Assembly (NCBI GenBank): GCA_965237675.1 | Contig: OZ250150.1 | Coordinates: 2,432,001-2,496,000, forward strand | DNA from: Candidatus Latescibacterota bacterium | GTDB taxonomy: Bacteria; Latescibacterota; UBA2968; GCA-2709665 | DNA: 64,000 bases | Direction: 5' to 3' | In this document: positions 1 through 64,000 of the stretch, one piece after another | Numbering within the stretch: position 1 is the first letter of the stretch | Layout of the letters: each line of letters starts with the position of its first letter | Notes under the pieces: model-generated | Databases searched by the model: none | What the model was told of the DNA's origin: nothing | The model's input: only the letters and a program-made list of their open reading frames with translations | Made by a program: the position numbers and the translations under genes

Positions 1-1
1 G

Positions 2-1408
2 AAAGCGCGAATGCCGTTCCGGTACGGGATCGCGACCCTCGTCGCCGTGCCCCATCTGTTCGTCCGGGTGACCGCGGAGATAGGCGGACGTGTGGAGGTC
101 GGGCTCGCGGCGGATGGGCTGCCGCCCAAGTGGTTTACCAAGAACCCGGAGGCGTCTTTCGAGGATGACCTGGAAGCAATGCTGGCGGTGATCTGTCAGG
201 CATGCCAACTGGCTCTCGCGGCGGACCCGGCGGAGACCGTGTTTGAATTCTGGCGGGGAATTTACAAGGGTCAGGAGGAATGGGCGGCATCCGGGGCGCA
301 CCCGCCATTGCTGTGGGCGTTCGGAGTGAGCATGGTGGAGCGGGCACTGATCGACGCGTTCTGCCGGGTACCCGGGACCACGTTCGAGCGTGCGTTGCGG
401 GAGAATGCGTTCGGCATCCGGCTGGGGGAGATTCACGGCGACCTGCGGGGCGTGGAGCCCGCGGCGATGCTGCCTCAAGGGGCACGCCGGTCAATCCAGG
501 CCCGCCACACGGTGGGGTTGACCGATCCCCTGACCGACGCGGACATCCCCGGGGACGAACGTGTGGACGACGGGCTGCCGCAATCCCTGGAGGCGAATCT
601 ACAGGCGTATGGACTGACCCATTTAAAGATCAAATTGTGCGGCGACGCGACGCAAGACCTGGACCGGTTGAAGCAGATTGCCGGATTGATGGCTCGGTAT
701 TCCGGTTCAGGTTACGCCTTTACGCTGGACGGAAACGAACAATACGGTGAAATCGAGCCTTTCCGTGCGGTCTGGGAGGCGGTTGTGGCGGATCCGTCGC
801 TGGATCGATTCATGGAGCGGCTGCTTTTTGTGGAGCAGCCGTTAAGGCGCGACGTTGCCCTTGGAAAGGCCGTGGGCACCGCGCTGCGGGAATGGACCGC
901 CCGCCCGCCGATGATTATCGATGAGTCCGACGGGACGCTGACCAGCGTGGCGGAGGCACTGGAGCGGGGATACGTGGGCACGAGCCACAAGAATTGCAAA
1001 GGCGTCTTCAAAGGGGTTGCCAGCGCCTGTCTCATCGCGCACCGGCGTCGAGAAGATCCGAACCGGGAGTATGTCCTCAGCAGCGAGGATCTGGGAAACG
1101 TGGGTCCCGTGGCCCTGCTTCAGGATCTGGCGGTGGCGGCCTGCCTGGGTGTTGGCCATACCGAGCGCAACGGCCACCACTATTTCGCCGGACTGAGCAT
1201 GTATCCCGAAGACGTTCAGCGGCGGGTCTTCGAACATCACGGCTCGCTTTACCGGCGGCACGAAGCCGGGTTTCCCACTCTGGACGTGAAGGAAGGACGG
1301 CTGGATATCGGCAGCGTGGTCGATGCGCCGTTCGGGTACGGGTTCGATCTGGATACCACGCGGTTTACGCCTCTGGAGGATTGGTCGCCAGCGTCGCTGG
1401 ACATCTGA
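2..1408 (+). CDS. Enolase-superfamily (mandelate racemase/MLE-like) uncharacterised enzyme, probably 5'-truncated by the window edge
   Basis: Frame is open from base 2 (KARMPFRYG; first ATG at 11). KxK motif HLKIKL, metal-ligand-like DGNE / EQP / IDES, and conserved KNCKG, EDL, ERNGHHY. Confidence 0.7.
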   Translation, partial: KARMPFRYGIATLVAVPHLFVRVTAEIGGRVEVGLAADGLPPKWFTKNPEASFEDDLEAMLAVICQACQLALAADPAETVFEFWRGIYKGQEEWAASGAHPPLLWAFGVSMVERALIDAFCRVPGTTFERALRENAFGIRLGEIHGDLRGVEPAAMLPQGARRSIQARHTVGLTDPLTDADIPGDERVDDGLPQSLEANLQAYGLTHLKIKLCGDATQDLDRLKQIAGLMARYSGSGYAFTLDGNEQYGEIEPFRAVWEAVVADPSLDRFMERLLFVEQPLRRDVALGKAVGTALREWTARPPMIIDESDGTLTSVAEALERGYVGTSHKNCKGVFKGVASACLIAHRRREDPNREYVLSSEDLGNVGPVALLQDLAVAACLGVGHTERNGHHYFAGLSMYPEDVQRRVFEHHGSLYRRHEAGFPTLDVKEGRLDIGSVVDAPFGYGFDLDTTRFTPLEDWSPASLDI

Positions 1409-1540
1409 GGATCCTCTTCCGGAGGGTGACGGGTGCGCGATCGGACTGCCACTAAAGCGGGCGATTCCGCGTCCGGTCGGGGTCCTTTCACGGTCCTTAA
1501 ACTGGAATGACGACGATTACCTGATCCCTGGGAGACAGGT

Positions 1541-2926
1541 TTGGGGCAGATCGACTGGAATGCGGTCCGGGAGGAAGTGACGGGATACCTTCAGGATCTG
1601 ATCCGGCTGGATACGACCAATCCGCCGGGAAACGAGATACTTGCGGCAAAGTACCTTGCCGGCGTATTGCGGAGCGAGGGTTTCGATCCCCAGGTAACCG
1701 AGTCGCAACCGGGGCGGGGTAATATTACGGCTCGGCTTACCGGTGGTGGCGAGCCGCTGATGCTGCTGGGGCATACGGACGTGGTGGCGGTTGAACCCGA
1801 CCAATGGCGACATCCGCCGTTCGGCGGACAGGTGCACGACGGATACGTCTGGGGACGCGGTGCGCTGGATATGAAAAATATGGTGGCGGCCGAGTTGATG
1901 GTGTTCCTGCTGCTGAAGCGGCAGGGGATCAAATTGAAGCGCGATGTGATTTTTGCGGCCACGGCGGATGAGGAGGCGGGAAAGGGAGGCCATGGCGTCG
2001 GTTGGCTGCTGGATAACCACCCGGAGCAGGTGGATGCGCCGTTTGTGCTGACGGAGGGCGGCGGCGCGGACTTTCGGGTGGGCGATTCCCGGTTCTATAC
2101 GTGCCAGACCGGGCAGAAGGGGATCTGCAGGTTTCGGATGTCGGCCGCTGGGCGGCCCGGACATGGTTCCAGGCCGCACCGGGAGAATGCCGTGGTGAGG
2201 CTGTCGGAGGCGGTCGCAGCCCTGGGAAGGGCCGTGTTGCCGATGCATCCCTCCACAACGGTCAGGGCGTTCCTGGACGGTATTGCTGACACTCAGGATT
2301 CCGGCACGGCGGACCTGCTGCGAAGCGTCCTGGATCCCTCGTGCAGTGAGTCGGCGCTCGAATCGCTGCCTGTGGCGGGTGAGATGGTGTCGAATCTGCG
2401 CGCGTTACTGCGTAATACGGCATCGGTGACCATGCTGGAGGCGGGACAGAAGATCAACGTGATCCCCGCTGAGGCCACGGCGTGGATAGACGGCAGGCTT
2501 GCGCCCGGGCAGACCGATACGAGCTTCTTCGAGGAGATCCGGTCGCTGATAGGAGACGATGTACGTATCGAGGTGGACCAGTACACTCCGCCGCTGGAGG
2601 CCGGGATCGACTCTCCGCTGTACCGGACCATTGTGGAGGTGATGGCGGATCACGACCCCGGTGCGCGAGTCGTGCCGTCGCTCTCCACCGGAGGAACGGA
2701 CGCCAAACACATCTGCCCGCGCCGCCCGGCGACAAAAGTGTACGGATTCATGCCGCACAGCGGAGCCCCTGGGGAAGAGGAGTGGCAATTGATCCACGGG
2801 CACAACGAGCGTACCTCGGTGGAGAATTTGGGGTTCGGCACGCGGGTGCTGTACGATATCGTGCATCGTTTCTGCGGTGATCGTTGCGGGCCCCGTATTG
2901 CCGGAAACGGACCGGGAGGATTCTGA
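1541..2926 (+). CDS. M20/M25/M40 family metallo-hydrolase (ArgE/DapE-like peptidase)
   Basis: GHTDVV, GRGALDMK, DEEAG, GGTD and HGHNER motifs; TTG start after GGAGA. Confidence 0.9.
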   Translation: MGQIDWNAVREEVTGYLQDLIRLDTTNPPGNEILAAKYLAGVLRSEGFDPQVTESQPGRGNITARLTGGGEPLMLLGHTDVVAVEPDQWRHPPFGGQVHDGYVWGRGALDMKNMVAAELMVFLLLKRQGIKLKRDVIFAATADEEAGKGGHGVGWLLDNHPEQVDAPFVLTEGGGADFRVGDSRFYTCQTGQKGICRFRMSAAGRPGHGSRPHRENAVVRLSEAVAALGRAVLPMHPSTTVRAFLDGIADTQDSGTADLLRSVLDPSCSESALESLPVAGEMVSNLRALLRNTASVTMLEAGQKINVIPAEATAWIDGRLAPGQTDTSFFEEIRSLIGDDVRIEVDQYTPPLEAGIDSPLYRTIVEVMADHDPGARVVPSLSTGGTDAKHICPRRPATKVYGFMPHSGAPGEEEWQLIHGHNERTSVENLGFGTRVLYDIVHRFCGDRCGPRIAGNGPGGF

Positions 2927-3900
2927 TGCGGGTTCTGGTAACGGACTATGTGTGGGCCGACCTCTCTGTGGAGCAGAGCGTCCTGGACGACATTGGCGTC
3001 CAGCTTGTGGCCGCGCCGGATGGAGAAGAAGAGACGCTTGCGCGGTTGGCCGTGGGCGCGTCTGGCATCATGACGTGCTGGGCACAGACCACGAGACGGG
3101 TCATTCAGGCCGCGCTGCCGGATTTGAAGGTGGTGACCCGTTATGGGGTGGGGCTGGACAATATAGACGTCGCCTATGCAACCGCGCAGAAGATCCCGGT
3201 GGCATACGTGCCGGATTATTGTATGGTGGATGTGGCGGAGCACGCCCTGGCGCTGTTGCTGGCGCTTTCCCGTAAGGTGGCGAGTTTCGACCGCACCGTT
3301 CGCGGGCATGTATGGGATATCCAGGCCTGCCAGCCGCTGAACCGCCTGACCGGGCGGACCCTGGGGCTGATCGGATTTGGTCGCATCGCCCGGGAGGTCG
3401 CGAAACGCGCGGCGGCATTCGGGCTTCGCGTGGTGGCTGCCGCCCCGTCGCTGACGCCGGGGACCGCGGCGGCCTCCGGCGTCGAGGCCGTGACGCTGGA
3501 CGTGTTGTTGGAGACGGCGGATTTTGTTTCGATCCATTGTCCCTCCACGGACCGGACACAGGGTCTGATCGACGCGGACGCTTTGCGACAGATGAAACCC
3601 ACGTCATGTCTGATCAATACCGCGCGAGGCGACATTTTGGATGAGGCCGCACTGGCCGATGCGCTGGAAGCCGGCGAGATCGCCGGGGCGGCCCTGGATG
3701 TGCGGGAAAAGGAGCCGCCGGGTCCGGGCGACCGGCTGATCGGGATGCCGCAGGTGATCCATACGCCCCATGCGGCGTTTTATTCGGCGGAATCCCTGAT
3801 CGAACTGAGGGAACGCGCGGCCATGGAGACCCGGAGGGTCCTGCTGGGACAAGATCCGGAGAACCTGGTGAATCCGGAATACAGGGGCGCCGGAGGCTGA
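2926..3900 (+). CDS. D-isomer-specific 2-hydroxyacid dehydrogenase (SerA/CtBP-like)
   Basis: RYGVGLDNID, GLIGFGRIA, INTARG, ALDV, TPHAAF. ATG at 2926 overlaps the upstream TGA (TGATG) and has a GGAGGA RBS. Confidence 0.92.
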   Translation: MRVLVTDYVWADLSVEQSVLDDIGVQLVAAPDGEEETLARLAVGASGIMTCWAQTTRRVIQAALPDLKVVTRYGVGLDNIDVAYATAQKIPVAYVPDYCMVDVAEHALALLLALSRKVASFDRTVRGHVWDIQACQPLNRLTGRTLGLIGFGRIAREVAKRAAAFGLRVVAAAPSLTPGTAAASGVEAVTLDVLLETADFVSIHCPSTDRTQGLIDADALRQMKPTSCLINTARGDILDEAALADALEAGEIAGAALDVREKEPPGPGDRLIGMPQVIHTPHAAFYSAESLIELRERAAMETRRVLLGQDPENLVNPEYRGAGG

Positions 3901-4006
3901 TGTCAATACGTATGCGTAGGCCGTTCGCGGCGCGGGTCTGGAAAGATCACGTCGCGGATGTGGCTCAAGACGTGGTTCGATTCCCGATCTTTGGAGAGGT
4001 GTCCTG

Positions 4007-5374
4007 ATGTCGGACAAGCCCAACGTTCTGGTACTGATGTGCGATCAACTCAGGAGGCAGGCGCTGTCGATTCACGGCGACCCGAACTTGCAGACGCCCC
4101 ATATCGACGCGTTGGCAACAAGGGGGGTCAGATTTTCAAACGCCTGTTCAACCTATCCGATTTGCGTACCGTTCCGTTTTACGTTCATGACAGGGGAGTA
4201 TGCGCACAGCCGGAAGGTGCCGGGTATCGAATACCGGATGTCGCCCTCGGAATACACGCTGGCCGACGCGTTCAACGAAGCAGGGTACGAGACGGTCTAC
4301 GTGGGAAAGTGGCACCTGGACGGCGGTCATGGGAGAATGGGTTCCGCGCTTGAATGCGGACGTACACCGGTGCCCCGGACCTACCAGGGCCGCTGGGAAA
4401 AGTGGTTCGGATTTGAACTCAGGAACGCGCCGTTCGACACGTATTATTTCGAGGATGACGATCCGGCGCCCAGGCCCATTCACGGATATCAGACCGACGG
4501 GCTTTACGATATTGCAATGGAATACCTTGCCCGGGAGCGGGATCCGACAAGACCGTTTTGTATGGTGATTTCGGTGGAGCCGCCCCACGATCCGTTCGAA
4601 GCCCCCGCGGATCTGCAGTCGGCCTGGGAAGCCAGGGAAATTGAGCTGCCTCCCAATTTCGAGACCCCGGATGACGCGCGGCGCGAGGCATTGGTGCTGG
4701 ATCGCAAGCATTATTACGCAATGGTGGAGAATCTGGACGCCAACGTGAAACGGATGACGGATTTTCTGGCGGCGCAGGGGCTGGTGGAGAATACGGTGGT
4801 GATGTTCGTGTCGGATCACGGTGAACTGGGCGGCAGCCACGGTCTGCGCGGGAAACAGTGGCCGTACGAGGAGTCCGTTGGCATTCCGGTATTCGTCTAC
4901 GATCCCCGGTGTCCAGGCCGCGCGGGTGCGGTGATCGAGGATCCGATCTGCACGGAAGATTTCTTCCCCACACTGCTGGGCCTTGCGGGGCTGTCGCCCG
5001 GAGCGCATCTGATGGGTACGGATCTGTCGCCGTTGATCCATGGAAACGTTGACTCGCTGGATCGCGAAGGTGTTATGCTCGAGTTCGTGGCGGAACTTCG
5101 CAAGGGGATGGCATTCAACAAGTGGGTATGGCGCGCATTCCGCAGCCGGCGTTACAAGTATACCGTTCGGGGCGATAAAATGGGTGCTGCCGCATGGCAG
5201 TTTTTCGATCTGGAAGCCGATCTCTGTGAACAGCGGAATCTGATCGATAACCCCGGCTTCCAGGACGAGATCGCACGGCACCACCGGCTGCTCAGAGAAC
5301 GCCTGATTGAGACCGGCGACCATTTTGTGCTGTTGCCGGCCTTCGGTTGCGAGGGCGTGAACGTGTGGCGATAG
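4007..5374 (+). CDS. Formylglycine-dependent sulfatase (S1)
   Basis: PNVLVLMCDQ, CxPxR signature (CVPFR), GKWHL, PPHDP, SDHG; no signal peptide. Confidence 0.93.
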   Translation: MSDKPNVLVLMCDQLRRQALSIHGDPNLQTPHIDALATRGVRFSNACSTYPICVPFRFTFMTGEYAHSRKVPGIEYRMSPSEYTLADAFNEAGYETVYVGKWHLDGGHGRMGSALECGRTPVPRTYQGRWEKWFGFELRNAPFDTYYFEDDDPAPRPIHGYQTDGLYDIAMEYLARERDPTRPFCMVISVEPPHDPFEAPADLQSAWEAREIELPPNFETPDDARREALVLDRKHYYAMVENLDANVKRMTDFLAAQGLVENTVVMFVSDHGELGGSHGLRGKQWPYEESVGIPVFVYDPRCPGRAGAVIEDPICTEDFFPTLLGLAGLSPGAHLMGTDLSPLIHGNVDSLDREGVMLEFVAELRKGMAFNKWVWRAFRSRRYKYTVRGDKMGAAAWQFFDLEADLCEQRNLIDNPGFQDEIARHHRLLRERLIETGDHFVLLPAFGCEGVNVWR

Positions 5375-5438
5375 GCACGCACGAAACGGCATACGCGGCA
5401 AACGGACTGCGGATTCCCGATTTGTCCGGTTCGATGAA

Positions 5439-6479
5439 TTATTCGGCCTGGAACCAAGCGCCGAAGGTGGGTTCGTAGGGGGATCGGGCCACGCCCCTCT
5501 CCGTGATGATGGCCGTGACCAGTCGTTGGGGCGTGACGTCGAAGGCGGGGTTGTATACGTTCACGCCTCCAGGGGCGATCTGCCTGCCCATGCCGTGTGT
5601 GATTTCTTCCGGATGGCGTTCTTCGATAGGAATCTGCTCCCCTCCCGAGAGAGACATATCGATGGTGGACAGCGGGGCGGCGACATAGAAGGGGACGTCG
5701 TGTTCCCGCGCCAGAATGGCCAGGCCGTAGGTGCCGATTTTGTTGGCCACGTCGCCGTTGGCGGCAATGCGGTCTGCGCCGACGATCACGCTGTCGATGT
5801 TTTTCTGACGCAGTACGGGGGCGGCCATACTGTCGCAGATCACCGTGACGTCGACACCGCTCTGCTGGAGTTCCCACGCCGTCAGCCGCGACCCCTGCAG
5901 GAGCGGGCGGGTTTCATCGGCAAAGACGGCGACCTGTTTGCCGGCTTCGACGGCGGCATATATCACTGCCAGAGCCGTGCCGTAATCTGCAGTGGCAAGG
6001 CCGCCCGCGTTGCAATGGGTGAGTACGGTGGCGTTATTGTCGACCAGTTCGGCTCCGTTCTTCCCGATTTGCCGGCAGACTTTCCGGTCTTCCTCAAATA
6101 TTTCGTGCGCTTCCCGGAGCAGCCGGTCTCTGATTTCGCGGGGATTCCGACGGGCGATTTCGTCGAGCCGCCTGCCCATCCGCTCCAGCGCCCAGAAGAG
6201 GTTCACGGCCGTGGGCCGGGTGCGAGATAGTCTCTTAATGGCCTTCCTCGCCCCTGAAACGATTTCGGCTCCGGAGGCGAGCGCTTCCAGGGCGCCGATG
6301 ACGACGCCGTACGCCGCGGCCACGCCAATTGCCGGGGCGCCGCGGACCCGAAGGCTCTCAATGGCTTCGGCAACGGTTTCCACGTCCCCGCAGTCGATCC
6401 GAACATACCGTTCAGGAAGAAAGGTCTGATCGATCAGCCGCAGGGAGTTGTTTTCCCAGGTGATGGTTGGAACAGGCAT
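5439..6479 (-). CDS. mtnA: S-methyl-5-thioribose-1-phosphate isomerase
   Basis: VRGAPAIG, RPTAVNL, THCNAGGLAT, DETRPLLQGSRLT, ANKIGTY, NPAFDVTP. Confidence 0.96.
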   Translation of the reverse strand: MPVPTITWENNSLRLIDQTFLPERYVRIDCGDVETVAEAIESLRVRGAPAIGVAAAYGVVIGALEALASGAEIVSGARKAIKRLSRTRPTAVNLFWALERMGRRLDEIARRNPREIRDRLLREAHEIFEEDRKVCRQIGKNGAELVDNNATVLTHCNAGGLATADYGTALAVIYAAVEAGKQVAVFADETRPLLQGSRLTAWELQQSGVDVTVICDSMAAPVLRQKNIDSVIVGADRIAANGDVANKIGTYGLAILAREHDVPFYVAAPLSTIDMSLSGGEQIPIEERHPEEITHGMGRQIAPGGVNVYNPAFDVTPQRLVTAIITERGVARSPYEPTFGAWFQAE

Positions 6480-6513
6480 TGGTGGAGATCGGTCCGGTAC
6501 ATCCGGTGTTTAA

Positions 6514-6723
6514 GAAGCTGTTTTAAGAACCCCGGTGTGTTCCCGAGCGCGAGCGAAAAAGTTCGGTTATGAGGCGCGAGGGGCGCGCAGCGCCGGCGGG
6601 CGAATGCACCTATGAGAGGCGAGGGGCGCGCAGCCTCGACTAAAGATACGGGTGGATTTGACCAACGCAGACCGACGCTTTTGCAGCCGCGCGAAGACCG
6701 CTGGGGGTTTTAAAGACAGCTTC
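6514..6723. mobile_element. MITE (210 bp), IS5/PIF-like ends
   Basis: Terminal inverted repeats GAAGCTGTTTTAAGAACCCC and reverse complement GAAGCTGTCTTTAAAACCCC. TAA direct repeats flank it (6511-6513, 6724-6726). Internal 16-bp direct repeat GCGAGGGGCGCGCAGC at 6576 and 6619. No ORF. Confidence 0.8.
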
Positions 6724-7166
6724 TAAAGATGATCCGCACGGCCTTCAAGGGAGGATGTTTCGGTGAGCGAGGGATCGTCTTCGATCCGTTCGGACGGGGC
6801 ATCTCCCCATAAGCGCTCGAGGCGGTAAAACGCCCGTGCTTTGGGCTGGAAGATGTGTACGATGACGTCGATAAAGTCGAACAGAACCCAGATCCGTGAT
6901 TCCTGGCCCTCGATATGCCACGGCCGGTACCCCGCCGCCTTCGCTCCTTCTTGCAGCGCGTCTGTGAGGGCTTTGACGTGTACGGCCGAATTTCCCGTAC
7001 AGATGAGAAAGTAGTCCGTAACGTCGGAGAGCGTGCGCAGATCGATTAAAAGAAGGTCTTCGCCCTTTCGGGACTGAAGGCACTCGATGGAGTGATCCAG
7101 TATCTCGCGTATCTGATTGGACAAGACGATTCCATTCCGTGCGGAGATTGAACGGCTCACCTTCAT
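6723..7166 (-). CDS. rsfS: Ribosome silencing factor (Iojap); true start may be the TTG near 7124
   Basis: DYFLICTGNS.VHVKAL, WVLFDFIDVIVHIF, FYRLERLWGDAP. Confidence 0.92.
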   Translation of the reverse strand: MKVSRSISARNGIVLSNQIREILDHSIECLQSRKGEDLLLIDLRTLSDVTDYFLICTGNSAVHVKALTDALQEGAKAAGYRPWHIEGQESRIWVLFDFIDVIVHIFQPKARAFYRLERLWGDAPSERIEDDPSLTETSSLEGRADHL

Positions 7167-7189
7167 CGCGTGTGCTGCGTCTGCCGCCT

Positions 7190-7720
7190 CTATCGCCGTG
7201 GATCGCGAGAGAAGACACCCAGCCGGTCATAGTCCCTGCCTACAATGACCGCGACCTGTTCGATGCGAAAGGGGTCCTGGGCGATCTGCTGAATATGCGT
7301 CCTGAGACCCATTGCGCTGGCTACCCTGCGGGCGTTTTCAAAGTTGCCCGTCCGGTCGATGACGATGGTTTCGGGATAGTTGAAGCTATCGGCGTTCTTC
7401 CACGTCATCACGTCGAAACCCGCTCCTCGAAGACGACGCCCCACTTTTTCCGCGACACCGGCAACGCCGCAGCCGTTGAGTACCTCGATGCGGATTACCT
7501 TGAACGAATCCGGCTTTGGTCCTGCTAGCGGTTCCGGCTTCGTTTCGGCGGAAAGTTCAGGCTTCACCCTGGCACGAGGTTCCGGCTTCGTTTCGGCGAG
7601 AGGTTGCGATTTCGTTTCGGCGGGAGGCGTTTTCGAAGGCAGCCGTCGCCGGATGTCGAGGACGGCGACCGCTGCAAAGGTCAACGCCGCCAGCGTAAGC
7701 AACCAGATTTTTCGTGACAT
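7190..7720 (-). CDS. LytR C-terminal domain membrane-anchored protein
   Basis: N-terminal TM segment, Pro/Glu/Lys linker, IEVLNGCGVAGVA...VIVGRDY. Confidence 0.85.
   Translation of the reverse strand: MSRKIWLLTLAALTFAAVAVLDIRRRLPSKTPPAETKSQPLAETKPEPRARVKPELSAETKPEPLAGPKPDSFKVIRIEVLNGCGVAGVAEKVGRRLRGAGFDVMTWKNADSFNYPETIVIDRTGNFENARRVASAMGLRTHIQQIAQDPFRIEQVAVIVGRDYDRLGVFSRDPRR
7505..7624 (-). repeat. About five 24-bp (8-aa) tandem repeats in the LytR_C linker
   Basis: AETKSQPL-AETKPEPR-ARVKPELS-AETKPEPL-AGPKPDS; GGTTCCGGCTTCGTTTCGGCG occurs twice, 48 bp apart. Confidence 0.8.
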
Positions 7721-7805
7721 CCCCTATGCCCGAAAAACGGAACGGGACATGGCCCGGACCGGCCGGACGCATGTCCCGTATGAAGGAGTGACCCGAAGAC
7801 GAATC

Positions 7806-8282
7806 TTAATACCGATATCTGCCTCTGGATCGATAATAGGGGGAATTGCTGATCTGAATTTCGATCTGGATGTTCTCCCTGGGCTGGTAGAACATGCCGA
7901 CGTATGGAATCACAAGCTTCGTGTTGTTGCCCAGAGAAGATCCGAAGGCGGAGTTGCCCCGAAGAACGTGCTCGAGGCCGACCTGCGCCTCGAACAACAA
8001 GGGGGTTTTCGAATTCGCACGGTAGCTGATGGTATTCAGGTAATATTGACTTGCGCCGCCGAAGGTGCCGGAACGGAAGTTGAACCCGACCGTGTTCTTG
8101 AACGTGAGCCGGTCGGATGCGAACAGACTCTTGAATTTCTCGCCCAACCCGAAGGGTTTGGGGGTTAAGTCGACCGTATTCAGGGCGGACAGGTTTGTCG
8201 GCTGAGGTTGGAGCCGCACTTCCGCCGAAGCCACGGAGACCGTCAGAAAGAAGACCGTCAGCGCACCGGTGAGAATTCTCAT
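7806..8282 (-). CDS. Hypothetical secreted, beta-strand-rich protein
   Basis: AGGAGG RBS, signal peptide ending VASA, alternating hydrophobic strands. Confidence 0.75.
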   Translation of the reverse strand: MRILTGALTVFFLTVSVASAEVRLQPQPTNLSALNTVDLTPKPFGLGEKFKSLFASDRLTFKNTVGFNFRSGTFGGASQYYLNTISYRANSKTPLLFEAQVGLEHVLRGNSAFGSSLGNNTKLVIPYVGMFYQPRENIQIEIQISNSPYYRSRGRYRY

Positions 8283-8335
8283 TCGCTCATCCTCCTGTTA
8301 TTCCCAGCCTGAATCGTATCCGTTGACCGCAACAA

Positions 8336-8364
8336 AGAATACGACAATTATATTTGCTTGTCAA
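8336..8364 (-). promoter_or_regulatory. Sigma70-type promoter for the hypothetical-LytR_C-rsfS genes
   Basis: Minus strand TTGACA-N17-TATTCT. Confidence 0.65.
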
Positions 8365-8549
8365 GGGCTTTAGGCGTCAACAAGGATATTACAATCGTTG
8401 GACGTTTGAGGGGTGAAAATCGTTCCACAATCCATTCGCTGGCGTTTCCGGGCCGGTGAACAGCCCCGTTCCTCGCTTGCCGATTACCCTTGAATGTGCC
8501 CCGCATCGTACCTCGCGCTCACGGACCTCATCGTACCGGGGCGGAGCGT

Positions 8550-9671
8550 CTACGCTTTTTCCATCAGTTCGGCGAACCGGTCGAAGAGGTATTCCGCATC
8601 GTGCGGCCCGGCCGACGCTTCAGGGTGGTACTGTACGCAGAAAATTGGCAGGTGTTTGTGCCGCAGCCCTTCCAGGGTGTTGTCGTTCAGGTTGATGTGG
8701 GTGATTTCCACCTCGCCGTGATCCAGCGAATCCGCGTCCACGGCGAAGCCGTGGTTCTGAGATGTAATTTCCACCTTGCCTGTATCCAATTCTCTGACAG
8801 GCTGGTTGGCGCCGCGGTGACCGAATTTCAACTTGTACGTCCGACCCCCCAGGGCCAGACCCAGAAGCTGATGTCCAAGGCAGATGCCGAAGGTGGGTTT
8901 GACGTGCATGAGTTCCCGAATGTTCTCCACCGCATGGGTGAGCGGCTCCGGATCGCCGGGCCCGTTGGACAGGAAGATTCCGTCCGGATCGATTTCGAGC
9001 AGTTGCCCGGCCGGGGCGTCCGCCGGAAAAACAGTGACGTCGCAGCCACGGCTGACGAGGCACCTGAGGATGTTTCGTTTGACGCCGAAATCGTAGACGG
9101 CCACCCGGAACCGGGCGTTATCCCGGAGCGTATCCGCGCTCCCGTTCACATAGTTGAAAAGGCCTTCGGTCCAGCGGTAGGGTTCGCTGCAACTGGCCGC
9201 GCGGGCGAGGTCCCGTCCCACCATACCGGGAGACGTCCGGGCCTTCTCGACCAGGCTGTCCCGGTCCGGGTCCATGGTGGAGAGGACGCTCTTCATGGCG
9301 CCTTCGGTTCGGATGCGCCGCGTGAGCGCCCGGGTGTCGATGCCCTGTATGCCCAGGATGTCGTGGCGTTTCAGGTAATTGCCCAGGGATTCGCACGAAC
9401 GCCAGTTGCTGGGCAGTTCGCAGTATTCCCTGACGACGAATCCTTCCACCTGCGGCCGCCCGGACTCGACGTCGTTCGGATTGACGCCGTAGTTTCCGAT
9501 GAGCGGGTAGGTCATCGCGACGATTTGACCCTTGTAGGAGGGATCGGTGAGAATCTCCTGATAGCCGGTGATGCTGGTGTTGAAGACGACCTCCCCCTCG
9601 CATTCACCGGACGCACCGAAGGACTCTCCCTCGAAGCAGGTGCCGTCTTCCAGGGCAAGAATGGCTTTCAT
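8550..9671 (-). CDS. carA: Carbamoyl-phosphate synthase small subunit
   Basis: [45 protein letters not shown]. Confidence 0.98.
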
Positions 9672-9754
9672 GGATGGGGGTCACTCCTCAGGTGGGTTGG
9701 TAGGCACGTTAATTTGAAGGTCGCGGGTGCTGCGTCCCGCGTATGTTGTGCGCG

Positions 9755-11074
9755 TCACGCGTCGCCGGCCGGTTCATCACCGTCGTCCCCGGCCCTGTGC
9801 GTCACCCGTCCGCCGAGGATTGTCAGTACGGCTCTGCCCGTGAGGGTGTGCCCGTGAAAGGGCGTGTTCCGGGACCTGGAACGGAACGCGTGGGCGTCAA
9901 CGGTCCAGGTATGCGATGGATCGATGACGGAGACGTCTCCCTCCGCGCCGGGAGACAGGGTGCCGCAGGGTATCCCCAGGATCCGGGCCGGTGTCGCGGT
10001 GAGTTTGCGGATAACTTCGGATGCCGGAAGGATGCCGGGCTCAACCAGTTGGGTGAAAAAGGCTCCCACGGCGGTTTCCAGCCCCAGAATTCCGTTGGGC
10101 GCTTCGGGGAAGCGCTGGAGTTTTTCCAGAACGGTGTGCGGCGCGTGGTCTGTGGCAAGAACGTCTATGGTACCGTCGTCGAGGCCCTCCAGCAGGGCAT
10201 CGCGATCGTCGGACGAACGCAGGGGAGGGCTCATCTTGCCCTGGGTACCGTATACGCGCACGTCTTCGTCCGTGAGTGCGATGTGGTGCGGTGTGGCTTC
10301 GCAGGTAACGTCCAGACCCTCGGATTTGGCGCGGCGCACGAGATTCACGGCACGGCGAACACTAATGTGAAGGATGTGCAGGCGCCCACCCACCGAGCGC
10401 ACCAGGTTGATATCGCGCTCAACCATCGCGGCCTCACCCTCGGATGGCATGCCCCCGATACCCAGTTCGCGGGAGATGGCGCCTTCGTGCATGTGCCCGC
10501 CTCTTGTGAGCGCGAACACCTCGGTGTGCGGGCAGACTGGAAATCCGTGCCGCTCCGACCGGCGCAGGAGATCGCGCATGACGGCGCCGGACTCTATTGG
10601 CAGACCGTCGTCGGAGAATCCGACGGCGCCGGCATCCAGCAGGGCCTCGATCTTCGTGAGTTCACCGCCTTGCATCCCTTTTGTCGCGCAAGCGATCGGA
10701 TAGACTCGGGCATCCGCTTGTTCGGCCTTATTCAGGATGTATTCGATGGCTTCGGGGGTGTCGATTGGCGGGTCGGTATTGGGCAGGCAGGCGACTGCGG
10801 TAAACCCCCCGGCAGCCGCGGCCCGGCACCCGGTTTCCAGAGTTTCCTTCTCGGGAAACCCCGGATCCCGCAGGTGGACGTGCATGTCGATGAGCCCGGG
10901 GACGACCAGGTTTCCGGAAACGTCGATGACATGGGCGTCGGCCGGGGGTTCGATCCCTGCGGCAATACGGTCGATGCGGCCGCTCCTGATCAAAAGGTCG
11001 GCAGACGCATCGAGTGCGTTGGCGGGATCTAGGATCCGCCCGTTTTTAAGGAGAATCGGGGTGGCCTGGCTCAT
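9755..11074 (-). CDS. pyrC: Dihydroorotase (type I)
   Basis: DMHVHLRDPG, PNT.P, FSDDG, KMSPPLR, ATDHAPH, SRNTPF. Confidence 0.96.
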   Translation of the reverse strand: MSQATPILLKNGRILDPANALDASADLLIRSGRIDRIAAGIEPPADAHVIDVSGNLVVPGLIDMHVHLRDPGFPEKETLETGCRAAAAGGFTAVACLPNTDPPIDTPEAIEYILNKAEQADARVYPIACATKGMQGGELTKIEALLDAGAVGFSDDGLPIESGAVMRDLLRRSERHGFPVCPHTEVFALTRGGHMHEGAISRELGIGGMPSEGEAAMVERDINLVRSVGGRLHILHISVRRAVNLVRRAKSEGLDVTCEATPHHIALTDEDVRVYGTQGKMSPPLRSSDDRDALLEGLDDGTIDVLATDHAPHTVLEKLQRFPEAPNGILGLETAVGAFFTQLVEPGILPASEVIRKLTATPARILGIPCGTLSPGAEGDVSVIDPSHTWTVDAHAFRSRSRNTPFHGHTLTGRAVLTILGGRVTHRAGDDGDEPAGDA

Positions 11075-11113
11075 TAGAGGACGGGGTTGCGACGGTCAGG
11101 AATTTTGATTGCA

Positions 11114-11142
11114 AAGTTACCGGCGAGGGCCGTTTCTGTCAA
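11114..11142 (-). promoter_or_regulatory. Sigma70-type promoter for pyrC-carA
   Basis: Minus strand TTGACA-N17-TAACTT, 40 bp upstream of pyrC. Confidence 0.6.
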
Positions 11143-11182
11143 GCGGATTCCGTGTGAGAAAGGAGGATCGGCTTCGCGCGGC

Positions 11183-11211
11183 TTGCTGTTTCACAGGACC
11201 GTGCGTATCTT
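11183..11211 (+). promoter_or_regulatory. Possible divergent sigma70 promoter for the transglutaminase-like gene
   Basis: TTGCTG-N17-TATCTT. Confidence 0.4.
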
Positions 11212-11249
11212 TGCCTAAAATTGGCGTCGAATTCGAATGGAGGCTCACA

Positions 11250-12380
11250 ATGGTTTCGGTATTTCTGATAACGCCGGTTTTTCTGGCGGTGTTGCTGGTT
11301 CCCGCAGCGGCCATCGCGTCTGAACGGAACGATCCCGTCCCGCCCTTTCGTACGATGCCCGGACCGGAAGATCTGAAGATTTCATCGGATGAGGACAAGG
11401 CGTTCCTGGAGGAGGTGCTGCGCAGCATCTTCCCCGAAGGAACCGAGGGGCTGACGGCTGAGCAGAAGGGGATTGCGATTCTGCGTTACGCGTCATCGGC
11501 GCTTGAACTGAAAAACAACGGCGGATCCGCCACGAAGATAATCAGGGAGGGCTATGCGATCTGCGGCGGGCTCTCGCACGTGCACCGGGTTCTTTGCCGA
11601 ATGGTCGGGCTGCCTTCCCGGTATATCGGCGCGTTCAATCTCCGTCCGATCATGGGCAGCCATGCCATCAGCGAGGTGTATTACGAAGGGAAATGGCATT
11701 TGCTGGACCCGACGTTCGGTCTCTTCTTTTATTCGAAAAAGGAGTATGACGGCACGGGAGAAATCACGTCCTTCTACGATCTGGTGATGGCGCCTGACCA
11801 ATGGACGGCGTTCAAGGTGGTCGAACGTCCCTGGATCGGACGGTACGACGATACGGTGCGGGCGTATGGGGTTACGGCGGCGGAAGAGGATTATCTGAAG
11901 GATGTGTACAGGACGTCGATCCTGGAACTCTACGGGAAGTACGCGGCCGAGACATTTCCGATCGCCTACGGACATCGCGACCCGGTGTCCTATCCGGTGG
12001 ACGCGGACCTGAGGGAACGAGATGGGATGCGGGTTGGCGAGGTTGACGGGAATAACAGCGACGTGCTGAGACTGGTGACGAACGGGTCCGATTACGTGGG
12101 CGGCCACTACCTGGGCGGGTCGTATCCGCCCGGGTTTCATACCTGGTCGATCAGGACGCCGGGGCCGTGTTGTCTGCGGATCGAGTATTTCAGCACGCAG
12201 GACAACCCGCCCGGCCTCAAGCCGTCTCCTTTGAAGGCTGCGCGAATTGTCTCCGTTCACACCGAGGGGAGAAGGGTCGTTATCGACCTCCAGGCGATCG
12301 GGCCGGAGGTAATAGTGTCGGTCTATTGCCCGGAAGGTACCTTTGCCGTGGATGCCATTCGGGCTGTGCGGGTGCGCTGA
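11250..12380 (+). CDS. Secreted transglutaminase-like (Cys-His-Asp) domain protein
   Basis: GGAGG RBS before ATG 11250, signal peptide, AICGG...SHAISEVYYEGKWHLLDPT. Confidence 0.8.
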   Translation: MVSVFLITPVFLAVLLVPAAAIASERNDPVPPFRTMPGPEDLKISSDEDKAFLEEVLRSIFPEGTEGLTAEQKGIAILRYASSALELKNNGGSATKIIREGYAICGGLSHVHRVLCRMVGLPSRYIGAFNLRPIMGSHAISEVYYEGKWHLLDPTFGLFFYSKKEYDGTGEITSFYDLVMAPDQWTAFKVVERPWIGRYDDTVRAYGVTAAEEDYLKDVYRTSILELYGKYAAETFPIAYGHRDPVSYPVDADLRERDGMRVGEVDGNNSDVLRLVTNGSDYVGGHYLGGSYPPGFHTWSIRTPGPCCLRIEYFSTQDNPPGLKPSPLKAARIVSVHTEGRRVVIDLQAIGPEVIVSVYCPEGTFAVDAIRAVRVR

Positions 12381-12416
12381 ATAGACCCACCAGGCGACCT
12401 GCCGCGCCGGGACAGC

Positions 12417-12457
12417 GACCCCTCCCCCGGCCCCTCCCCGGCACGGGGAGGGGAGGG
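12417..12457. repeat. C-rich/G-rich palindromic REP-like element (may also act as a terminator)
   Basis: CCCCTCCCCG-GCA-CGGGGAGGGG hairpin preceded by GACCCCTCCCCC; related copy at 59917-59957. Confidence 0.65.
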
Positions 12458-12516
12458 ATGATCCGGTCCCGCGCCAGGATATGTCAAACGAACTCTTGTC
12501 ATAATGGAGTGCGAAA

Positions 12517-15027
12517 ATGATTCACATTTTGCGTGAGGAGCATCCCCGGCTGTATTGTCCGGTCGACGATCCGCAATACAGGTTCGAACTGCCGGGGGAT
12601 GAGGCGCGAAGACGAATTCTCGAAAACATCCTCGCGGATTGCGAGGGATATTATCCGCAGCGCCCATGGAAACGGATTCCGGAACGACCGGACAGTCCGC
12701 ATCCGTACCACCAGCTGTACCTGACGTTCTATACGGGGATGCACGCGACCGCCCTGATGGAGAACTATGCGTTCGCCTGGCGGCTGACGGGGGATCCGCG
12801 CTGGTTGAAACGGGCGAGGGATTGGTTGCGCGCGGCGGCGGGCTGGGAACACAGCGACCGGGTAGAGGAGCATTTCTATACGGCCAACCGGTATATGCAG
12901 GCGTTCGCGCTGGCGCTGGACCTGCTCGACGACGCGTTGCCCGAGCGGGAGAAAGAAATGGCGACCGCGTGCCTGGTTCGGCTGATGGACCGCTGGTGGC
13001 CGGACGTGGAGCGGTCCAGGTATTCGTCGGACGGACGACACCACGCCGTGGTGGACAACGGGCATTTCGGCGTGGCGGCCCTGCACTTGCTGGGAAAACA
13101 CCCCGATGCCGAAGCCTGGGTGGCGGCCGTTATCGACCGGTTTCGCAACGGGGTGATGCCCCACGGCTGCGGTCGGGACGGCGAGCCCGGCGACGGGCCC
13201 TCGTTCTGGCCGTGGGAGAATCTGTGGATGCTTCACTTTGCCGATGCGCTGAGAAATGTGACCGGCGAAGATCTCTATCGGGATTTTCCGAAGCGGCTGG
13301 AGCGGCCCTTGAAGTGGTTCCGGTATCACCTGGCGCCGCCGGAGGTGATCGAAGACAGGCTGTACTATCCGCAGAATTCAAACGTGATATCGGGCAGCCA
13401 GCTGGACGCGTGTTCAGTCACCCTGCTTCGCCTGGCGCAGGAGGCGGGGGACGCGGAGATGCGTGACGTTGCCGTCGCTGATCCCAGACTGGGGAGGCTC
13501 TACCGGTTCGGGATGGGCGTGAAGGGCACCACGGCGGAGTGCATGGTCGCGTACGGGCCGTATGCGTATTGCTATTGTGATCCGGAGTTCCGACCCACCC
13601 GTCGCAGGGCTGAATTGCCGCTCTCAAGGACGTTTATGCGGGCGCACTATGGCGAGACGGGGCTCTTGCGCAGCGGTTGGGGCGCGGACGCGGTCGTCTG
13701 CAGCGTGGCGGGATACAAGGGCGGGGGCGCGCACGGGTTTATGAACCTGCACGCGCAGTGGGCCGGATATCCGGTTTTTCAGTCGATCTCTGCGGACGAA
13801 GCGCAGCCGGTCGCCTGCGGGAGTCTTCCCTTCGTGGGCGGACAGAACGAGATCGTGGCCTTTCTGAGGCGGCTGCATTCCGCAGAGTGGTTCGACCGGT
13901 TACGGGTCCGGTCCATTCGAACGGATCATGAATACTGGCTGTTGAAGGGGGCGTCTCCAATCCTGGTGACGGCTTTGAGACGCCGGCGCCGCGGGGTGAA
14001 GTTGATGGGAAAAGAGGATGAGAGCTTCGCGCGATTGAACGGACGGGATTATCTGCAGTACGATCGGGGGCCGTACTTCAATCCCAGGGCGGGTGAATTG
14101 CGGATGCGTTTCCGGCTGAACGGCGAGAGCCGGGAAGACGGGCCAAAGGTTCTGTTCAATACGGGAATCGGCGTGGGACGCGTCATGGGAAGCCGGGTGA
14201 ACAACTATTCGCTGGCAATAATGGACGGGAAGGCACTGACATTTGTCGTGCAGAGCCAACGAAACACCTCCGTGGAGGTGGTGTCGCGGGTCAAGATCGA
14301 ATCCGGCAGGTGGCACGATGCGGCAATCCGATGGGGCGGCTTCAATCGGAAGGGCGACAATCCATTTATAGAGATCGAAGTGGATGGTCAACGGGAACGG
14401 TGCGACGACTCCGCGGTCTTCGGTGAACTGGGGGTGGATTCGCAGAACCTGGAGTCGCGTTCGGAACCCAGGACGTTTTTCATCAAGTCGAATACCGTGC
14501 TGGCCTTCGGCGGTGCGGTACAGATGCCGGGGACGGGGCTGAAATGCGACCTCGACATGGTGGACCTGAAGTGCCCGGGGCGAAAGCGGTTGAGATTGGA
14601 TTTCGAGAAGGAACTGGGCCCCGAAACCGGAAGCGGCGCGCTGGGATGGAAAATGAACCCGGTGGATCTGCGCGAAGTACGGCCGAATCTCGCACGGTTC
14701 GGTGCGGGGGAACGGACGATCGATGCATTACCCCTTTTTGGCGAGGATGTCCGATTTGAGCAGGAGGAAGTCCCCTTCGCGCCTGCCGGACTCGCGGCGG
14801 GGAGCCTGAAGAGCTTTGTCCCGGGAGGTCGGGATGCGAGCACGCGCGTGCGGCTGTCGACGTCTGGAGATGTCCTGGTGTTTGCTTTCGTAGACCGCCA
14901 GTTGGATACACGAGTCCTGCCTGGCGAAAACGGGTTTGAGATTGCCGCCGGGACAGAGCGGTACGCGTTCGACGTGAACGGGACGGGCGAGGAGATCCTC
15001 ACCCTCCATTCCGCCGAAACCGATTAG
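12517..15027 (+). CDS. Heparinase II/III- or oligoalginate-lyase-like protein (alpha-toroid plus beta domain) with an inserted LamG-like domain
   Basis: FAWRLTGDPRWLKRA..WL, LALDLLDDAL, DGEPGDG.SFW, LRNVTGEDLY, LLRSGW; LamG-like GRWHDAAIRW...IEVDG. No signal peptide. Confidence 0.6.
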   Translation: MIHILREEHPRLYCPVDDPQYRFELPGDEARRRILENILADCEGYYPQRPWKRIPERPDSPHPYHQLYLTFYTGMHATALMENYAFAWRLTGDPRWLKRARDWLRAAAGWEHSDRVEEHFYTANRYMQAFALALDLLDDALPEREKEMATACLVRLMDRWWPDVERSRYSSDGRHHAVVDNGHFGVAALHLLGKHPDAEAWVAAVIDRFRNGVMPHGCGRDGEPGDGPSFWPWENLWMLHFADALRNVTGEDLYRDFPKRLERPLKWFRYHLAPPEVIEDRLYYPQNSNVISGSQLDACSVTLLRLAQEAGDAEMRDVAVADPRLGRLYRFGMGVKGTTAECMVAYGPYAYCYCDPEFRPTRRRAELPLSRTFMRAHYGETGLLRSGWGADAVVCSVAGYKGGGAHGFMNLHAQWAGYPVFQSISADEAQPVACGSLPFVGGQNEIVAFLRRLHSAEWFDRLRVRSIRTDHEYWLLKGASPILVTALRRRRRGVKLMGKEDESFARLNGRDYLQYDRGPYFNPRAGELRMRFRLNGESREDGPKVLFNTGIGVGRVMGSRVNNYSLAIMDGKALTFVVQSQRNTSVEVVSRVKIESGRWHDAAIRWGGFNRKGDNPFIEIEVDGQRERCDDSAVFGELGVDSQNLESRSEPRTFFIKSNTVLAFGGAVQMPGTGLKCDLDMVDLKCPGRKRLRLDFEKELGPETGSGALGWKMNPVDLREVRPNLARFGAGERTIDALPLFGEDVRFEQEEVPFAPAGLAAGSLKSFVPGGRDASTRVRLSTSGDVLVFAFVDRQLDTRVLPGENGFEIAAGTERYAFDVNGTGEEILTLHSAETD

Positions 15028-15067
15028 CCGATAACATCTCGATACAAAAGTCAGAAGATTACAACCG

Positions 15068-15104
15068 AGGCCGCGTTTCTTACAGAACGAGAGCGGCCTT
15101 TTTT
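15068..15104 (+). terminator. Probable intrinsic terminator
   Basis: AGGCCGC...GCGGCCT stem followed by a T-tract, 40 bp after the stop at 15027. Confidence 0.5.
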
Positions 15105-15202
15105 CGTAAGGCAGAAACACAAGCGTAAATTGATGAAGCCAACTTTCGACTTGACCCGATTCGACGCGTACCTTATCTCTTTGAAAAAAGGAGCTACATC
15201 AT

Positions 15203-18200
15203 TTGGTTGCCTCCGAACAAAATAACGACGCCCCGGTGGCACCGCTTTCTGGATTGGTAAGTTTGGGTTCCAGTCTTCCGTATCGCTGTGTTTCGATCGA
15301 CCTCGAAGTCGGAAAACAGGACGGTCGCATCCGCGCCTTCGCCGCGGTTCGTCCGGATAAAGATCAGCCGTTGACCTTCAACGGCGGAAATCTGACATCG
15401 GCGTTGAAGGCGCTGGACCAATACGCTCATGGCGCGGAATTCATGCTCGGCCATAACCTGATTGCCTTCGATCTGCCCCATCTGACCGCGGCGAAATCTG
15501 ATCTCCGTCTGCTGAAGTTGCCCGCCTTGGATACGTTGAAACTGAACCCCCTTGCCTTTCCCCGGAATCCCTATCATCATCTCGTCAAGCACTATCAGGA
15601 CCCACAGCTCAAACGGGGGCGTATAAACGACCCGGAACTCGATGCACGCCTTGCGCTGAATCTTTTCCGTGACCAGTGGCACGCGTTGGAAGCGGTCGGT
15701 CAGAACGCCCCGGACCTGTTAGTGGCGTGGCATTGGCTCACCTCGTCTGCAGGTGCCGGGGCAGGTATCGACGCCTTTTCAGGAAATGAAGCGGCCGGCT
15801 TCGGCGCCTTTTTCTCCGTGCTGCGGCGTTCTCAACGACCGTCGGACGCCGAGGCGCGCGCAGCCATAGGCAGCCTGCTGAAGGGTAACGCGTGCCAGAA
15901 TCACGGTCAGGATGTCGTTCAGAATAGCGAGCAGGGCGCCTGGCCCCTTGCTTACGCCCTTGCCTGGTTGTCAGTTTCCGGGGGCAATTCGGTGATGCCG
16001 CCGTGGGTACGACATCAGTTCCCTGAAGCCGGCAAGCTGGTTCGCCGATTACGGGACAAGTCCTGCGGCCAGTCGGACTGCGAATGGTGCAGGGAGAGAC
16101 ACGACCCGCGCAAGGAACTCAAACGCTGGTTCGGCTTCGACGACTTTCGACCGGAACCGACGGACGAAAAGGGCCGCCCGATGCAGCAGGCCATCGTCGT
16201 GGCTGCGATGGCGGGTGAGCACGTTCTGGGCATTCTACCCACCGGCACGGGCAAGTCGCTCTGCTACCAGATTCCGGCATTGTCGCGCTATGACAAGACC
16301 GGCGCTCTCACGGTGGTCATTTCGCCCCTGGTCGCGCTCATGGCGGACCAGGTTGTGGGGCTGGAGGCGCGGGGAATCGGCTCCTGTGTGGCGATCAACG
16401 GCCTGTTGTCTATGCCTGAGCGCGCCGATGCGCTGGATCGTGTTCCGCTCGGGGACGCGGCCATTATCCTCGTCTCCCCCGAGCAACTCCGCTCTCGTTC
16501 CCTGCGAAGGGTACTGGATCAGCGCGAGATCGGCGCCTGGGTACTGGATGAGGCCCACTGTCTATCCAGGTGGGGGCACGACTTCCGGCCAGATTATCGC
16601 TACATTGGGCGCTTTATCCGCGAAAAGGCGGGAAAGGGGCCGATCCCGCCGGTACTGTGCCTGACCGCGACGGCCAAACCCGACGTCGTGGCAGACATAA
16701 AGCAGCATTTCCAGGACGAGCTTGGGGTTGAATTAAGCGTGTTCGACGGCGGGACCCGCCGCACGAATCTGGATTTCGTAGTCGTGCAGACGACCGAACC
16801 GGAGAAATTCGCGTACATATATCAGATATTGATCGCCGACCTGCCCCCGGAGACGCCGGGCGGTGCCATCGTTTATTGTGCAACGCGTCGTCAGACGGAA
16901 GAGGCGGCGCAGTTCCTGCAGCTTAAGGAAGTTGCGGCGGAGCACTTTCACGCCGGTCTGCCACCGGAGACGAAGAAGAGCGTGCAGCAACGTTTCATAG
17001 GGGGCGAATTGCGCGTGATAACGGCCACCAATGCCTTCGGCATGGGCATCGATAAATCCGACGTGCGGTTGGTGATACACGCCGACATTCCCGGTTCGCT
17101 GGAGAACTACATGCAGGAGTCGGGCCGTGCCGGACGAGACAGGAAGATGGCGCGCTGCGTGCTTCTCTATACGCCGGAAGACGTGGAGCGACAGTTCGGC
17201 ATGTCGGCATATTCGCGGCTCTCCCGGCGGGAGATCCACGGGGTCCTGAGAGCACTCCGAAACCTGGATCGGAAGAAGCGTTTTGGAGGTGAGGTCGTCG
17301 CCACCGCCGGTGAGATATTAGGCGAGGACGACGAAAAAGCATTCGAGCGGGACTCCGCCACAGACGATACCCGCGTGCGAACGGCCGTCTCCTGGCTCGA
17401 AGAAAGCGTACTGCTGACCAGGGAGGAGAATTGGGTTCAGGTATTTCCCTCGTCTCTCAGGGTGAGTTCAGTGGAGGAAGCGGGTACCAGGCTCGCAAAG
17501 CGAGAAATTTTGGACGAATATCGGCGGCAGCTGATGAAATTGGTCGAAGCTCTGATCGATGCCGATCCCGACGAAGGCATCTCAACCGACGAACTGATGG
17601 GTGTGTCCGGGCTGAGTGCGGAAGGCGTGCGAGGAGCCTTGTACGCCCTGGAGCGCCTGGGTATCGCCAGCAACGATACGGCGCTGACCGCCTTCGTCCA
17701 CGTAGGAGTGCCGCGCAACTCCCGGAAGCGCTTTGATGAGGCAATGGAATTGGAAACTGCGCTGATCGCACATATGCGCGAGGCAGCGGCGGATCTGAAC
17801 AAGGGAGACGCGTCGACACTGCACTTGCGCGTCGCCGCCCAAACCCTGAGAAACGCGGGAGTGGTTAATCCGTTGCCCGAATTCTTGTGGCGCATTCTCC
17901 GTAGTATCGCTGCCGATGGGCGGGGTGAAGGCGGCGACGCGGGCAGCCTGGGGGTACGACGGCGGGATACCGAGACGGTCCGCGTCGAATTGCGACGCGA
18001 GTGGTCTGACCTCGAGGAACTCGCGTCGCGCAGGCGCGACGGGGCAAAACTTTTGCTTGACCACTTGTTGTCATGCCTGCCCCCTAACAGTCGTGGCACG
18101 GACCTGCTTGCCGAGACCACCCTCGGTAAGCTGTTGGACGCGATCACGTCAGATATCGTTTTGAAAAGCAGAGTGAGGAACCCCGAGAAACTGTTGGATC

Positions 18201-20482
18201 GCGCCCTCCTGTGGCTGCACGAGCAGGAGGTCATTCGCCTCAACAAGGGCCTCGCGGTATTCCGTCCGGCGATGACCATCAGGTTGGCCGAAGATAGACG
18301 AGGCTTCGCCAACGCCGACTTCGAACCACTGAAGCTCCACTACAAGGGGCAGGCGCTGCAGATCCACGTGATGGCCGAATTCGCGCAACAAGGCCTCAGG
18401 GATATGGCCGACGCCCTGCGGCTGGCACTTGATTACTTCAATCTCAAACAGCAGGATTTCCTACGTCAATGGCTACCGGATCGAGGCAAGGAAATCGAGC
18501 GGGAGACCACCCCCGAGTCCTGGCGAGCCATCGTCGAGAGCCTGAAGAATCCCGTCCAACAGCGCATTGTTGCTGATGATCGCGAGCAGACGAACGTCCT
18601 GGTGCTTGCCGGGCCCGGGTCCGGCAAGACGCGTGTTCTGGTGCATCGCATCGCCTACCTTATCCGCGCGAAACGGGAGAATCCCCGCGGCATTCTGGCG
18701 CTGGCTTATAACAGGCATGCCGCGGTCGAGATCCGGCGCCGTCTGACGGATTTGATTGGCGATGACGCTCGAGGGGTGACTGTTCTCACGTGTCACGCCC
18801 TGGCCATGCGTCTTGTCGGGGTGAGTTTTCAGGACCGGGAACGCCGGCCGCTGGACGACGATGGGTTTAGGGAGGTGCTGCGCCAGGCGACGGCGCTGCT
18901 GCGCGGCGAAGGGCTTGAGCCCGAGGAAGCAGACGATCAGCGGGAACGGCTTCTCAGGGGCTTCCGCTGGATCCTTGTGGACGAATACCAGGACATTGGA
19001 GCGGATCAATATGAACTGATATCGGCGCTGGCGGGACGAACCCTGGAGGATGAGGATCGAAGGCTGACCCTCTTCGCAGTTGGCGACGACGATCAGAACA
19101 TCTACGCCTTCAACGGTGCTTCGGTCGAGTTCATCCGGCGTTTCGAGGCGGATTACGGTCCGAAACCCAGCTACTTGGTTGACAATTACCGTTCCACTAA
19201 CCACGTTATCACGACCGCCAACGCGCTGATCAAGACGGCGCGGGAACGGTTGAAGACCGGACACCCCATCCGGATTGACCGTGCGCGTGCGAAAAATCCA
19301 GACGGTGGCGACTGGGAGACGCTGGACCCGGTCGCCCGAGGTCGGATCCAGATTTTGCCTGCCATGCCCGATCCGATTTCGCAGGCGCAGGTCGCGATGA
19401 CGGAGTTGCAGCGTCTCGCCGCACTCGTTCCGGATTGGGATTGGTCTACGTGTGCGGTGATCGCTCGCGAGTGGAAATACCTGGATCCGGCGCGCGCGTT
19501 CTGTGAAGTTAGCGGTATCCCGGCGCAAATGGCGAATGAGGTAATCCCGAGTTTCTGGCACCTGCGGGAGACCCGCGCATTCGTAGAATGGCTGAGGGGA
19601 CTGGATAACCGTCTTGTAGATGGCGCGGCTTTGGATGACTGGGTGGATACTCGTCCGCGAGGCCCGTGGATTGAACTGCTCCGGCAGGCGCTCGAGGAGC
19701 ACGCCCTGGAAACCGCAGGCGCGGAAGTGCCTGTGGACCACTTCATCGAGTGGCTGGCAGAGTGGGGGCGGGATGTACGGCGCCGCCAGCGCGGGCTATT
19801 GCTGTCGACCGCGCATCGGGCCAAGGGACTTGAGTTCGATCACATTGTGGTACTCGACGGAGGCTGGGACAGGGTTGACAGGGGCGAAGATCCGGACGCG
19901 CCGCGCAGGCTCTACTACGTGGCCATGACGCGCGCCAGGCAAACGCTCGCACTTGTCCGTTTTCAAGGATCGCGCCGGGCGGAAGGACTCGCACGTTCAG
20001 ATTTCGTTAGAGAGCCGGCACCCACGGCGTACGGGGAGCGACTCCGCTCGCTGCCCTACAAGTTTCCCGACAACGGCGCGATTTTGCACCGCGAGCCCGC
20101 TGCGATTCCAAACGACACAATCGAACTCAGCCGCCAATACCGGCGGCCGACACTGGGCGAGGTCAACCTGGGTTTCGGCGGGCGGCGAAACGCAAGTCAT
20201 CCTGTGCATCGCGCGATAGCCGCCCTGTCATCAGGCGATCAGCTGTGGACACGGATTACCGATACCGGAACCTGGGAATTGCTGGACCGGTCTGGGATGG
20301 TTGTTGGTCGTCTTGCGGGGGCGTTTGAACCGCCGCCTGAGACGAGGTGCACGGCGGCCACGGTTTACGCGGTCGTGACCTGGAGCCGCGTTGCATCGGA
20401 GCCGGAGTACCGCGAACACGCAAAATGCGATGTTTGGGAGGTTGTGGTGCCGGAACTCGTGTTCGAGCCTGAGAGCGCGTAG
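15203..20482 (+). CDS. RecQ-family helicase fused to an N-terminal DEDD exonuclease-like domain and a C-terminal UvrD-like helicase
   Basis: SIDLEV, GHN..FD, DPELDA (exonuclease); PTGTGKS, DEAH, HDFRPDY, QESGRAGRD (RecQ); AGPGSGKT, DEYQD, GDDDQNIY, NYRS, HRAKGLEF, YVAMTRAR (UvrD). Confidence 0.9.
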   Translation: MVASEQNNDAPVAPLSGLVSLGSSLPYRCVSIDLEVGKQDGRIRAFAAVRPDKDQPLTFNGGNLTSALKALDQYAHGAEFMLGHNLIAFDLPHLTAAKSDLRLLKLPALDTLKLNPLAFPRNPYHHLVKHYQDPQLKRGRINDPELDARLALNLFRDQWHALEAVGQNAPDLLVAWHWLTSSAGAGAGIDAFSGNEAAGFGAFFSVLRRSQRPSDAEARAAIGSLLKGNACQNHGQDVVQNSEQGAWPLAYALAWLSVSGGNSVMPPWVRHQFPEAGKLVRRLRDKSCGQSDCEWCRERHDPRKELKRWFGFDDFRPEPTDEKGRPMQQAIVVAAMAGEHVLGILPTGTGKSLCYQIPALSRYDKTGALTVVISPLVALMADQVVGLEARGIGSCVAINGLLSMPERADALDRVPLGDAAIILVSPEQLRSRSLRRVLDQREIGAWVLDEAHCLSRWGHDFRPDYRYIGRFIREKAGKGPIPPVLCLTATAKPDVVADIKQHFQDELGVELSVFDGGTRRTNLDFVVVQTTEPEKFAYIYQILIADLPPETPGGAIVYCATRRQTEEAAQFLQLKEVAAEHFHAGLPPETKKSVQQRFIGGELRVITATNAFGMGIDKSDVRLVIHADIPGSLENYMQESGRAGRDRKMARCVLLYTPEDVERQFGMSAYSRLSRREIHGVLRALRNLDRKKRFGGEVVATAGEILGEDDEKAFERDSATDDTRVRTAVSWLEESVLLTREENWVQVFPSSLRVSSVEEAGTRLAKREILDEYRRQLMKLVEALIDADPDEGISTDELMGVSGLSAEGVRGALYALERLGIASNDTALTAFVHVGVPRNSRKRFDEAMELETALIAHMREAAADLNKGDASTLHLRVAAQTLRNAGVVNPLPEFLWRILRSIAADGRGEGGDAGSLGVRRRDTETVRVELRREWSDLEELASRRRDGAKLLLDHLLSCLPPNSRGTDLLAETTLGKLLDAITSDIVLKSRVRNPEKLLDRALLWLHEQEVIRLNKGLAVFRPAMTIRLAEDRRGFANADFEPLKLHYKGQALQIHVMAEFAQQGLRDMADALRLALDYFNLKQQDFLRQWLPDRGKEIERETTPESWRAIVESLKNPVQQRIVADDREQTNVLVLAGPGSGKTRVLVHRIAYLIRAKRENPRGILALAYNRHAAVEIRRRLTDLIGDDARGVTVLTCHALAMRLVGVSFQDRERRPLDDDGFREVLRQATALLRGEGLEPEEADDQRERLLRGFRWILVDEYQDIGADQYELISALAGRTLEDEDRRLTLFAVGDDDQNIYAFNGASVEFIRRFEADYGPKPSYLVDNYRSTNHVITTANALIKTARERLKTGHPIRIDRARAKNPDGGDWETLDPVARGRIQILPAMPDPISQAQVAMTELQRLAALVPDWDWSTCAVIAREWKYLDPARAFCEVSGIPAQMANEVIPSFWHLRETRAFVEWLRGLDNRLVDGAALDDWVDTRPRGPWIELLRQALEEHALETAGAEVPVDHFIEWLAEWGRDVRRRQRGLLLSTAHRAKGLEFDHIVVLDGGWDRVDRGEDPDAPRRLYYVAMTRARQTLALVRFQGSRRAEGLARSDFVREPAPTAYGERLRSLPYKFPDNGAILHREPAAIPNDTIELSRQYRRPTLGEVNLGFGGRRNASHPVHRAIAALSSGDQLWTRITDTGTWELLDRSGMVVGRLAGAFEPPPETRCTAATVYAVVTWSRVASEPEYREHAKCDVWEVVVPELVFEPESA

Positions 20483-20705
20483 TCCCGTAAGGAAGCGGTG
20501 GCAGGTTCGCGGCTTTCCTGGCGCCGTGCGGCTAGGGCTAACGGGCTTCGACCGTCATCGCGAGTGGAACGCACGAGCAACGGCTGCGATCCGGAGGGAC
20601 GTGGAGAGGTTTCTTAGATGTACCCGTGGGAGTAGGGATAAACGGAAGGATGTCAAATCTGAAGGCTAGCCTGACAACACATCTGTCGAAGTCAGAAGCC
20701 GCACA

Positions 20706-21203
20706 TCAGTCGATTCTGGTTTCCTCACGACTTTCAATAGAATTTGGCGTCGAATGAGCGTCTCGTTTAATGACCACACACCCAGCCGTTATATCATGCA
20801 GCCCTTGTTTTTTCTTAGTAAATGCCACCATTATAAAGCCAATGAAAACCAACATCATTGAAAACAACTTAGTGAAGTTTCGTCCAATAGCTATTCCAAA
20901 TCCAATGCGGTTTCCCTGAAGGTCGGTGACCTTGATTCCGACGGCCAACTTACCCAGCGTCCCCTGTTTACCCGACGACTCGAACACAGAATAATAGATC
21001 CAGGCGATTGCGAGGTTGATCACAATCCAATATCCTTGCGCCTCTGCGTTTATGTCTGCCAGTTCTTCCGCCTCTACGGATATCGCTAACGGAATTAGAT
21101 AAAGGATTACATACAGGATTGCACAGATCGTCGAAATCACGGAGGTGACCAGACTATCGATCCATGCCGCCGCGAATCTCTTCCAGAACCCAGCATACAC
21201 CAC
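20706..21203 (-). CDS. RDD family membrane protein
   Basis: YAGFWKRFAA..ID, QGTLGK..VGIKV, KQGLHD..AG..V; lower GC than the flanks. Confidence 0.9.
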   Translation of the reverse strand: MVYAGFWKRFAAAWIDSLVTSVISTICAILYVILYLIPLAISVEAEELADINAEAQGYWIVINLAIAWIYYSVFESSGKQGTLGKLAVGIKVTDLQGNRIGFGIAIGRNFTKLFSMMLVFIGFIMVAFTKKKQGLHDITAGCVVIKRDAHSTPNSIESREETRID

Positions 21204-21283
21204 GCGAATTCCCCACGTTAGAAACGACGCACCCTTCGCCGCTCAGCGGGTGTTCACCTGCAGTAGAATCAGGGTTTTGCAGG

Positions 21284-21656
21284 TCATACGACGCCAGCAA
21301 TCATGCACTTAATCCGGTCGACCAGCCACCTCCAATCGGCGGCATCGTCACAATTCAACGTGCGCTCAGAGACGTCATCGGACATCGTGTTGAGGACATG
21401 CAATTCACCCAAACGGGTTTCGAGGTCCACATCAATGGTGATCTCGTTCGGATCGAGGCCCCAATCGGCCTGTACTCCCCCTGTCTCAGTCGGATAAAGG
21501 ATGCGGGAGGGATAATTCATCGGGGTAGTTGCACTCGAAGGTGTCGTGTAACCAATCAAGGCCGGCATTCGACGGCGCATTCCCTTCGCCGTCAAGCCAA
21601 CCGTCCTGCAGAAGGCGAAGATCATGGAGTTGTGCACCGAAGTGCAGAGGTTCCAT
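21284..21656 (-). pseudogene. Frameshifted hypothetical gene
   Basis: From ATG 21656: MEPLHFGAQLHDLRLLQDGWLDGEGNAPSNAGLDWLHDTFECNYPDELSLPH. After skipping one base at about 21499-21500 it continues LYPTETGGVQADW...IAGVV; the uncorrected frame stops at 21486. Confidence 0.7.
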
Positions 21657-21716
21657 AGACTTGCCCCGACTTTGTCGACACCCACTTTGACAGATTTGTT
21701 GTGAAAAAAGGTAGTG

Positions 21717-21812
21717 TTACTGATTTATATAGATGAACTCGAACCAGATCCCGTCCAGGTGTTGAAAGTCTGTATCCGTTGAAAGAAGCGTAGCTCCGCT
21801 CGCGTGAGCGGT
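21717..21812 (-). pseudogene. C-terminal remnant of a PIN-domain (VapC-like) toxin
   Basis: Manual translation TAHASGATLLSTDTDFQHLDGIWFEFIYINQ*, matching the PIN C-terminal pattern (A.A...L.T.D.DF..L); begins 5 bp after the upstream stop. Confidence 0.72.
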
Positions 21813-21816
21813 ATGT

Positions 21817-22758
21817 TCAATCGAGTTGGGCCAGGAGATGTTCGATCGGTTCATCTCCAGGCCAGGCCCCGGCAAGCTCAATAGGGTCGAACGCACTTAC
21901 TTCCTTCCGTGGAACAGGAAACAAGCCGTGCGAATCCTCAACCTCGACCGACGGCATTTCTTCGAAGACGTTATCTCCTCCCTGATGATCACTAATCCTG
22001 CGAGCCTCAATAAGTCGTGGCTGCCCGTTGACCTTGAAGTGCACAATTCCCTCGACGGTTGTGTGCTTACCCCACATAGGACGCAACGCCTCCACGTCCA
22101 ATGATGTCGTGTCTACGCGTCCAAAGAGCGCTGCCCTCTGTCCCACCACGAGGCGAAAGCGGCCGTTGCCGTGTTTGATCTCGTCGAGCCTTCCACTTAC
22201 GATAAACGATCGTGGTTCCGGGATGTCACTCAATCGATCTCTAACTCCCGTGCAAGTACTGTCGTCCAACGCAAAATGCCCATGCGCCCCGCCTTGAGGG
22301 ACCAATTCATAGCGCACACCGGCCACACCGGCCGCTTTTCCGAACTTGAGAATTGCCTCTAAAACAGAACTGTCGAAATAGTCTCCCGCGGGATTGTCCA
22401 ATTGAGTTTCGTTTACGGACTGAGCTACGAGGTCAAGCGCCGTCTCGTCCATGTTGGGCTGTTTTCTCCATAAATCTTCCTGGGCGAATTGCTCATGGGC
22501 AGTATCGCCAAGCCTTGGAGCCTCTAACTGAATAGTAGTCGATCCAGACTTCAATCCAGTTATCGTAAAGTCGATCGTAGAGCTCAGCCATTGGGGTCTC
22601 GCCCCTTTTCCGACGCCCACTCCGGTGGCGACCAGGCGGGTGGTCCGTTCTGCTGTAGTGAGAAGGGCGTCCATAACCCGCCGGAGGGTCGTCATCCTGA
22701 TTTGACCGTCGCCTACTCTTAGACCGCTTATTCGGAGTTGATAGCGTTCTGTCTTCAT
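21817..22758 (-). CDS. Hypothetical protein (313 aa), putative partner of the PIN toxin
   Basis: GGAGG RBS, long open frame, acidic antitoxin-like tail GAWPGDEPIEHLLAQLD. Confidence 0.8.
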   Translation of the reverse strand: MKTERYQLRISGLRVGDGQIRMTTLRRVMDALLTTAERTTRLVATGVGVGKGARPQWLSSTIDFTITGLKSGSTTIQLEAPRLGDTAHEQFAQEDLWRKQPNMDETALDLVAQSVNETQLDNPAGDYFDSSVLEAILKFGKAAGVAGVRYELVPQGGAHGHFALDDSTCTGVRDRLSDIPEPRSFIVSGRLDEIKHGNGRFRLVVGQRAALFGRVDTTSLDVEALRPMWGKHTTVEGIVHFKVNGQPRLIEARRISDHQGGDNVFEEMPSVEVEDSHGLFPVPRKEVSAFDPIELAGAWPGDEPIEHLLAQLD

Positions 22759-22857
22759 GACAAGGCCCTCCTTCCGGAACCGCTAAACTTCGGAGTATTT
22801 TAGATTTCCATCTTTCCTGTCTCCGCTGTCAACGTGACAGGCATGCCGAGTTTCATG

Positions 22858-22987
22858 TTCCTCCAACGAGACTACCCGCTCATTTGCCAACGCCGCGGCA
22901 TAGCAGGTGGCCGCCTGGACGACTTCGCGTGAAACCGACGGGGTAACTCTTCGAAATTTCTTCGGGATTCAGGCCCGACGCCAGACC
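22858..22987 (-). pseudogene. Degraded DUF433 antitoxin-like gene
   Basis: Manual translation GLASGLNPEEISKSYP /one extra base/ SVSREVVQAATCYAAALANERVVSL, resembling the DUF433 C-terminal half. Confidence 0.65.
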
Positions 22988-23062
22988 TCAGTACACCGAT
23001 CGCCGAACGACCCTACGGCTGGTGCGCTTGATGTTGGTTGGGACGGACCTGCACCAGCGCCC

Positions 23063-24361
23063 TTAATCCGCGGCGATTGTTTCCGGCGATTTGCGGCCGA
23101 AAGCCTCGATGGGAGGGAGGTTGCGGTCGGGGCCGAGTTCGAGTTGGCGGGGGCCAACCAGGATGTCCAGGTTGTCCCGCATTTCGGCCATGTCCAGGTA
23201 GGCGGTTGAGGCTTCGAATTCGCCGAGGTCCAGGGTATTCTTGATCCAGAGTACCCGGGCGTCGGACGCTTCGATGAGTCCGATGGATTCAAGCGCGACG
23301 TGGAGGACGTCCTCGTCGGTGGGAAAGTGCATGGGGGTGGCGGCCGCCGAGACGTGCTGACCGGTGATGGCGTTGACGTTCATTGCGTGATAGTCGATTT
23401 TCTCGACCAGGCGGTCGGTGGTGAATTCGGCCATGCCGATTCCCACGGCGTTGCCGTGGGTTTTCTCTGTGAGATCCCGCACAAAAATGCGCAGGACGCG
23501 CGGGGTATCTCCGTCCAGCGCCCTTCGCTCGTTGCGCTTGCGCCCCACGACGTTGGTATCGATGCCGGAGCCGCTGATGTCTTTGCCCATTTCGTCGATA
23601 ATGAGCAGGTCGACGTCGTCGAAGGGCAGGCGTGGGCACCAGGCCTTGGCTTTAACGAGAAGCTCCTTCTCAACGTCTTCGAAGTCAGGCGCAGGAACCG
23701 CGGCAATCTGCGCGGTCTCGTCGTAGCCGTTCTCGACCAGGGCAATTCCGAATGTGATCGGCATTTTTTCGCGGACCGTTTTCCCCACGACGCGTACAAT
23801 CTTGTCGAACGAGTGATGGATGATGGACCGGTGGTAGATCGTGGCGCCTCTGTGCTTGCCCAGGCCGATGAGCATCATTTTCATCAGGCCGCTTTCGATT
23901 TCACCGACGAAGCCGGTGTGGGGTTTGACGCGGTTGACAACGACCACGTGGTCGGCTTCCGAGGCGCATTTGTCGAAATAGACCGGCATTCCGAAATCGG
24001 TGACGCCTATTTCAACGACGTCCATAGAGGATCTGACCGGGGCGCCGACGGTTTCTTCTGTGATGCCGTACCCCGCCAGAATCTCCGCCTGGCCCTCGGC
24101 TGTGCCGCCGCCGTGGCTACCCATGGCCGGAACGATAAAAGGCCTGGCGCCCAGCGCGACCATCTCGTCCACAATCGTTGCAACGACCGTGTCGAGGTTG
24201 GCGATGCCCCGCGAGCCCGCCGCTATTGCCACGCTGTGCCCGGGTTTGATGGTTCCACCGGGGTTGAGTTTCCGGATTTCCCTCCGCGTGGTGCCGGGAA
24301 TATCGTCGACCCGAGGCGCGTCGAAGCGCTGGTGAATCCGAAACATGTGGGGGTATTGCAT
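23063..24361 (-). CDS. LarA/DUF2088-like (lactate racemase superfamily) protein
   Basis: AAGSRGIAN, VPAMGSHGG.TAEGQ, NRVKPHT, ESGLMKM..IGLGK, GKDISGSG.D.N. Confidence 0.75.
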   Translation of the reverse strand: MQYPHMFRIHQRFDAPRVDDIPGTTRREIRKLNPGGTIKPGHSVAIAAGSRGIANLDTVVATIVDEMVALGARPFIVPAMGSHGGGTAEGQAEILAGYGITEETVGAPVRSSMDVVEIGVTDFGMPVYFDKCASEADHVVVVNRVKPHTGFVGEIESGLMKMMLIGLGKHRGATIYHRSIIHHSFDKIVRVVGKTVREKMPITFGIALVENGYDETAQIAAVPAPDFEDVEKELLVKAKAWCPRLPFDDVDLLIIDEMGKDISGSGIDTNVVGRKRNERRALDGDTPRVLRIFVRDLTEKTHGNAVGIGMAEFTTDRLVEKIDYHAMNVNAITGQHVSAAATPMHFPTDEDVLHVALESIGLIEASDARVLWIKNTLDLGEFEASTAYLDMAEMRDNLDILVGPRQLELGPDRNLPPIEAFGRKSPETIAAD

Positions 24362-24448
24362 GTGGAGCCTCCGGTGTTAGCTGACGCAAGTCAGGAATTG
24401 GGTCCCGCGTTAATGCCGTAGCCGCTCGCGATCGGACGCGACGAAAAT

Positions 24449-25606
24449 TCACATGGCGGCTTCGTACAACGCAATGATGTCCTTGAGGGTGGTGTGGCGC
24501 GGGTTGATCTGGATATTACCGCTTTTCATCGCATCTTCCGCCAGGACGGAAATACCCTGGGGCATGACGCCGACTTCGGTAAGGGTTTCCGGTATGCCGA
24601 CTTCACCTGCCAGGACGTTCACGGCTTCCACGGCAACGTCCGCGGCTTCCATTGGTGAGAGGCCTTCGACGTTCTCTCCCATTGCGATGGCGATATCCGC
24701 GAAGCGCCCCGGGCATGCGACTTTGTTGAAATCCATGACCCGCGTGAGCAGGATGGCGTTGGCCACGCCGTGCGGAACCCCGTAGTGGCCGCCCACGGCA
24801 TGCGACATCGCGTGGACATTGCCAAGGCGCGTCTGCGAGAAGGCGATGCCCGCCATATTGCTGGCGAGCAACATCTGTTCGGTGGCCCCGTAATTGTGAT
24901 GGCTTGCCGCGGCCTGCCGAAGGTTCCGTGAGATGAGCCGGATGGCGTGCAGTGCGAGGCCGTCGGATATCGGGTTGGCGGCAAGGGCCACGTAGGATTC
25001 CACCGCGTGGGTGAGCGCGTCCATCCCTGTGGCGGCGGCGATAGGCATGGGCAGGGCGACGGCCGCATTGGCGTCGAGGATACCGACGTCGGGAATCACG
25101 TGGGGGCCGCCTACCGTGGCCTTGAAGAGGTTGTTGTCCGTGACGACGGCGAATGGGGTGACTTCGCTGGCGGTGCCGTAGGTCGTGGGCACGCAGAGAA
25201 GGAAGGGCACGCGTTTTCGATCACACAACAGGCCGAAGTGGTCTTCAATTCTGCCGCCGTTGGCGTGTAGTACCCCGGCACACTTGGCGGTGTCCATTGA
25301 AGAACCTCCGCCTATGGCAAGCAACCAGTCGCAGCTTTCGGCCTGGTAGAGGTCGAAACAGGCCTGAACAACGTGAACCGGGGGGTTTTCTTCCACCCCA
25401 TCGTAGACCACAAAAGGGATCCCGGCGGCGTCCAGGACACCGATGACCTGCTGCGCCACGTCGGCTCTGACGAGGCCCTTATCGGTGACGACGAGGGCCT
25501 TTTTCTCGGAGCGGTCGGACAAGAGTCGCGGAATTTCCGAAACGCTGCCACGACCGACAATAAGACGGGTGGGGGAATGGAAGGTAAAGCGGTTCGGATT
25601 CGTCAC
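24449..25606 (-). CDS. Iron-containing alcohol dehydrogenase
   Basis: GGGSSMDTAK, PTTYGTASE, MDALTHAVE, HAMSH, PHGVANA. Confidence 0.95.
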   Translation of the reverse strand: MTNPNRFTFHSPTRLIVGRGSVSEIPRLLSDRSEKKALVVTDKGLVRADVAQQVIGVLDAAGIPFVVYDGVEENPPVHVVQACFDLYQAESCDWLLAIGGGSSMDTAKCAGVLHANGGRIEDHFGLLCDRKRVPFLLCVPTTYGTASEVTPFAVVTDNNLFKATVGGPHVIPDVGILDANAAVALPMPIAAATGMDALTHAVESYVALAANPISDGLALHAIRLISRNLRQAAASHHNYGATEQMLLASNMAGIAFSQTRLGNVHAMSHAVGGHYGVPHGVANAILLTRVMDFNKVACPGRFADIAIAMGENVEGLSPMEAADVAVEAVNVLAGEVGIPETLTEVGVMPQGISVLAEDAMKSGNIQINPRHTTLKDIIALYEAAM

Positions 25607-25819
25607 GTTACGCGCTCCCTTAAGGACGGCAGAAGCAGGAATGTCGTTTCAATAATGTAGGGGTTGCGTCAAATGTGGACAAGCAGTTTCAGAAGACCAT
25701 CATCTTCGCGGCACCGTCGAAGCCGGTTACTACAGGGAAATCGCTCTCCGTCCATTTCCCGCTTAAACGTCAAGCATTGTCATTTTAAAGGATCTCGCAT
25801 GGTCCTATCGCGCGTACGG

Positions 25820-25999
25820 TGGTGTTGGGGGTTTTTCCGTGTTAATCCGTACTGCACTGTCGGTCGTGCTCTCCGGAGGGGATCGTAGGGCACCCTATTT
25901 CAATTTGTGCCCCCGAGGTGATTCACGGAAAAACCGGCCCCGCGCCGAGCGGCGCCCTTCTTTTTCGCCCTTTTTCTTGGGCGATGCAAGAAAAAGGGC
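25820..25999. repeat. Structured dispersed repeat, copy A
   Basis: GGGGGTTTTTCCGTG...ATTCACGGAAAAACCGGCCCCGCGCCGAGCGGCGC..TTCTTTTT.GCCCTTTTTCTTG..CAAGAAAAAGGGC; homologous to 56718 and 60083. Confidence 0.85.
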
Positions 26000-26059
26000 A
26001 AGGGAATAGGGGACGTTAAGGGGTGGTGGAGCTGCTATCTCAAGGGTTAAGAAACGCGG

Positions 26060-26150
26060 GTGCCTCGACATTTTAACAAGCTCAACACAGGCACGTAGCG
26101 AAACGAAATGAAACGGAGGAAGAATGGTGGATTTTTTCCGGGACAAGACG
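26060..26150. repeat. Degenerate composite of an ACAAGCTCA REP-like unit and the right half of the 112-bp inner element
   Basis: ACGTAGCGAAACGAAATGAAACGGAGGAAGAATGGTGGATTTTTTCCGGGACAAGAC aligns with 61447-61507 and 45782-45842. Confidence 0.6.
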
Positions 26151-26161
26151 ATCGACCCGTG

Positions 26162-27175
26162 TCAGAAAATCCTGCCGATTTCGTCCCGGTCGAATGCGGG
26201 GAGCTCGCCGAAGCGGTCGTCTTCGCGTAGGCTGAGTCCGAATTCAGGTGATTCCACACGGCCGATGATCTCGCAGGCGATCCCCGCGGTTCGGATGGCA
26301 TTGCGAACCTGTTCGGCATCTTCCGGCGCCAGGCCGATCAGCAGCGCGCCGGAGGAGATGATGCCCAGTGGGTCGAGTCGAAAAGCGTCGCAGAGAAGTC
26401 GCGTTTCATCGGAGGCGAACAGGGCCGCCGCGTTCACGGAAAGCCCGCAGTTCGACGCGGCAGCCAGTTCTCGCAGCGCGGTGGCCACGCCACCTTCGGT
26501 GGGATCGTGCATGGCGTGGATGCGTGCGGTCTCGCAGGCGATGCGAGCCTCTTTGAGGATACTGATGCCCGGATCGTGCAGGTAGTCACAGGCGCTCCTG
26601 AGTAGATGGGCATCGAATCCCCGGTCGCGGAGTTCGCCTGCTTTCTCCCTGGCGAGGATGGCGGTGGCTTCGATACCCAGCCCCTTGGTCATCAGGAGGC
26701 GGTCGCCTTCTTGCAGGCCGCTGGAGCGGACAAGGTCCTCCCTGGAAACTTCGCCGAGCATCTGTCCGACGACGATGGGCCGGTCCAGGCCCGTCGTTAT
26801 CTCGGTGTGGCCCCCGCAGATCGTGACGCCGATTTCGTCAGCGGCGGTGCGGAGTGAATGAAAGATTGACCGAACGAGCACGTCGTCGGATCGGCATTCC
26901 GGCAGAAGCAGCGTGGCCAGGAACCAGCGTGGTACCGCGCCCATCGTGGCGATGTCGTTTGCGTTAACGTGGACCGCGTAGTGGCCGATTTCGTCCGTCG
27001 CGAAAGTTATCGGGTCCGTCTTGACCACCAGGCAGGTCTGCCCGAAGTCGATGACCGCGGCGTCCTCGCCCACCTGCGGGCCCACGAGAACGCGTCCGTC
27101 CTCGGCCTTGCATTCGCGCAGCAGACCGGAAAGCATGTCGAGCGGGAGTTTGCCAGGCGGCAGAATTGGACCCAT
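26162..27175 (-). CDS. AIR synthase-related (PurM/HypE/ThiL superfamily) protein
   Basis: GKLP, GEDAAVID, KTDPIT, VNANDIATMGA, GGHTE, MHDPTEGG. Confidence 0.9.
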   Translation of the reverse strand: MGPILPPGKLPLDMLSGLLRECKAEDGRVLVGPQVGEDAAVIDFGQTCLVVKTDPITFATDEIGHYAVHVNANDIATMGAVPRWFLATLLLPECRSDDVLVRSIFHSLRTAADEIGVTICGGHTEITTGLDRPIVVGQMLGEVSREDLVRSSGLQEGDRLLMTKGLGIEATAILAREKAGELRDRGFDAHLLRSACDYLHDPGISILKEARIACETARIHAMHDPTEGGVATALRELAAASNCGLSVNAAALFASDETRLLCDAFRLDPLGIISSGALLIGLAPEDAEQVRNAIRTAGIACEIIGRVESPEFGLSLREDDRFGELPAFDRDEIGRIF

Positions 27176-27241
27176 AGTGAACGCAAATGGAGAGGTGAAA
27201 CGCAGAAAGTGACATTTGGACTTGCGTCGCCCGCGGGATTT

Positions 27242-27270
27242 ACGATAGGCCAATTCCGACGGGTTGTCAA
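27242..27270 (-). promoter_or_regulatory. Sigma70-type promoter
   Basis: Minus strand TTGACA-N17-TATCGT. Confidence 0.55.
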
Positions 27271-27342
27271 CTTTTTTGCGGGCTCATGTCGCGATCCACT
27301 CCAGACGGTCGCGGGGATGAGACAGGTGAAGCGGGTGTCTCT

Positions 27343-28464
27343 TCATGGTGATCCATTTTTCCAGGGGTCCGGCCGGCGGAGGGGTTGCCGCCTGAAGCAG
27401 GCCCGGAGTTGGGAGGTGTCAGGATCGGCGCTGAGGGGGGTTGCGAGGATTCGGCGGAGTTGCTCCAGGCGGGCTACCGGATTGCGCCACGCGTTTAGCA
27501 ACGGGTGATTGGGATCCCGAAGGGCATCGAGGAGAGACCGGGCGGCGAGGAGGTGGAAGACGAAGTGGTGGCCGTCCAGCCGCGCCGCGATCTCGACCGC
27601 GGTTTCGGCGCGGTATTCAGACGCCAGGCTGGCATAGTGCGTGGCGAGCGCGGGCGTAAGCGCGCTGCGAAACCGGCCATCCGGCCGGCCGGCCCCGTTC
27701 GCGGTGGTGTACTGAGTAAGCCGGCGTTCGGGCCAGTCCCAGCCGATCTTGGAGAATTCAATAAACCGGAGGGTCCGGTCGGCGGGATTAATGACGATAT
27801 TGCGGGCGTGATAGTCGGTAGGGCCGGGCAGCGGGGCGGCGCGGCCGAGGTCTCCGAGAAGGTCGGAGAGCGCCTTTCGGATTCGCGCTATACGGTCGGC
27901 GCCCACGGGCCCTGAAAGTCGCTCCGCAAGGCGCGGCACGTCCCGGAGCAGGGGCTGGGTGGCCCGGCGCCAGGACCGGACCAGATCCGGCCGGTGGCAG
28001 CCGGGAAAGGTTCGCGGGGCAAAGACGCCGGTGTCGGCGTGAAAGCGGGATTGGATTCGACAGAAGGCGTCAACGGCCGGGCGGCCGTAATCGCTCGCGC
28101 CGCCATCCTGGCAGATATCGTCTAGCGTCTGGTCGCCGCACCATTCGAAAAAAATAAGGTCGAGGTCGGTATCGACAGCATAGAGCCGGGGGACGGGTGC
28201 CCCGCAAAGGCGCGCGTGGGCAAGTTGCTCGACATCCAGCAAATCGTGCGCTTTGCCTCGCGCAAGGGGTGCGAAGACGTGTTGTTTGGCGATGAGGTGA
28301 AACGCGTTCCGGAGGGTGATTTTCCAGACGTTCGGATGTCCGGGAATGGAATGGATATGTGTCACCGCGAAATCACCTGGAACGACGGTGGGTGCGATGC
28401 GGCGTATGGCCTCGACCAACGGATCGGTGGGATCAACACGCCTGGGATGAGAATGACGGCTCAT
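27343..28464 (-). CDS. Aminoglycoside phosphotransferase/kinase-like protein
   Basis: IAKQ, PVPRLY, PTDYHARNIV (variant of HxDxxxxN), FIEF (variant of DF); ATGA overlap with the upstream gene. Confidence 0.7.
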   Translation of the reverse strand: MSRHSHPRRVDPTDPLVEAIRRIAPTVVPGDFAVTHIHSIPGHPNVWKITLRNAFHLIAKQHVFAPLARGKAHDLLDVEQLAHARLCGAPVPRLYAVDTDLDLIFFEWCGDQTLDDICQDGGASDYGRPAVDAFCRIQSRFHADTGVFAPRTFPGCHRPDLVRSWRRATQPLLRDVPRLAERLSGPVGADRIARIRKALSDLLGDLGRAAPLPGPTDYHARNIVINPADRTLRFIEFSKIGWDWPERRLTQYTTANGAGRPDGRFRSALTPALATHYASLASEYRAETAVEIAARLDGHHFVFHLLAARSLLDALRDPNHPLLNAWRNPVARLEQLRRILATPLSADPDTSQLRACFRRQPLRRPDPWKNGSP

Positions 28465-29732
28465 TTCCGATGCAGCGCCCGTTTTCGCAGGGAAAGGAAT
28501 TCCGGGGCTTCCCGCACACACGAGACGAGGATGCCGAGCGAACGCCGGAAGGCCTTGAACCCCGCACGCCGGATTTCGGGGGCTTCTTCTCCGACGTTTG
28601 TGAACCCGTCTTCGGAGGGGGTGAGGGCCTCCCAATTTCCGAAGAGACGGCCCCAATCGCTTTTCAGAACTTCCTGCATGCGTTTTTTTGCGACAAACGG
28701 ATACCAGAAGCTGTCGTGGTAGATCACGCTGGCCAGGTAGGACCACGGCGCCAGAAAGGTTTTGAGCGACCATTCGACGGGTTTCTTGAGGGGGCCCCAG
28801 TAGATCTTGTGCTGCATCCGCGAGGCGAAGGTCATTTTCCGGTAGGGGCCTGCAAATTGCCAGTTTTCTTCGGCAGCATCCGTATCGCCCACTATCTGAA
28901 TCCGGCGCGGGTCCCCGCAACCCAGGCCGCGGTCGTGCGCGAGCCGGATGTATTTGATTGACAGTGGATCGATCCCCATCATTTTGGCGGCGACCGCATC
29001 GATGGCAACCTGATCTGAACTGGCCAGGATGACGTTTTTGGCGTACGGAATCATGCATCGGGGTCCGGGCCCGTCTCCTGCAAACGTGCCGTCCATCACG
29101 GCGAATACGCCGGGATGGATTTTCCTCTGGATCATCAACAGGTCCACCAGGGTCTCGTGGATGACCGGATGTGTCCAGTGGCGCCGCTCGTTGAGGAGGC
29201 CGCCGAAGGCGTTTTTCATGGCCCCGGTTGTGGTAGTAAATACGTGGGTCTTTACGGTGGGCAGGTGGACGATGTTCTCCCCGATCAGGCGCTTGGGAAT
29301 GTGAAAGCCTCCGGGGTAGACCTCGTTCAGGCACAGGAACTCGTCGGTGAGATTGCCCACCGCATCCCGGATGTGGATCCATTCCTCGCCTTCGTAAAGG
29401 TGGATATTGCGCAGGCCGTGGGCATCCACGACGTGGATCTGTTTGTTCTCCCGCTCGCCCAGACGGGCGTCAATCACGACTGTTCGGTTGTGGCATGCAT
29501 GCATCAAGTCTTTGTGATAGCCGTCTTTTGCCATGGCGCGGATCACACCTTCGAGTTGCCATGGCGTCGTGGAACTGCCCGGGTAAAAGAAATGCCAGGA
29601 AATATTGACCTTCAGGGCGGTATCGAGCTTCTTGTCCAGGACGTCCTGGTACCCCGCCAGGTTCATGAGCCTGTGATAATCTCTCAGGACGGTTTCAGGT
29701 CTGGTTTTTAAAACCGCAACCCGGCTCTGCAT
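28461..29732 (-). CDS. DUF362 domain protein
   Basis: LKVNISWH, STTPWQLEG, HLPTVKTH..T..TGAMKNAFG, DGT.AGDGPGP, DQVAIDA. Confidence 0.85.
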   Translation of the reverse strand: MQSRVAVLKTRPETVLRDYHRLMNLAGYQDVLDKKLDTALKVNISWHFFYPGSSTTPWQLEGVIRAMAKDGYHKDLMHACHNRTVVIDARLGERENKQIHVVDAHGLRNIHLYEGEEWIHIRDAVGNLTDEFLCLNEVYPGGFHIPKRLIGENIVHLPTVKTHVFTTTTGAMKNAFGGLLNERRHWTHPVIHETLVDLLMIQRKIHPGVFAVMDGTFAGDGPGPRCMIPYAKNVILASSDQVAIDAVAAKMMGIDPLSIKYIRLAHDRGLGCGDPRRIQIVGDTDAAEENWQFAGPYRKMTFASRMQHKIYWGPLKKPVEWSLKTFLAPWSYLASVIYHDSFWYPFVAKKRMQEVLKSDWGRLFGNWEALTPSEDGFTNVGEEAPEIRRAGFKAFRRSLGILVSCVREAPEFLSLRKRALHRK

Positions 29733-29793
29733 AACGAGTGCTTTCGAGCGGTGGCGATGAGGGGTGAGACCGGTAACGGTCGAACGGTCCCGT

Positions 29794-30663
29794 TTATTTG
29801 AAATAAAGCAGGGCAAAAACGGCAAGAAACCAGAGGCCGCCGTTGATCAGCAGCGATGAATCGCCCAGAATGGTGGAGGAAGGATTGCCGCCCTGGTTCT
29901 TCGCGTAGACCAGATAGAGGTACCGCAGAAGTCCGTAGATCACGAAGGGTATGGTAAGGTTGAGATGCGGAGTTCCGAGTTTCTGGACGACTTCGGGCGA
30001 CATGGTGTACAGCGCGTATGAGACGAGTGCGCCGGAGGTGACGACGGCGATCATCTGATCCAGGAACCGCGGCGTGTATTCATCCAGAATGCGGCGATGT
30101 CCGGCCGCTCCGGACTCCAGGAGGATCAATTCCTGACGGCGTTTGACAAACCCCATAAAAAGCGCCAGTAATACGGTGCAAAGGATAAGCCACGAGGAAA
30201 TCTCCACGTTGATGGCCAGGGCGCCGGCGATGGCTCGCAACAGGTATCCCGAAGCGATAATCATCACGTCCAGGATGACGACATGTTTCAGATATAATGA
30301 ATAGGCGACATTCATCAGCCCGTAGGCCAGCAGAATCCATCCAAAGGGGATGCTGAGCAGAAAAGCCAACGGTAGAACCGACAGGGCGATAACTACGGAC
30401 GCAATCCCCGCCGCTCCGGTGCTCAACCGACCCGCCGCAACCGGCCGGTTGCGCTTTTCGGGGTGTCGACGATCGGATTCGACATCTCGAATGTCGTTCA
30501 GAAGGTATACTGCGCTTGAAATAAGGCAGAAGAGGACGAATGCACCGCCGCTGCGTAACAGGTAACGGCCGTCGAGCAAGTGTTCTGAAAAGACGAGCGG
30601 GGCCAGCACGAACACGCTCTTTATCCACTGGTGCGGCCGCAACGATTGAATGAGTGGTCGCAT
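29794..30663 (-). CDS. UbiA-family decaprenyl-phosphate phosphoribosyltransferase-like protein
   Basis: LRPHQWIK, YLLNDIRD.ESDR.HPEKRNRP.AAG, KRRQE; multiple TM helices. Confidence 0.92.
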   Translation of the reverse strand: MRPLIQSLRPHQWIKSVFVLAPLVFSEHLLDGRYLLRSGGAFVLFCLISSAVYLLNDIRDVESDRRHPEKRNRPVAAGRLSTGAAGIASVVIALSVLPLAFLLSIPFGWILLAYGLMNVAYSLYLKHVVILDVMIIASGYLLRAIAGALAINVEISSWLILCTVLLALFMGFVKRRQELILLESGAAGHRRILDEYTPRFLDQMIAVVTSGALVSYALYTMSPEVVQKLGTPHLNLTIPFVIYGLLRYLYLVYAKNQGGNPSSTILGDSSLLINGGLWFLAVFALLYFK

Positions 30664-30746
30664 TGGGGTGAGGATTCAGCGGTCGGTGAGGTTGGATCGA
30701 AGTTCCGGCGGCGGCATCCCCGTCTTCGGCCCGCGGGCCGCCGTTG

Positions 30747-33700
30747 TCAGATTGTCAACCCGAAGTAGATGCGGCTTCTGTCGATGTCGACGCCCTGAAT
30801 CCGTTCGCGGGTGGGGAAGGCCATCTGGAAATAGCCGTACAGGGGGAGTCTGTAGTTGGCGAACATCTGCATCCGGATTTCGAACCCCCAGTCGCTGAGA
30901 AAGGCGGAACGATTGAACCGGTCGTCGGAATCCAGCAAGACGCGCAGGCTCTCAAAATTGCCGGTGGCGCCGGTTTCCACGAAGAGGACACCGTAGATTT
31001 TATCGAAATGGAAGGGCGGCAGTTCTTTCGCCGCATTCTTGAGAATCGGAAAGGTCAGGCTGGCCCGGGCGAGCATGGCTTTGCCACCGGAACTCGAGAA
31101 ATAAGGATAGCCTCTGAGGGTGCCAATGCCTCCCAGATAGTACCGCAGAGGATAGTAGAATACGCCTTCGGCGGACGTGGTGTTCGCCTGAACGTCCTTG
31201 ATGGGCCTGTCCTTATAGGCGAGGAATGCCTGCAGGGCGAGCGTGGCTCGGCCGGGTAGGCCGATAAATTCGTTCCAGGACACGATATATTCGTTGATAC
31301 CCAGTTGGGCCTGATCAGACCGGTAAGTCGGGGCGGCCACGCCGTCCGGATTCAACTGGGTCTGAAAGAGCGAGTCGGTTACGGTGGCGTTGATGCGCCG
31401 GTATCTCAAGGTGATTGCCCTGCCCCGGGACGGGTTGACGAACGAATCCTTTGCGGGCAGGAAGTTGATGTACCGCCAGCCCGCGGTAAGGTCGTTGCTC
31501 TTGAAAAAACCGAGATCCCGGTAGAGGAAGTCGTCGAAGACAACCTCATCTTCGCCCAGGCCGGGAATCTGGTCGGTTATGTCGGTTATCTCGCCGTTCC
31601 TGTTCTGAACGAGCCGCGTGCTGTCCAGTATGACCTGTTTGATGTAGGTGCTTTCCTGGTACCGGCGATGTCCGTAGGACAGGGAGAGCACCTGTCGCCG
31701 TCCCACGCTCGTCTCGACGCCGACCACGAAATCTTTAAACAGGTTCTTGTACCTGTCTTCCTCTGTGAGCGAGAGGTTGGTGAAACTGGTGACCCCCGGC
31801 ACCAACCGGAGTGTGTCGTCGATCACGATCTGCAACGTGCCCGAGGTGGTGTCCCGGCGGGAGTTCACGATTCCCCGATCGATCAGGCTGTTGATGGTCT
31901 GTTGGCTGGCGCCGATGTAAATCCTCGGGGCGTATGTCCGGTCTTCGGTGTGAACGGCGGGCAGGCCTTTTGTATAGAACGCGGAAAATTTGGAGTTGAG
32001 ATCCACGCCTTTCTTCAGGTTTTTGCCGACGGTGAAGCCGGCGTAGATATTGTCGCTTCCCATGAGGTCTCCCCATGTGGCTTCGGCGCCCGCGCTGAGC
32101 TGATCGAGGCCGAACCGATTGCCGATAAAGGTCGGTCCGAGCACGACAATGGGCACGACGCCGATGGAGGCCAGACGAGGGGCGTACCGGCCGGTATTGA
32201 ACAGGTCGCCGATTTTTTTGCCTTTGTATATGCTGCTATAGTCCCGCGCCAGGGAATCGGCCGGCGCAGCCGCCACGGCGTCGGACTTGCGGATGCGGTA
32301 GATGTTGAAATTTGCGGCGCGGTACCCGGAATACAGGATTTCGTCGCCACGGGGTGAAACCGAGGGCGAGAAGGCGCCGCCGATGACATTCGTGAGTTGC
32401 TCCTGCCTGCCGGTAGCGAGGTCGAACGCGTAGACATTGAAGATTCCGGTCCGGTCGGACGCGAACAGGATACCGCCGCCGCCGGGAAGCCATACCGGGT
32501 CCCGTTCATCGGCGGTGGTGTTGATGATCACCTCGAAGCCAGCGTTGTTGGCGAAGGCCAGGCTGTCGGGGAAGGCGACCATGCTGTCTCGCCGGGCGGC
32601 TTCCGACAGGGCGAGGCTGTCGGCCTCCGCCTGGGCGCTGTCGACCTCGGTTTCGGCCTTCTTCCGGGCAGCGATGCGCTCTGCCAACACGACTTTTTCG
32701 GTCTTCTTCTTATCGGTTTTCTTGGGGCGTGGCGTGGCGTCCGCATTGATGACGGCAATGTCCCGGTCTTCCCCGCGGAAGATGCTGAAAAGGAGTCTGC
32801 TGCCGTCTTCCGACCACCGGGGCGTGTAATATTGCGTGCCGTTGTTGTTGTTGGTCAGATAGCGAACCTCTGTACCGTCGATGTTCAGGACACCCAGGTT
32901 GGAGGTCCCGTCCCGATTGCCCACGAAGGCGATCTTTGTGCCGTCGGGAGACACCGCGGGGTCTCTTCCTCTCAGGCCGACGGTGAGGCGCCGTTCCTTT
33001 CGCGCGATGAGATCGTAGACAAAGATGTCCCAGTTTCCACTTACGGATTTGCTATATACCAGGCTGTTTCCGTCGGGTGTCCAGGAGAAGGGCAGGTTGA
33101 CGTATTTCCCGTATTTCCGGCTTCTGGCCACCTTTGTCATTCTCCGCGTGGTCAGATCCATCACCAGTATTTCCATGAACGCGTAGTCGCTGCCCTCGTT
33201 GCTGATGAAGGCCATTTTCGTGCCGTCGGGTGAATACGTGGGGAAATGTTCCACGTCGCCCCGGTCGGAAAGCAGTTCGCCCTCCCGCTCTCCCGAAGCT
33301 CGGATGGAATCGGCCAGGGCGCCATATTTGCGATCGAGATGCTCGGTCCATTCGTCGTACAGCCTGGAAGCGGAAATCCCCGTGCTTTTCTTGACGGCGG
33401 ACTTGAAGTTGATAATGGGCCGTTCACGGGACATGGCGCGCACCGAGTCCGGACCGTAGGTTTCCGCCAGATAGTTCAGGAAGGCATAGCCCTGGTTGTA
33501 GACCTGTTCCGACTTGAAGCCGTCTTTGCCGAACACGCCCATGTCCGTATAGGAAAGCAGGTCGTTTTCGAGCGTGGCCATCCGCAGGAGCATATCCCTG
33601 TGGGTATCCCAGCGGTCGTCTCCGTGCTTTCTGGCTTCAAACTGAGCGATGCCTTCGGTGAACCAGTTCGGCATCGCGGAGTGGTAAAGCGGCAGAAAGA

Positions 33701-34313
33701 AGCCGAAGTCCGGATTCCGGTTGGAACGGCTGCTGCCGATCAGGCCGAATGCAAAGGGCATGCTGTTGTGCGAGGACTTGAGGGTAATGTGGTGGGTAAG
33801 CTCGTGCGTGAAGACGTCGCGTACCCAATCGTGGGTGCCTCGCGAGTCCCAGTTCAGCGGCGAGGCCCCGAACGTGATGACATTGCCCAGATAGAAGGAG
33901 GATGCGTTACCCAGAATATCTATATCGGAAACGAGCACGTGAATCGGGGCATACCGTTCTATGGAGCCCGGGTAGTGGCTGGATATTCTCTCGAAGATGT
34001 CGTCCGCAATCTCCGCAATGCGACGGGCCGTATTCTCGGCTTCGGCGTAATAGATGGCGAAGTACCTGGTGCGGATTGCGCGGGCGCCGGGCACGCGAAG
34101 GCCGAGCAGGGCGGGAAAGAAATGCTGCTCGTGTCTATCCCAGGTGTAGTCGGGCATGGTGCGGTTCAACGGCACGTCGGCAATGTCCACCGTTGGGCCG
34201 TTCTTGAACCTTCTGGGAATTTGCTGGGCGTCGGAAGGGAAGGGAAGGGCAGACCAGAGGATGACCAGGATCGCACTTGGAAGGAGGATGGACAGGTTCG
34301 CTGATCGGCTCAC
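30747..34313 (-). CDS. Secreted fusion: zincin (clan MA) peptidase, TolB/PD40 beta-propeller, C-terminal Omp85/BamA-like barrel
   Basis: GTG start after GGAGA, signal peptide; HELTH...WFTEG; SPDG repeats; YYLGG..TLRGY barrel loop motif; ends IYFGLTI. Confidence 0.78.
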   Translation of the reverse strand: MSRSANLSILLPSAILVILWSALPFPSDAQQIPRRFKNGPTVDIADVPLNRTMPDYTWDRHEQHFFPALLGLRVPGARAIRTRYFAIYYAEAENTARRIAEIADDIFERISSHYPGSIERYAPIHVLVSDIDILGNASSFYLGNVITFGASPLNWDSRGTHDWVRDVFTHELTHHITLKSSHNSMPFAFGLIGSSRSNRNPDFGFFLPLYHSAMPNWFTEGIAQFEARKHGDDRWDTHRDMLLRMATLENDLLSYTDMGVFGKDGFKSEQVYNQGYAFLNYLAETYGPDSVRAMSRERPIINFKSAVKKSTGISASRLYDEWTEHLDRKYGALADSIRASGEREGELLSDRGDVEHFPTYSPDGTKMAFISNEGSDYAFMEILVMDLTTRRMTKVARSRKYGKYVNLPFSWTPDGNSLVYSKSVSGNWDIFVYDLIARKERRLTVGLRGRDPAVSPDGTKIAFVGNRDGTSNLGVLNIDGTEVRYLTNNNNGTQYYTPRWSEDGSRLLFSIFRGEDRDIAVINADATPRPKKTDKKKTEKVVLAERIAARKKAETEVDSAQAEADSLALSEAARRDSMVAFPDSLAFANNAGFEVIINTTADERDPVWLPGGGGILFASDRTGIFNVYAFDLATGRQEQLTNVIGGAFSPSVSPRGDEILYSGYRAANFNIYRIRKSDAVAAAPADSLARDYSSIYKGKKIGDLFNTGRYAPRLASIGVVPIVVLGPTFIGNRFGLDQLSAGAEATWGDLMGSDNIYAGFTVGKNLKKGVDLNSKFSAFYTKGLPAVHTEDRTYAPRIYIGASQQTINSLIDRGIVNSRRDTTSGTLQIVIDDTLRLVPGVTSFTNLSLTEEDRYKNLFKDFVVGVETSVGRRQVLSLSYGHRRYQESTYIKQVILDSTRLVQNRNGEITDITDQIPGLGEDEVVFDDFLYRDLGFFKSNDLTAGWRYINFLPAKDSFVNPSRGRAITLRYRRINATVTDSLFQTQLNPDGVAAPTYRSDQAQLGINEYIVSWNEFIGLPGRATLALQAFLAYKDRPIKDVQANTTSAEGVFYYPLRYYLGGIGTLRGYPYFSSSGGKAMLARASLTFPILKNAAKELPPFHFDKIYGVLFVETGATGNFESLRVLLDSDDRFNRSAFLSDWGFEIRMQMFANYRLPLYGYFQMAFPTRERIQGVDIDRSRIYFGLTI

Positions 34314-34409
34314 AGTTGCTTCTCCCGGACTTCGGTGGTTGGATTGGATGATGCGCCTGGGCGCCGGTCGACGACCTCGTCTGGCGTACGCCGGTCTCAG
34401 TTCGGGTAT

Positions 34410-34438
34410 ATAATATACAAATAGACGTCCAAAGACAA
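34410..34438 (-). promoter_or_regulatory. Possible sigma70 promoter for the peptidase-Omp85 gene
   Basis: Minus strand TTGTCT-N17-TATTAT in an AT-rich patch. Confidence 0.45.
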
Positions 34439-34453
34439 CGAAAGGTTCCAAAA

Positions 34454-35443
34454 TCAGGCCGTGGGGAGGTGCTGCCGGGTCCGCAGAATACAGGCGACGC
34501 TGTGGTTTCCGCCGATTTCAAGCAGTTCCGGCACGATCCTTGTGCATGCGTCTTCACGCTCGGGGCAACGGGGATGGAAGGGACATCCTTGAGGCACATT
34601 GGAAGGGCTCGGCACGTCGCCGGTGAGTACGGTGCGTTGCTTTTTGACGCGCGGGTCCGGCTCGGGGACGGCCGAAAGCAGGGCGCGGGTATACGGATGT
34701 TCCGGTTCGTTGCAGAGGGTGCGGCTGTCTGCGATCTCCACGATACGCCCCAGGTACATCACGGCGATGCGGTTGGAGATATGTCTGACAACGCTCAGGT
34801 CGTGCGCGACAAAAAGGTAGGTGAGGCCGAACCGGGCCTGGAGATCCTGGAGAAGATTGATGATCTGCGCCTGTATCGAAACATCCAGCGCGGAAACGGG
34901 TTCGTCCGCAACGATGAATTCGGGATTCACGGCCAGGGCCCGAGAAATGCCGATTCGCTGGCGCTGGCCCCCGCTGAATTCGTGGGGATAGCGGCGGGCG
35001 TGGTCGGGACGGAGGCCCACCGTATCGAGGAGTTCGGTCACCCGTTCCCGCGTGTCGCTTCCATCGGTGAGTCTGTGGATTTTCAGCGCTTCGGCCAGCA
35101 TCCCGCCCACGGTCATTCGGGGGTTGAGCGAACTGTACGGATCCTGGAAGATGATCTGCATGCGGCGCCGTACGGCGCGAAGTTCCGAGCGGTTGAGGCC
35201 GAAAACGTCGATGCCGTTGAAGACCACACGGCCCGCGGTGGCCTCGATGAGCCGGAGGATCGCTCTTCCCGCGGTGGTTTTGCCGCATCCGGATTCTCCC
35301 ACGAGACCCAGGGTCTCGCCCCGGTTGACGGTGAACGAGACCCCGTCTACCGCCTTGACCTGGCCGACGGTGCGGGAGAAAAGGCCGCGCGTAATGGGGA
35401 AATGTTTTTTCAGGTCGTGGACTTCGAGCAGTGGTTTGGACAT
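34454..35443 (-). CDS. oppF: Oligopeptide/dipeptide ABC transporter ATP-binding protein (OppF/DppF)
   Basis: [37 protein letters not shown]. Confidence 0.93.
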
Positions 35444-35444
35444 G

Positions 35445-36443
35445 TCAATCCGATCGCGTCGCGGGAGATGGGTATTCTTCGGCCATCCAGCAAGCCACGA
35501 GGCGGTTGCCGGCGGTCGGTTCCATGCGCGGCTCGTCCGTGTCACATATGTTCTCCGCCAGCGAACACCGGGGTGCGAATCGACATCCGGCGGGAAAACG
35601 AGTCGCATCGGGAACGCTGCCTGGAATGACGGATAGCCGGTTTTTCTCCTCGTTGAGTTTGGGTATCGATTCCAGCAATCCTCTTGTGTAGGGGTGCCGG
35701 GGGTCGGCGAAGATTTCATCCACCGTTCCGGTTTCAACGATTTTTCCGGCGTACATGACCGCCACGCGGTCCGCAACTTCCGCAATGACGCCAAGGTCGT
35801 GGGTAATCATCAGGACGGCCATCCCGAATTCTCTCTGAAGCCGATCCAGGAGTTCCAGAATCTGGGCCTGAATGGTCACGTCCAGCGCCGTGGTGGGCTC
35901 GTCGGCGATGAGCAACTCGGGATTGCAGGAGAGGGCCATGGCAATCATCACCCGCTGGCGCATGCCGCCGGAAAGCTGGTGAGGATACTCGTTTGCCCGC
36001 TGTGCGGGATCCGGAATTCCAACCAGATCGAGCATTTCGACCGTCTTGGCCCGTGCGGCGCCCTTGCCCAGACGCTGGTGGAGCCTGACGGCTTCGTCAA
36101 TCTGGTCCCCGCATGTGAAGACAGGGTTGAGGCTGGTCATCGGTTCCTGGAAAATCATCGCAATGTCGTTGCCTCGCACGCTCTGGACGGCGGTTTCGTC
36201 CAGACCAAGCAGATTCCGCCCGTTGAACCGGATCTGTCCCGAGACGATTTCGCCCGGTGGTTCGGGTATCAGACGCATAACGGACAGAGACGTGACGCTC
36301 TTGCCGCATCCGGACTCTCCCACCAGGCCCAGGGTTTCCCCCTTTTTCAGGGTGAAGGAAACCCCATCCACGGCTTTGGCGACGCCGCCGTCCGTATGAA
36401 AGTACGTCCTTAGATCTTCGACGGTCAAAAGAGGTTCCGACAT
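35445..36443 (-). CDS. oppD: Oligopeptide/dipeptide ABC transporter ATP-binding protein (OppD/DppD)
   Basis: [37 protein letters not shown]. Confidence 0.93.
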
Positions 36444-36555
36444 AAAGCCGACCCTATTTTGAAAATGCGTTCATTTCGGATGCGCCGCGCACCCGGCCGA
36501 CGCGCGGGTTCGAACGGGACACCCCCGATGTTCGATCAACCAGTCCCCTGCCGGG

Positions 36556-37299
36556 TCAGAAAAGCGGCGGATTCAGATTCAGCCAATCTTTCAGGAGAAA
36601 ATCCACGCGGCCGATGAGCAGGGAGATGCGCGCCATAACGGTATAACCGAAAGAGGCGCCGAATGAAACCATGAGGAAATAGATGCCTACCCGGGAGACG
36701 CCGCCGACGATTCCCTTATGCTCGACCGAGAAATAGAAGTAAATCAGCACACTCAACACGCCGATCAGGATGATGGCCGGGTTCAGCACAGCCCAGCCGA
36801 AGTCCGCCGATGCCTGCGAAAACGGACGGATTGTGGGTCCGATCTGCTCGATGATGAAGGAGGCGACGCGCCGGGGGATGGCCAGGCCGGCGCCGAGACC
36901 CACGTAAAAGGCAAAGGAGATGCGGCTGAGCCAGACGGCCCTGCCGAAAAGTCGGGTCATCAGGAAGAGACCCAGGCCGGCCGGAACGATCACCCACCAT
37001 CTGACGCCCGTGCCCGGCACTGGACGAAAGAGGGGGTTGATGACGTCCAACAGGATGCTCTGATACCAGACCACGGCGAGTTCGTAGGCGGCAACAACGC
37101 CGACGTAGAGATGCTCGGCCAGTTTGAAGAGAGAATTGTCTCTGTACAGGAAGCTGTAAAGAGCGAGCGTGACGCCTGCGGCGAGGATAATCCCGAAACC
37201 CGACCAGCTTGCCTCCAGGTCGCCAGCAGCCAGCAGATACCCATTTGCGGCGGCAAAAAGCAGAATGAAGATCGGAAAGACGATGTGATCCCTGTCCAT
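36556..37299 (-). CDS. Conserved hypothetical integral membrane protein of the glmL-like cluster
   Basis: About 7 TM helices; YSFLYRDN.LFKLAEHLYVG and FLMVSFGASFGYTVMARISLLIGR. Confidence 0.85.
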   Translation of the reverse strand: MDRDHIVFPIFILLFAAANGYLLAAGDLEASWSGFGIILAAGVTLALYSFLYRDNSLFKLAEHLYVGVVAAYELAVVWYQSILLDVINPLFRPVPGTGVRWWVIVPAGLGLFLMTRLFGRAVWLSRISFAFYVGLGAGLAIPRRVASFIIEQIGPTIRPFSQASADFGWAVLNPAIILIGVLSVLIYFYFSVEHKGIVGGVSRVGIYFLMVSFGASFGYTVMARISLLIGRVDFLLKDWLNLNPPLF

Positions 37300-37311
37300 G
37301 CCGGTGTCCTT

Positions 37312-38139
37312 TTACGTACGCGAGGCGCCGCGGTGCAGAAAGAAGACGACGTTGCCGAGCAGAATAAATCCGATGATGACTATGTGGGCGACGGACTGGG
37401 GGCGCATGCCGCTGACCGCCAGTCCTCTCTTACCCACCAGGGCTTCGTATTCGGCGGCTCCTGCGAGCCCGCCGATGAGGCCGTTGAGCTGCCGGGACTG
37501 GAGGAAGGGAAAGAAATCCGGCGCCATCACGGCGGTACACCCGGCTCCAAGGGCGAACCGGTATCGTTCTTGCCCGTACGCGATCCATTCGTCGACACCC
37601 GGAAACCCGGCGGCCAGGTCGATCACGTAATCGAAATCCTTCAGCGAGCGAAGATTTCGCGCAATGGGCATCTCCAGGGTGGAAACGCCCCGGATGTCTT
37701 CGGGAAACGTGCCGTGCAGATCCTGGCCCATGTTCAGGATGAGGATCGGACCGCCGGCCTTGAACCCCAGAAACGCATAGTCCGTACCGTTAACCCGGCC
37801 GTATTCCGCCGCCGCCGTCTCAAAAGCCTGCATCGCCAGCCCCACGGCTTCGGTGATGAGGGTCACGCCCACCACACGGATGTTTCGGCTGAAGCAGTGT
37901 CGCAGAATGGCCAGGGCCATGGGCTGGAGTTCGGGCTGGGAGCTGGGTCCATAGTCGAAGGAGATCAGCATGACAGCATCCGGCTTTTCGGCCAGGCTTT
38001 CCACGGTGTCGTAGACGGCGCGTACGTTGGGCGTGGGCTTTATTGGCAGTTCGAAGTCGATGAGCAGAGGGATACATACGGCCAGGAAGACGGCCACGTA
38101 GACGATGCGACGGTCGATATTCAGGAGGCGCTCGATCAT
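37312..38139 (-). CDS. DUF6754-like membrane protein (TM - alpha/beta domain - TM)
   Basis: ATG 38139 overlaps the upstream TGA (ATGA) with a GGAG RBS; DYGP..QPEL.PM, GL.GAAEYE, QS.AH. Confidence 0.8.
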   Translation of the reverse strand: MIERLLNIDRRIVYVAVFLAVCIPLLIDFELPIKPTPNVRAVYDTVESLAEKPDAVMLISFDYGPSSQPELQPMALAILRHCFSRNIRVVGVTLITEAVGLAMQAFETAAAEYGRVNGTDYAFLGFKAGGPILILNMGQDLHGTFPEDIRGVSTLEMPIARNLRSLKDFDYVIDLAAGFPGVDEWIAYGQERYRFALGAGCTAVMAPDFFPFLQSRQLNGLIGGLAGAAEYEALVGKRGLAVSGMRPQSVAHIVIIGFILLGNVVFFLHRGASRT

Positions 38140-38792
38140 TTCCCCTCCTCTCCGAGATAGGAACGTTCGATGCCGAAGATGATGCGCAGGGCCGTGGCGA
38201 TGGCGCCCAGGCTCACGCCCAGGAGGATGCCGCGGCGGGCGGCCAGGTTGGGGGTGGCCATCAGCCATTGGGAGACGGCCGGCAGGTGTTCCGAAATCAA
38301 TGCGCCAATGGGTACCCGGCCCAGCATGACGAGTACGGCGGCAACAAGGAGAACGACGGCCTCGGCCGACCGGGCGCGAAAGGTGCGGTAGGCGGCGGAC
38401 GCGATGAAAAAGGCGAGGAGAGAGAACATGGTGGCCCCGCCGGCCACGTGGATGTGGGTATACATCCAGTTCAGATCCAGACCGTCGCCCTTCGCCATTG
38501 GCTGCAGGGGCCCTTGCCCGTTGTTGTAGACGGCCAGTAGGGTCGTGACGATAAACCCGATGTAAACAACGGCGCTGAAAGCCCACCCGGCCTGTTTGCG
38601 CTTGACGCGGTTCCAGTGCATAAGCAACAGACTGTGGATGCCCAGAAACAGGGCGAAGGCCGCAATGATCCGGACCCAGGTTGAGGTCGTGATTTCAACC
38701 GGCCGCGCGACGGGAATGTAGTAGGTGAATATGCCGATGATGCCGGCTACAAAGGCCACGAGCAGCGGCAGTGTGCGTTGCAGGAAATGCAT
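38136..38792 (-). CDS. Conserved hypothetical integral membrane protein of the glmL-like cluster
   Basis: About 6 TM helices; FFIASAAYRTFRARS.EA, RGILLG..LG.I.TALRII.GIER. Confidence 0.85.
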   Translation of the reverse strand: MHFLQRTLPLLVAFVAGIIGIFTYYIPVARPVEITTSTWVRIIAAFALFLGIHSLLLMHWNRVKRKQAGWAFSAVVYIGFIVTTLLAVYNNGQGPLQPMAKGDGLDLNWMYTHIHVAGGATMFSLLAFFIASAAYRTFRARSAEAVVLLVAAVLVMLGRVPIGALISEHLPAVSQWLMATPNLAARRGILLGVSLGAIATALRIIFGIERSYLGEEGK

Positions 38793-38846
38793 TCGGGTTT
38801 CTCCGTACGAAATGGAGGCTTGAATGTGGGCGAATTGTCGACGACG

Positions 38847-40031
38847 TCAGCTCAGGACCGGCCAGAAGCCGATGCCGGCCAGTATCGAACCGAGCGCCAG
38901 AATAAGGATCAGGACTCCCTTCCCCAGGTCCTGGCCCTTCAGGCTCCCGAGAAGCTTGGGATCTCTGGAGAGATAGGCGCTGGCGGCGTAGAGTTCCTCC
39001 CCCATCAAGGTGTAGTCGCAGGTCGTGATAAAAAACGGAAGCTGCGTGTAGGCATCCGTTGCGGCAATCTGGATGGCGCCGGTCGTGGCGCCGGTTTCCG
39101 CAAGGAGCAGGGATTCGGCATAGAAATAGCCCATAAAAAGATTGGCTGCCGGCTTCTCCCGCACCATCATGCCGTCGAGCGCCGCCGCGTAACTGAATTG
39201 ATCTGCGGCCGCCAGAAAGACATCGTCCGGGTTGAATGCATCCGGACGGCCTGCTTCGATACAGGACTCTTTGACCACTTCCTGGCTCACGGACATGACG
39301 ATCGGATCCCGGTTGCCCACCCTGAGCTGGGTATCGTATTCGGCGGTTCGCCTGGCCACCTGGCCAAGAATATTCACGGCGGCGATGGTGGAAGGGCTGC
39401 CCATATCCTGCAGGCCGTGGATGAAAAACACCGGTTTTCCCATTTCCGTTGCCCGGCCGAGCGCCTCGTCCAGGGCATCCAGACCGGCCAGCCGGCGGAT
39501 GTACAGGGTCTTGTGGCGGGCAATTCGGATATAGACGAGGATCGTGATCGAAAAGAGCGCCGCCAGCACGAAGTTTTCGAATTTGGTCCAATTGAAATAG
39601 TTGCCGTGCGCCCGGGCGCGGACATCCGTATGTCCCGCGCCCGGGATTTCGACGCGTATGATGTACGGCGTGTTGTTCTCGAGCCGGATCCTGTCCTGTC
39701 TGTCCGGAACGCGGTAGGATTCAACATGGGCGAAATGGCGGTTGCGGTTCTCCTCGCTCCGTCCGAATGTAGCCGGTTCGTCGGACGTCAGGGGAGCGGT
39801 TTTCGCATCCAGTTCCGCGACGTCATAAAAGGGAGCGGTCTCCGATTCGGCGACGGAGATGCGATATCGTGCGTTGTCCGGTAGCATATCGGGCCGGCGC
39901 CAGGTGAGCGTGATGCTGTGTCCCTGGTCGTTGGGCGTATCGAAAGCGAGGACGTCGGCGGGTACCGGATCCGCGGCGAAGGCGGGCGCGGCAGCGATGA
40001 ACAGAGCAAGAAAGAGCACTAAATGCGCCAT
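38847..40031 (-). CDS. Fibronectin-III-like plus DUF6754 domain protein
   Basis: Signal peptide, DTPNDQG.SI.L.W (FnIII-like), TM, IRRLAGL.ALDEA.GRATEMGKP, LPFFITTCDYTL.GEELYAASAYLS. Confidence 0.82.
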   Translation of the reverse strand: MAHLVLFLALFIAAAPAFAADPVPADVLAFDTPNDQGHSITLTWRRPDMLPDNARYRISVAESETAPFYDVAELDAKTAPLTSDEPATFGRSEENRNRHFAHVESYRVPDRQDRIRLENNTPYIIRVEIPGAGHTDVRARAHGNYFNWTKFENFVLAALFSITILVYIRIARHKTLYIRRLAGLDALDEALGRATEMGKPVFFIHGLQDMGSPSTIAAVNILGQVARRTAEYDTQLRVGNRDPIVMSVSQEVVKESCIEAGRPDAFNPDDVFLAAADQFSYAAALDGMMVREKPAANLFMGYFYAESLLLAETGATTGAIQIAATDAYTQLPFFITTCDYTLMGEELYAASAYLSRDPKLLGSLKGQDLGKGVLILILALGSILAGIGFWPVLS

Positions 40032-40088
40032 TGCGGGTCTCCTGGCGGTCTTATACGGGCGCGCCGGCGGTCGGGCTCCGGACACACG

Positions 40089-41210
40089 TTACGCTTCGAT
40101 CCTTTCGGCGTTCGCGCGGGGTATCACGGCCTGTTGTCCATTCTCGAACCGAACTTTCAGGACGCGGACCCGGATTTCCGATTCGACGGCCGCCAGTTCG
40201 GAAGGCAGGGCGGTGACCACACCGGTTTTTCCGAAATAGGGCGCCCGGATCGTACGGATCGGATCTCCAATGGAGAGGCCTTCCCGGTCGGCGGATTCCC
40301 TGGCGGCGGTCGGACCTCCGAGGCTTGGAACGATGATTTCCGGACGAAGAACGCCGGCCCGGATCTGGGTTGCGCCCGAGATCGAAGCTTCGTCGCCGTT
40401 CCTTTCGTTCAGGATGTCAAAGGTCTTCCGGGCCATGGCGATGTCGCCGAAACCCTCTGTGACCACGACGGTGAGGCCGATTTCCTCGGTGCCGGTGATG
40501 GCCACGCCGAGGTCGTAGCCGAGCAGGTTCCGCAGATCGTGGTCGCGAATGCCTCCGCCGATAAGGCCCGCCGCCCCGATTTCCCGCGCTTTCCGAATGA
40601 GCTCGAGGGTGACGAGGCCGCCGGCGATGAGAATTTTTCCGGCGCACGCGGCGTCGATCCGTTCTTCCGAGAGGCGCTCGTCGGGGGTTGCGGCAAGCAC
40701 GTGGATCGCGCCCCAGCGCTCGCCGCCGATGCCGAAAATGCCCTGCAGAAAGGCGCCAACGGTTTCGATAACGACCCCTTCGCCGGGAATGGTTTCAACA
40801 ACGGCGCCGTCCACGTAGGCCATGACCTGCACGGGACGGGGCGGGCCCCGCAGGATGACCTGCCCGGTGACGGGCGATACGCTCTCCACGGTGCCGGAGA
40901 TGGGCGACGCCACCGTGGTTCTGAACCACTTGATAAACGGCCGGGTCTCGGCAAGGGGTTCCCCGGCCTCGACAGGCTCTCCCTCCTTCCTGAGCATGAA
41001 GGTCGGGAGTTCGTCGGGGGTGACCCCCAGCCTGTTTACCAGGTTCAGGGTGGTCACGTCGCCGGGCAGATCGGTCCGGGCCACGACCTGGTCGCGCTGT
41101 ACCGATTCGCCTGCTGAAGCCAGCACCTCACCGGTGAGTGGGAGCTGGCGTCTTTTCCGAATGGTCGCCCTGCGGGTGACGCGCAGGCCGGGGGTGTATG
41201 TATGCGCCAT
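40089..41210 (-). CDS. Conserved hypothetical protein with barrel-sandwich hybrid motifs and a C-terminal KOW/SH3-like domain (373 aa)
   Basis: Start MAHTYTPGL; GE.V..GE.LA...SPISGTV; QGIFGIGGE; TEGFG; TQIRAGV.RPE; IGD.IR.IR.PYFG..G.V. Confidence 0.85.
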   Translation of the reverse strand: MAHTYTPGLRVTRRATIRKRRQLPLTGEVLASAGESVQRDQVVARTDLPGDVTTLNLVNRLGVTPDELPTFMLRKEGEPVEAGEPLAETRPFIKWFRTTVASPISGTVESVSPVTGQVILRGPPRPVQVMAYVDGAVVETIPGEGVVIETVGAFLQGIFGIGGERWGAIHVLAATPDERLSEERIDAACAGKILIAGGLVTLELIRKAREIGAAGLIGGGIRDHDLRNLLGYDLGVAITGTEEIGLTVVVTEGFGDIAMARKTFDILNERNGDEASISGATQIRAGVLRPEIIVPSLGGPTAARESADREGLSIGDPIRTIRAPYFGKTGVVTALPSELAAVESEIRVRVLKVRFENGQQAVIPRANAERIEA

Positions 41211-41284
41211 GGGTTCAGGGTTTCGCGGGTGGCATGCCGTCTCGTTGTCCCGCCAGCTCCGACAATTGGCGGGTGGCTCTCTTC

Positions 41285-42355
41285 TCAGACCTTCATCTTC
41301 GGATCCAGGGCGTCTCGAAGGCCATCGCCAAGCAGGTTGTAAAGGGTTACAGTGATAAAGATGGCGAAACCGGGTACGATGACCAGCCACCAGGCCGCGA
41401 AATTGCTCCGTGCGCCGGCAAGGATCGCGCCCCAAGTGATGGCCTCCGCGGGTACGCCGATGCCGAGAAAACTGAGGCCGGATTCCGCCAGAATGGCGCC
41501 CGCCACCCCGAAGGCCGCCGGGATCAGCACTGGCGCAATGGCGTTGGGCAAAATGTGGATGAACATGATCCGGCCGCTGGAATAACCCAGACTCTTGGCC
41601 GCCGAAACAAAGTCGTAGCTTCTCACCTGCAGGAATTGCGACCGCGTGAGCCGGGCGATGCCGACCCAACCTGTGAAGCCGAGAATGATCATCACGAAGA
41701 AGAGGCTGGGCGGGAAAAAAGCGGCTACCGTGATGATAAGAAAGAGGGCGGGGATGGCGGCCCAGAGTTCGAACAGACGGGAGAGAATCAGATCGGTCCA
41801 GCCCCCGAAATAGCCAGCCAGCGCGCCCAGGGAGACGCCGATGATCATCGAGATCGCTACCGAGACCAGGCCGATGGTCAGCGCGTATCGGGATCCGTGA
41901 ATCAATCCGGAAAGTACGTCGCGGCCCAGCCGATCCGTACCCAGAAAATGCGTCGTGCCGGGCGGCTGGTACTTTTCGCCGAGATTGACGTCGCTGGGAC
42001 CATAGGGGACGGGCGGAAAAATGGCGTATTCGGACCTGAGGCGTTTGAAGTTTCTTTTTCTCCTGAGTGGCGCCGGCCAATCGGCCAGTCCGAGATAGAC
42101 GGCGTACTGGCGAAAGGCCGGGAAATAAGTCTTTCCCCGGTATTTCATATAGTAGGGTTTGTTGCCCGCGAGGCAATCCGCGAACACCGCCGTCAGCGCG
42201 AGAACGCAGATCGCCGCCAGGCTGAAGAGGGCCGGGCGATTTTTTTTGAACTGCCGCCAGACCAGCTTCGAATAGGTCTGGCTCTCCTGGACAGCGTCGG
42301 GTTCGGGCGTTCCAGGGTCCGCTTCGGGGTGATCGCGCGTGGGACCGTCGGCCAT
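41285..42355 (-). CDS. oppC: Peptide ABC transporter permease (OppC/DppC)
   Basis: VWRQFKKNR, LGTDRLGRD, EAA-like FVSAAKSLG, HILPN, GDGLRDALDP. Confidence 0.93.
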   Translation of the reverse strand: MADGPTRDHPEADPGTPEPDAVQESQTYSKLVWRQFKKNRPALFSLAAICVLALTAVFADCLAGNKPYYMKYRGKTYFPAFRQYAVYLGLADWPAPLRRKRNFKRLRSEYAIFPPVPYGPSDVNLGEKYQPPGTTHFLGTDRLGRDVLSGLIHGSRYALTIGLVSVAISMIIGVSLGALAGYFGGWTDLILSRLFELWAAIPALFLIITVAAFFPPSLFFVMIILGFTGWVGIARLTRSQFLQVRSYDFVSAAKSLGYSSGRIMFIHILPNAIAPVLIPAAFGVAGAILAESGLSFLGIGVPAEAITWGAILAGARSNFAAWWLVIVPGFAIFITVTLYNLLGDGLRDALDPKMKV

Positions 42356-42359
42356 AGAT

Positions 42360-43661
42360 TTATCCCTGCGAACGAGAAAACTCGATGCGCGGATCCACGA
42401 CTTTCAGGAGGATGTCCGCAAGCAGAATGCCCAGCAACGAGAGGACCGAACCGATGGTCAGAATGGCCATTACCATGGGATAGTCTCGGACGAGCACGGA
42501 TTGAACGCCCAGAAAGCCCAGACCCGGAATGGTGAAGATGGTCTCGATGAAGACCGAGCCGGCAATGATGGCCGGAAGCAGATTCGCCAGGATGGTCACG
42601 ATGGGGATCAGGGAGTTGCGAAAGACGTGCCTGAGAATCACGATCTTCTCAGGCAGGCCCTTCGCCCGGGCGGTGCGCACGTAGTCCAGCCTGAGATTTT
42701 CCAGCATGCTGGTTCGCATGAAACGGGAGAGGCCCGCGAAGCTGGCATAGCTGGAGGCCAGTACCGGCATGGCCATGTGATGGGCGTGGTCGGTTAACAG
42801 CCGCCAGAAGCCCCAGTCGGAGGAGGCGTCCAGGGATTGGATGCCCGAGGCCGGAAACCAGTAGAGGAATTCCCTGTTGCAGAAAAACACGATGAGCAGC
42901 ATGCCAACCCAGAACGAAGGCATGGACCACAGGATGAAGGTTCCGGTGGTAAGTGTGCGATCGGTCCGCGTGTCCTGTTTGACAGCCAGCCAGATACCGA
43001 GCGGGAGTCCGATGAGATAGGCGATGATCAGGCTGATGATGTTGATTTCAATGGTGATGGGAACCCGGGCCAGGATATGTGAGATAACCGGTTGCTGATC
43101 TTTGAAAGAACGACCGAAATTGAGCGTGACAAAGCGCCGGTCGAAGAGATGGAAGAGCAGCAGGCCGGCGCCGGTATACTCGTAGTTGTTCTCGAGCTTG
43201 ACGGTTTTGCTCTCCCAGAAAGACGAAAGGACGAGCATCTGCGCCTCGTCCGGGTGATATTTCTCGAAACTGCGAAGGAACCGCGCTTTCCGCGCCTCGT
43301 TTTCCAGTGCGGCCAACGCACTTCGTTCCTCCGGGCCCAGTTCCGCGAGAAAGAAGTCGACTCGCCTGCCCGTGCGTTCGTAGTTGTTCAGTGGCTCCAC
43401 GTGAAGAACCAGGCTCGATAACCAGTTCAGGTACTGGATGTGCAGCGGCCTGTCCAGGCCGAGTTGGTGGCGCAGTTCCTGCCGCGTTTTTTCGAAATCG
43501 GACTTCCGGTCCGTCGAGATGCCCTCCTCTCCCGCCATGCCTCCGAGAAAAAAGTCCACCGGGTCTCCCGGCGCGAGGTGCATAACAAGGAAAGAGATGA
43601 GGGTGATGCCGATCATCGTCGGGATCATCAGCAGGCTGCGCTGCACCATATATCGAATCAT
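42360..43661 (-). CDS. oppB: Peptide ABC transporter permease (OppB/DppB) with an enlarged periplasmic loop
   Basis: LAPGDP, GLDRP...QY..WL, DYVRTARAKGL, RH..RNSLIP, RDYP, DPRI. Confidence 0.93.
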   Translation of the reverse strand: MIRYMVQRSLLMIPTMIGITLISFLVMHLAPGDPVDFFLGGMAGEEGISTDRKSDFEKTRQELRHQLGLDRPLHIQYLNWLSSLVLHVEPLNNYERTGRRVDFFLAELGPEERSALAALENEARKARFLRSFEKYHPDEAQMLVLSSFWESKTVKLENNYEYTGAGLLLFHLFDRRFVTLNFGRSFKDQQPVISHILARVPITIEINIISLIIAYLIGLPLGIWLAVKQDTRTDRTLTTGTFILWSMPSFWVGMLLIVFFCNREFLYWFPASGIQSLDASSDWGFWRLLTDHAHHMAMPVLASSYASFAGLSRFMRTSMLENLRLDYVRTARAKGLPEKIVILRHVFRNSLIPIVTILANLLPAIIAGSVFIETIFTIPGLGFLGVQSVLVRDYPMVMAILTIGSVLSLLGILLADILLKVVDPRIEFSRSQG

Positions 43662-43740
43662 GTCGTTTCAGACCTCACCGTCCGGACGTCGGTGCATCGG
43701 GAATCGAGAAAAGATGCGGTTCTACCCGGCGGCCCCCGGG

Positions 43741-45582
43741 TTATTGATACAGCCGGTTGCCCGCGCCCACCCACCATTCCTGGGTGTCCGCGCCAATGGC
43801 ATACCAGCTGTCGCCTGTGAAACGCCTGCTGTAGGATATGGCGTTGCGGGACTTCCAGAGGAACGTATAGGGTTGTTCGTCGTACAGGATTTCCTGAAAT
43901 CGCCTGTACAGTTGAATGCGTCTATCCACATCGAATTCCTTGCGGTAGGCTTCCAGGATGCCGTCGACTTCGTCGTTCTTGAAACCGATGTAATTCGAAC
44001 CCTGGCCCTCTGCCTGCGAGGAGTGCCAGATCTGGTAGGAATCCGGCGGCAGGTGCAGGCTGCCGGTCCACCCCAGGGTACAGGCGGCGAAATCCTTTTT
44101 GCGAACGACCCGGTCCAGAAATATGGTCCAATCGAGTTCGCGCACGTCGCAGACGATTCCGATGTCCTGAAGTTCATACTGCAGAGCCAGGGCGATGTCT
44201 TTCCGAAGCTGGTTGCCGGAATTGACCAGGAATTCAAATTTGAAGGGTCTTTTCTCGCCGTCGATGGTCTTATCCAGGACGCCGTCGTTGTCGGTATCGG
44301 CCCAGCCGGCCTCCTCCAGCACGGCGAGCGCTCTGTCGGGGTCGTAGGCGTGGGGTTCGAGGCTGTGGTTGTATTCGGGCCGGAATTTGTGAATGGGCCC
44401 CTCAACGGTTTCCGCCAGGCCGAACATGAGGTTCAGTACCATGCTTTCTCGGTCGGTGAGGTACGTCATGGCTTTGCGTACGCGCTTGTCGCGAAAGATG
44501 GGGTGCGCGTTGTTCCAGCCGATGTACACGTACCCCGAAGAATAAACCACGCTCTTTTTAAATCGGTCTATAAAGTCCGGAGACCAGCTCTTGTCTTTGA
44601 ATTGCAGGGGACTGAGCCCGAAGTAGTCGATGTTCCCGTTCGTGAGTTCGATAAACGCGGCCTCCTGGTCGTTCACGATCTTGAAGACGATTTTCTCCAC
44701 GTATCCCTTGTGCATCAGATCAGCGCGGTCCCTTCCCCAGTAGTTGGGGTTGCGGGTCAGTATAACCTTCTGCCCCGTGACCACGTCGTCTTCCCAGGTT
44801 TCCACGAGATAGGGCCCGGAGCCCAGCATGCTTCGGTGGTATCCGGTGTTGAATTTCTCGGCAAACTGCTGCACACGCTCGGCGTGCGGGCCGCTTTCCC
44901 AGGAGCCGTCGATCAGGCTTTGTATGTCGACAGGGTCCAGCAGGCCGTCGGGGTCGTAGAAGTGTCTGGGAAGAATCTGCATGCTGCCCAGGGAGATGTT
45001 GTTCCGGAAGTAGGGTTCCCGGCAGACGAAGCTGATTCTGTATTTGCCCTCCCGCTCGACGTCGCTGATGACCGCGTAATAATTGCGGAGCGAGGCGGCC
45101 AGAACTTTCGGGTTCTTGATGACCTTGATGCTGAAGAGGACGTCGTCCGCCGAAAGCGGCTTGCCGTCGGCGAAATGGACGTCCTCCCTCAGGTCGAAGG
45201 TGTAGGTGAGCTTGTCTTCGGATACCGTGGGAGGCCCTTTTGCAACCAACCCTCTGAGTTTATAGGGTAATTTGTTCTCGATGTCGAGGAGCGATTCGAA
45301 GACGTACTGATGAACCGCGGAGGCGCCGGAGTCGTTCGAGACGTAGGGGTTGAAATTCTCCGGATCCGACAGGAAATGGCGAACCATCCAGTCGCCGAAT
45401 TCCGGTTCGGCGTCGCCGGCGTACATGGCGGGCACTCTTTCCGTTCCCTCCAGAACGATCGCTGCGTCTTCCCGTGTTTCCATCAGCGTGCGCTGAACCT
45501 TCTGCCAGGGGTTTTCCCCCTTGCATGCGACCGGGAGGAAGTACAACAACCCGAGGATTGCCAATCCGCGCCCATTAGCCAT
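43741..45582 (-). CDS. oppA: Peptide ABC transporter substrate-binding lipoprotein (family 5)
   Basis: AAGGAGG RBS before ATG 45582; lipobox LPVAC; YTF.LREDVHF.DG.P.SA.DV, GSGPY, DKRVRKA. Confidence 0.9.
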   Translation of the reverse strand: MANGRGLAILGLLYFLPVACKGENPWQKVQRTLMETREDAAIVLEGTERVPAMYAGDAEPEFGDWMVRHFLSDPENFNPYVSNDSGASAVHQYVFESLLDIENKLPYKLRGLVAKGPPTVSEDKLTYTFDLREDVHFADGKPLSADDVLFSIKVIKNPKVLAASLRNYYAVISDVEREGKYRISFVCREPYFRNNISLGSMQILPRHFYDPDGLLDPVDIQSLIDGSWESGPHAERVQQFAEKFNTGYHRSMLGSGPYLVETWEDDVVTGQKVILTRNPNYWGRDRADLMHKGYVEKIVFKIVNDQEAAFIELTNGNIDYFGLSPLQFKDKSWSPDFIDRFKKSVVYSSGYVYIGWNNAHPIFRDKRVRKAMTYLTDRESMVLNLMFGLAETVEGPIHKFRPEYNHSLEPHAYDPDRALAVLEEAGWADTDNDGVLDKTIDGEKRPFKFEFLVNSGNQLRKDIALALQYELQDIGIVCDVRELDWTIFLDRVVRKKDFAACTLGWTGSLHLPPDSYQIWHSSQAEGQGSNYIGFKNDEVDGILEAYRKEFDVDRRIQLYRRFQEILYDEQPYTFLWKSRNAISYSRRFTGDSWYAIGADTQEWWVGAGNRLYQ

Positions 45583-45606
45583 CGTTTGCCTCCTTGTGAT
45601 GCCTAA

Positions 45607-45878
45607 CAGCCCGTTGAAAAAGTCCATCCGGTCTGCGGCCGGCTCTTGTGGCCGAATTACTGCGTTGCGCTCCCTCCCCGAATCCCCCGATTCGGCTCGG
45701 TCATGCGCCTTGTCTTCGGTCACAATGGCAAGTGTTCTGTCCCGGAAATAGATTGCCGAAATTCGGCCGCCGAGCGATGGAAACGCAGCGAGACGGGATG
45801 AATCGGCGGATGAATGGTGACATATTTCTGGGACGGGACACTATACCTCGCCTGCAGAGCAACTTTTTCAACGGACTG
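45607..45878. mobile_element. MITE (272 bp) with a CTAA target duplication, IS5/IS1182-like ends
   Basis: Terminal repeats CAGCCCGTTGAAAAAGT and ACTTTTTCAACGGACTG; CTAA at 45603-45606 and 45879-45882. Confidence 0.85.
45731..45842. mobile_element. Nested 112-bp miniature element inside the 45607 MITE
   Basis: Inverted ends AGTGTTCTGTCCCGGAAATA and reverse complement AGTGTCCCGTCCCAGAAATA (17/20); the right half recurs at 61447-61507. Confidence 0.75.
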
Positions 45879-47663
45879 CTAATGATGAGGATAAAGGCCC
45901 AATGCCCTGTTCCAGCCGGCAATCCGCCCGGCTCGATCCGCGTCCGAAAATGGAATCGGCCGGCCACGTCCGTCCAGAATCAGGCCGGCCACGCCGCCCT
46001 TCACGGCCTGGCGAATTGTCTGGCCCGGACCCGCCCCGCCATCCCAGCCCGACTCGGGATGCAGGGTGACCGCGGCCTCGTGGCCGGGGGCCACGTGGAA
46101 CATGCGCAACGCCCCGACTTTCAGTTCGCCGGACTCTGTGCGGTCGGAAAGGTCAATTTCGTACGCCGCGCAGACTTCGCCCGGCTTTCCCTGGCCGGCG
46201 GGGGCAACGCAGGTTCCCAGATCGACCAGGCAGTCCCGTTCAAATACCTCTGCGGCCGCCTGTTCATTGACGCTTGTGAGGACGCCCAGGTGGGGCATCA
46301 TGAAGATGCTGTCAACGGCCAGTCGGGTAAATCCCCGGGGCTGGAAGGCGTCGATGAGCATAGCCGCCGACTGCGCGCGGCGGGGCGCGTGAGAAAGAAC
46401 ACCGCCGCTGCCCACCAGGAGATCCAGGTCCGGCATGTGAATCAGACTCTCGCCAGCGCCGGTTTGGTCGAACGCGTCGGAGAGGGTGCGTTCCGTCTGC
46501 ACGCCCTTGAGGCCAACGGCCAGGGCGCGGTGCTGTTCGAACGCCAGGCGCAATGCCTCGCGGGCGATGGCCTGCTCGAGTTGTAATTCCTCGAGCGTCT
46601 GGGGCACGGTCGTCGGACGGATCATCTTGTTCTTGACCCGGTCCCGGAGGTCGGCTTCTTCGATTTCGAACGGCACCCAGCGCATCACCTTCGCCAGGCC
46701 GGCCTCGGCCAGCACGTTGGAGATACTGTATGACATGCCCAGGTTGGCGCTTACGGTACGGTTGAATCGATCGCCGAAGACACTGAAAACATCGGTGGTC
46801 GCTCCACCAATGTCCACGCCAATGACGTTGATGTTCCGGCGCCGTGCCACGGCCTGAATGAGCAGGCCGACCGCGCCCGGAGTGGGCATGATGGGCGCGC
46901 CCGTCCATTCCATCAGTTTGCGGTACCCGGGCGCCTGCGCCATCACGTGTTCCAGGAAGAGGTCGTGGATAACCTGGCGCGCCGGCCCAAGATTCTCGCG
47001 TTCGAGTTGCGGCCGGATATTGTCCGTGATTTTCAGTGCGGTTTTTTCGCCCAGGACCTGTTGAACGTCCTCCCGGGCGTCTTTGTTTCCGGCATAGATC
47101 ACCGGAAGCCGGAAGCCGGCGCCGAACCTGGGTTTTGGGTCGGCCGCGGCGATGAACTCGGCGAGTTCCACAACGTGGCTCACGGTGCCGCCGTCCGTTC
47201 CGCCGGAAAGGAGCACCATATCGGGCCGTAATTGGCGGATGCGTTCAATTTTCTGGTGGGGTAGGCGGCCGTCGTTGGATGCAAGGACGTCCATGACGAT
47301 GGCCCCCGCGCCAAGGGCCGCTCGCTGGGCGCTTTCGCCTGTCATTGCCTGGACAACGCCGCCTACCATCATCTGGAGGCCGCCTCCGGCGCTGCTGGTC
47401 GACACATAGATGTCAACGCCGCGGCTGCCCTCGGCTGGCGTGATGATGCGTTCCCCGTCCAGGATGGCGCGCCCGGAGAGTTCTTCGATTTCCTGGATGG
47501 CGTTGAGTACGCCCCGGGTGACGTCTTCAAACGGAGCTTCGACCGTAGTGGGCGCCTCGCCGCGACATGTCTGCCGGTAGCACTCCCCTTCTTTCTCTAT
47601 GAGGATGGCCTTGGTGGTGGTGCTGCCGCAGTCTGTGGCGATGATGACGTCCGGTCTATCCAT
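45879..47663 (-). CDS. Glutamate mutase L (GlmL/MutL)-like actin-fold ATPase
   Basis: TDCGSTTTKA, SSAGGGL, AALGAGA, GGTDGG, MPTPGAV, VDIGGATTDVFS. Confidence 0.88.
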   Translation of the reverse strand: MDRPDVIIATDCGSTTTKAILIEKEGECYRQTCRGEAPTTVEAPFEDVTRGVLNAIQEIEELSGRAILDGERIITPAEGSRGVDIYVSTSSAGGGLQMMVGGVVQAMTGESAQRAALGAGAIVMDVLASNDGRLPHQKIERIRQLRPDMVLLSGGTDGGTVSHVVELAEFIAAADPKPRFGAGFRLPVIYAGNKDAREDVQQVLGEKTALKITDNIRPQLERENLGPARQVIHDLFLEHVMAQAPGYRKLMEWTGAPIMPTPGAVGLLIQAVARRRNINVIGVDIGGATTDVFSVFGDRFNRTVSANLGMSYSISNVLAEAGLAKVMRWVPFEIEEADLRDRVKNKMIRPTTVPQTLEELQLEQAIAREALRLAFEQHRALAVGLKGVQTERTLSDAFDQTGAGESLIHMPDLDLLVGSGGVLSHAPRRAQSAAMLIDAFQPRGFTRLAVDSIFMMPHLGVLTSVNEQAAAEVFERDCLVDLGTCVAPAGQGKPGEVCAAYEIDLSDRTESGELKVGALRMFHVAPGHEAAVTLHPESGWDGGAGPGQTIRQAVKGGVAGLILDGRGRPIPFSDADRAGRIAGWNRALGLYPHH

Positions 47664-48003
47664 TCAGTCGGTTTTCCGTCTCCACGAGAGAATCGATCAG
47701 CGTCTGCACACTCTGCCGCTTTTCCAGAAAACGCACGAATCGATCATATTCCACGTTTGAGAAGATAAGGGTGACAAAGGGTGAAAGAAAAGTCAAAAAC
47801 TGACTGCCTATAAAGTTGAACGGCCGGCTGGCTTCCAGCACCATCAACGCGGGTGTGGTCATTTGGCGCCGAACCACAAAATTTGCAACTTTCGACGCCA
47901 GATCCCGGTCTTCTCGCGCAATGCGATCTTCCGGCGGATTGACGGCGAAAGCGTATTCGCACCAGGCCCTAAGGCGCCGAATCCGTGAGGCGGGTTTGCA
48001 CAT
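47656..48003 (-). CDS. Conserved hypothetical protein
   Basis: VVRRQMTTPAL..LE..RP.NFIGSQ...F..P; overlaps both neighbours as in an operon. Confidence 0.75.
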   Translation of the reverse strand: MCKPASRIRRLRAWCEYAFAVNPPEDRIAREDRDLASKVANFVVRRQMTTPALMVLEASRPFNFIGSQFLTFLSPFVTLIFSNVEYDRFVRFLEKRQSVQTLIDSLVETENRLNG

Positions 48004-48409
48004 AGTCGATGACCTCGTCCCGATTTGCGCGAAGACGCAGAAAACAGCCTCGAAACGGGTCGAGCCGGTGGGGGCTGGCGAATGGGCTGAGAAAGACACC
48101 GTCGGGTAAGACGGAATGACGGCGAATCCGGCTCCAGGGAATTGTGCGCCGCGTGCCCAGGTGGGCAATCAGGACGGTATTCTCCTGCAGCGCGTATCGC
48201 GTGGGCAGAAAGTAGCGGGACATCGAGGCCGTGAGCAGCACGGCCGACAGGAATCCGTATGCGGGCGTGTTGAAGGCAATGCCAACGAGAATCGAGAGCC
48301 CCAGGATGATGAGGATGAGCAGGATCGTCTTCACCGGCGGTTCGTCCCGGAGGGGATGGACGGTCCAGCGGAGTTCGGAGGCCGTTGGAGGGGGGTTGGG
48401 TTTGTCCAT
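47969..48409 (-). CDS. Hypothetical 2-TM protein with a PH-like (YcxB-like) C-terminus
   Basis: LRWTVHP, two TM helices, YFLPTRY, LSPF..P.RLD.FRG. Confidence 0.75.
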   Translation of the reverse strand: MDKPNPPPTASELRWTVHPLRDEPPVKTILLILIILGLSILVGIAFNTPAYGFLSAVLLTASMSRYFLPTRYALQENTVLIAHLGTRRTIPWSRIRRHSVLPDGVFLSPFASPHRLDPFRGCFLRLRANRDEVIDYVQTRLTDSAP

Positions 48410-48502
48410 GCTTTCGGAACAATCGAACGCGCGGGACGATCGGGATGGCTTGCGGCGTATCCGCTCGCCGGCGGGAAATGAAACCACAACCGGAACCGGT
48501 TT

Positions 48503-49378
48503 TCAGATGATGCGTCGGACGATCCGGGGTTCCTCAGCCCGGTCTCCGAAGTTCCAGGCGTCCGTTCCGTACTTTGTCTCGATGAGATGTTCGGCGTCTG
48601 ACTTTTCTTCCGAAGTCAACGACGAATCAACCAGGGCGATGTCGAGGGTTTTCTCAAAGCCGTCCCGCAGGGCCCTCGCGACGGTGTTGAAGTCTGCGGG
48701 TTGACCGGCTTCCGTCAGGGAAATGGTATGGCGGTCCAGTTGCCGTCGAAAGCGTTCTTTCAGGACCTTCCCGCGGTCCGGCATGAGGTCGATCAGGCGC
48801 TTGTGTTCCGGGCCCAGAAGCAGCGATCCGTGTTGAAGCAGCATGTCGCCAAGACGTCGCTGGGCGCTGCCAATGATTTTCTTCCCCTTAAGCGTTACCT
48901 CGTACTGCGTGGTGCTTGAAAAACAGGGTGACGTCAGAACCTTTCCGCGCGGCGATGAAACGGGATTGCGGCGTGGCTCGAATTCCGCGGCGACGCCGAG
49001 GCGTCGCAGGCCCGCAACCAGGCAGGTGCTGATGTTTCGGTAGGAATCCTGAATGGTGCCGCCCAGAAGGGGGTCGTCCGCCCGGCACAGGACGCTGTAG
49101 GTGAGTTCGTTCCAGTGGAGAACGGCACGTCCGCCGCTTGGACGGCGGACGAGGTGGATGCCCCGCTCCCGGCATCGTTCCGGGTCGACTTCACGACCGA
49201 TGCGCTGGGCGTAGCCGAAAGAGACGGCGGGCGGCGTCCAGCCGAATGTCCGGACCGTGGGCGGTGCGGTTCCGCTCTCGACGCGCCGCACAATGGCTTC
49301 GTCGACCGCCATATTGAAAAAGGCGTCAGCAGACCGGGTGTTCAGGAAACGCCATTGATGGGATCCGGGCTCCTGCAT
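48503..49378 (-). CDS. Lipoate-protein ligase / octanoyltransferase (LplA/LipM family)
   Basis: NMAVDEA, RRPSGGRAVLH, KIIGSAQRR, LQHGS. Confidence 0.9.
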   Translation of the reverse strand: MQEPGSHQWRFLNTRSADAFFNMAVDEAIVRRVESGTAPPTVRTFGWTPPAVSFGYAQRIGREVDPERCRERGIHLVRRPSGGRAVLHWNELTYSVLCRADDPLLGGTIQDSYRNISTCLVAGLRRLGVAAEFEPRRNPVSSPRGKVLTSPCFSSTTQYEVTLKGKKIIGSAQRRLGDMLLQHGSLLLGPEHKRLIDLMPDRGKVLKERFRRQLDRHTISLTEAGQPADFNTVARALRDGFEKTLDIALVDSSLTSEEKSDAEHLIETKYGTDAWNFGDRAEEPRIVRRII

Positions 49379-49381
49379 GGT

Positions 49382-50140
49382 TCAAGAAATCCCCAGCTTC
49401 CCCAACGCCTCTCTCGCCGCCATCTGCTGTGCTTCTTTCTTGCTGCGGCCCTTTCCGAAACCCAGGCGTTCACCGCCGATCAGCACCTCCACACTGAACA
49501 TTTTGTGGTGGTCCGGCCCCTCTTCCGAACTCACCAGGTACCGGGGGTGCCCCCGGCCCTCGCCCTGTGTATGTTCCAGGAGGGCGCTTTTGAAATTGAG
49601 GTAGCTGTTGTTGGCGACAATCGCATCGATGTTGGAAAGGAGATGGCGCTGCACGAACGCGGCCGCTGCCTTTAAGCCGCCGTCAAGGTAGATCGCGCCG
49701 AGAATGGCCTCGAAGGCGTCGCCGATAATGGAGGTTCGGTCTCGTCCGCCCGCCTGGTCTTCTTCTTTGCTGAGCAGGAGGTGGTGTCCGAGTCCAATGG
49801 CCCGCCCCCGCTGGGCGAGAATGACTTTGCTGACGAGTAACGACTTGATCTGGGTGAGGTCGCCTTCGCGTTTGTTTTGAAACTTTCGATAAAGATTTTC
49901 GGTGACCAGCAGATCGAGTACGGCGTCGCCCAGGAATTCCAGCCGTTCGTTTGAGGCAATGCTCCCTTCGTCTATCGAGTAAACGTAGGAACGGTGTTTG
50001 ATTGCCTGAATCAGCAGGCCGGGATCCGAAAACCGATAGCCGAGTTTTTCCTGGAGTCTTTCCGGGGAATGCGCGTCCCGATCGCCCGCGAGCCACCGTG
50101 TGACCACATGTCGTAATCTGACAAGTCCGATAAACTTCAC
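49382..50140 (-). CDS. rnc: Ribonuclease III
   Basis: NERLEFLGDAVL, D.FEA..GA.YLD, dsRBD ending SKKEAQQ.AA; GTG start after GGGAGG. Confidence 0.96.
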   Translation of the reverse strand: MKFIGLVRLRHVVTRWLAGDRDAHSPERLQEKLGYRFSDPGLLIQAIKHRSYVYSIDEGSIASNERLEFLGDAVLDLLVTENLYRKFQNKREGDLTQIKSLLVSKVILAQRGRAIGLGHHLLLSKEEDQAGGRDRTSIIGDAFEAILGAIYLDGGLKAAAAFVQRHLLSNIDAIVANNSYLNFKSALLEHTQGEGRGHPRYLVSSEEGPDHHKMFSVEVLIGGERLGFGKGRSKKEAQQMAAREALGKLGIS

Positions 50141-50281
50141 CCTCCCGGGTTGCCGCCAGTTCCGGATCACGGACAAGCGTACAAAGAACTCGACCAGGGT
50201 TCCGTGCCGGCATTGCGCCGGATTCCGCGTGGCCACCATTTCAACCCGGTGACGACCTCCCCGAGCTCTGGCCGTTGTGTT

Positions 50282-51535
50282 TTACCGACCGTCGAACTTG
50301 CGCATGGCGAGGACCGCATTGTGCCCGCCGAATCCGAAGGAGTTGTTCATGGCCACCCGAACCGGCACTTCACGGGCCGCGTTGGGCACGTAGTCGAGGT
50401 CGCACTCCGGATCCGGATGTTCGTAGTTGATGGTGGGCGGCACCCGGCCGTGATGGATGGACAGAAGGCAGGCGATGCTTTCTATTGCGCCAGAGGCACC
50501 CAGCAGGTGGCCCGTCATGGATTTGGTGGAACTGACCGCGACATGAGCCGCATGCTCACCCAGAACGGATTTGATGGCCGCGGTTTCGGTGCGGTCGCCA
50601 ATCGGGGTCGAGGTACCGTGGGCATTGATATAGTCCACGTCCTCCGGGTTCAGGCCGGCCTGATTCAGGGCGATTTTCATAGCCCGTGCGCCGCCCTCTC
50701 CGCCAGGGGCCATGTCGGTGACGTGATACGCGTCGGCCGTGAATCCCACGCCTGCGATCTCGCCGTAAATCCGGGCGCCCCGGCGGCGCGCGTGTTCCAG
50801 TTCTTCCAATATAAGCGCGCCGGATCCCTCGCCGAGCACGAATCCATCGCGTTCCATGTCGAAAGGACGACTGGCCCGCTGCGGATCCTCGTTGCGCGTG
50901 GACAGCGCCTTCATGGAGGCGAAGCCCCCAAGCGCCATGGCGCTTACGGCGGCTTCGGCGCCGCCGGTAACCATGACGTCGGCTTCGTTGTGCCGGATTT
51001 CCCGAAAGGCGCTTCCGATGGCGTGCGTGGCCGAGGAGCAGGCGGACACCGTGGTATAGTTCGGCCCCCTGGCGTCGAGCAGGATGGAAACCTGCCCCGA
51101 CGTCATGTCCGGAATCATCATGGGGATGAAGAAAGGGCTGATCCGCCGGGCACCCTTCTGCATGAGGACGGTATGCTGCTCTTCAAAGGTCCAGATGCCG
51201 CCGATGCCCGAGCCGAAAACCACGCCCATGCGGTCGGGGTTCCCGGCGCCCGCGTCCAGACCCGCGTCTGCCACGGCCATTTGCGCGCAACAGATGGCAT
51301 ACTGGGTGCACAGGTCGTTGCGGCGCGCCAGTTTGCGGTCGAGGCCGAACCGTTCCGGGACGAAATCATTCAATTCGGCTCCGAATGTGACCCGGAACCC
51401 CGCCGGATCGAATCGTCTGATGCGATCGACGCCGCTTTCGCCGTTGAGCAGCGCGTTCCAGTACGCGTCGGTGTTCATTCCGTTCGGCGCGAGTACGCCG
51501 AGACCCGTCACCACAACCCTTCGGTTTCCGTTCAC
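50282..51535 (-). CDS. fabF: 3-oxoacyl-ACP synthase II
   Basis: VSACSS, NAHGTST, KSMTGHLLGA, NSFGFGG. Confidence 0.97.
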   Translation of the reverse strand: MNGNRRVVVTGLGVLAPNGMNTDAYWNALLNGESGVDRIRRFDPAGFRVTFGAELNDFVPERFGLDRKLARRNDLCTQYAICCAQMAVADAGLDAGAGNPDRMGVVFGSGIGGIWTFEEQHTVLMQKGARRISPFFIPMMIPDMTSGQVSILLDARGPNYTTVSACSSATHAIGSAFREIRHNEADVMVTGGAEAAVSAMALGGFASMKALSTRNEDPQRASRPFDMERDGFVLGEGSGALILEELEHARRRGARIYGEIAGVGFTADAYHVTDMAPGGEGGARAMKIALNQAGLNPEDVDYINAHGTSTPIGDRTETAAIKSVLGEHAAHVAVSSTKSMTGHLLGASGAIESIACLLSIHHGRVPPTINYEHPDPECDLDYVPNAAREVPVRVAMNNSFGFGGHNAVLAMRKFDGR

Positions 51536-51732
51536 GGGTACCTTCCACCGGGTTTATTGTTCGCAGCGGCGCGGTATTGCGTGCATAGACCATGCTTCGA
51601 CGCCCGCCGAAAAGACCCACGACGGGCGCAGGCCTCGCGTTCGGCCCCGAAGGTCGAGGCGTCGCTCGGAGGTCCGGCCCCCGAATCCGGATCGCCGCCT
51701 CAATGCGACGGTGGGGTTATCAAAGCTGCGGG

Positions 51733-51975
51733 TTATTCATTCAGACGTTCTTTGAGATAATTCGTGACGTCGCTGACGGTCTCGAGCTTTTCGGCGTCTT
51801 CATCGGGAACTTCGAGGTCGAATTCCTCTTCGAATGCCATCACCAGTTCGACAGTGTCCAGCGAATCCGCGCCCAGATCATCGATGAAATGGGCCTCCGG
51901 AGTGACGCTGTCCGCATCCACGCCCAACTGGTCTACGATGAGATCGACGACTTTTTGCTGAATGTTTTCAGCCAT
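51733..51975 (-). CDS. acpP: Acyl carrier protein
   Basis: [14 protein letters not shown]. Confidence 0.98.
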
Positions 51976-52073
51976 GGCAACTATCTCCCTTTTTAATGGC
52001 GAACGCCGGGCCCCGACGTGCGAATGGGCGCGACCCTCCGTTCGCGTCTGTCGCCAGACGGTACACGTTTGTC

Positions 52074-52820
52074 TTACATCACCATACCGCCGTCCACCAC
52101 CAGAACCTGCCCGGTGATATAGGCAGCATCGCTCGAGGCCAGAAACGCGACCGCTGCAGCGATATCGTCGGGTTTCCCCGGTGCGCCCAGCGGAACCTGT
52201 TCAAGGATTTTCCGTTTGAGATCTTCCGGGAGTTTTTCCGTCATTTCGGTGGGGATATATCCCGGCGCCACCACGTTGGCGGTGATTCCCCTGCTGGCCA
52301 GTTCTTTCGCGGCGGTCTTTGTAAGGCCGATAAGTCCGGATTTTGCGGCCGTGTACGCGGCCTGGCCCGGGTTTCCCATCAGACCCGTTACGGAGGAGAT
52401 ATTGATGATCCGCCCGGAACGGGCCCTCATCATCGGCCGCACTGCCGCCTGCATACACAGAAATGCGCCTTTCAGATTGACGTCCAGAACGGCGTCCCAA
52501 TCTCCAGGCTTCAGTCGCATCAGCAGCCCGTCGCGGGTAATGCCGGCGTTGTTTACCAGAACGTCCAGCCCGCCCCAGCGATCCAGGACGGTCTTGAATA
52601 GGCCGGTGACGTCGGCCGGGTTCGAAACGTCCGTCTGCAGGGCCAGCGCGCCGCCGCCCCGGCTTTGGATGCCTTCCGCGACCAACTGTGCGCGGTCGAG
52701 GCTCCGGCTGGCGCATACCGCCACCCTGGCGCCTTCATCCGCCAGGCGGTTGGCAATTGCCTCGCCGATGCCGCGGGACCCGCCCGTGACGATTGCGATT
52801 TTGTCCTCAAGGCGATTCAT
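52074..52820 (-). CDS. fabG: 3-oxoacyl-ACP reductase
   Basis: [21 protein letters not shown]; fab operon context. Confidence 0.97.
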
Positions 52821-53737
52821 AACGTCAGACTCTCCAGGTCGTCGAGGGTTCCGACCGACGAGACGGCGACGCGCCTCTCGATGCGCCGCATCAGGGCTTT
52901 CAACGTCGTTCCCGGACCGGCTTCAATCGCTCGGTCCACGCCTTCCGAAACGAGCCGCGCCATCGAATCGGTCCATCGAACGGGCGAAACAACCTGTCTG
53001 ATAAGAAGGTCTTTGAGTACATCGGGATCGGTTGTGGGTTCGGCCGTCGTGTTCGGCACCACCGGGATGCGCGCCGGCGAGAACGGCACGTTCGCGAGGG
53101 CGCCCGCCAGCGTGCCCAGCGCGGATTGCATGAGCCCCGAGTGAAAGGCGCCGCTGACCTGAAGCTCGACGACCCTCCTGGCGCCTTCTTCCGATGCCTC
53201 GCGCATTGCCCGTTTCACGGCATTCGGCTCACCCGAAATAACGACCTGGCCGGGGCAGTTGAAGTTGGCGGGCACGACCACGCCGTTGTGACCGAGTGAT
53301 TCGCAAAGGTTCACAACCGCGTTGTCGCTCAGGCCAATAATGGCCGCCATGGTGCCCGGGTGCATCTTTCCCGCGACATGCATGGCCCGCCCCCGGATCC
53401 CAACAATCCGGACGCCGTCTTCCAGAGACAAGACCCCGGCGGCGACCAGCGCCGCCAGTTCGCCCACGCTGTGTCCGGCCACGAAATCGGGGTGGATGCC
53501 CCTGTCTTTCAGGATTTCAAACACCGAGATGCTGTGCGCGAAGATGGCCGGCTGCGTGATGGCCGTCTGTTTCAGCGATTCTTCCGGGCCGTCGAAACAG
53601 AATGTCTTCAGGCCGGTCTCGGAGATCCGGTCGGTCAGATTGAACACGTACTGGGCGATGGGGGAGGCATTGTAGAGATCGCTGGCCATTCCCACGTACT
53701 GCGCGCCCTGGCCGGGGAATAAGAAGGCTAAGGTCAT
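52817..53737 (-). CDS. fabD: Malonyl-CoA:ACP transacylase
   Basis: FPGQGAQ, TQPA, GHSVGE, VSGAFHS. Confidence 0.97.
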   Translation of the reverse strand: MTLAFLFPGQGAQYVGMASDLYNASPIAQYVFNLTDRISETGLKTFCFDGPEESLKQTAITQPAIFAHSISVFEILKDRGIHPDFVAGHSVGELAALVAAGVLSLEDGVRIVGIRGRAMHVAGKMHPGTMAAIIGLSDNAVVNLCESLGHNGVVVPANFNCPGQVVISGEPNAVKRAMREASEEGARRVVELQVSGAFHSGLMQSALGTLAGALANVPFSPARIPVVPNTTAEPTTDPDVLKDLLIRQVVSPVRWTDSMARLVSEGVDRAIEAGPGTTLKALMRRIERRVAVSSVGTLDDLESLTL

Positions 53738-53795
53738 ATTGTTCAGGATACGGGATTGCTTGTGGATTCCGGCCACCGGCTCCCGGATGTCGGCT

Positions 53796-54791
53796 TCAGT
53801 ACGCCCATTTCAGAAGGGCGCTTCCCCAGGTGTAGCCGGCCCCCGCGCTGGCCAATACGATGTAGTCGTCCCTTTTGACGCGGTTCTGTTCGACTGCTTC
53901 GGAAAGGGCGATTGGGATTGTGCCGCTCGTGGTGTTTGCGTATCGGTCGATGTTGATAAACACCCGTTCCGGCGCCAGCTTCATACGGCGGGCCGTGGCG
54001 TCGATGATGCGTTTATTTGCCTGGTGCGGCACCAGCAGGGTGATATCGTCGCCGCTGAGCCCGTTTCGTTTCAGCAGGTCCGCTGACACGGCGGCCATGC
54101 TGCTGCTGGCGAACTTGAGCACCCGGGGTCCGTCCTGGTGAACGTAGTGCATCTTCTTGTCTACGGTCTCGTGGCTGGCCGGATGCAGGCTGCCGCCGGC
54201 GGGCTGGCAGAGGTACTGGCCGCCCGATCCGTCCACGTTCAGGATAAAGTCCCGGATGCCCGCCCCGGTATCGTCGGGTTCCAGAAGGACGGCTCCCGCG
54301 CCGTCTCCGAAGAGGACGCAGGTTTCACGGTTGGTGTAGTCGACGACGGAGCTCATTTTGTCGGAGCCGATGACCACCACCTTCTTGTGGGCTCCGCTTT
54401 CAACAAACTGGCTGCCTACGATCAGGGCGTACAGGAACCCGCAGCAGGCGGCGGAAAGGTCGAATCCCCACGCATTTTCGGCCCCCACGCTGTGCTGTAC
54501 CAGGCAGGCCGTGGCGGGGTACATCATGTCCGGCGTCACGGTTGCGACAATGATCAGATCGATTTCGCCGGCATCCAGGCCCTTTTGTTCGAGCAGGGAT
54601 TCCATCGCCCGGGCGGCCATGTGGGAGGCGCCCTGGCCGTCTTCGAGGATGCGGCGTTCTATAATGCCCGTTCGTGTTCGAATCCATTCATCCGTGGTAT
54701 CCACCATCTGTTCCAGGTCGGCATTCGTCAGCCGGCGTTCGGGGAGAAAGCGGGAGACGCCGGTGACGGAAGCATTGACTTTTTTGTTCAT
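53796..54791 (-). CDS. fabH: 3-oxoacyl-ACP synthase III
   Basis: WIRTRTGI.ERR, AACCG, FGDGAGA, PHQAN, NT. Confidence 0.97.
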   Translation of the reverse strand: MNKKVNASVTGVSRFLPERRLTNADLEQMVDTTDEWIRTRTGIIERRILEDGQGASHMAARAMESLLEQKGLDAGEIDLIIVATVTPDMMYPATACLVQHSVGAENAWGFDLSAACCGFLYALIVGSQFVESGAHKKVVVIGSDKMSSVVDYTNRETCVLFGDGAGAVLLEPDDTGAGIRDFILNVDGSGGQYLCQPAGGSLHPASHETVDKKMHYVHQDGPRVLKFASSSMAAVSADLLKRNGLSGDDITLLVPHQANKRIIDATARRMKLAPERVFINIDRYANTTSGTIPIALSEAVEQNRVKRDDYIVLASAGAGYTWGSALLKWAY

Positions 54792-54847
54792 AGGCAGGGG
54801 TAACGATTAGGGGAATAGCGAACGGATTGCGCCGTCGGGTCCGGGAA

Positions 54848-55030
54848 TCAGATGTTCTCGCCTTCGACCACCTTGCGGCCGTTGTACTGCCCGCAGTTGC
54901 CGCAGACCCGGTGAGGCCTGCGCGGCTGGCCGCAGTTGGGACAGTCGGAAAATGCAGGCTTTGTGAGTTTCCAGTGGGTCCGCCGTTTTCCGGTTCTGGA
55001 ATTGGAACTCCTGCGTTTCGGGTGTGCCAT
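54848..55030 (-). CDS. rpmF: 50S ribosomal protein L32 (Zn-ribbon type)
   Basis: [16 protein letters not shown]...PHRVC.NCG.Y. Confidence 0.97.
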
Positions 55031-55043
55031 TTTGACTGCTCCT

Positions 55044-55556
55044 TCAGGATTGGTCTTTCAGAGCCCTCAGGGCCTCCCAACGGGGGTCGAGGTGGGTTGT
55101 CGCACAGTTGCACTTCGCCAGGTTGAGGTTCTCCCCGCACGTTGGACAAATACCCTCGCAGGATGCTTTGCACAGGGGGTTCAACGGGATTTCAAGCAGG
55201 ATATAGTCCTTGATTTCCTCTCCGAGATCCACCTTGTCTCCGGATCTGTCCAACCAGATGAGCGTTTCGTCTTCATCATCCTTCATGGATTCCGGCCGTT
55301 TTTTCTGGAATACGAACTTGAAGTCGGACGAAATGGAGAACGAAACGGGTTTAAGGCACCGCACGCACTCTTGCCGCAGGTTCGCACGCGTCTCTCCGCT
55401 TGCCGAAATGGATAAGCCTACCTTGACGAACTCGATGCGCGTTCTGATGGGACCCACGAATTGCAGATCCTCATCCTGAATATGCAACTCTTCGGGGGTC
55501 TCTTCCCAGTCGAGGCTGACCTTGCCTCCGTCGAGTTCGTTGAGTTTGACAATCAT
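55044..55556 (-). CDS. yceD: YceD/DUF177 family protein
   Basis: CVRCL, P..PLC...C.GICP.CG.NLN, DPRW.AL; upstream of rpmF. Confidence 0.92.
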
Positions 55557-55589
55557 CTGACGATATCCGCTTGACTGTGAGCGTCCGGG

Positions 55590-56000
55590 CTACACGAGTT
55601 CCCCGAAGAAAAAGGCGATTTCCGCGCTGGCGGCTTCGGGTGAGTCGGACGCGTGGACGGCGTTGCACTGTATGTTTGTCCCGAAATCTCTGCGAATGGT
55701 GCCACCGGCGGCTTCGGCCGAATCGGTCACGCCCACGACCTCTCGCAGGAACGAAACCGCGTTTTCCCGCTCCAGCGCGAGCGGTACCACCGGGCCGGAG
55801 GTCATGAAATCGATCAACCCGTCAAAAAACGGCCTTCCAAGGTGTACCGCGTAAAACCGGGTGGCCTCCTCGCGCGTGAGTCGCGTCATTTTCAGGTGCC
55901 GGATCTTGAACCCTCTGTCTTCCACGCGTTTGAGAATGGCGCCGATGGCATTCCGGGAAACCGCGTCCGGTTTGATAATCAACAATGTGGTTTCCGGCAT
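55590..56000 (-). CDS. ndk: Nucleoside diphosphate kinase
   Basis: IIKPDAV, FM.SGP, GTIR.DFG, NAVHASDS. Confidence 0.97.
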   Translation of the reverse strand: MPETTLLIIKPDAVSRNAIGAILKRVEDRGFKIRHLKMTRLTREEATRFYAVHLGRPFFDGLIDFMTSGPVVPLALERENAVSFLREVVGVTDSAEAAGGTIRRDFGTNIQCNAVHASDSPEAASAEIAFFFGELV

Positions 56001-56063
56001 CGGCGTCCGCGCTTTGCATCCGGGTTCGAGTGGTCAAGATTGCGTATCACGCTGAAGATGAAG

Positions 56064-56092
56064 AAGATAGATTTTCTCAGGGGATTTGTCAA
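56064..56092 (-). promoter_or_regulatory. Sigma70-type promoter heading the ndk-fab run
   Basis: Minus strand TTGACA-N17-TATCTT. Confidence 0.65.
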
Positions 56093-56116
56093 TATCAAAC
56101 TTCGTTTATGAGGAGG

Positions 56117-56180
56117 CAGCTATCAGCGGTCAGCTTACAGCAAACAGCGTAAAGGCGGCGATATCAATTTATCGATGTCC
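56117..56180. repeat. Heptamer (TCAGCnn) repeat plus a conserved tail
   Basis: CAGCTATCAGCGGTCAGC...CAGCGTAAAGGCGGCGATATCAATTTATCGATGTCC; similar to 59608-59680. Confidence 0.7.
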
Positions 56181-56252
56181 GCGCGGATGGTGCAGTTGTA
56201 TGGGCGACCGACGGGTCGTCCGGTTTCGAAGCTTCACATGCGATACCCGGCG

Positions 56253-56597
56253 TCAGGATTTCTTCAGCAGCGATCTCAGATGGAATCCCGCCACCGCGGC
56301 GAGTCCGGCGACAAGGCCGCCGATCAACGCCGTGAGGCCGATCAAAACGGACGGAGGCGAAACACCTGCGATTCCTGCGATCTTTACGGTGAGAATGCCT
56401 CCGGACGACAGATGGATATAGCCCGCAGCGGCCAGCCACAGGAGTCCCGCCCCGGCAAAGCCGCCTCCCAGCGCCTTCCACGCGGAGGGAGCCTTCCAGA
56501 ACCCCGCCACAAGCCCTGCCAGGCCGATTCCCCACCAGGGAAGCGTCTCGCCGGCAATCAGGCCGAATACGACGACGTATATCGCGGTTGTGATCAT
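56253..56597 (-). CDS. Small integral membrane protein
   Basis: 3-4 TM helices, LPWW, GF.G...LW; downstream of the penicillin acylase-family gene. Confidence 0.75.
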   Translation of the reverse strand: MITTAIYVVVFGLIAGETLPWWGIGLAGLVAGFWKAPSAWKALGGGFAGAGLLWLAAAGYIHLSSGGILTVKIAGIAGVSPPSVLIGLTALIGGLVAGLAAVAGFHLRSLLKKS

Positions 56598-56604
56598 ATA
56601 AAGA

Positions 56605-56651
56605 AAGCTGTCAGCGGTCAGCAATCAGCGGTCAGCTATCAGCCGTCAGCA
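56605..56651. repeat. Six-unit 7-bp tandem repeat
   Basis: TCAGC at 56611, 56618, 56625, 56632, 56639 and 56646. Confidence 0.85.
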
Positions 56652-56717
56652 AAAAGGGCGGTACGACGCCAAACCACGTGGCTGTCCTTGCCTGTCGACA
56701 CTTCGACCGCACGGAGG

Positions 56718-56992
56718 CGGCGTTGGGGGTTTTTCCGAGTTTATCCGTCCACTACTTAAGGTACTGGTATATCTGACGAACTCGAAGGACACCCAATTTC
56801 CATTTCTGCCCCCAACGGGATTCACGGAAAAACCGGCTCCGCGCCGAGCGGCGCGGTTCTTTTTGGTCCTTTTTCTTGGGCGTACAAGAAAAAGGACGTA
56901 AGAAATTAATAATAAGAGAATTATGCGAATGACCCCGCGAGCCCGGAGCGAGACCCCTCGTTCGCCTTTTCCCTTTGTTTGCCATGCCGCCG
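56718..56992. repeat. Structured dispersed repeat, copy B
   Basis: Same arms as copy A, plus a 3' extension (ATTAATAATA...AATGACC...CCGGAGCG.GACCC..TTCGCCTTT) shared with copy C. Confidence 0.85.
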
Positions 56993-57014
56993 GCGAAATC
57001 CCGAACGCTTTCTC

Positions 57015-59447
57015 TCAGTTGTCGCCAGACTGATCGTTGACCAGCATCAACGTTTCCTCAATACGCCCTCCACCGTCCTCCGGCGTTCGCATAAAAAGCA
57101 GTTCTTCAAGTTCGCCGCGTTCCCAGGCGTCGACAAACGTGTCGTAGTGGCGGCTTCCGGGGTTGCCGGACTGCCCGCCGGGATAGATTCCCCATGCCCG
57201 CACGTCGGGCCCCAGCGCGACGACCATGCGCCAGCAGGGGCCATGGCGCCGGCGGGTTGCATTGACGATGTCGCGGCCCCCGCCAACGAACAGGTTCATA
57301 CGCGAGAATTCCCGGATCTTCAACAAGTGCATGACTTCCGCACCCTTGTAGCGTCCCCACTGCCAGGCGTCGCCCATCGGTCCCAGCCTGCCCGTTAACT
57401 CAACACATGTCGCCTCAAAGGTGCTGCGGGCCAGATCGGACAGCGTTTCGACCGGTTCTGTTCGCGTGTTGTCGTACCACCTGGCGCGGGGCTCATCGAG
57501 AATCATCGTTACCGTTCGATCGCGGGAAGGGAACTGGAGACTGGGCCCCGGTCCGCTGAATTCATCGTTCCAGATTGCCCGGTAGAGTTTCACCCACCAC
57601 ATTTCGAATATGGTGGGGGCGATCTTGTCGGCATCCGCGAAATAATCCCAGTTCTGAAGTATCTCGTAGACGGCCGCTTCGTCGCGGCTGAAGGACTGGG
57701 GTACGATAAACGGAAGAAGGACGGGCAGTACGGACTGAGCCCGCAGATCCTTCGTGTCGAGCTGCAAGGGCCGGAAGTCGTCGGGTGTGATATCCTTCAT
57801 TTCGGCCAGGCGTTCGTTGATTCGCCGCACGCGCGTCGGGGAGGAATAGCCTTCGGTCAGCCAATATGGATAGGACGGATCTGTGGGACGCTGGTTGGCG
57901 GAACTCACAAAGCCGCGCTCCGGATTTTTAACGTGGGGCTTGTGGGCGTGGGGAATCCAGTCCTGCCAGTCGTGGAGGGGGTCGGAGCCATCGGCGATGA
58001 ATACGCCCTGACCTTCCCATCGGACCGGGAATCGGCCGTTGTGCCAGATCGCGATATTTCCATCAACGTCGGCGTAGGCGAAGTTCTGCGCGGGAGCGTT
58101 GAGGTGGGAAAGCGCCTTGACGAAATCGTCGTAGTCGCGCGCGCTGTTGAGAAGTTGGCAGGTCAGCAATTCGTTGCTCCCGTCGTGGCCCACCCACCTG
58201 AACGCATGTTTTTCGGGCACCCGCGAGTCAGAGGGGGTGTAGTGTGAATCCCTTACAACCGGACCGTGGTGGGTGTAGCGCACGGTGTCTCGAAACGTCT
58301 CGCCGCCCCGCACCATGATCTCTTCGACCACCGTTTCCACGGGGCGCCATGCGTCGCCGTGACGGTATTCCTGAAGTGTATCGTCCCTGAACGCAATCTC
58401 GTACCAGTCCGAAACATCCGTTCCCGCATTCGTGAGTCCCCACGCGATATCCCGGTTGAATCCGATGACCACGCCCGGTCCTCCCGGAAGCGATACGCCG
58501 TAGACGTTGCGCGAGGGGTTGACGAGTTGAATCTCGTACCACAGAGACGGCAGCGCGAGGCCCATGTGCGGGTCGTTCGCCAGGATGGGATACCCGCTGG
58601 CGGTCCTCGCGCCGGAGACCGCCCAGTTGTTGCTTCCGATTCCGGCGCTGGTTTCCGCGCCGTACGGCCCTCGCTTGAACGGCGTATCGGGCCGGATGAC
58701 CTGACGGGGCTCAAAATTCCAGGGCGTTTCCCCAGGAATCACCGTATCGTCGCCAACGGATCCGGTCGAGAACAGGTCCCTCACAACCCCCTCGCCGAAT
58801 CGGTCGAGCGTGTTGTTCATCCTGAGGTCCGAGTTCCGCCCGCTTAGAATCCAGGCCATGGACTTCATTAGAATTGCACACTTCAACGGGGTCCATGACT
58901 CGGGTTCGTAATCCAGAAGTTTGTACTCGATCGGGTAATCTTCCGAGCGCAGACTGCCGATGTATGTATTGACGCCGTCGGTGTACGCGGATACGGACAC
59001 GCGGGTTTCCGGGGCGGCCATGATTACTTTGAGCGCGTTCCGGGCACCGTACACCAACCCGACGCGCCTCTGATACCGGTCGCGCTCCAGGGCCCCGGGT
59101 CCCAGGATTTCCGCGAGACGCCCGGCCGCGGCAGCGGTCTGGAACTCCATCTGCCAAAGGCGGTCTCTCGCCGTGATGTATCCCTGGGCGAAAAACAGGT
59201 CCCGGTCGTTCTTTGCGAAGATATGCGGCACGCGGCGGTGGTCATACACGACCGTTACCGGCTCGAGCAGTCCCGTGAGCCGCAATTTGCCGTCTGCAGG
59301 CGGGTCTCCCGAGTCGGCATTCTGCCAGAACCCGTGAAAGGGACTCAGGAATTTCCCTGCGGCTGGAAGTCCGCCCATTCGGGTATCCAGAACAAGAACG
59401 ACGATCACAGTAATGGCAGCCGAAGCGATGAACTTGATCAAGGGCAT
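57015..59447 (-). CDS. Penicillin acylase family (S45 Ntn-hydrolase)
   Basis: VPHIFA, AQGY..ARDRLWQME, GSNNW, ANDPH, PAQN, SANQ, PGGQSG; N-terminal TM. Confidence 0.95.
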   Translation of the reverse strand: MPLIKFIASAAITVIVVLVLDTRMGGLPAAGKFLSPFHGFWQNADSGDPPADGKLRLTGLLEPVTVVYDHRRVPHIFAKNDRDLFFAQGYITARDRLWQMEFQTAAAAGRLAEILGPGALERDRYQRRVGLVYGARNALKVIMAAPETRVSVSAYTDGVNTYIGSLRSEDYPIEYKLLDYEPESWTPLKCAILMKSMAWILSGRNSDLRMNNTLDRFGEGVVRDLFSTGSVGDDTVIPGETPWNFEPRQVIRPDTPFKRGPYGAETSAGIGSNNWAVSGARTASGYPILANDPHMGLALPSLWYEIQLVNPSRNVYGVSLPGGPGVVIGFNRDIAWGLTNAGTDVSDWYEIAFRDDTLQEYRHGDAWRPVETVVEEIMVRGGETFRDTVRYTHHGPVVRDSHYTPSDSRVPEKHAFRWVGHDGSNELLTCQLLNSARDYDDFVKALSHLNAPAQNFAYADVDGNIAIWHNGRFPVRWEGQGVFIADGSDPLHDWQDWIPHAHKPHVKNPERGFVSSANQRPTDPSYPYWLTEGYSSPTRVRRINERLAEMKDITPDDFRPLQLDTKDLRAQSVLPVLLPFIVPQSFSRDEAAVYEILQNWDYFADADKIAPTIFEMWWVKLYRAIWNDEFSGPGPSLQFPSRDRTVTMILDEPRARWYDNTRTEPVETLSDLARSTFEATCVELTGRLGPMGDAWQWGRYKGAEVMHLLKIREFSRMNLFVGGGRDIVNATRRRHGPCWRMVVALGPDVRAWGIYPGGQSGNPGSRHYDTFVDAWERGELEELLFMRTPEDGGGRIEETLMLVNDQSGDN

Positions 59448-59680
59448 AAAGCTATCAGCAGTCAGCAAAAACAGCTATCAGTTGTCAGCTATCAGCAAAA
59501 AGCCAATCGATTGACATCAGCGCCTGGTATTATGTTTGTGTAGGGGCAACCCTTGTGGTTGCCCGCCTATCAGCTCACACGAAGGCACAAAGACACAGAG
59601 GGAAAAACTGCAATCAGCGATCAGCAGTCAGCCAAAACCGGTCAGCGTTACGGCCTGGCGATTCCAATTTACCGATGTCC
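59448..59680. repeat. Heptamer (TCAGCnn) repeat clusters; a further copy at 59844-59914
   Basis: TCAGCAAAAACAGCT.TCAG..TCAGC.ATCAGC...TTGAC.TCAG.GCC is duplicated at 59462 and 59845. Confidence 0.75.
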
Positions 59681-59712
59681 GGATTTTTGTAGGGGCGGTT
59701 CGCGAACCGCCC
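59540..59712 (+). repeat. Two GTAG-type REP palindromes (59540-59564 and 59689-59712)
   Basis: GTAG-GGGCAACC-CTTGT-GGTTGCCC and GTAG-GGGCGGTTCGCGAACCGCCC. Confidence 0.8.
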
Positions 59713-59916
59713 GCCTTGTGGCCCCTCACGATCTATAACCAGGCCATCCGGTGGAAGTGAGGGGGTTGTTGTTCGCGGCATAAGACGTGCCGCTCATCAT
59801 CAACCTCGAACGCCAGAACCAGGCGTTCCCTGTTGTCGTGAACATCAGCAAAAACAGCTTTCAGCTCTCAGCCATCAGCTTGAATCAAAAACCCGATCAG
59901 TTGACGTCAGTGCCGT

Positions 59917-59957
59917 GACCTCTCCCCCCAGCCCCCTCTCCTAAAGGAAAGGGGGAG
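59917..59957. repeat. C-rich/G-rich REP-like palindrome
   Basis: GACCTCTCCCCCCAG-CCCCCTCTCCT-AA-AGGAAAGGGGG; same layout as 12417. Confidence 0.6.
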
Positions 59958-60082
59958 ACAAGCGTTAATCTGTCCGGTATGATTTCGATACGTTACCACC
60001 TATAGATTTGGATATGGACTGGCGGCAAGACCGAAAACACGTTCAAAACGCCTTCGCGGGATACCTCATGGCCATCCGGTCG

Positions 60083-60355
60083 TGGTGCAGGGGGTTTTTT
60101 CGCGTCATTCCGTTCAGCAACGTCTTTCTGGATCGCTCGCAAAGGCCGCAGAGCAACGACGCTGGTTATTTCCCTGGAGGCAATTCGCGGAAAAACCGGC
60201 TCCGCGCCGAGCGGCGCCGTTCTTTTTGGCCCTTTTTCGTTGGCGAAAAAGAAAAGGGGTGTAAAATATTAATAATAATGAAGGTAGGGAAATGACCATT
60301 TGGAACCGGAGCGCGACCCGTCATTCGCCTTTCCCTACCATTTTTTTGTGCCGCT
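60083..60355. repeat. Structured dispersed repeat, copy C
   Basis: GGGGGTTTTTTCGCG...ATTCGCGGAAAAACCGGCTCCGCGCCGAGCGGCGCCGTTCTTTTTGGCCCTTTTTC...GAAAAGGG. Confidence 0.85.
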
Positions 60356-60370
60356 GACGGGTTCCTTAGA

Positions 60371-60826
60371 TCACGTCGACCTGCCGTCCTTGACGCCAAT
60401 CCCCTTATCCTCCGCGAATGCCGTGACCGCCGCGACAATCTCGGGTTTGATGATCTGGTTGACGCTATAACTCAATCCGCTGAAGTTAATCTCCACGTTT
60501 TTCCCATTGTCGAGGCTTAATTCGACCTTCATCGAATGGAGGTGAATCTCCAAGATTGAAGCCCAGGGGATTCTCCGGTGTCTGAGCAAGCCTATTTCAA
60601 TCTCCAACCTCGCATCTGAAAATGTAACAATGTACCTGTTTAAGCGCTGCAGGGGTCCGCTGAAACCCAGGAAGCCCAGACCCAGCACGATTTGCACGGC
60701 GCCAAGGATTGTGTTTCCCGCCACATTCACGAAACCGCAAATAATCCAGCCTACACCCGCAATGTTCCATATCACGCGAAATGGCCGGGTTACCGGTACG
60801 GTAAGATCAAAGGTCCTCTCTTCCAT
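60371..60826 (-). CDS. Hypothetical 2-TM plus PH-like domain protein (paralog 1)
   Basis: Clear homology to 62437-62871 (RY.(I/V)TF.DA.L.I, I.WASI.EIH, NQIIKP.I.AA.T.FAE.KG). Confidence 0.8.
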   Translation of the reverse strand: MEERTFDLTVPVTRPFRVIWNIAGVGWIICGFVNVAGNTILGAVQIVLGLGFLGFSGPLQRLNRYIVTFSDARLEIEIGLLRHRRIPWASILEIHLHSMKVELSLDNGKNVEINFSGLSYSVNQIIKPEIVAAVTAFAEDKGIGVKDGRST

Positions 60827-61183
60827 GGCACTGACCCCCTACAAGATGGAACAGTGGGAATATGCGCTGCGCGGAGTGTCCGATACTAAGCCCATCCTCG
60901 GGCAAACCAAGACAGGCGATGGTTCAGCCCGGGACCGACAAATACGGTCTTTTGACCAATATACGTCCGTAGTCGACAAAGTGAGAACCAAAGATGTAAC
61001 GGCTGCCGTCCCGAACGAACCGCTACACACGAGTTGTCTTTCTCTATACACCCTCCGTGCCTATATTGATGAGAGACATCTCACTATCTCAGAAACACGT
61101 GGCTTAAGAGGCGCTGCGGACGCTGTTAACTGCGTCGAAAAGGAAGCAGCCTCCGAAGCCATTTCTGATTCTGAAAAACACCC

Positions 61184-61303
61184 ATGAAATATCGATTCTA
61201 CATCCTCGATGTCTTCACCCGCACGGCCTTCGGGGGAAATCAACTGGCGGTCTTACCGGATGCGAGGGGCCTCAGCACGGATGGCATGCAGAAGGTCGCT
61301 CGC
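61184..61303 (+). pseudogene. N-terminal fragment of a PhzF-family epimerase
   Basis: [27 protein letters not shown]...MQ.VAR; similarity ends and a repeat cluster follows. Confidence 0.8.
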
Positions 61304-61325
61304 AACCAACGACAGTGGGCCTGCA

Positions 61326-61423
61326 CCCTGAGCTTGTCGAAGGGTGTGAAGGTTAGCGAAACGCGGGCATTTCGACAAGCTCAATGACCACGTTTCGACG
61401 AGCTCGTTTCGACAAGCTCAGCG
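61326..61423. repeat. Cluster of TGAGCTTGTCGAA / TTCGACAAGCTCA REP-like inverted repeats
   Basis: One forward unit near 61329 and three reverse units at 61371, 61394 and 61408. Confidence 0.75.
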
Positions 61424-61446
61424 CAAGCAACGCAGGCAACGAACGC

Positions 61447-61507
61447 AACGCAGCGAGACGGGATGAACCGGCGGAAGAATGGTGGCATATTTCTGGGACA
61501 GGACACT
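61447..61507. mobile_element. Right half of the 112-bp miniature element
   Basis: Nearly identical to 45782-45842, including the terminal TATTTCTGGGAC(A/G)GGACACT. Confidence 0.75.
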
Positions 61508-61530
61508 GGAACTCTGGAGGTGACGAGGCG

Positions 61531-62289
61531 ATGCGGTTCTTGATCGTCGATGGCTGGACAAGGGAAGGGAACCTGTCCCATGCGGTTGCCGGGTGCGAGG
61601 AGCAGGCGGGTGTTTTCGAGTCACTCGTTCGGGAATTCTTGCCTGAAGCGGAGATTCGGATCGTCGACACGCACAGCGACGCCGGACCGGCAGACCTGGA
61701 CTTCAGTCAGTACGATGCTGCCATTTGGACCGGCGGGGGTGGCAATATCTACGAAAACGACGCGTTCAATCGGCGCCAACTCGAGTTGGGCGAGCGCGTG
61801 CTTGCGGAAGTACCGCACGTCTGGGGGAGTTGCTGGGGGTTTCAGGTCATCGTGACCGTCTGTGGCGGAGAGGTGGCGCCTGCGCGCCGGCCGGAAATCG
61901 GCATCGCAACGGGCATAACGGCCCGATCAGCAGATTTCGCTGAGACCATTTATCGTGGCAAACCGCCCATATTCGATGCGCCCGCGCATCATTTCGACGA
62001 GACCGCACGACTGCCAGGCGGGTTTGACGTTATCGCCGAAAACGCCATTACGCTGCAGGCCGTCGCATCAAGGGACCGTCGCGTCTTTTGCACGCAATAT
62101 CACCCCGAACTGCCGTACGACTACATCGGAAAGCTGCTTGTCCACTGGGCGTCGAACTACGCGTCGGTTTTCACTGAAGATGCGTTTCAGAATCTGTTGG
62201 CGAGCCTGAAGAAAAAGGAGAAGGAAGAAAAAAGCCTGAGGAAAATAGAATTCAGAAATTGGCTGGAATTGGTCCGGCAGGGTACATAG
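61531..62289 (+). CDS. Type 1 glutamine amidotransferase (GMP synthase GATase-like)
   Basis: GGAGG RBS, TGG, GSCWGFQ nucleophile elbow, QYHPE. Confidence 0.88.
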   Translation: MRFLIVDGWTREGNLSHAVAGCEEQAGVFESLVREFLPEAEIRIVDTHSDAGPADLDFSQYDAAIWTGGGGNIYENDAFNRRQLELGERVLAEVPHVWGSCWGFQVIVTVCGGEVAPARRPEIGIATGITARSADFAETIYRGKPPIFDAPAHHFDETARLPGGFDVIAENAITLQAVASRDRRVFCTQYHPELPYDYIGKLLVHWASNYASVFTEDAFQNLLASLKKKEKEEKSLRKIEFRNWLELVRQGT

Positions 62290-62436
62290 GCCTGGGCGAT
62301 GCAACCGGCGGCGAGAACTGGCGCCGAATGGCGCCTATCGAAGGCCCTGACCGCGCCGTAGAGCGAATGAGCGCGGTAAGCGGAGCGGCAGATGGACATC
62401 CTGGAGGGTGTCACGTTACACGACTGTCCGTTACAG

Positions 62437-62871
62437 TTATCCCTTCGCTTCCGCGAACTCAGTCAGCGCCGCGATGATTTGTGGTTTTATAATCTGGTTG
62501 TCAGTAAAGCTCATATTGAAGTTCCACTTCACGCGTTTCCCGCTGTCGAGCTCAATTTCCACTCTCATCAGTTGTATATGAATTTCAGAGATCGATGCCC
62601 AGGAGATCGTCAGCTCCCTGGACAGACTCCGGTCAATCTTCAGATTCGCATCGTCAAACGTGATGACATATCTGTTTTCACGTGGCGTAAGACCAACGAA
62701 CAGCAGGAACATCAAACCGAAGGCCAACTGCACGACGCCGAAAATACCGCCGCCCGTCTTGATACTGAGGAAACGACCGGCAATCTCGATTACACCAGAA
62801 AGGATACAACCTACTATAAATATACGGGATAAAGGGAAAGAAAGATTGAAGGTTCGTTCTTTCATGGCCAT
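62437..62871 (-). CDS. Hypothetical 2-TM plus PH-like domain protein (paralog 2)
   Basis: AGGA RBS; paralog of 60371-60826. Confidence 0.8.
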   Translation of the reverse strand: MAMKERTFNLSFPLSRIFIVGCILSGVIEIAGRFLSIKTGGGIFGVVQLAFGLMFLLFVGLTPRENRYVITFDDANLKIDRSLSRELTISWASISEIHIQLMRVEIELDSGKRVKWNFNMSFTDNQIIKPQIIAALTEFAEAKG

Positions 62872-63473
62872 GATGTCCTACTGTGGGCGATGAAGTGGCC
62901 AGAATCGGCAACGGCAACTTTGTACCGCAGGGAGAGAAAAGCGGCTGGAAGATAGGGTGCAGGCGTTTTGGCATAAGCGATGTTTGTGTTATGTGGATTA
63001 ATAGTGTTACGCGGAATCGATCAGGTCGCATCGGGCACACAGGCTAGTGCATCAGAGGATGTGAAGGTAAACGTTACTGCTTAACGCCAGCGAGGTGGCG
63101 CATCTCGAACAGCAACCCTTCACAATACCTTTTGTGCGATAGCGGCGCATCATAATCTATAAGCATGACGTCCGGAAGCTAACCGACACATACGCGATTT
63201 AAGACTCTGGCAAATCTGAATCAATCGCACCGGTAACCCACAATAAACCTCAGAGCCTCGATGTGGGATGTCTCAACGAGAATCGTCAAATTCGGAGATT
63301 GGCTTGACCGTCCAAATTACGGGCAACGAATACCAAATTGACGGCCATTGAAACGCCGATAGTTACATTGGATTGGTCCCAAAATCGCCAACGCAACGCA
63401 CACCAACACCTGATGGGTGTACTTACATTGTCAAACCAACTGGGGAACTCATCGTTGCTTATCATGGCGATAC

Positions 63474-64000
63474 TCATTTAGAAAGCCATTTGTCGAACTC
63501 AATTTCAATTCTCCAACTCTTTGAAAACGTGCGTAACACCTCTTCCTGACGACGTTGTAGAGTAGTCGCGGTCCATTCGGATGTTTCGAGCACCTGTTGG
63601 GTTAGCAAGAACGGGCAGGCGTCGTCTCTCACAAAGTAGGCTTTCTTCTTGCGATCTAGATCCCAGTTACTCGCGCTGGAATTTTTCCTGTGGGTCAAAA
63701 GAACTAGATTGGCCGCTCGGTGAAGCCATTCGGTGTGCAACTCCCGGTCACTAAACCAGTCGTCCCATTGGCTACCTATCTCTATGGTTTGGGGACAGAC
63801 ATGCTCCACAGAGATAGTCGGATAATCATAGACTGCCGTACCGTCGGAAAGAGCTAAGTCCAGTCTAAGTAGCAGCGGCTTTACTACGCGGCTCTTTTGA
63901 TATATTGGGCCGTTTAGAGCCTCGAAATAATGGCGAATTTCGTCGTCACTAAGGTCTAGGCAGGTTGATCGTGGGGGGCGCCCTTTGCGTGGATCGATCT
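63474..64000 (-). CDS. C-terminal part of a GmrSD-type (DUF262/DUF1524 HNH) restriction endonuclease; runs off the window
   Basis: Frame is open to the edge (…LNGPIYQKSRVVKPLLLRLD…ISVEHVCPQ…W..W…NLVLL.HRKNS.ASN…KK..Y); low GC. Confidence 0.85.
   Translation of the reverse strand, partial: IDPRKGRPPRSTCLDLSDDEIRHYFEALNGPIYQKSRVVKPLLLRLDLALSDGTAVYDYPTISVEHVCPQTIEIGSQWDDWFSDRELHTEWLHRAANLVLLTHRKNSSASNWDLDRKKKAYFVRDDACPFLLTQQVLETSEWTATTLQRRQEEVLRTFSKSWRIEIEFDKWLSK

Follow-up and report, generated by a model that had tools for sequence, protein, structure and literature searches.

The minus-strand run at positions 34454-49378 of the window, the whole 64,000-nucleotide stretch of Candidatus Latescibacterota DNA analysed here, holds two separable systems: an Opp importer and a conserved, uncharacterised system of two modules with seven to eight genes (Table 1). 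On sequence grounds the latter is rather probably a widespread ATP-driven inner-membrane machine, evolutionarily separable from an ordinary Opp importer that was inserted in one class of Latescibacterota. The proposed cytoplasmic module consists of h115, a MutL/GlmL-family actin-fold ATPase (MutL below) and p373, with h146 in some lineages; the proposed membrane module consists of the DUF6754 protein, tm218, p275 and tm247. The preliminary description gave the order of the run's 14 genes correctly, and every one of them is on the minus strand.

Table 1. Genes of the run and the gene adjoining it, with positions in the window
Feature	Positions	Strand	Basis
LplA-like lipoate/octanoate protein ligase (lpl), 291 aa	48503-49378	-	PF21948, E 2.9e-36
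h146, 146 aa, small membrane protein	47969-48409	-	No family match; TM helix at 28-46
h115, 115 aa, small conserved protein	47656-48003	-	No family match
MutL/GlmL-family ASKHA ATPase, 594 aa	45879-47663	-	PF13941, E 9.7e-131, residues 7-478
OppA, family-5 solute-binding protein	43741-45582	-	SBP_bac_5, PF00496, E 1.1e-75
OppB permease, 433 aa	42360-43661	-	BPD_transp_1 + BPD_transp_1_N
OppC permease, 356 aa	41285-42355	-	BPD_transp_1 + OppC_N
p373, 373 aa, soluble, adaptor-like	40089-41210	-	No Pfam match at E<0.01
DUF6754 protein	38847-40085	-	PF20539, E 8.2e-114, residues 160-406
tm218, 218 aa, polytopic membrane protein	38136-38792	-	Hydropathy: ~6 TM helices
p275, 275 aa, TM-alpha/beta-TM	37312-38139	-	Hydropathy and charges
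tm247, 247 aa, polytopic membrane protein	36556-37299	-	Hydropathy: 4 TM helices over threshold
OppD ABC ATPase	35445-36443	-	ABC_tran + oligo_HPY
OppF ABC ATPase	34454-35443	-	ABC_tran + oligo_HPY
1188-aa exported protein, Peptidase_MA-like + PD40 (TolB-like) repeats; outside the run	30747-34313	-	

By the start-codon table, h146 and h115 overlap by 35 nt, h115 and MutL by 8 nt, and tm218 and p275 by 4 nt. Short gaps separate oppB from oppC (4 nt), p275 from tm247 (12 nt), oppD from oppF (1 nt) and p373 from the DUF6754 gene (3 nt, or 57 nt if the latter begins at the ATG at 40031, which orthologue starts make its probable start). The widest gaps in the run are the 296 nt between MutL and oppA, the 112 nt between tm247 and oppD and the 93 nt between lpl and h146. 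Terminator-like sites number 26 against 18.4 +/- 5.0 in shuffles and are not clearly in excess.

Distribution and modularity of the conserved system

Eighty loci were taken around DUF6754 relatives, of which 25 were cut by contig ends, leaving 55 assessable. MutL, p373 and the four membrane genes are colinear on one strand in 47 of the 55, and the other eight have the membrane module only. The loci carry the labels Latescibacterota, Nitrospira, Scalindua/Brocadiaceae/Anammoxibacter, Methylomirabilis, Phycisphaerae, WOR-3, Edwardsbacteria, Stahlbacteria and Binatia; some relatives of the system bear Cloacimonadota names. In Nitrospira, anammox Planctomycetota and Binatia, among other lineages, the genes are colinear with no opp genes among them, and clustering of the flanking ORFs revealed no additional family recurring across phyla. 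A full-text literature search on the system found no paper.

Within Latescibacterota, DUF6754 occurs in 143 of 168 genomes and p373 in 141, both together in 139 and neither in 23; each of the six genomes with one of the two is at most 89% complete, and families f8, f9 and f10 lack both proteins (0/16). Five genomes have a stand-alone membrane module, and p373 is found elsewhere in all of these and MutL in four, the one in which it was not found being G168 (1.4 Mb, completeness not given); h115, MutL and p373 stand together in two of the five. The two modules are thus co-retained in genomes even when unlinked. The membrane module is tandemly duplicated beside a single cytoplasmic module at two loci (L073, L101), a second copy begins at a third (L086), and at two more (L095, L106) two tandem copies are present with the cytoplasmic module not adjacent. 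Small genomes, of 1.4-2.6 Mb, retain the system. Together, the colinearity, the genome co-occurrence and the MutL-p373 fusions described below bear out the preliminary description in that the non-opp genes, among them one for an ATPase, make up a conserved and undescribed unit, and homologues are syntenic elsewhere. Its suggestion of peptide-fermenting anaerobes as carriers found no backing, the best-sampled carriers being Nitrospira, anammox bacteria and Latescibacterota.

The LplA-like ligase adjoins the system in the window's clade, directly follows the second membrane module in L101 and lies 2 kb from p373 in L118. It is context, not core, yet it recurs beside the system in distant lineages.

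Proteins of the two modules

MutL is matched by PF13941 end to end and extends ~115 aa past the Pfam domain at its C-terminus. Alignment columns of 16 sequences drawn from several phyla average 72% identity, and the glycine-rich DCGSTTTK and DIGGATTD, which we take to be ASKHA phosphate motifs, are invariant. In light of the full-length match, this identity and the invariant motifs, the predicted ATPase looks competent and strongly constrained. Immediately 5' of MutL in all 47 full loci is h115, with the conserved motifs HAFAV and P..FLES..PLNFIGSQ; h146, with at least one hydropathy-predicted TM helix, has a tblastn match upstream of h115 in 17 of the 47 and belongs to the cytoplasmic-side module as an accessory.

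Family-level comparisons predict for p373 an N-terminal barrel-sandwich hybrid and a C-terminal KOW-like domain, with an alpha/beta domain between them. RnfC_N and Biotin_lipoyl each match 13 of 16 orthologues weakly (E<=1). A scan of 10 longer relatives put both of these and NQRA_N above Pfam cut-offs in several of them and KOW in one (P0282); matches to the KOW-type PDB profiles of NusG, Spt5 and uL24 are marginal (E 0.0014-0.2). Through these weak profile matches the earlier label "barrel-sandwich/KOW" is upheld at the family level. Relatives of p373 amount to 1066 representatives at E<=1e-30. Fifty-nine longer proteins match p373, 57 of them with PF13941, and 53 of the 57 are 949-1022 aa long. 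In these 57 protein clusters, p373 is fused to the C-terminus of MutL in one protein of ~1000 aa, as in P0127, whose residues 11-600 align to MutL at 61% identity and residues 619-991 to full-length p373 at 49%. An N-terminal PilZ domain is joined to p373 above the cut-off in P0047 (E 1.5e-14) and P0113 (E 6.3e-11), and PF07238 is also listed for P0071; such fusions are rare, at three of the 120 near-length p373 homologues listed.

Hydropathy and charge bias suggest that the DUF6754 protein comprises a signal peptide, an Ig/FnIII-like ectodomain, a TM helix, a conserved cytoplasmic alpha/beta domain and a second TM helix. The ectodomain differs among relatives (fn3, PQQ beta-propellers or HEAT repeats), in contrast to the conserved TM and cytoplasmic parts. 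The FnIII label given to the window's own protein is weakly founded (two of 18 orthologues match fn3, with E 0.008 at best), but longer relatives have fn3 in their precomputed Pfam domains. The p275 reading frame starts at 38139, preceded by GGAGAGGAGGGG, and its product would consist of a TM helix, a ~215-aa alpha/beta domain, predicted to be periplasmic, and another TM helix; a comparison by hhalign (probability 0.6%) gave no backing to its description as DUF6754-like. Conserved motifs are FRAR, GRVP and GIERSYLGG in tm218 and YKDNP..AEH, WLSR and FGASFGYTVMAR..LLIGR in tm247, in which further helices are likely. Neither yielded an internal repeat of the kind that many transporters have. Pfam and NCBIfam gave no match for tm218, p275, tm247, h115 or h146, nor did PADLOC for h146, and DUF6754 is the only named family among the membrane proteins; searches of the PDB with the MutL-like, p373, DUF6754, tm218 and tm247 families gave no significant match.

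The Opp genes and their linkage to the system

OppA, B, C, D and F appear from their domains to form a complete, ordinary PepT-family (Opp/Dpp-type) peptide ABC importer. OppA, with its ATG at 45582 and AAGGAGG upstream, is probably a lipoprotein (the motif LPVAC was read from its sequence). An opp-like gene lies on the cluster strand in 13 of the 80 DUF6754 loci and in none of the other 67. Eleven of the 13 are Latescibacterota; the opp matches at the other two (L053, L112) are 48-59% identical, the level of paralogues within one genome. Linkage is limited to one Latescibacterota class, where two arrangements use one Opp orthologue group across several genera: MutL-[oppABC]-p373..tm247-[oppDF] (L014, L019, L020, L021, L033, L034) and [oppA]-cluster-[three outer-membrane genes]-[oppBC] (G128, family f4, genus g25). 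In four genomes (G022, G173, G174, G175) oppDF stands directly 3' of tm247, with no OppA match at E<=1e-40 and no OppB orthologue found (the best matches reach 32-34% identity in three, and G175 has none). This second interleaving, and oppDF beside tm247 in genomes in which OppA and OppB were not found, refute the idea that opp linkage is unique to this genome.

Across 20 loci from 11 Latescibacterota families, MutL abuts p373 in eight and OppABC occupies the junction in four. The two genes are directly adjacent in families f7, f11, f13, f14 and most of f4, and outside the window's clade they abut in most Latescibacterota families; in G102, oppABC is ~420 kb away from the cluster. In G022 the junction is occupied by a Type ISP restriction-modification gene with PIN, DUF433 and Uma2 genes; in L036 a gene for a CopG antitoxin lies there. 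Because restriction-modification and toxin-antitoxin genes also sit there, the junction is considered an insertion site. The preliminary description had tied the unknown genes to peptide uptake or catabolism; since opp linkage is confined to one class and the junction takes other insertions, that tie is unsupported in its general form, and a lineage-specific tie is possible.

The protein encoded at 30747-34313 (PD40, E 2.7e-25; Peptidase_MA_2, E 1.2e-5, under its cut-off) has a counterpart 3' of oppF in every relative with oppDF at the cluster (L013, L014, L019, L020, L021, L025, L033-L036, L038, L045).

Possible modes of action

The DUF6754 protein, tm218, p275 and tm247 would assemble as an inner-membrane complex, with the DUF6754 ectodomain and the alpha/beta domain of p275 as its periplasmic parts and the DUF6754 domain as a cytoplasmic platform. 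The cytoplasmic module would dock on this platform and couple ATP hydrolysis to the work of the membrane module. We infer the topologies, the physical assembly of the modules, ATP hydrolysis and any transport from sequence features. The favoured work would be moving a substrate across the inner membrane, and force passed to the periplasmic domains is a close alternative. No transporter powered by an ATPase of the ASKHA fold is known to us, and the favoured transport mechanism would thus be unprecedented. The variable DUF6754 ectodomain fits a transporter no better than it fits a receptor, scaffold or force transmitter.

Among the alternatives, a force-transmitting or scaffolding envelope machine that transports nothing is unlikely, though the least so. 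The actin-fold ATPase, possibly polymeric, and p373 would drive or position bitopic proteins whose periplasmic domains act on envelope partners, in the manner of FtsEX/MacB or MreB-MreC-MreD. It would account for the two bitopic proteins with sizeable extracytoplasmic domains seen in hydropathy, the lineage-specific ectodomain on conserved TM and cytoplasmic parts, retention in small genomes, the lack of detected transporter-type repeats in tm218 and tm247, and a MutL identity such as we would expect of cytoskeletal or core-machine proteins. However, the searches showed tm218, p275 and tm247 to be related neither to FtsX/MacB or MreC/D nor to any Pfam family, the flanking-ORF clustering brought up no recurring periplasmic enzyme or outer-membrane partner, and we are aware of no evidence that GlmL-family proteins polymerise. 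A transmembrane sensor, in which the ectodomain reads a periplasmic cue, the DUF6754 domain passes it on together with p373 and the ATPase, and c-di-GMP is a further input in some lineages, also fits the variable ectodomain and the PilZ fusions. It is nevertheless improbable: those fusions are few, none of the eight proteins has a Pfam or NCBIfam match of output type (kinase, cyclase, DNA-binding domain), and seven conserved proteins, two of them polytopic, are heavy for sensing.

Doubtful, somewhat more so than the envelope machine, is an accessory role (peptide processing, gating or sensing) confined to Opp-dependent peptide uptake or catabolism. The two arrangements and the persistence of OppDF are not well explained by accidental neighbourhood, and the Peptidase_MA/PD40 protein accompanies oppF in opp-linked relatives; yet most loci lack opp genes, those of L053 and L112 are at paralogue level, MutL abuts p373 in several families, oppABC is remote in G102, other genes likewise enter the junction, and no flanking family recurs across phyla. 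Least credible of all is that MutL serves a B12-dependent mutase as a chaperone or reactivase of the GlmL type and that the membrane genes beside it are unrelated. PF13941 matches in full, and fused relatives are automatically named, for example, "glutamate mutase L", but MutL falls under all three NCBIfam cut-offs (GlmL 238 bits vs 475, Or-4 219 vs 600, glmL_fam 177 vs 204). Moreover, the only traces of Met_asp_mut_E in the genome are two fragments (C1:260,917-261,503, ~2.2 Mb from the window) adjoining a MutL fragment of their own, and across phyla MutL shares its colinear arrangement with p373 and the membrane module, besides occurring fused to p373.

Under the preferred reading of a two-module ATP-driven machine, opp genes would have been inserted into and around the system in one Latescibacterota class, and OppABC with OppDF would most likely be a normal importer merely co-transcribed with it.

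Gene order and distribution of system B

ORF listing and start-codon inspection delineated a minus-strand run extending from 51535 to 30747 and comprising FabF, RNase III, the 14 genes under study and a gene for a 1188-aa exported protein, and bore out the preliminary description in that many of the genes overlap or abut. Those with recognisable domains are collected in the table. The others encode two small proteins (h146 and h115), a 373-aa protein (p373), a 275-aa protein (p275) and two polytopic membrane proteins (tm218 and tm247), for none of which was there a Pfam or NCBIfam match at E<0.01. Together with the MutL/GlmL-family ATPase and the DUF6754 protein they make up system B, which consists of a cytoplasmic module (h146, h115, the ATPase and p373) and a membrane module (the DUF6754 protein, tm218, p275 and tm247), and which is interleaved in the window with the genes of an Opp peptide importer. 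Candidate promoter and terminator sites in the window were not clearly above those of shuffled sequences, tRNA and Rfam scans of the window gave no matches, and the PADLOC anti-phage defence models matched none of the eight system B proteins at E<=0.01. In all relatives with oppDF retained at the cluster, the gene for the 1188-aa protein comes after oppF; the C-terminal ~400 aa of the protein are without a match.

Coordinates and domain assignments of annotated genes in the run
Feature	Coordinates	Strand	Basis
LplA-B_cat protein (LplA-like ligase)	48503-49378	-	Pfam
MutL/GlmL, PF13941	45879-47663	-	Pfam E 9.7e-131, profile positions 1-450 of 450
SBP_bac_5 (OppA)	43741-45582	-	PF00496, E 1.1e-75
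BPD_transp_1 (OppB)	42360-43661	-	Pfam
BPD_transp_1 (OppC)	41285-42355	-	Pfam
DUF6754, PF20539	38847-40085	-	Pfam 379.5 bits vs cut-off 27
ABC_tran + oligo_HPY (OppD)	35445-36443	-	Pfam
ABC_tran + oligo_HPY (OppF)	34454-35443	-	Pfam
1188-aa exported protein	30747-34313	-	PD40 (TolB-like) repeats, sub-threshold Peptidase_MA_2

The names borne by close homologues assign the window to the Latescibacterota. DUF6754 was found in all 41 close relatives and in 143 of 168 Latescibacterota genomes, nearly always as a single match per genome (224-426 bits, mostly 350-426), and in none of 14 control genomes; it was absent from all 16 genomes of the Latescibacterota families f8, f9 and f10. When conserved DUF6754 peptides were compared with one genome per GTDB species, at least 594 stretches were matched, of which at least 589 were confirmed relatives. 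The best 80 of these (at least 589) loci carry the labels Latescibacterota, Nitrospira/Nitrospirota (the largest group), Scalindua/Brocadiaceae/Anammoxibacter, Methylomirabilis, Planctomycetota/Phycisphaerae, WOR-3, Edwardsbacteria, Stahlbacteria and Binatia, these being the titles of public records and some of them clearly doubtful (e.g. an 'Enterobacteriaceae' MAG for locus L078). Longer DUF6754 proteins are also labelled Eremiobacterota, Vulcanimicrobiota, Armatimonadetes and Cloacimonetes. The distribution is patchy: of 61 Nitrospirota genomes sampled evenly, only 8 have the system.

Gene order was surveyed by tblastn, with the window proteins as queries, in 20 loci that represent 11 Latescibacterota families and in the best 80 of the at least 589 DUF6754 loci, two sets that are not independent because some genomes occur in both (L034 is L019, and L035 is L025); gene starts in the fetched loci were assigned heuristically. 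A conserved colinear unit emerged, h146-h115-MutL-p373-DUF6754-tm218-p275-tm247, and the earlier expectation that the homologs would be syntenic elsewhere was thereby confirmed in several phyla: MutL, p373 and the four genes of the membrane module share one strand in 47 of the best 80 loci, while 25 of the 80 are interrupted by contig ends and 8 have DUF6754-tm218-p275-tm247 alone, with room enough upstream to see the rest. Among the 47 full loci h115 is always present, and h146 is detectable in 17. Identity to the window in the Nitrospira loci is ~61-71% for MutL, 48-57% for p373 and 42-56% for DUF6754. Clustering of all flanking ORFs in the best 80 loci revealed no further family recurring across phyla. 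More local neighbours are a Memo-like gene (PF01875, E 2.5e-42), which comes immediately after tm247 in 25 Nitrospira-labelled loci (e.g. L054:11964-13214), and TonB-receptor-like and PorV-like proteins, shared by the flanks of Latescibacterota loci of family f4.

The MutL-like ATPase and the p373 adaptor

The end-to-end profile match and two glycine-rich motifs, DCGSTTTK and DIGGATTD, place the ATPase in the MutL/GlmL superfamily (PF13941). Both motifs, which we take to be the phosphate-binding motifs of ASKHA ATPases, are invariant in 16 of 16 sequences from several phyla, and conservation over the whole protein is extremely high (mean column identity 72% across the same 16). It shares this ASKHA-type domain, end to end, with GlmL of B12-dependent glutamate mutase and with the related protein Or-4 of ornithine degradation (PF13941; NF040745, NF040744), but differs from them in having ~115 additional C-terminal residues beyond PF13941, in lying apart from mutase genes, and in that p373 is always downstream of, or fused to, it. 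Its scores fall below the NCBIfam cut-offs for the GlmL equivalog (238.2 bits vs 475), Or-4 (218.8 vs 600) and glmL_fam (177.3 vs 204), and sequence and profile searches of the PDB gave no solved relative. A role as the GlmL mutase accessory protein is very unlikely on the basis of these scores and of the absence of glmS and glmE (glutamate mutase) beside the gene, whose neighbours here are h115 and oppA. To our knowledge, the function of GlmL-type ATPases is unsettled even in glutamate fermentation.

Met_asp_mut_E is represented in the window's own genome only by fragments, ~2.2 Mb from the window (G000:C1:260917-261855; profile positions 77-214 and 380-434), and since these lie side by side with a MutL fragment (19-74), the site resembles a canonical glutamate-mutase locus that has decayed. 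The MutL matches of two small genomes (G171:C33:26609-28372 and G172:C55:3292-5061) each contain one in-frame TAA, which could reflect a match running past the gene end, a sequencing error or another cause.

Profile matches indicate that p373 has a barrel-sandwich hybrid domain at the N-terminus, where conservation in the alignment begins with the first residues, and a KOW-like C-terminus, separated by an alpha/beta region with weak RraA- and PA-like similarity; PDB matches were marginal only (RraA-like, E 0.017; KOW-type, E 0.0014-0.2). The family is large: of 1.84 billion cluster representatives, 3398 match at E<=1e-3, 2366 at E<=1e-10 and 1066 at E<=1e-30. It includes variants with an N-terminal PilZ domain or a duplicated barrel-sandwich domain. 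Ten relatives of 435-475 aa (P0229, P0240, P0249, P0281, P0282, P0309, P0310, P0312, P0320 and P0327) have ~80 additional residues near the N-terminus, and RnfC_N, NQRA_N and Biotin_lipoyl score above the Pfam cut-offs in relatives of this size, as does KOW in P0282. Because Pfam matches two separate barrel-sandwich regions in several of them (P0309, P0312), duplication of that domain is suggested.

Because an LplA-like gene adjoins the system, p373 was considered as a carrier of lipoyl or biotinyl groups that this ligase would attach. This reading was rejected, as there is no conserved modifiable lysine at the hairpin tip: the candidate positions vary in the alignment, residue 90 being R or K (Arg in the window) and residue 94 K, G, S or R. 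An LplA-like gene lies beside the system in three distant lineages, namely the window's clade, a MAG (L101:17164-17955) and Edwardsbacteria (L118:6373-7101).

A possible likeness to RnfC and NqrA, the peripheral subunits of Rnf and Na+-NQR, lies in the putative N-terminal barrel-sandwich hybrid domain on a soluble subunit, and in a soluble-subunit gene lying just upstream of those for several membrane subunits, one of them bitopic and with a domain in the periplasm. RnfC_N was matched in 13 and NQRA_N in 6 of 16 p373 orthologues at E<=1, all below the Pfam cut-offs, and both exceed the cut-offs in some longer relatives, but these matches are not specific because the barrel-sandwich domain is widespread. 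Unlike Rnf and Na+-NQR, the system has no Pfam match to the later RnfC/NqrA domains, the Rnf-Nqr membrane subunits, FMN_bind or NADH/Fe-S domains, and no cofactor motif was identified; the resemblance appears to be one of architecture only.

The membrane module and its link to the cytoplasmic module

Topologies were predicted with a simple hydropathy script and charge bias. The DUF6754 protein probably comprises a signal peptide, a periplasmic Ig/FnIII-like domain, a TM helix, the cytoplasmic DUF6754 domain and a second TM helix, whereas p275 would have a cytoplasmic N-terminus, a TM helix, a periplasmic alpha/beta domain of ~215 aa and another TM helix. For tm218, ~6 TM helices with both ends cytoplasmic are predicted, and for tm247 at least four. 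In alignments of these proteins, charged motifs bordering the membrane are strongly conserved, and the DUF6754 ectodomain varies across relatives (fn3, PQQ beta-propellers, HEAT repeats). The 412-aa protein is a clear member of DUF6754 (PF20539), which is named only as a domain of unknown function. The 275-aa protein had also been called DUF6754-like, a designation that has to be abandoned: it has no Pfam match, the hhalign probability against DUF6754 is 0.6%, and its orthologues gave only chance-level Pfam matches at E<=1. Neither tm218, p275 nor tm247 matches any Pfam family, including Rnf-Nqr, FtsEX/MacB-type and MreBCD-type components; tm218 and tm247 do not resemble each other (hhalign probability 0.35%), internal repeats were not apparent on comparison of their halves (<=1.5%), and sequence and profile searches of the PDB gave no significant match for DUF6754, tm218 or tm247. 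In loci L025, L035 and L036 (family f3, genus g13) the otherwise single membrane module contains the p275 gene as a tandem pair, with 60-63% identity to that of the window.

The two modules occur together. Among the 168 Latescibacterota genomes p373 is present in 141 (E<=1e-20), as compared with 143 for DUF6754; 139 have both and 23 neither, and the six discordant genomes (DUF6754 only in G083, G127, G041 and G072; p373 only in G126 and G069) are all 58-89% complete. In five genomes whose membrane module has no cytoplasmic module beside it (two WOR-3, Edwardsbacteria, Stahlbacteria and one other), p373 is encoded elsewhere in all five, MutL in four (it was not found in G168), and h115-MutL-p373 lie together in two. 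Gene fusions join the cytoplasmic components: of 59 longer p373-containing proteins, 57 contain PF13941, 53 of these being 949-1022 aa in length, and in P0127 (996 aa, 7 contigs) residues 11-600 align to MutL and 619-991 to full-length p373. Lineages labelled Marinisomatota and Cloacimonadota are among those with fused forms. In L073 and L101 a single cytoplasmic module is flanked by tandem membrane modules, and L086 has the start of a second copy; L095 and L106 have two membrane-module copies but no cytoplasmic module next to them. Thus, the system is evolutionarily coherent, with seven core genes, or eight with h146.

A common fusion between p373 and DUF6754 was also looked for and discounted, only P0121 being found, in which p373 is joined to a DUF6754 protein that ends at the equivalent of window residue 285. 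P0121 is possibly an artefact, because it occurs on one contig, its DUF6754 part is truncated and none of the 120 longer DUF6754 proteins listed is fused in this way.

Relation to opp and nature of the system

The Opp transporter is complete and intact, all of OppB, OppC, OppD and OppF exceeding the Pfam cut-offs, and its family-5 binding protein, two BPD_transp_1 permeases and two ATPases with oligo_HPY are those of a PepT-family (Opp/Dpp) importer. It departs from Opp/Dpp systems in that p373 through tm247 interrupt its five genes, with MutL before them, in that relatives have these orthologues divided differently or lack some of them, and in that the intervening genes belong to no described Opp system. 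In 4 of the 20 Latescibacterota loci (L014, L019, L020, L021) OppABC separate MutL from p373, as they also do in L033 and L034, and OppDF with the 1188-aa protein are downstream of tm247 in 6 of the 20 and also in L033-L036, L038 and L045; opp linkage is therefore not unique to this genome. In L020 (G017), ~1.9 kb of additional sequence separates the oppB and oppC orthologues (5563-7441). The MutL/p373 junction is an insertion hot spot, occupied in G022 (L013:1519-7886) by a Type ISP restriction-modification gene with PIN, DUF433 and Uma2 genes rather than opp, and in L036 (7872-8686) by a CopG-type antitoxin gene.

Other arrangements also occur within the Latescibacterota. Four genomes with oppDF only at the cluster (G022, G173, G174, G175) have no OppB orthologue, the best identity being 32-34% in three with none in G175, and no OppA match at E<=1e-40. 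The OppA orthologue of G128 (f4, genus g25) is directly upstream of h146, whereas its OppBC orthologues (68% and 78% identity) are separated from tm247 by 8.6 kb, on the downstream side and after three outer-membrane-type genes, and OppDF are 1.38 Mb away; in G102 (f4, g21) oppABC are contiguous, ~420 kb from the cluster. Outside the Latescibacterota, opp-like genes near the cluster were seen among the best 80 loci only in L053 and L112, at 48-59% identity, which is the level of within-genome paralogues, and by a rough estimate this is about what chance would give for so abundant a family.

These comparisons separate two systems. The preliminary description had envisaged one ATP-driven membrane machine functionally tied to peptide uptake or catabolism; the non-opp genes do form a conserved unit, but opp is a separate, lineage-restricted neighbour of it. 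That MutL and p373 through tm247 are parts of the transporter is not borne out, 67 of the best 80 loci being opp-free and no ABC-system Pfam match having been found, and the same opp-free loci speak against a general functional tie to peptide uptake. A lineage-specific functional connection is kept alive, because one Opp orthologue group is linked repeatedly in differing arrangements and OppDF are retained without OppABC.

As to what system B does, a cytoplasmic ATPase-adaptor pair would serve a four-protein inner-membrane complex with periplasmic parts, and transport of an unknown substrate is the favoured activity. Transmission of force to the periplasm is a close rival, and a signalling complex a weaker one. 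The ECF transporters, with their shared energising module, offer a working analogy, since tandem duplication of membrane modules suggests that one cytoplasmic module may serve one or two of them; type VII ABC systems (FtsEX, MacB, LolCDE) are analogous in having bitopic or polytopic membrane parts with periplasmic working domains. Unlike both, system B has an ATPase with an actin fold rather than the P-loop ABC fold, and no sequence relation to either was found. It is conceivable, though on balance doubtful, that all of this combines into a new class of primary membrane machine, in which an actin-fold (ASKHA, GlmL-family) ATPase motor acts through a barrel-sandwich/KOW adaptor on the four-protein inner-membrane complex, an energising principle apart from the ABC, P-type, F/V-type and AAA+ ones, that occurs in Nitrospira, anammox bacteria and Methylomirabilis as well as in many candidate phyla and was recruited to, or co-opted with, Opp in one Latescibacterota class, where OppA and OppDF may partner system B instead of OppBC when the latter are lost.

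Full-text searches of the literature yielded no paper describing system B and none naming DUF6754, PF13941 or GlmL with Nitrospira, and PMC4682846, PMC4389238 (glutamate mutase) and PMC7203096 (Latescibacteria) do not appear relevant to it. In the five Nitrospira clusters (h115, p373, tm218, p275, tm247) all named members are labelled 'hypothetical protein', except for two p373 proteins automatically labelled 'biotin carboxyl carrier protein'; Nitrospira moscoviensis-type sequences are represented in RefSeq. The cluster had been put forward as undescribed, and on these searches this view stands. For annotation, the apparent 'split opp operon' here is two systems, not one. Sub-complexes are testable because natural MutL-p373 fusions exist. 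System B adds four membrane-protein families that are new and would put a GlmL-type ATPase to a new use. If the reading of it given above is true, a seven-gene system with an unusual motor would have gone unnoticed in many uncultured phyla and in organisms responsible for key nitrogen-cycle steps, its carriers including nitrite-oxidising and comammox-type Nitrospira, anammox Scalindua and Brocadiaceae, and Methylomirabilis.
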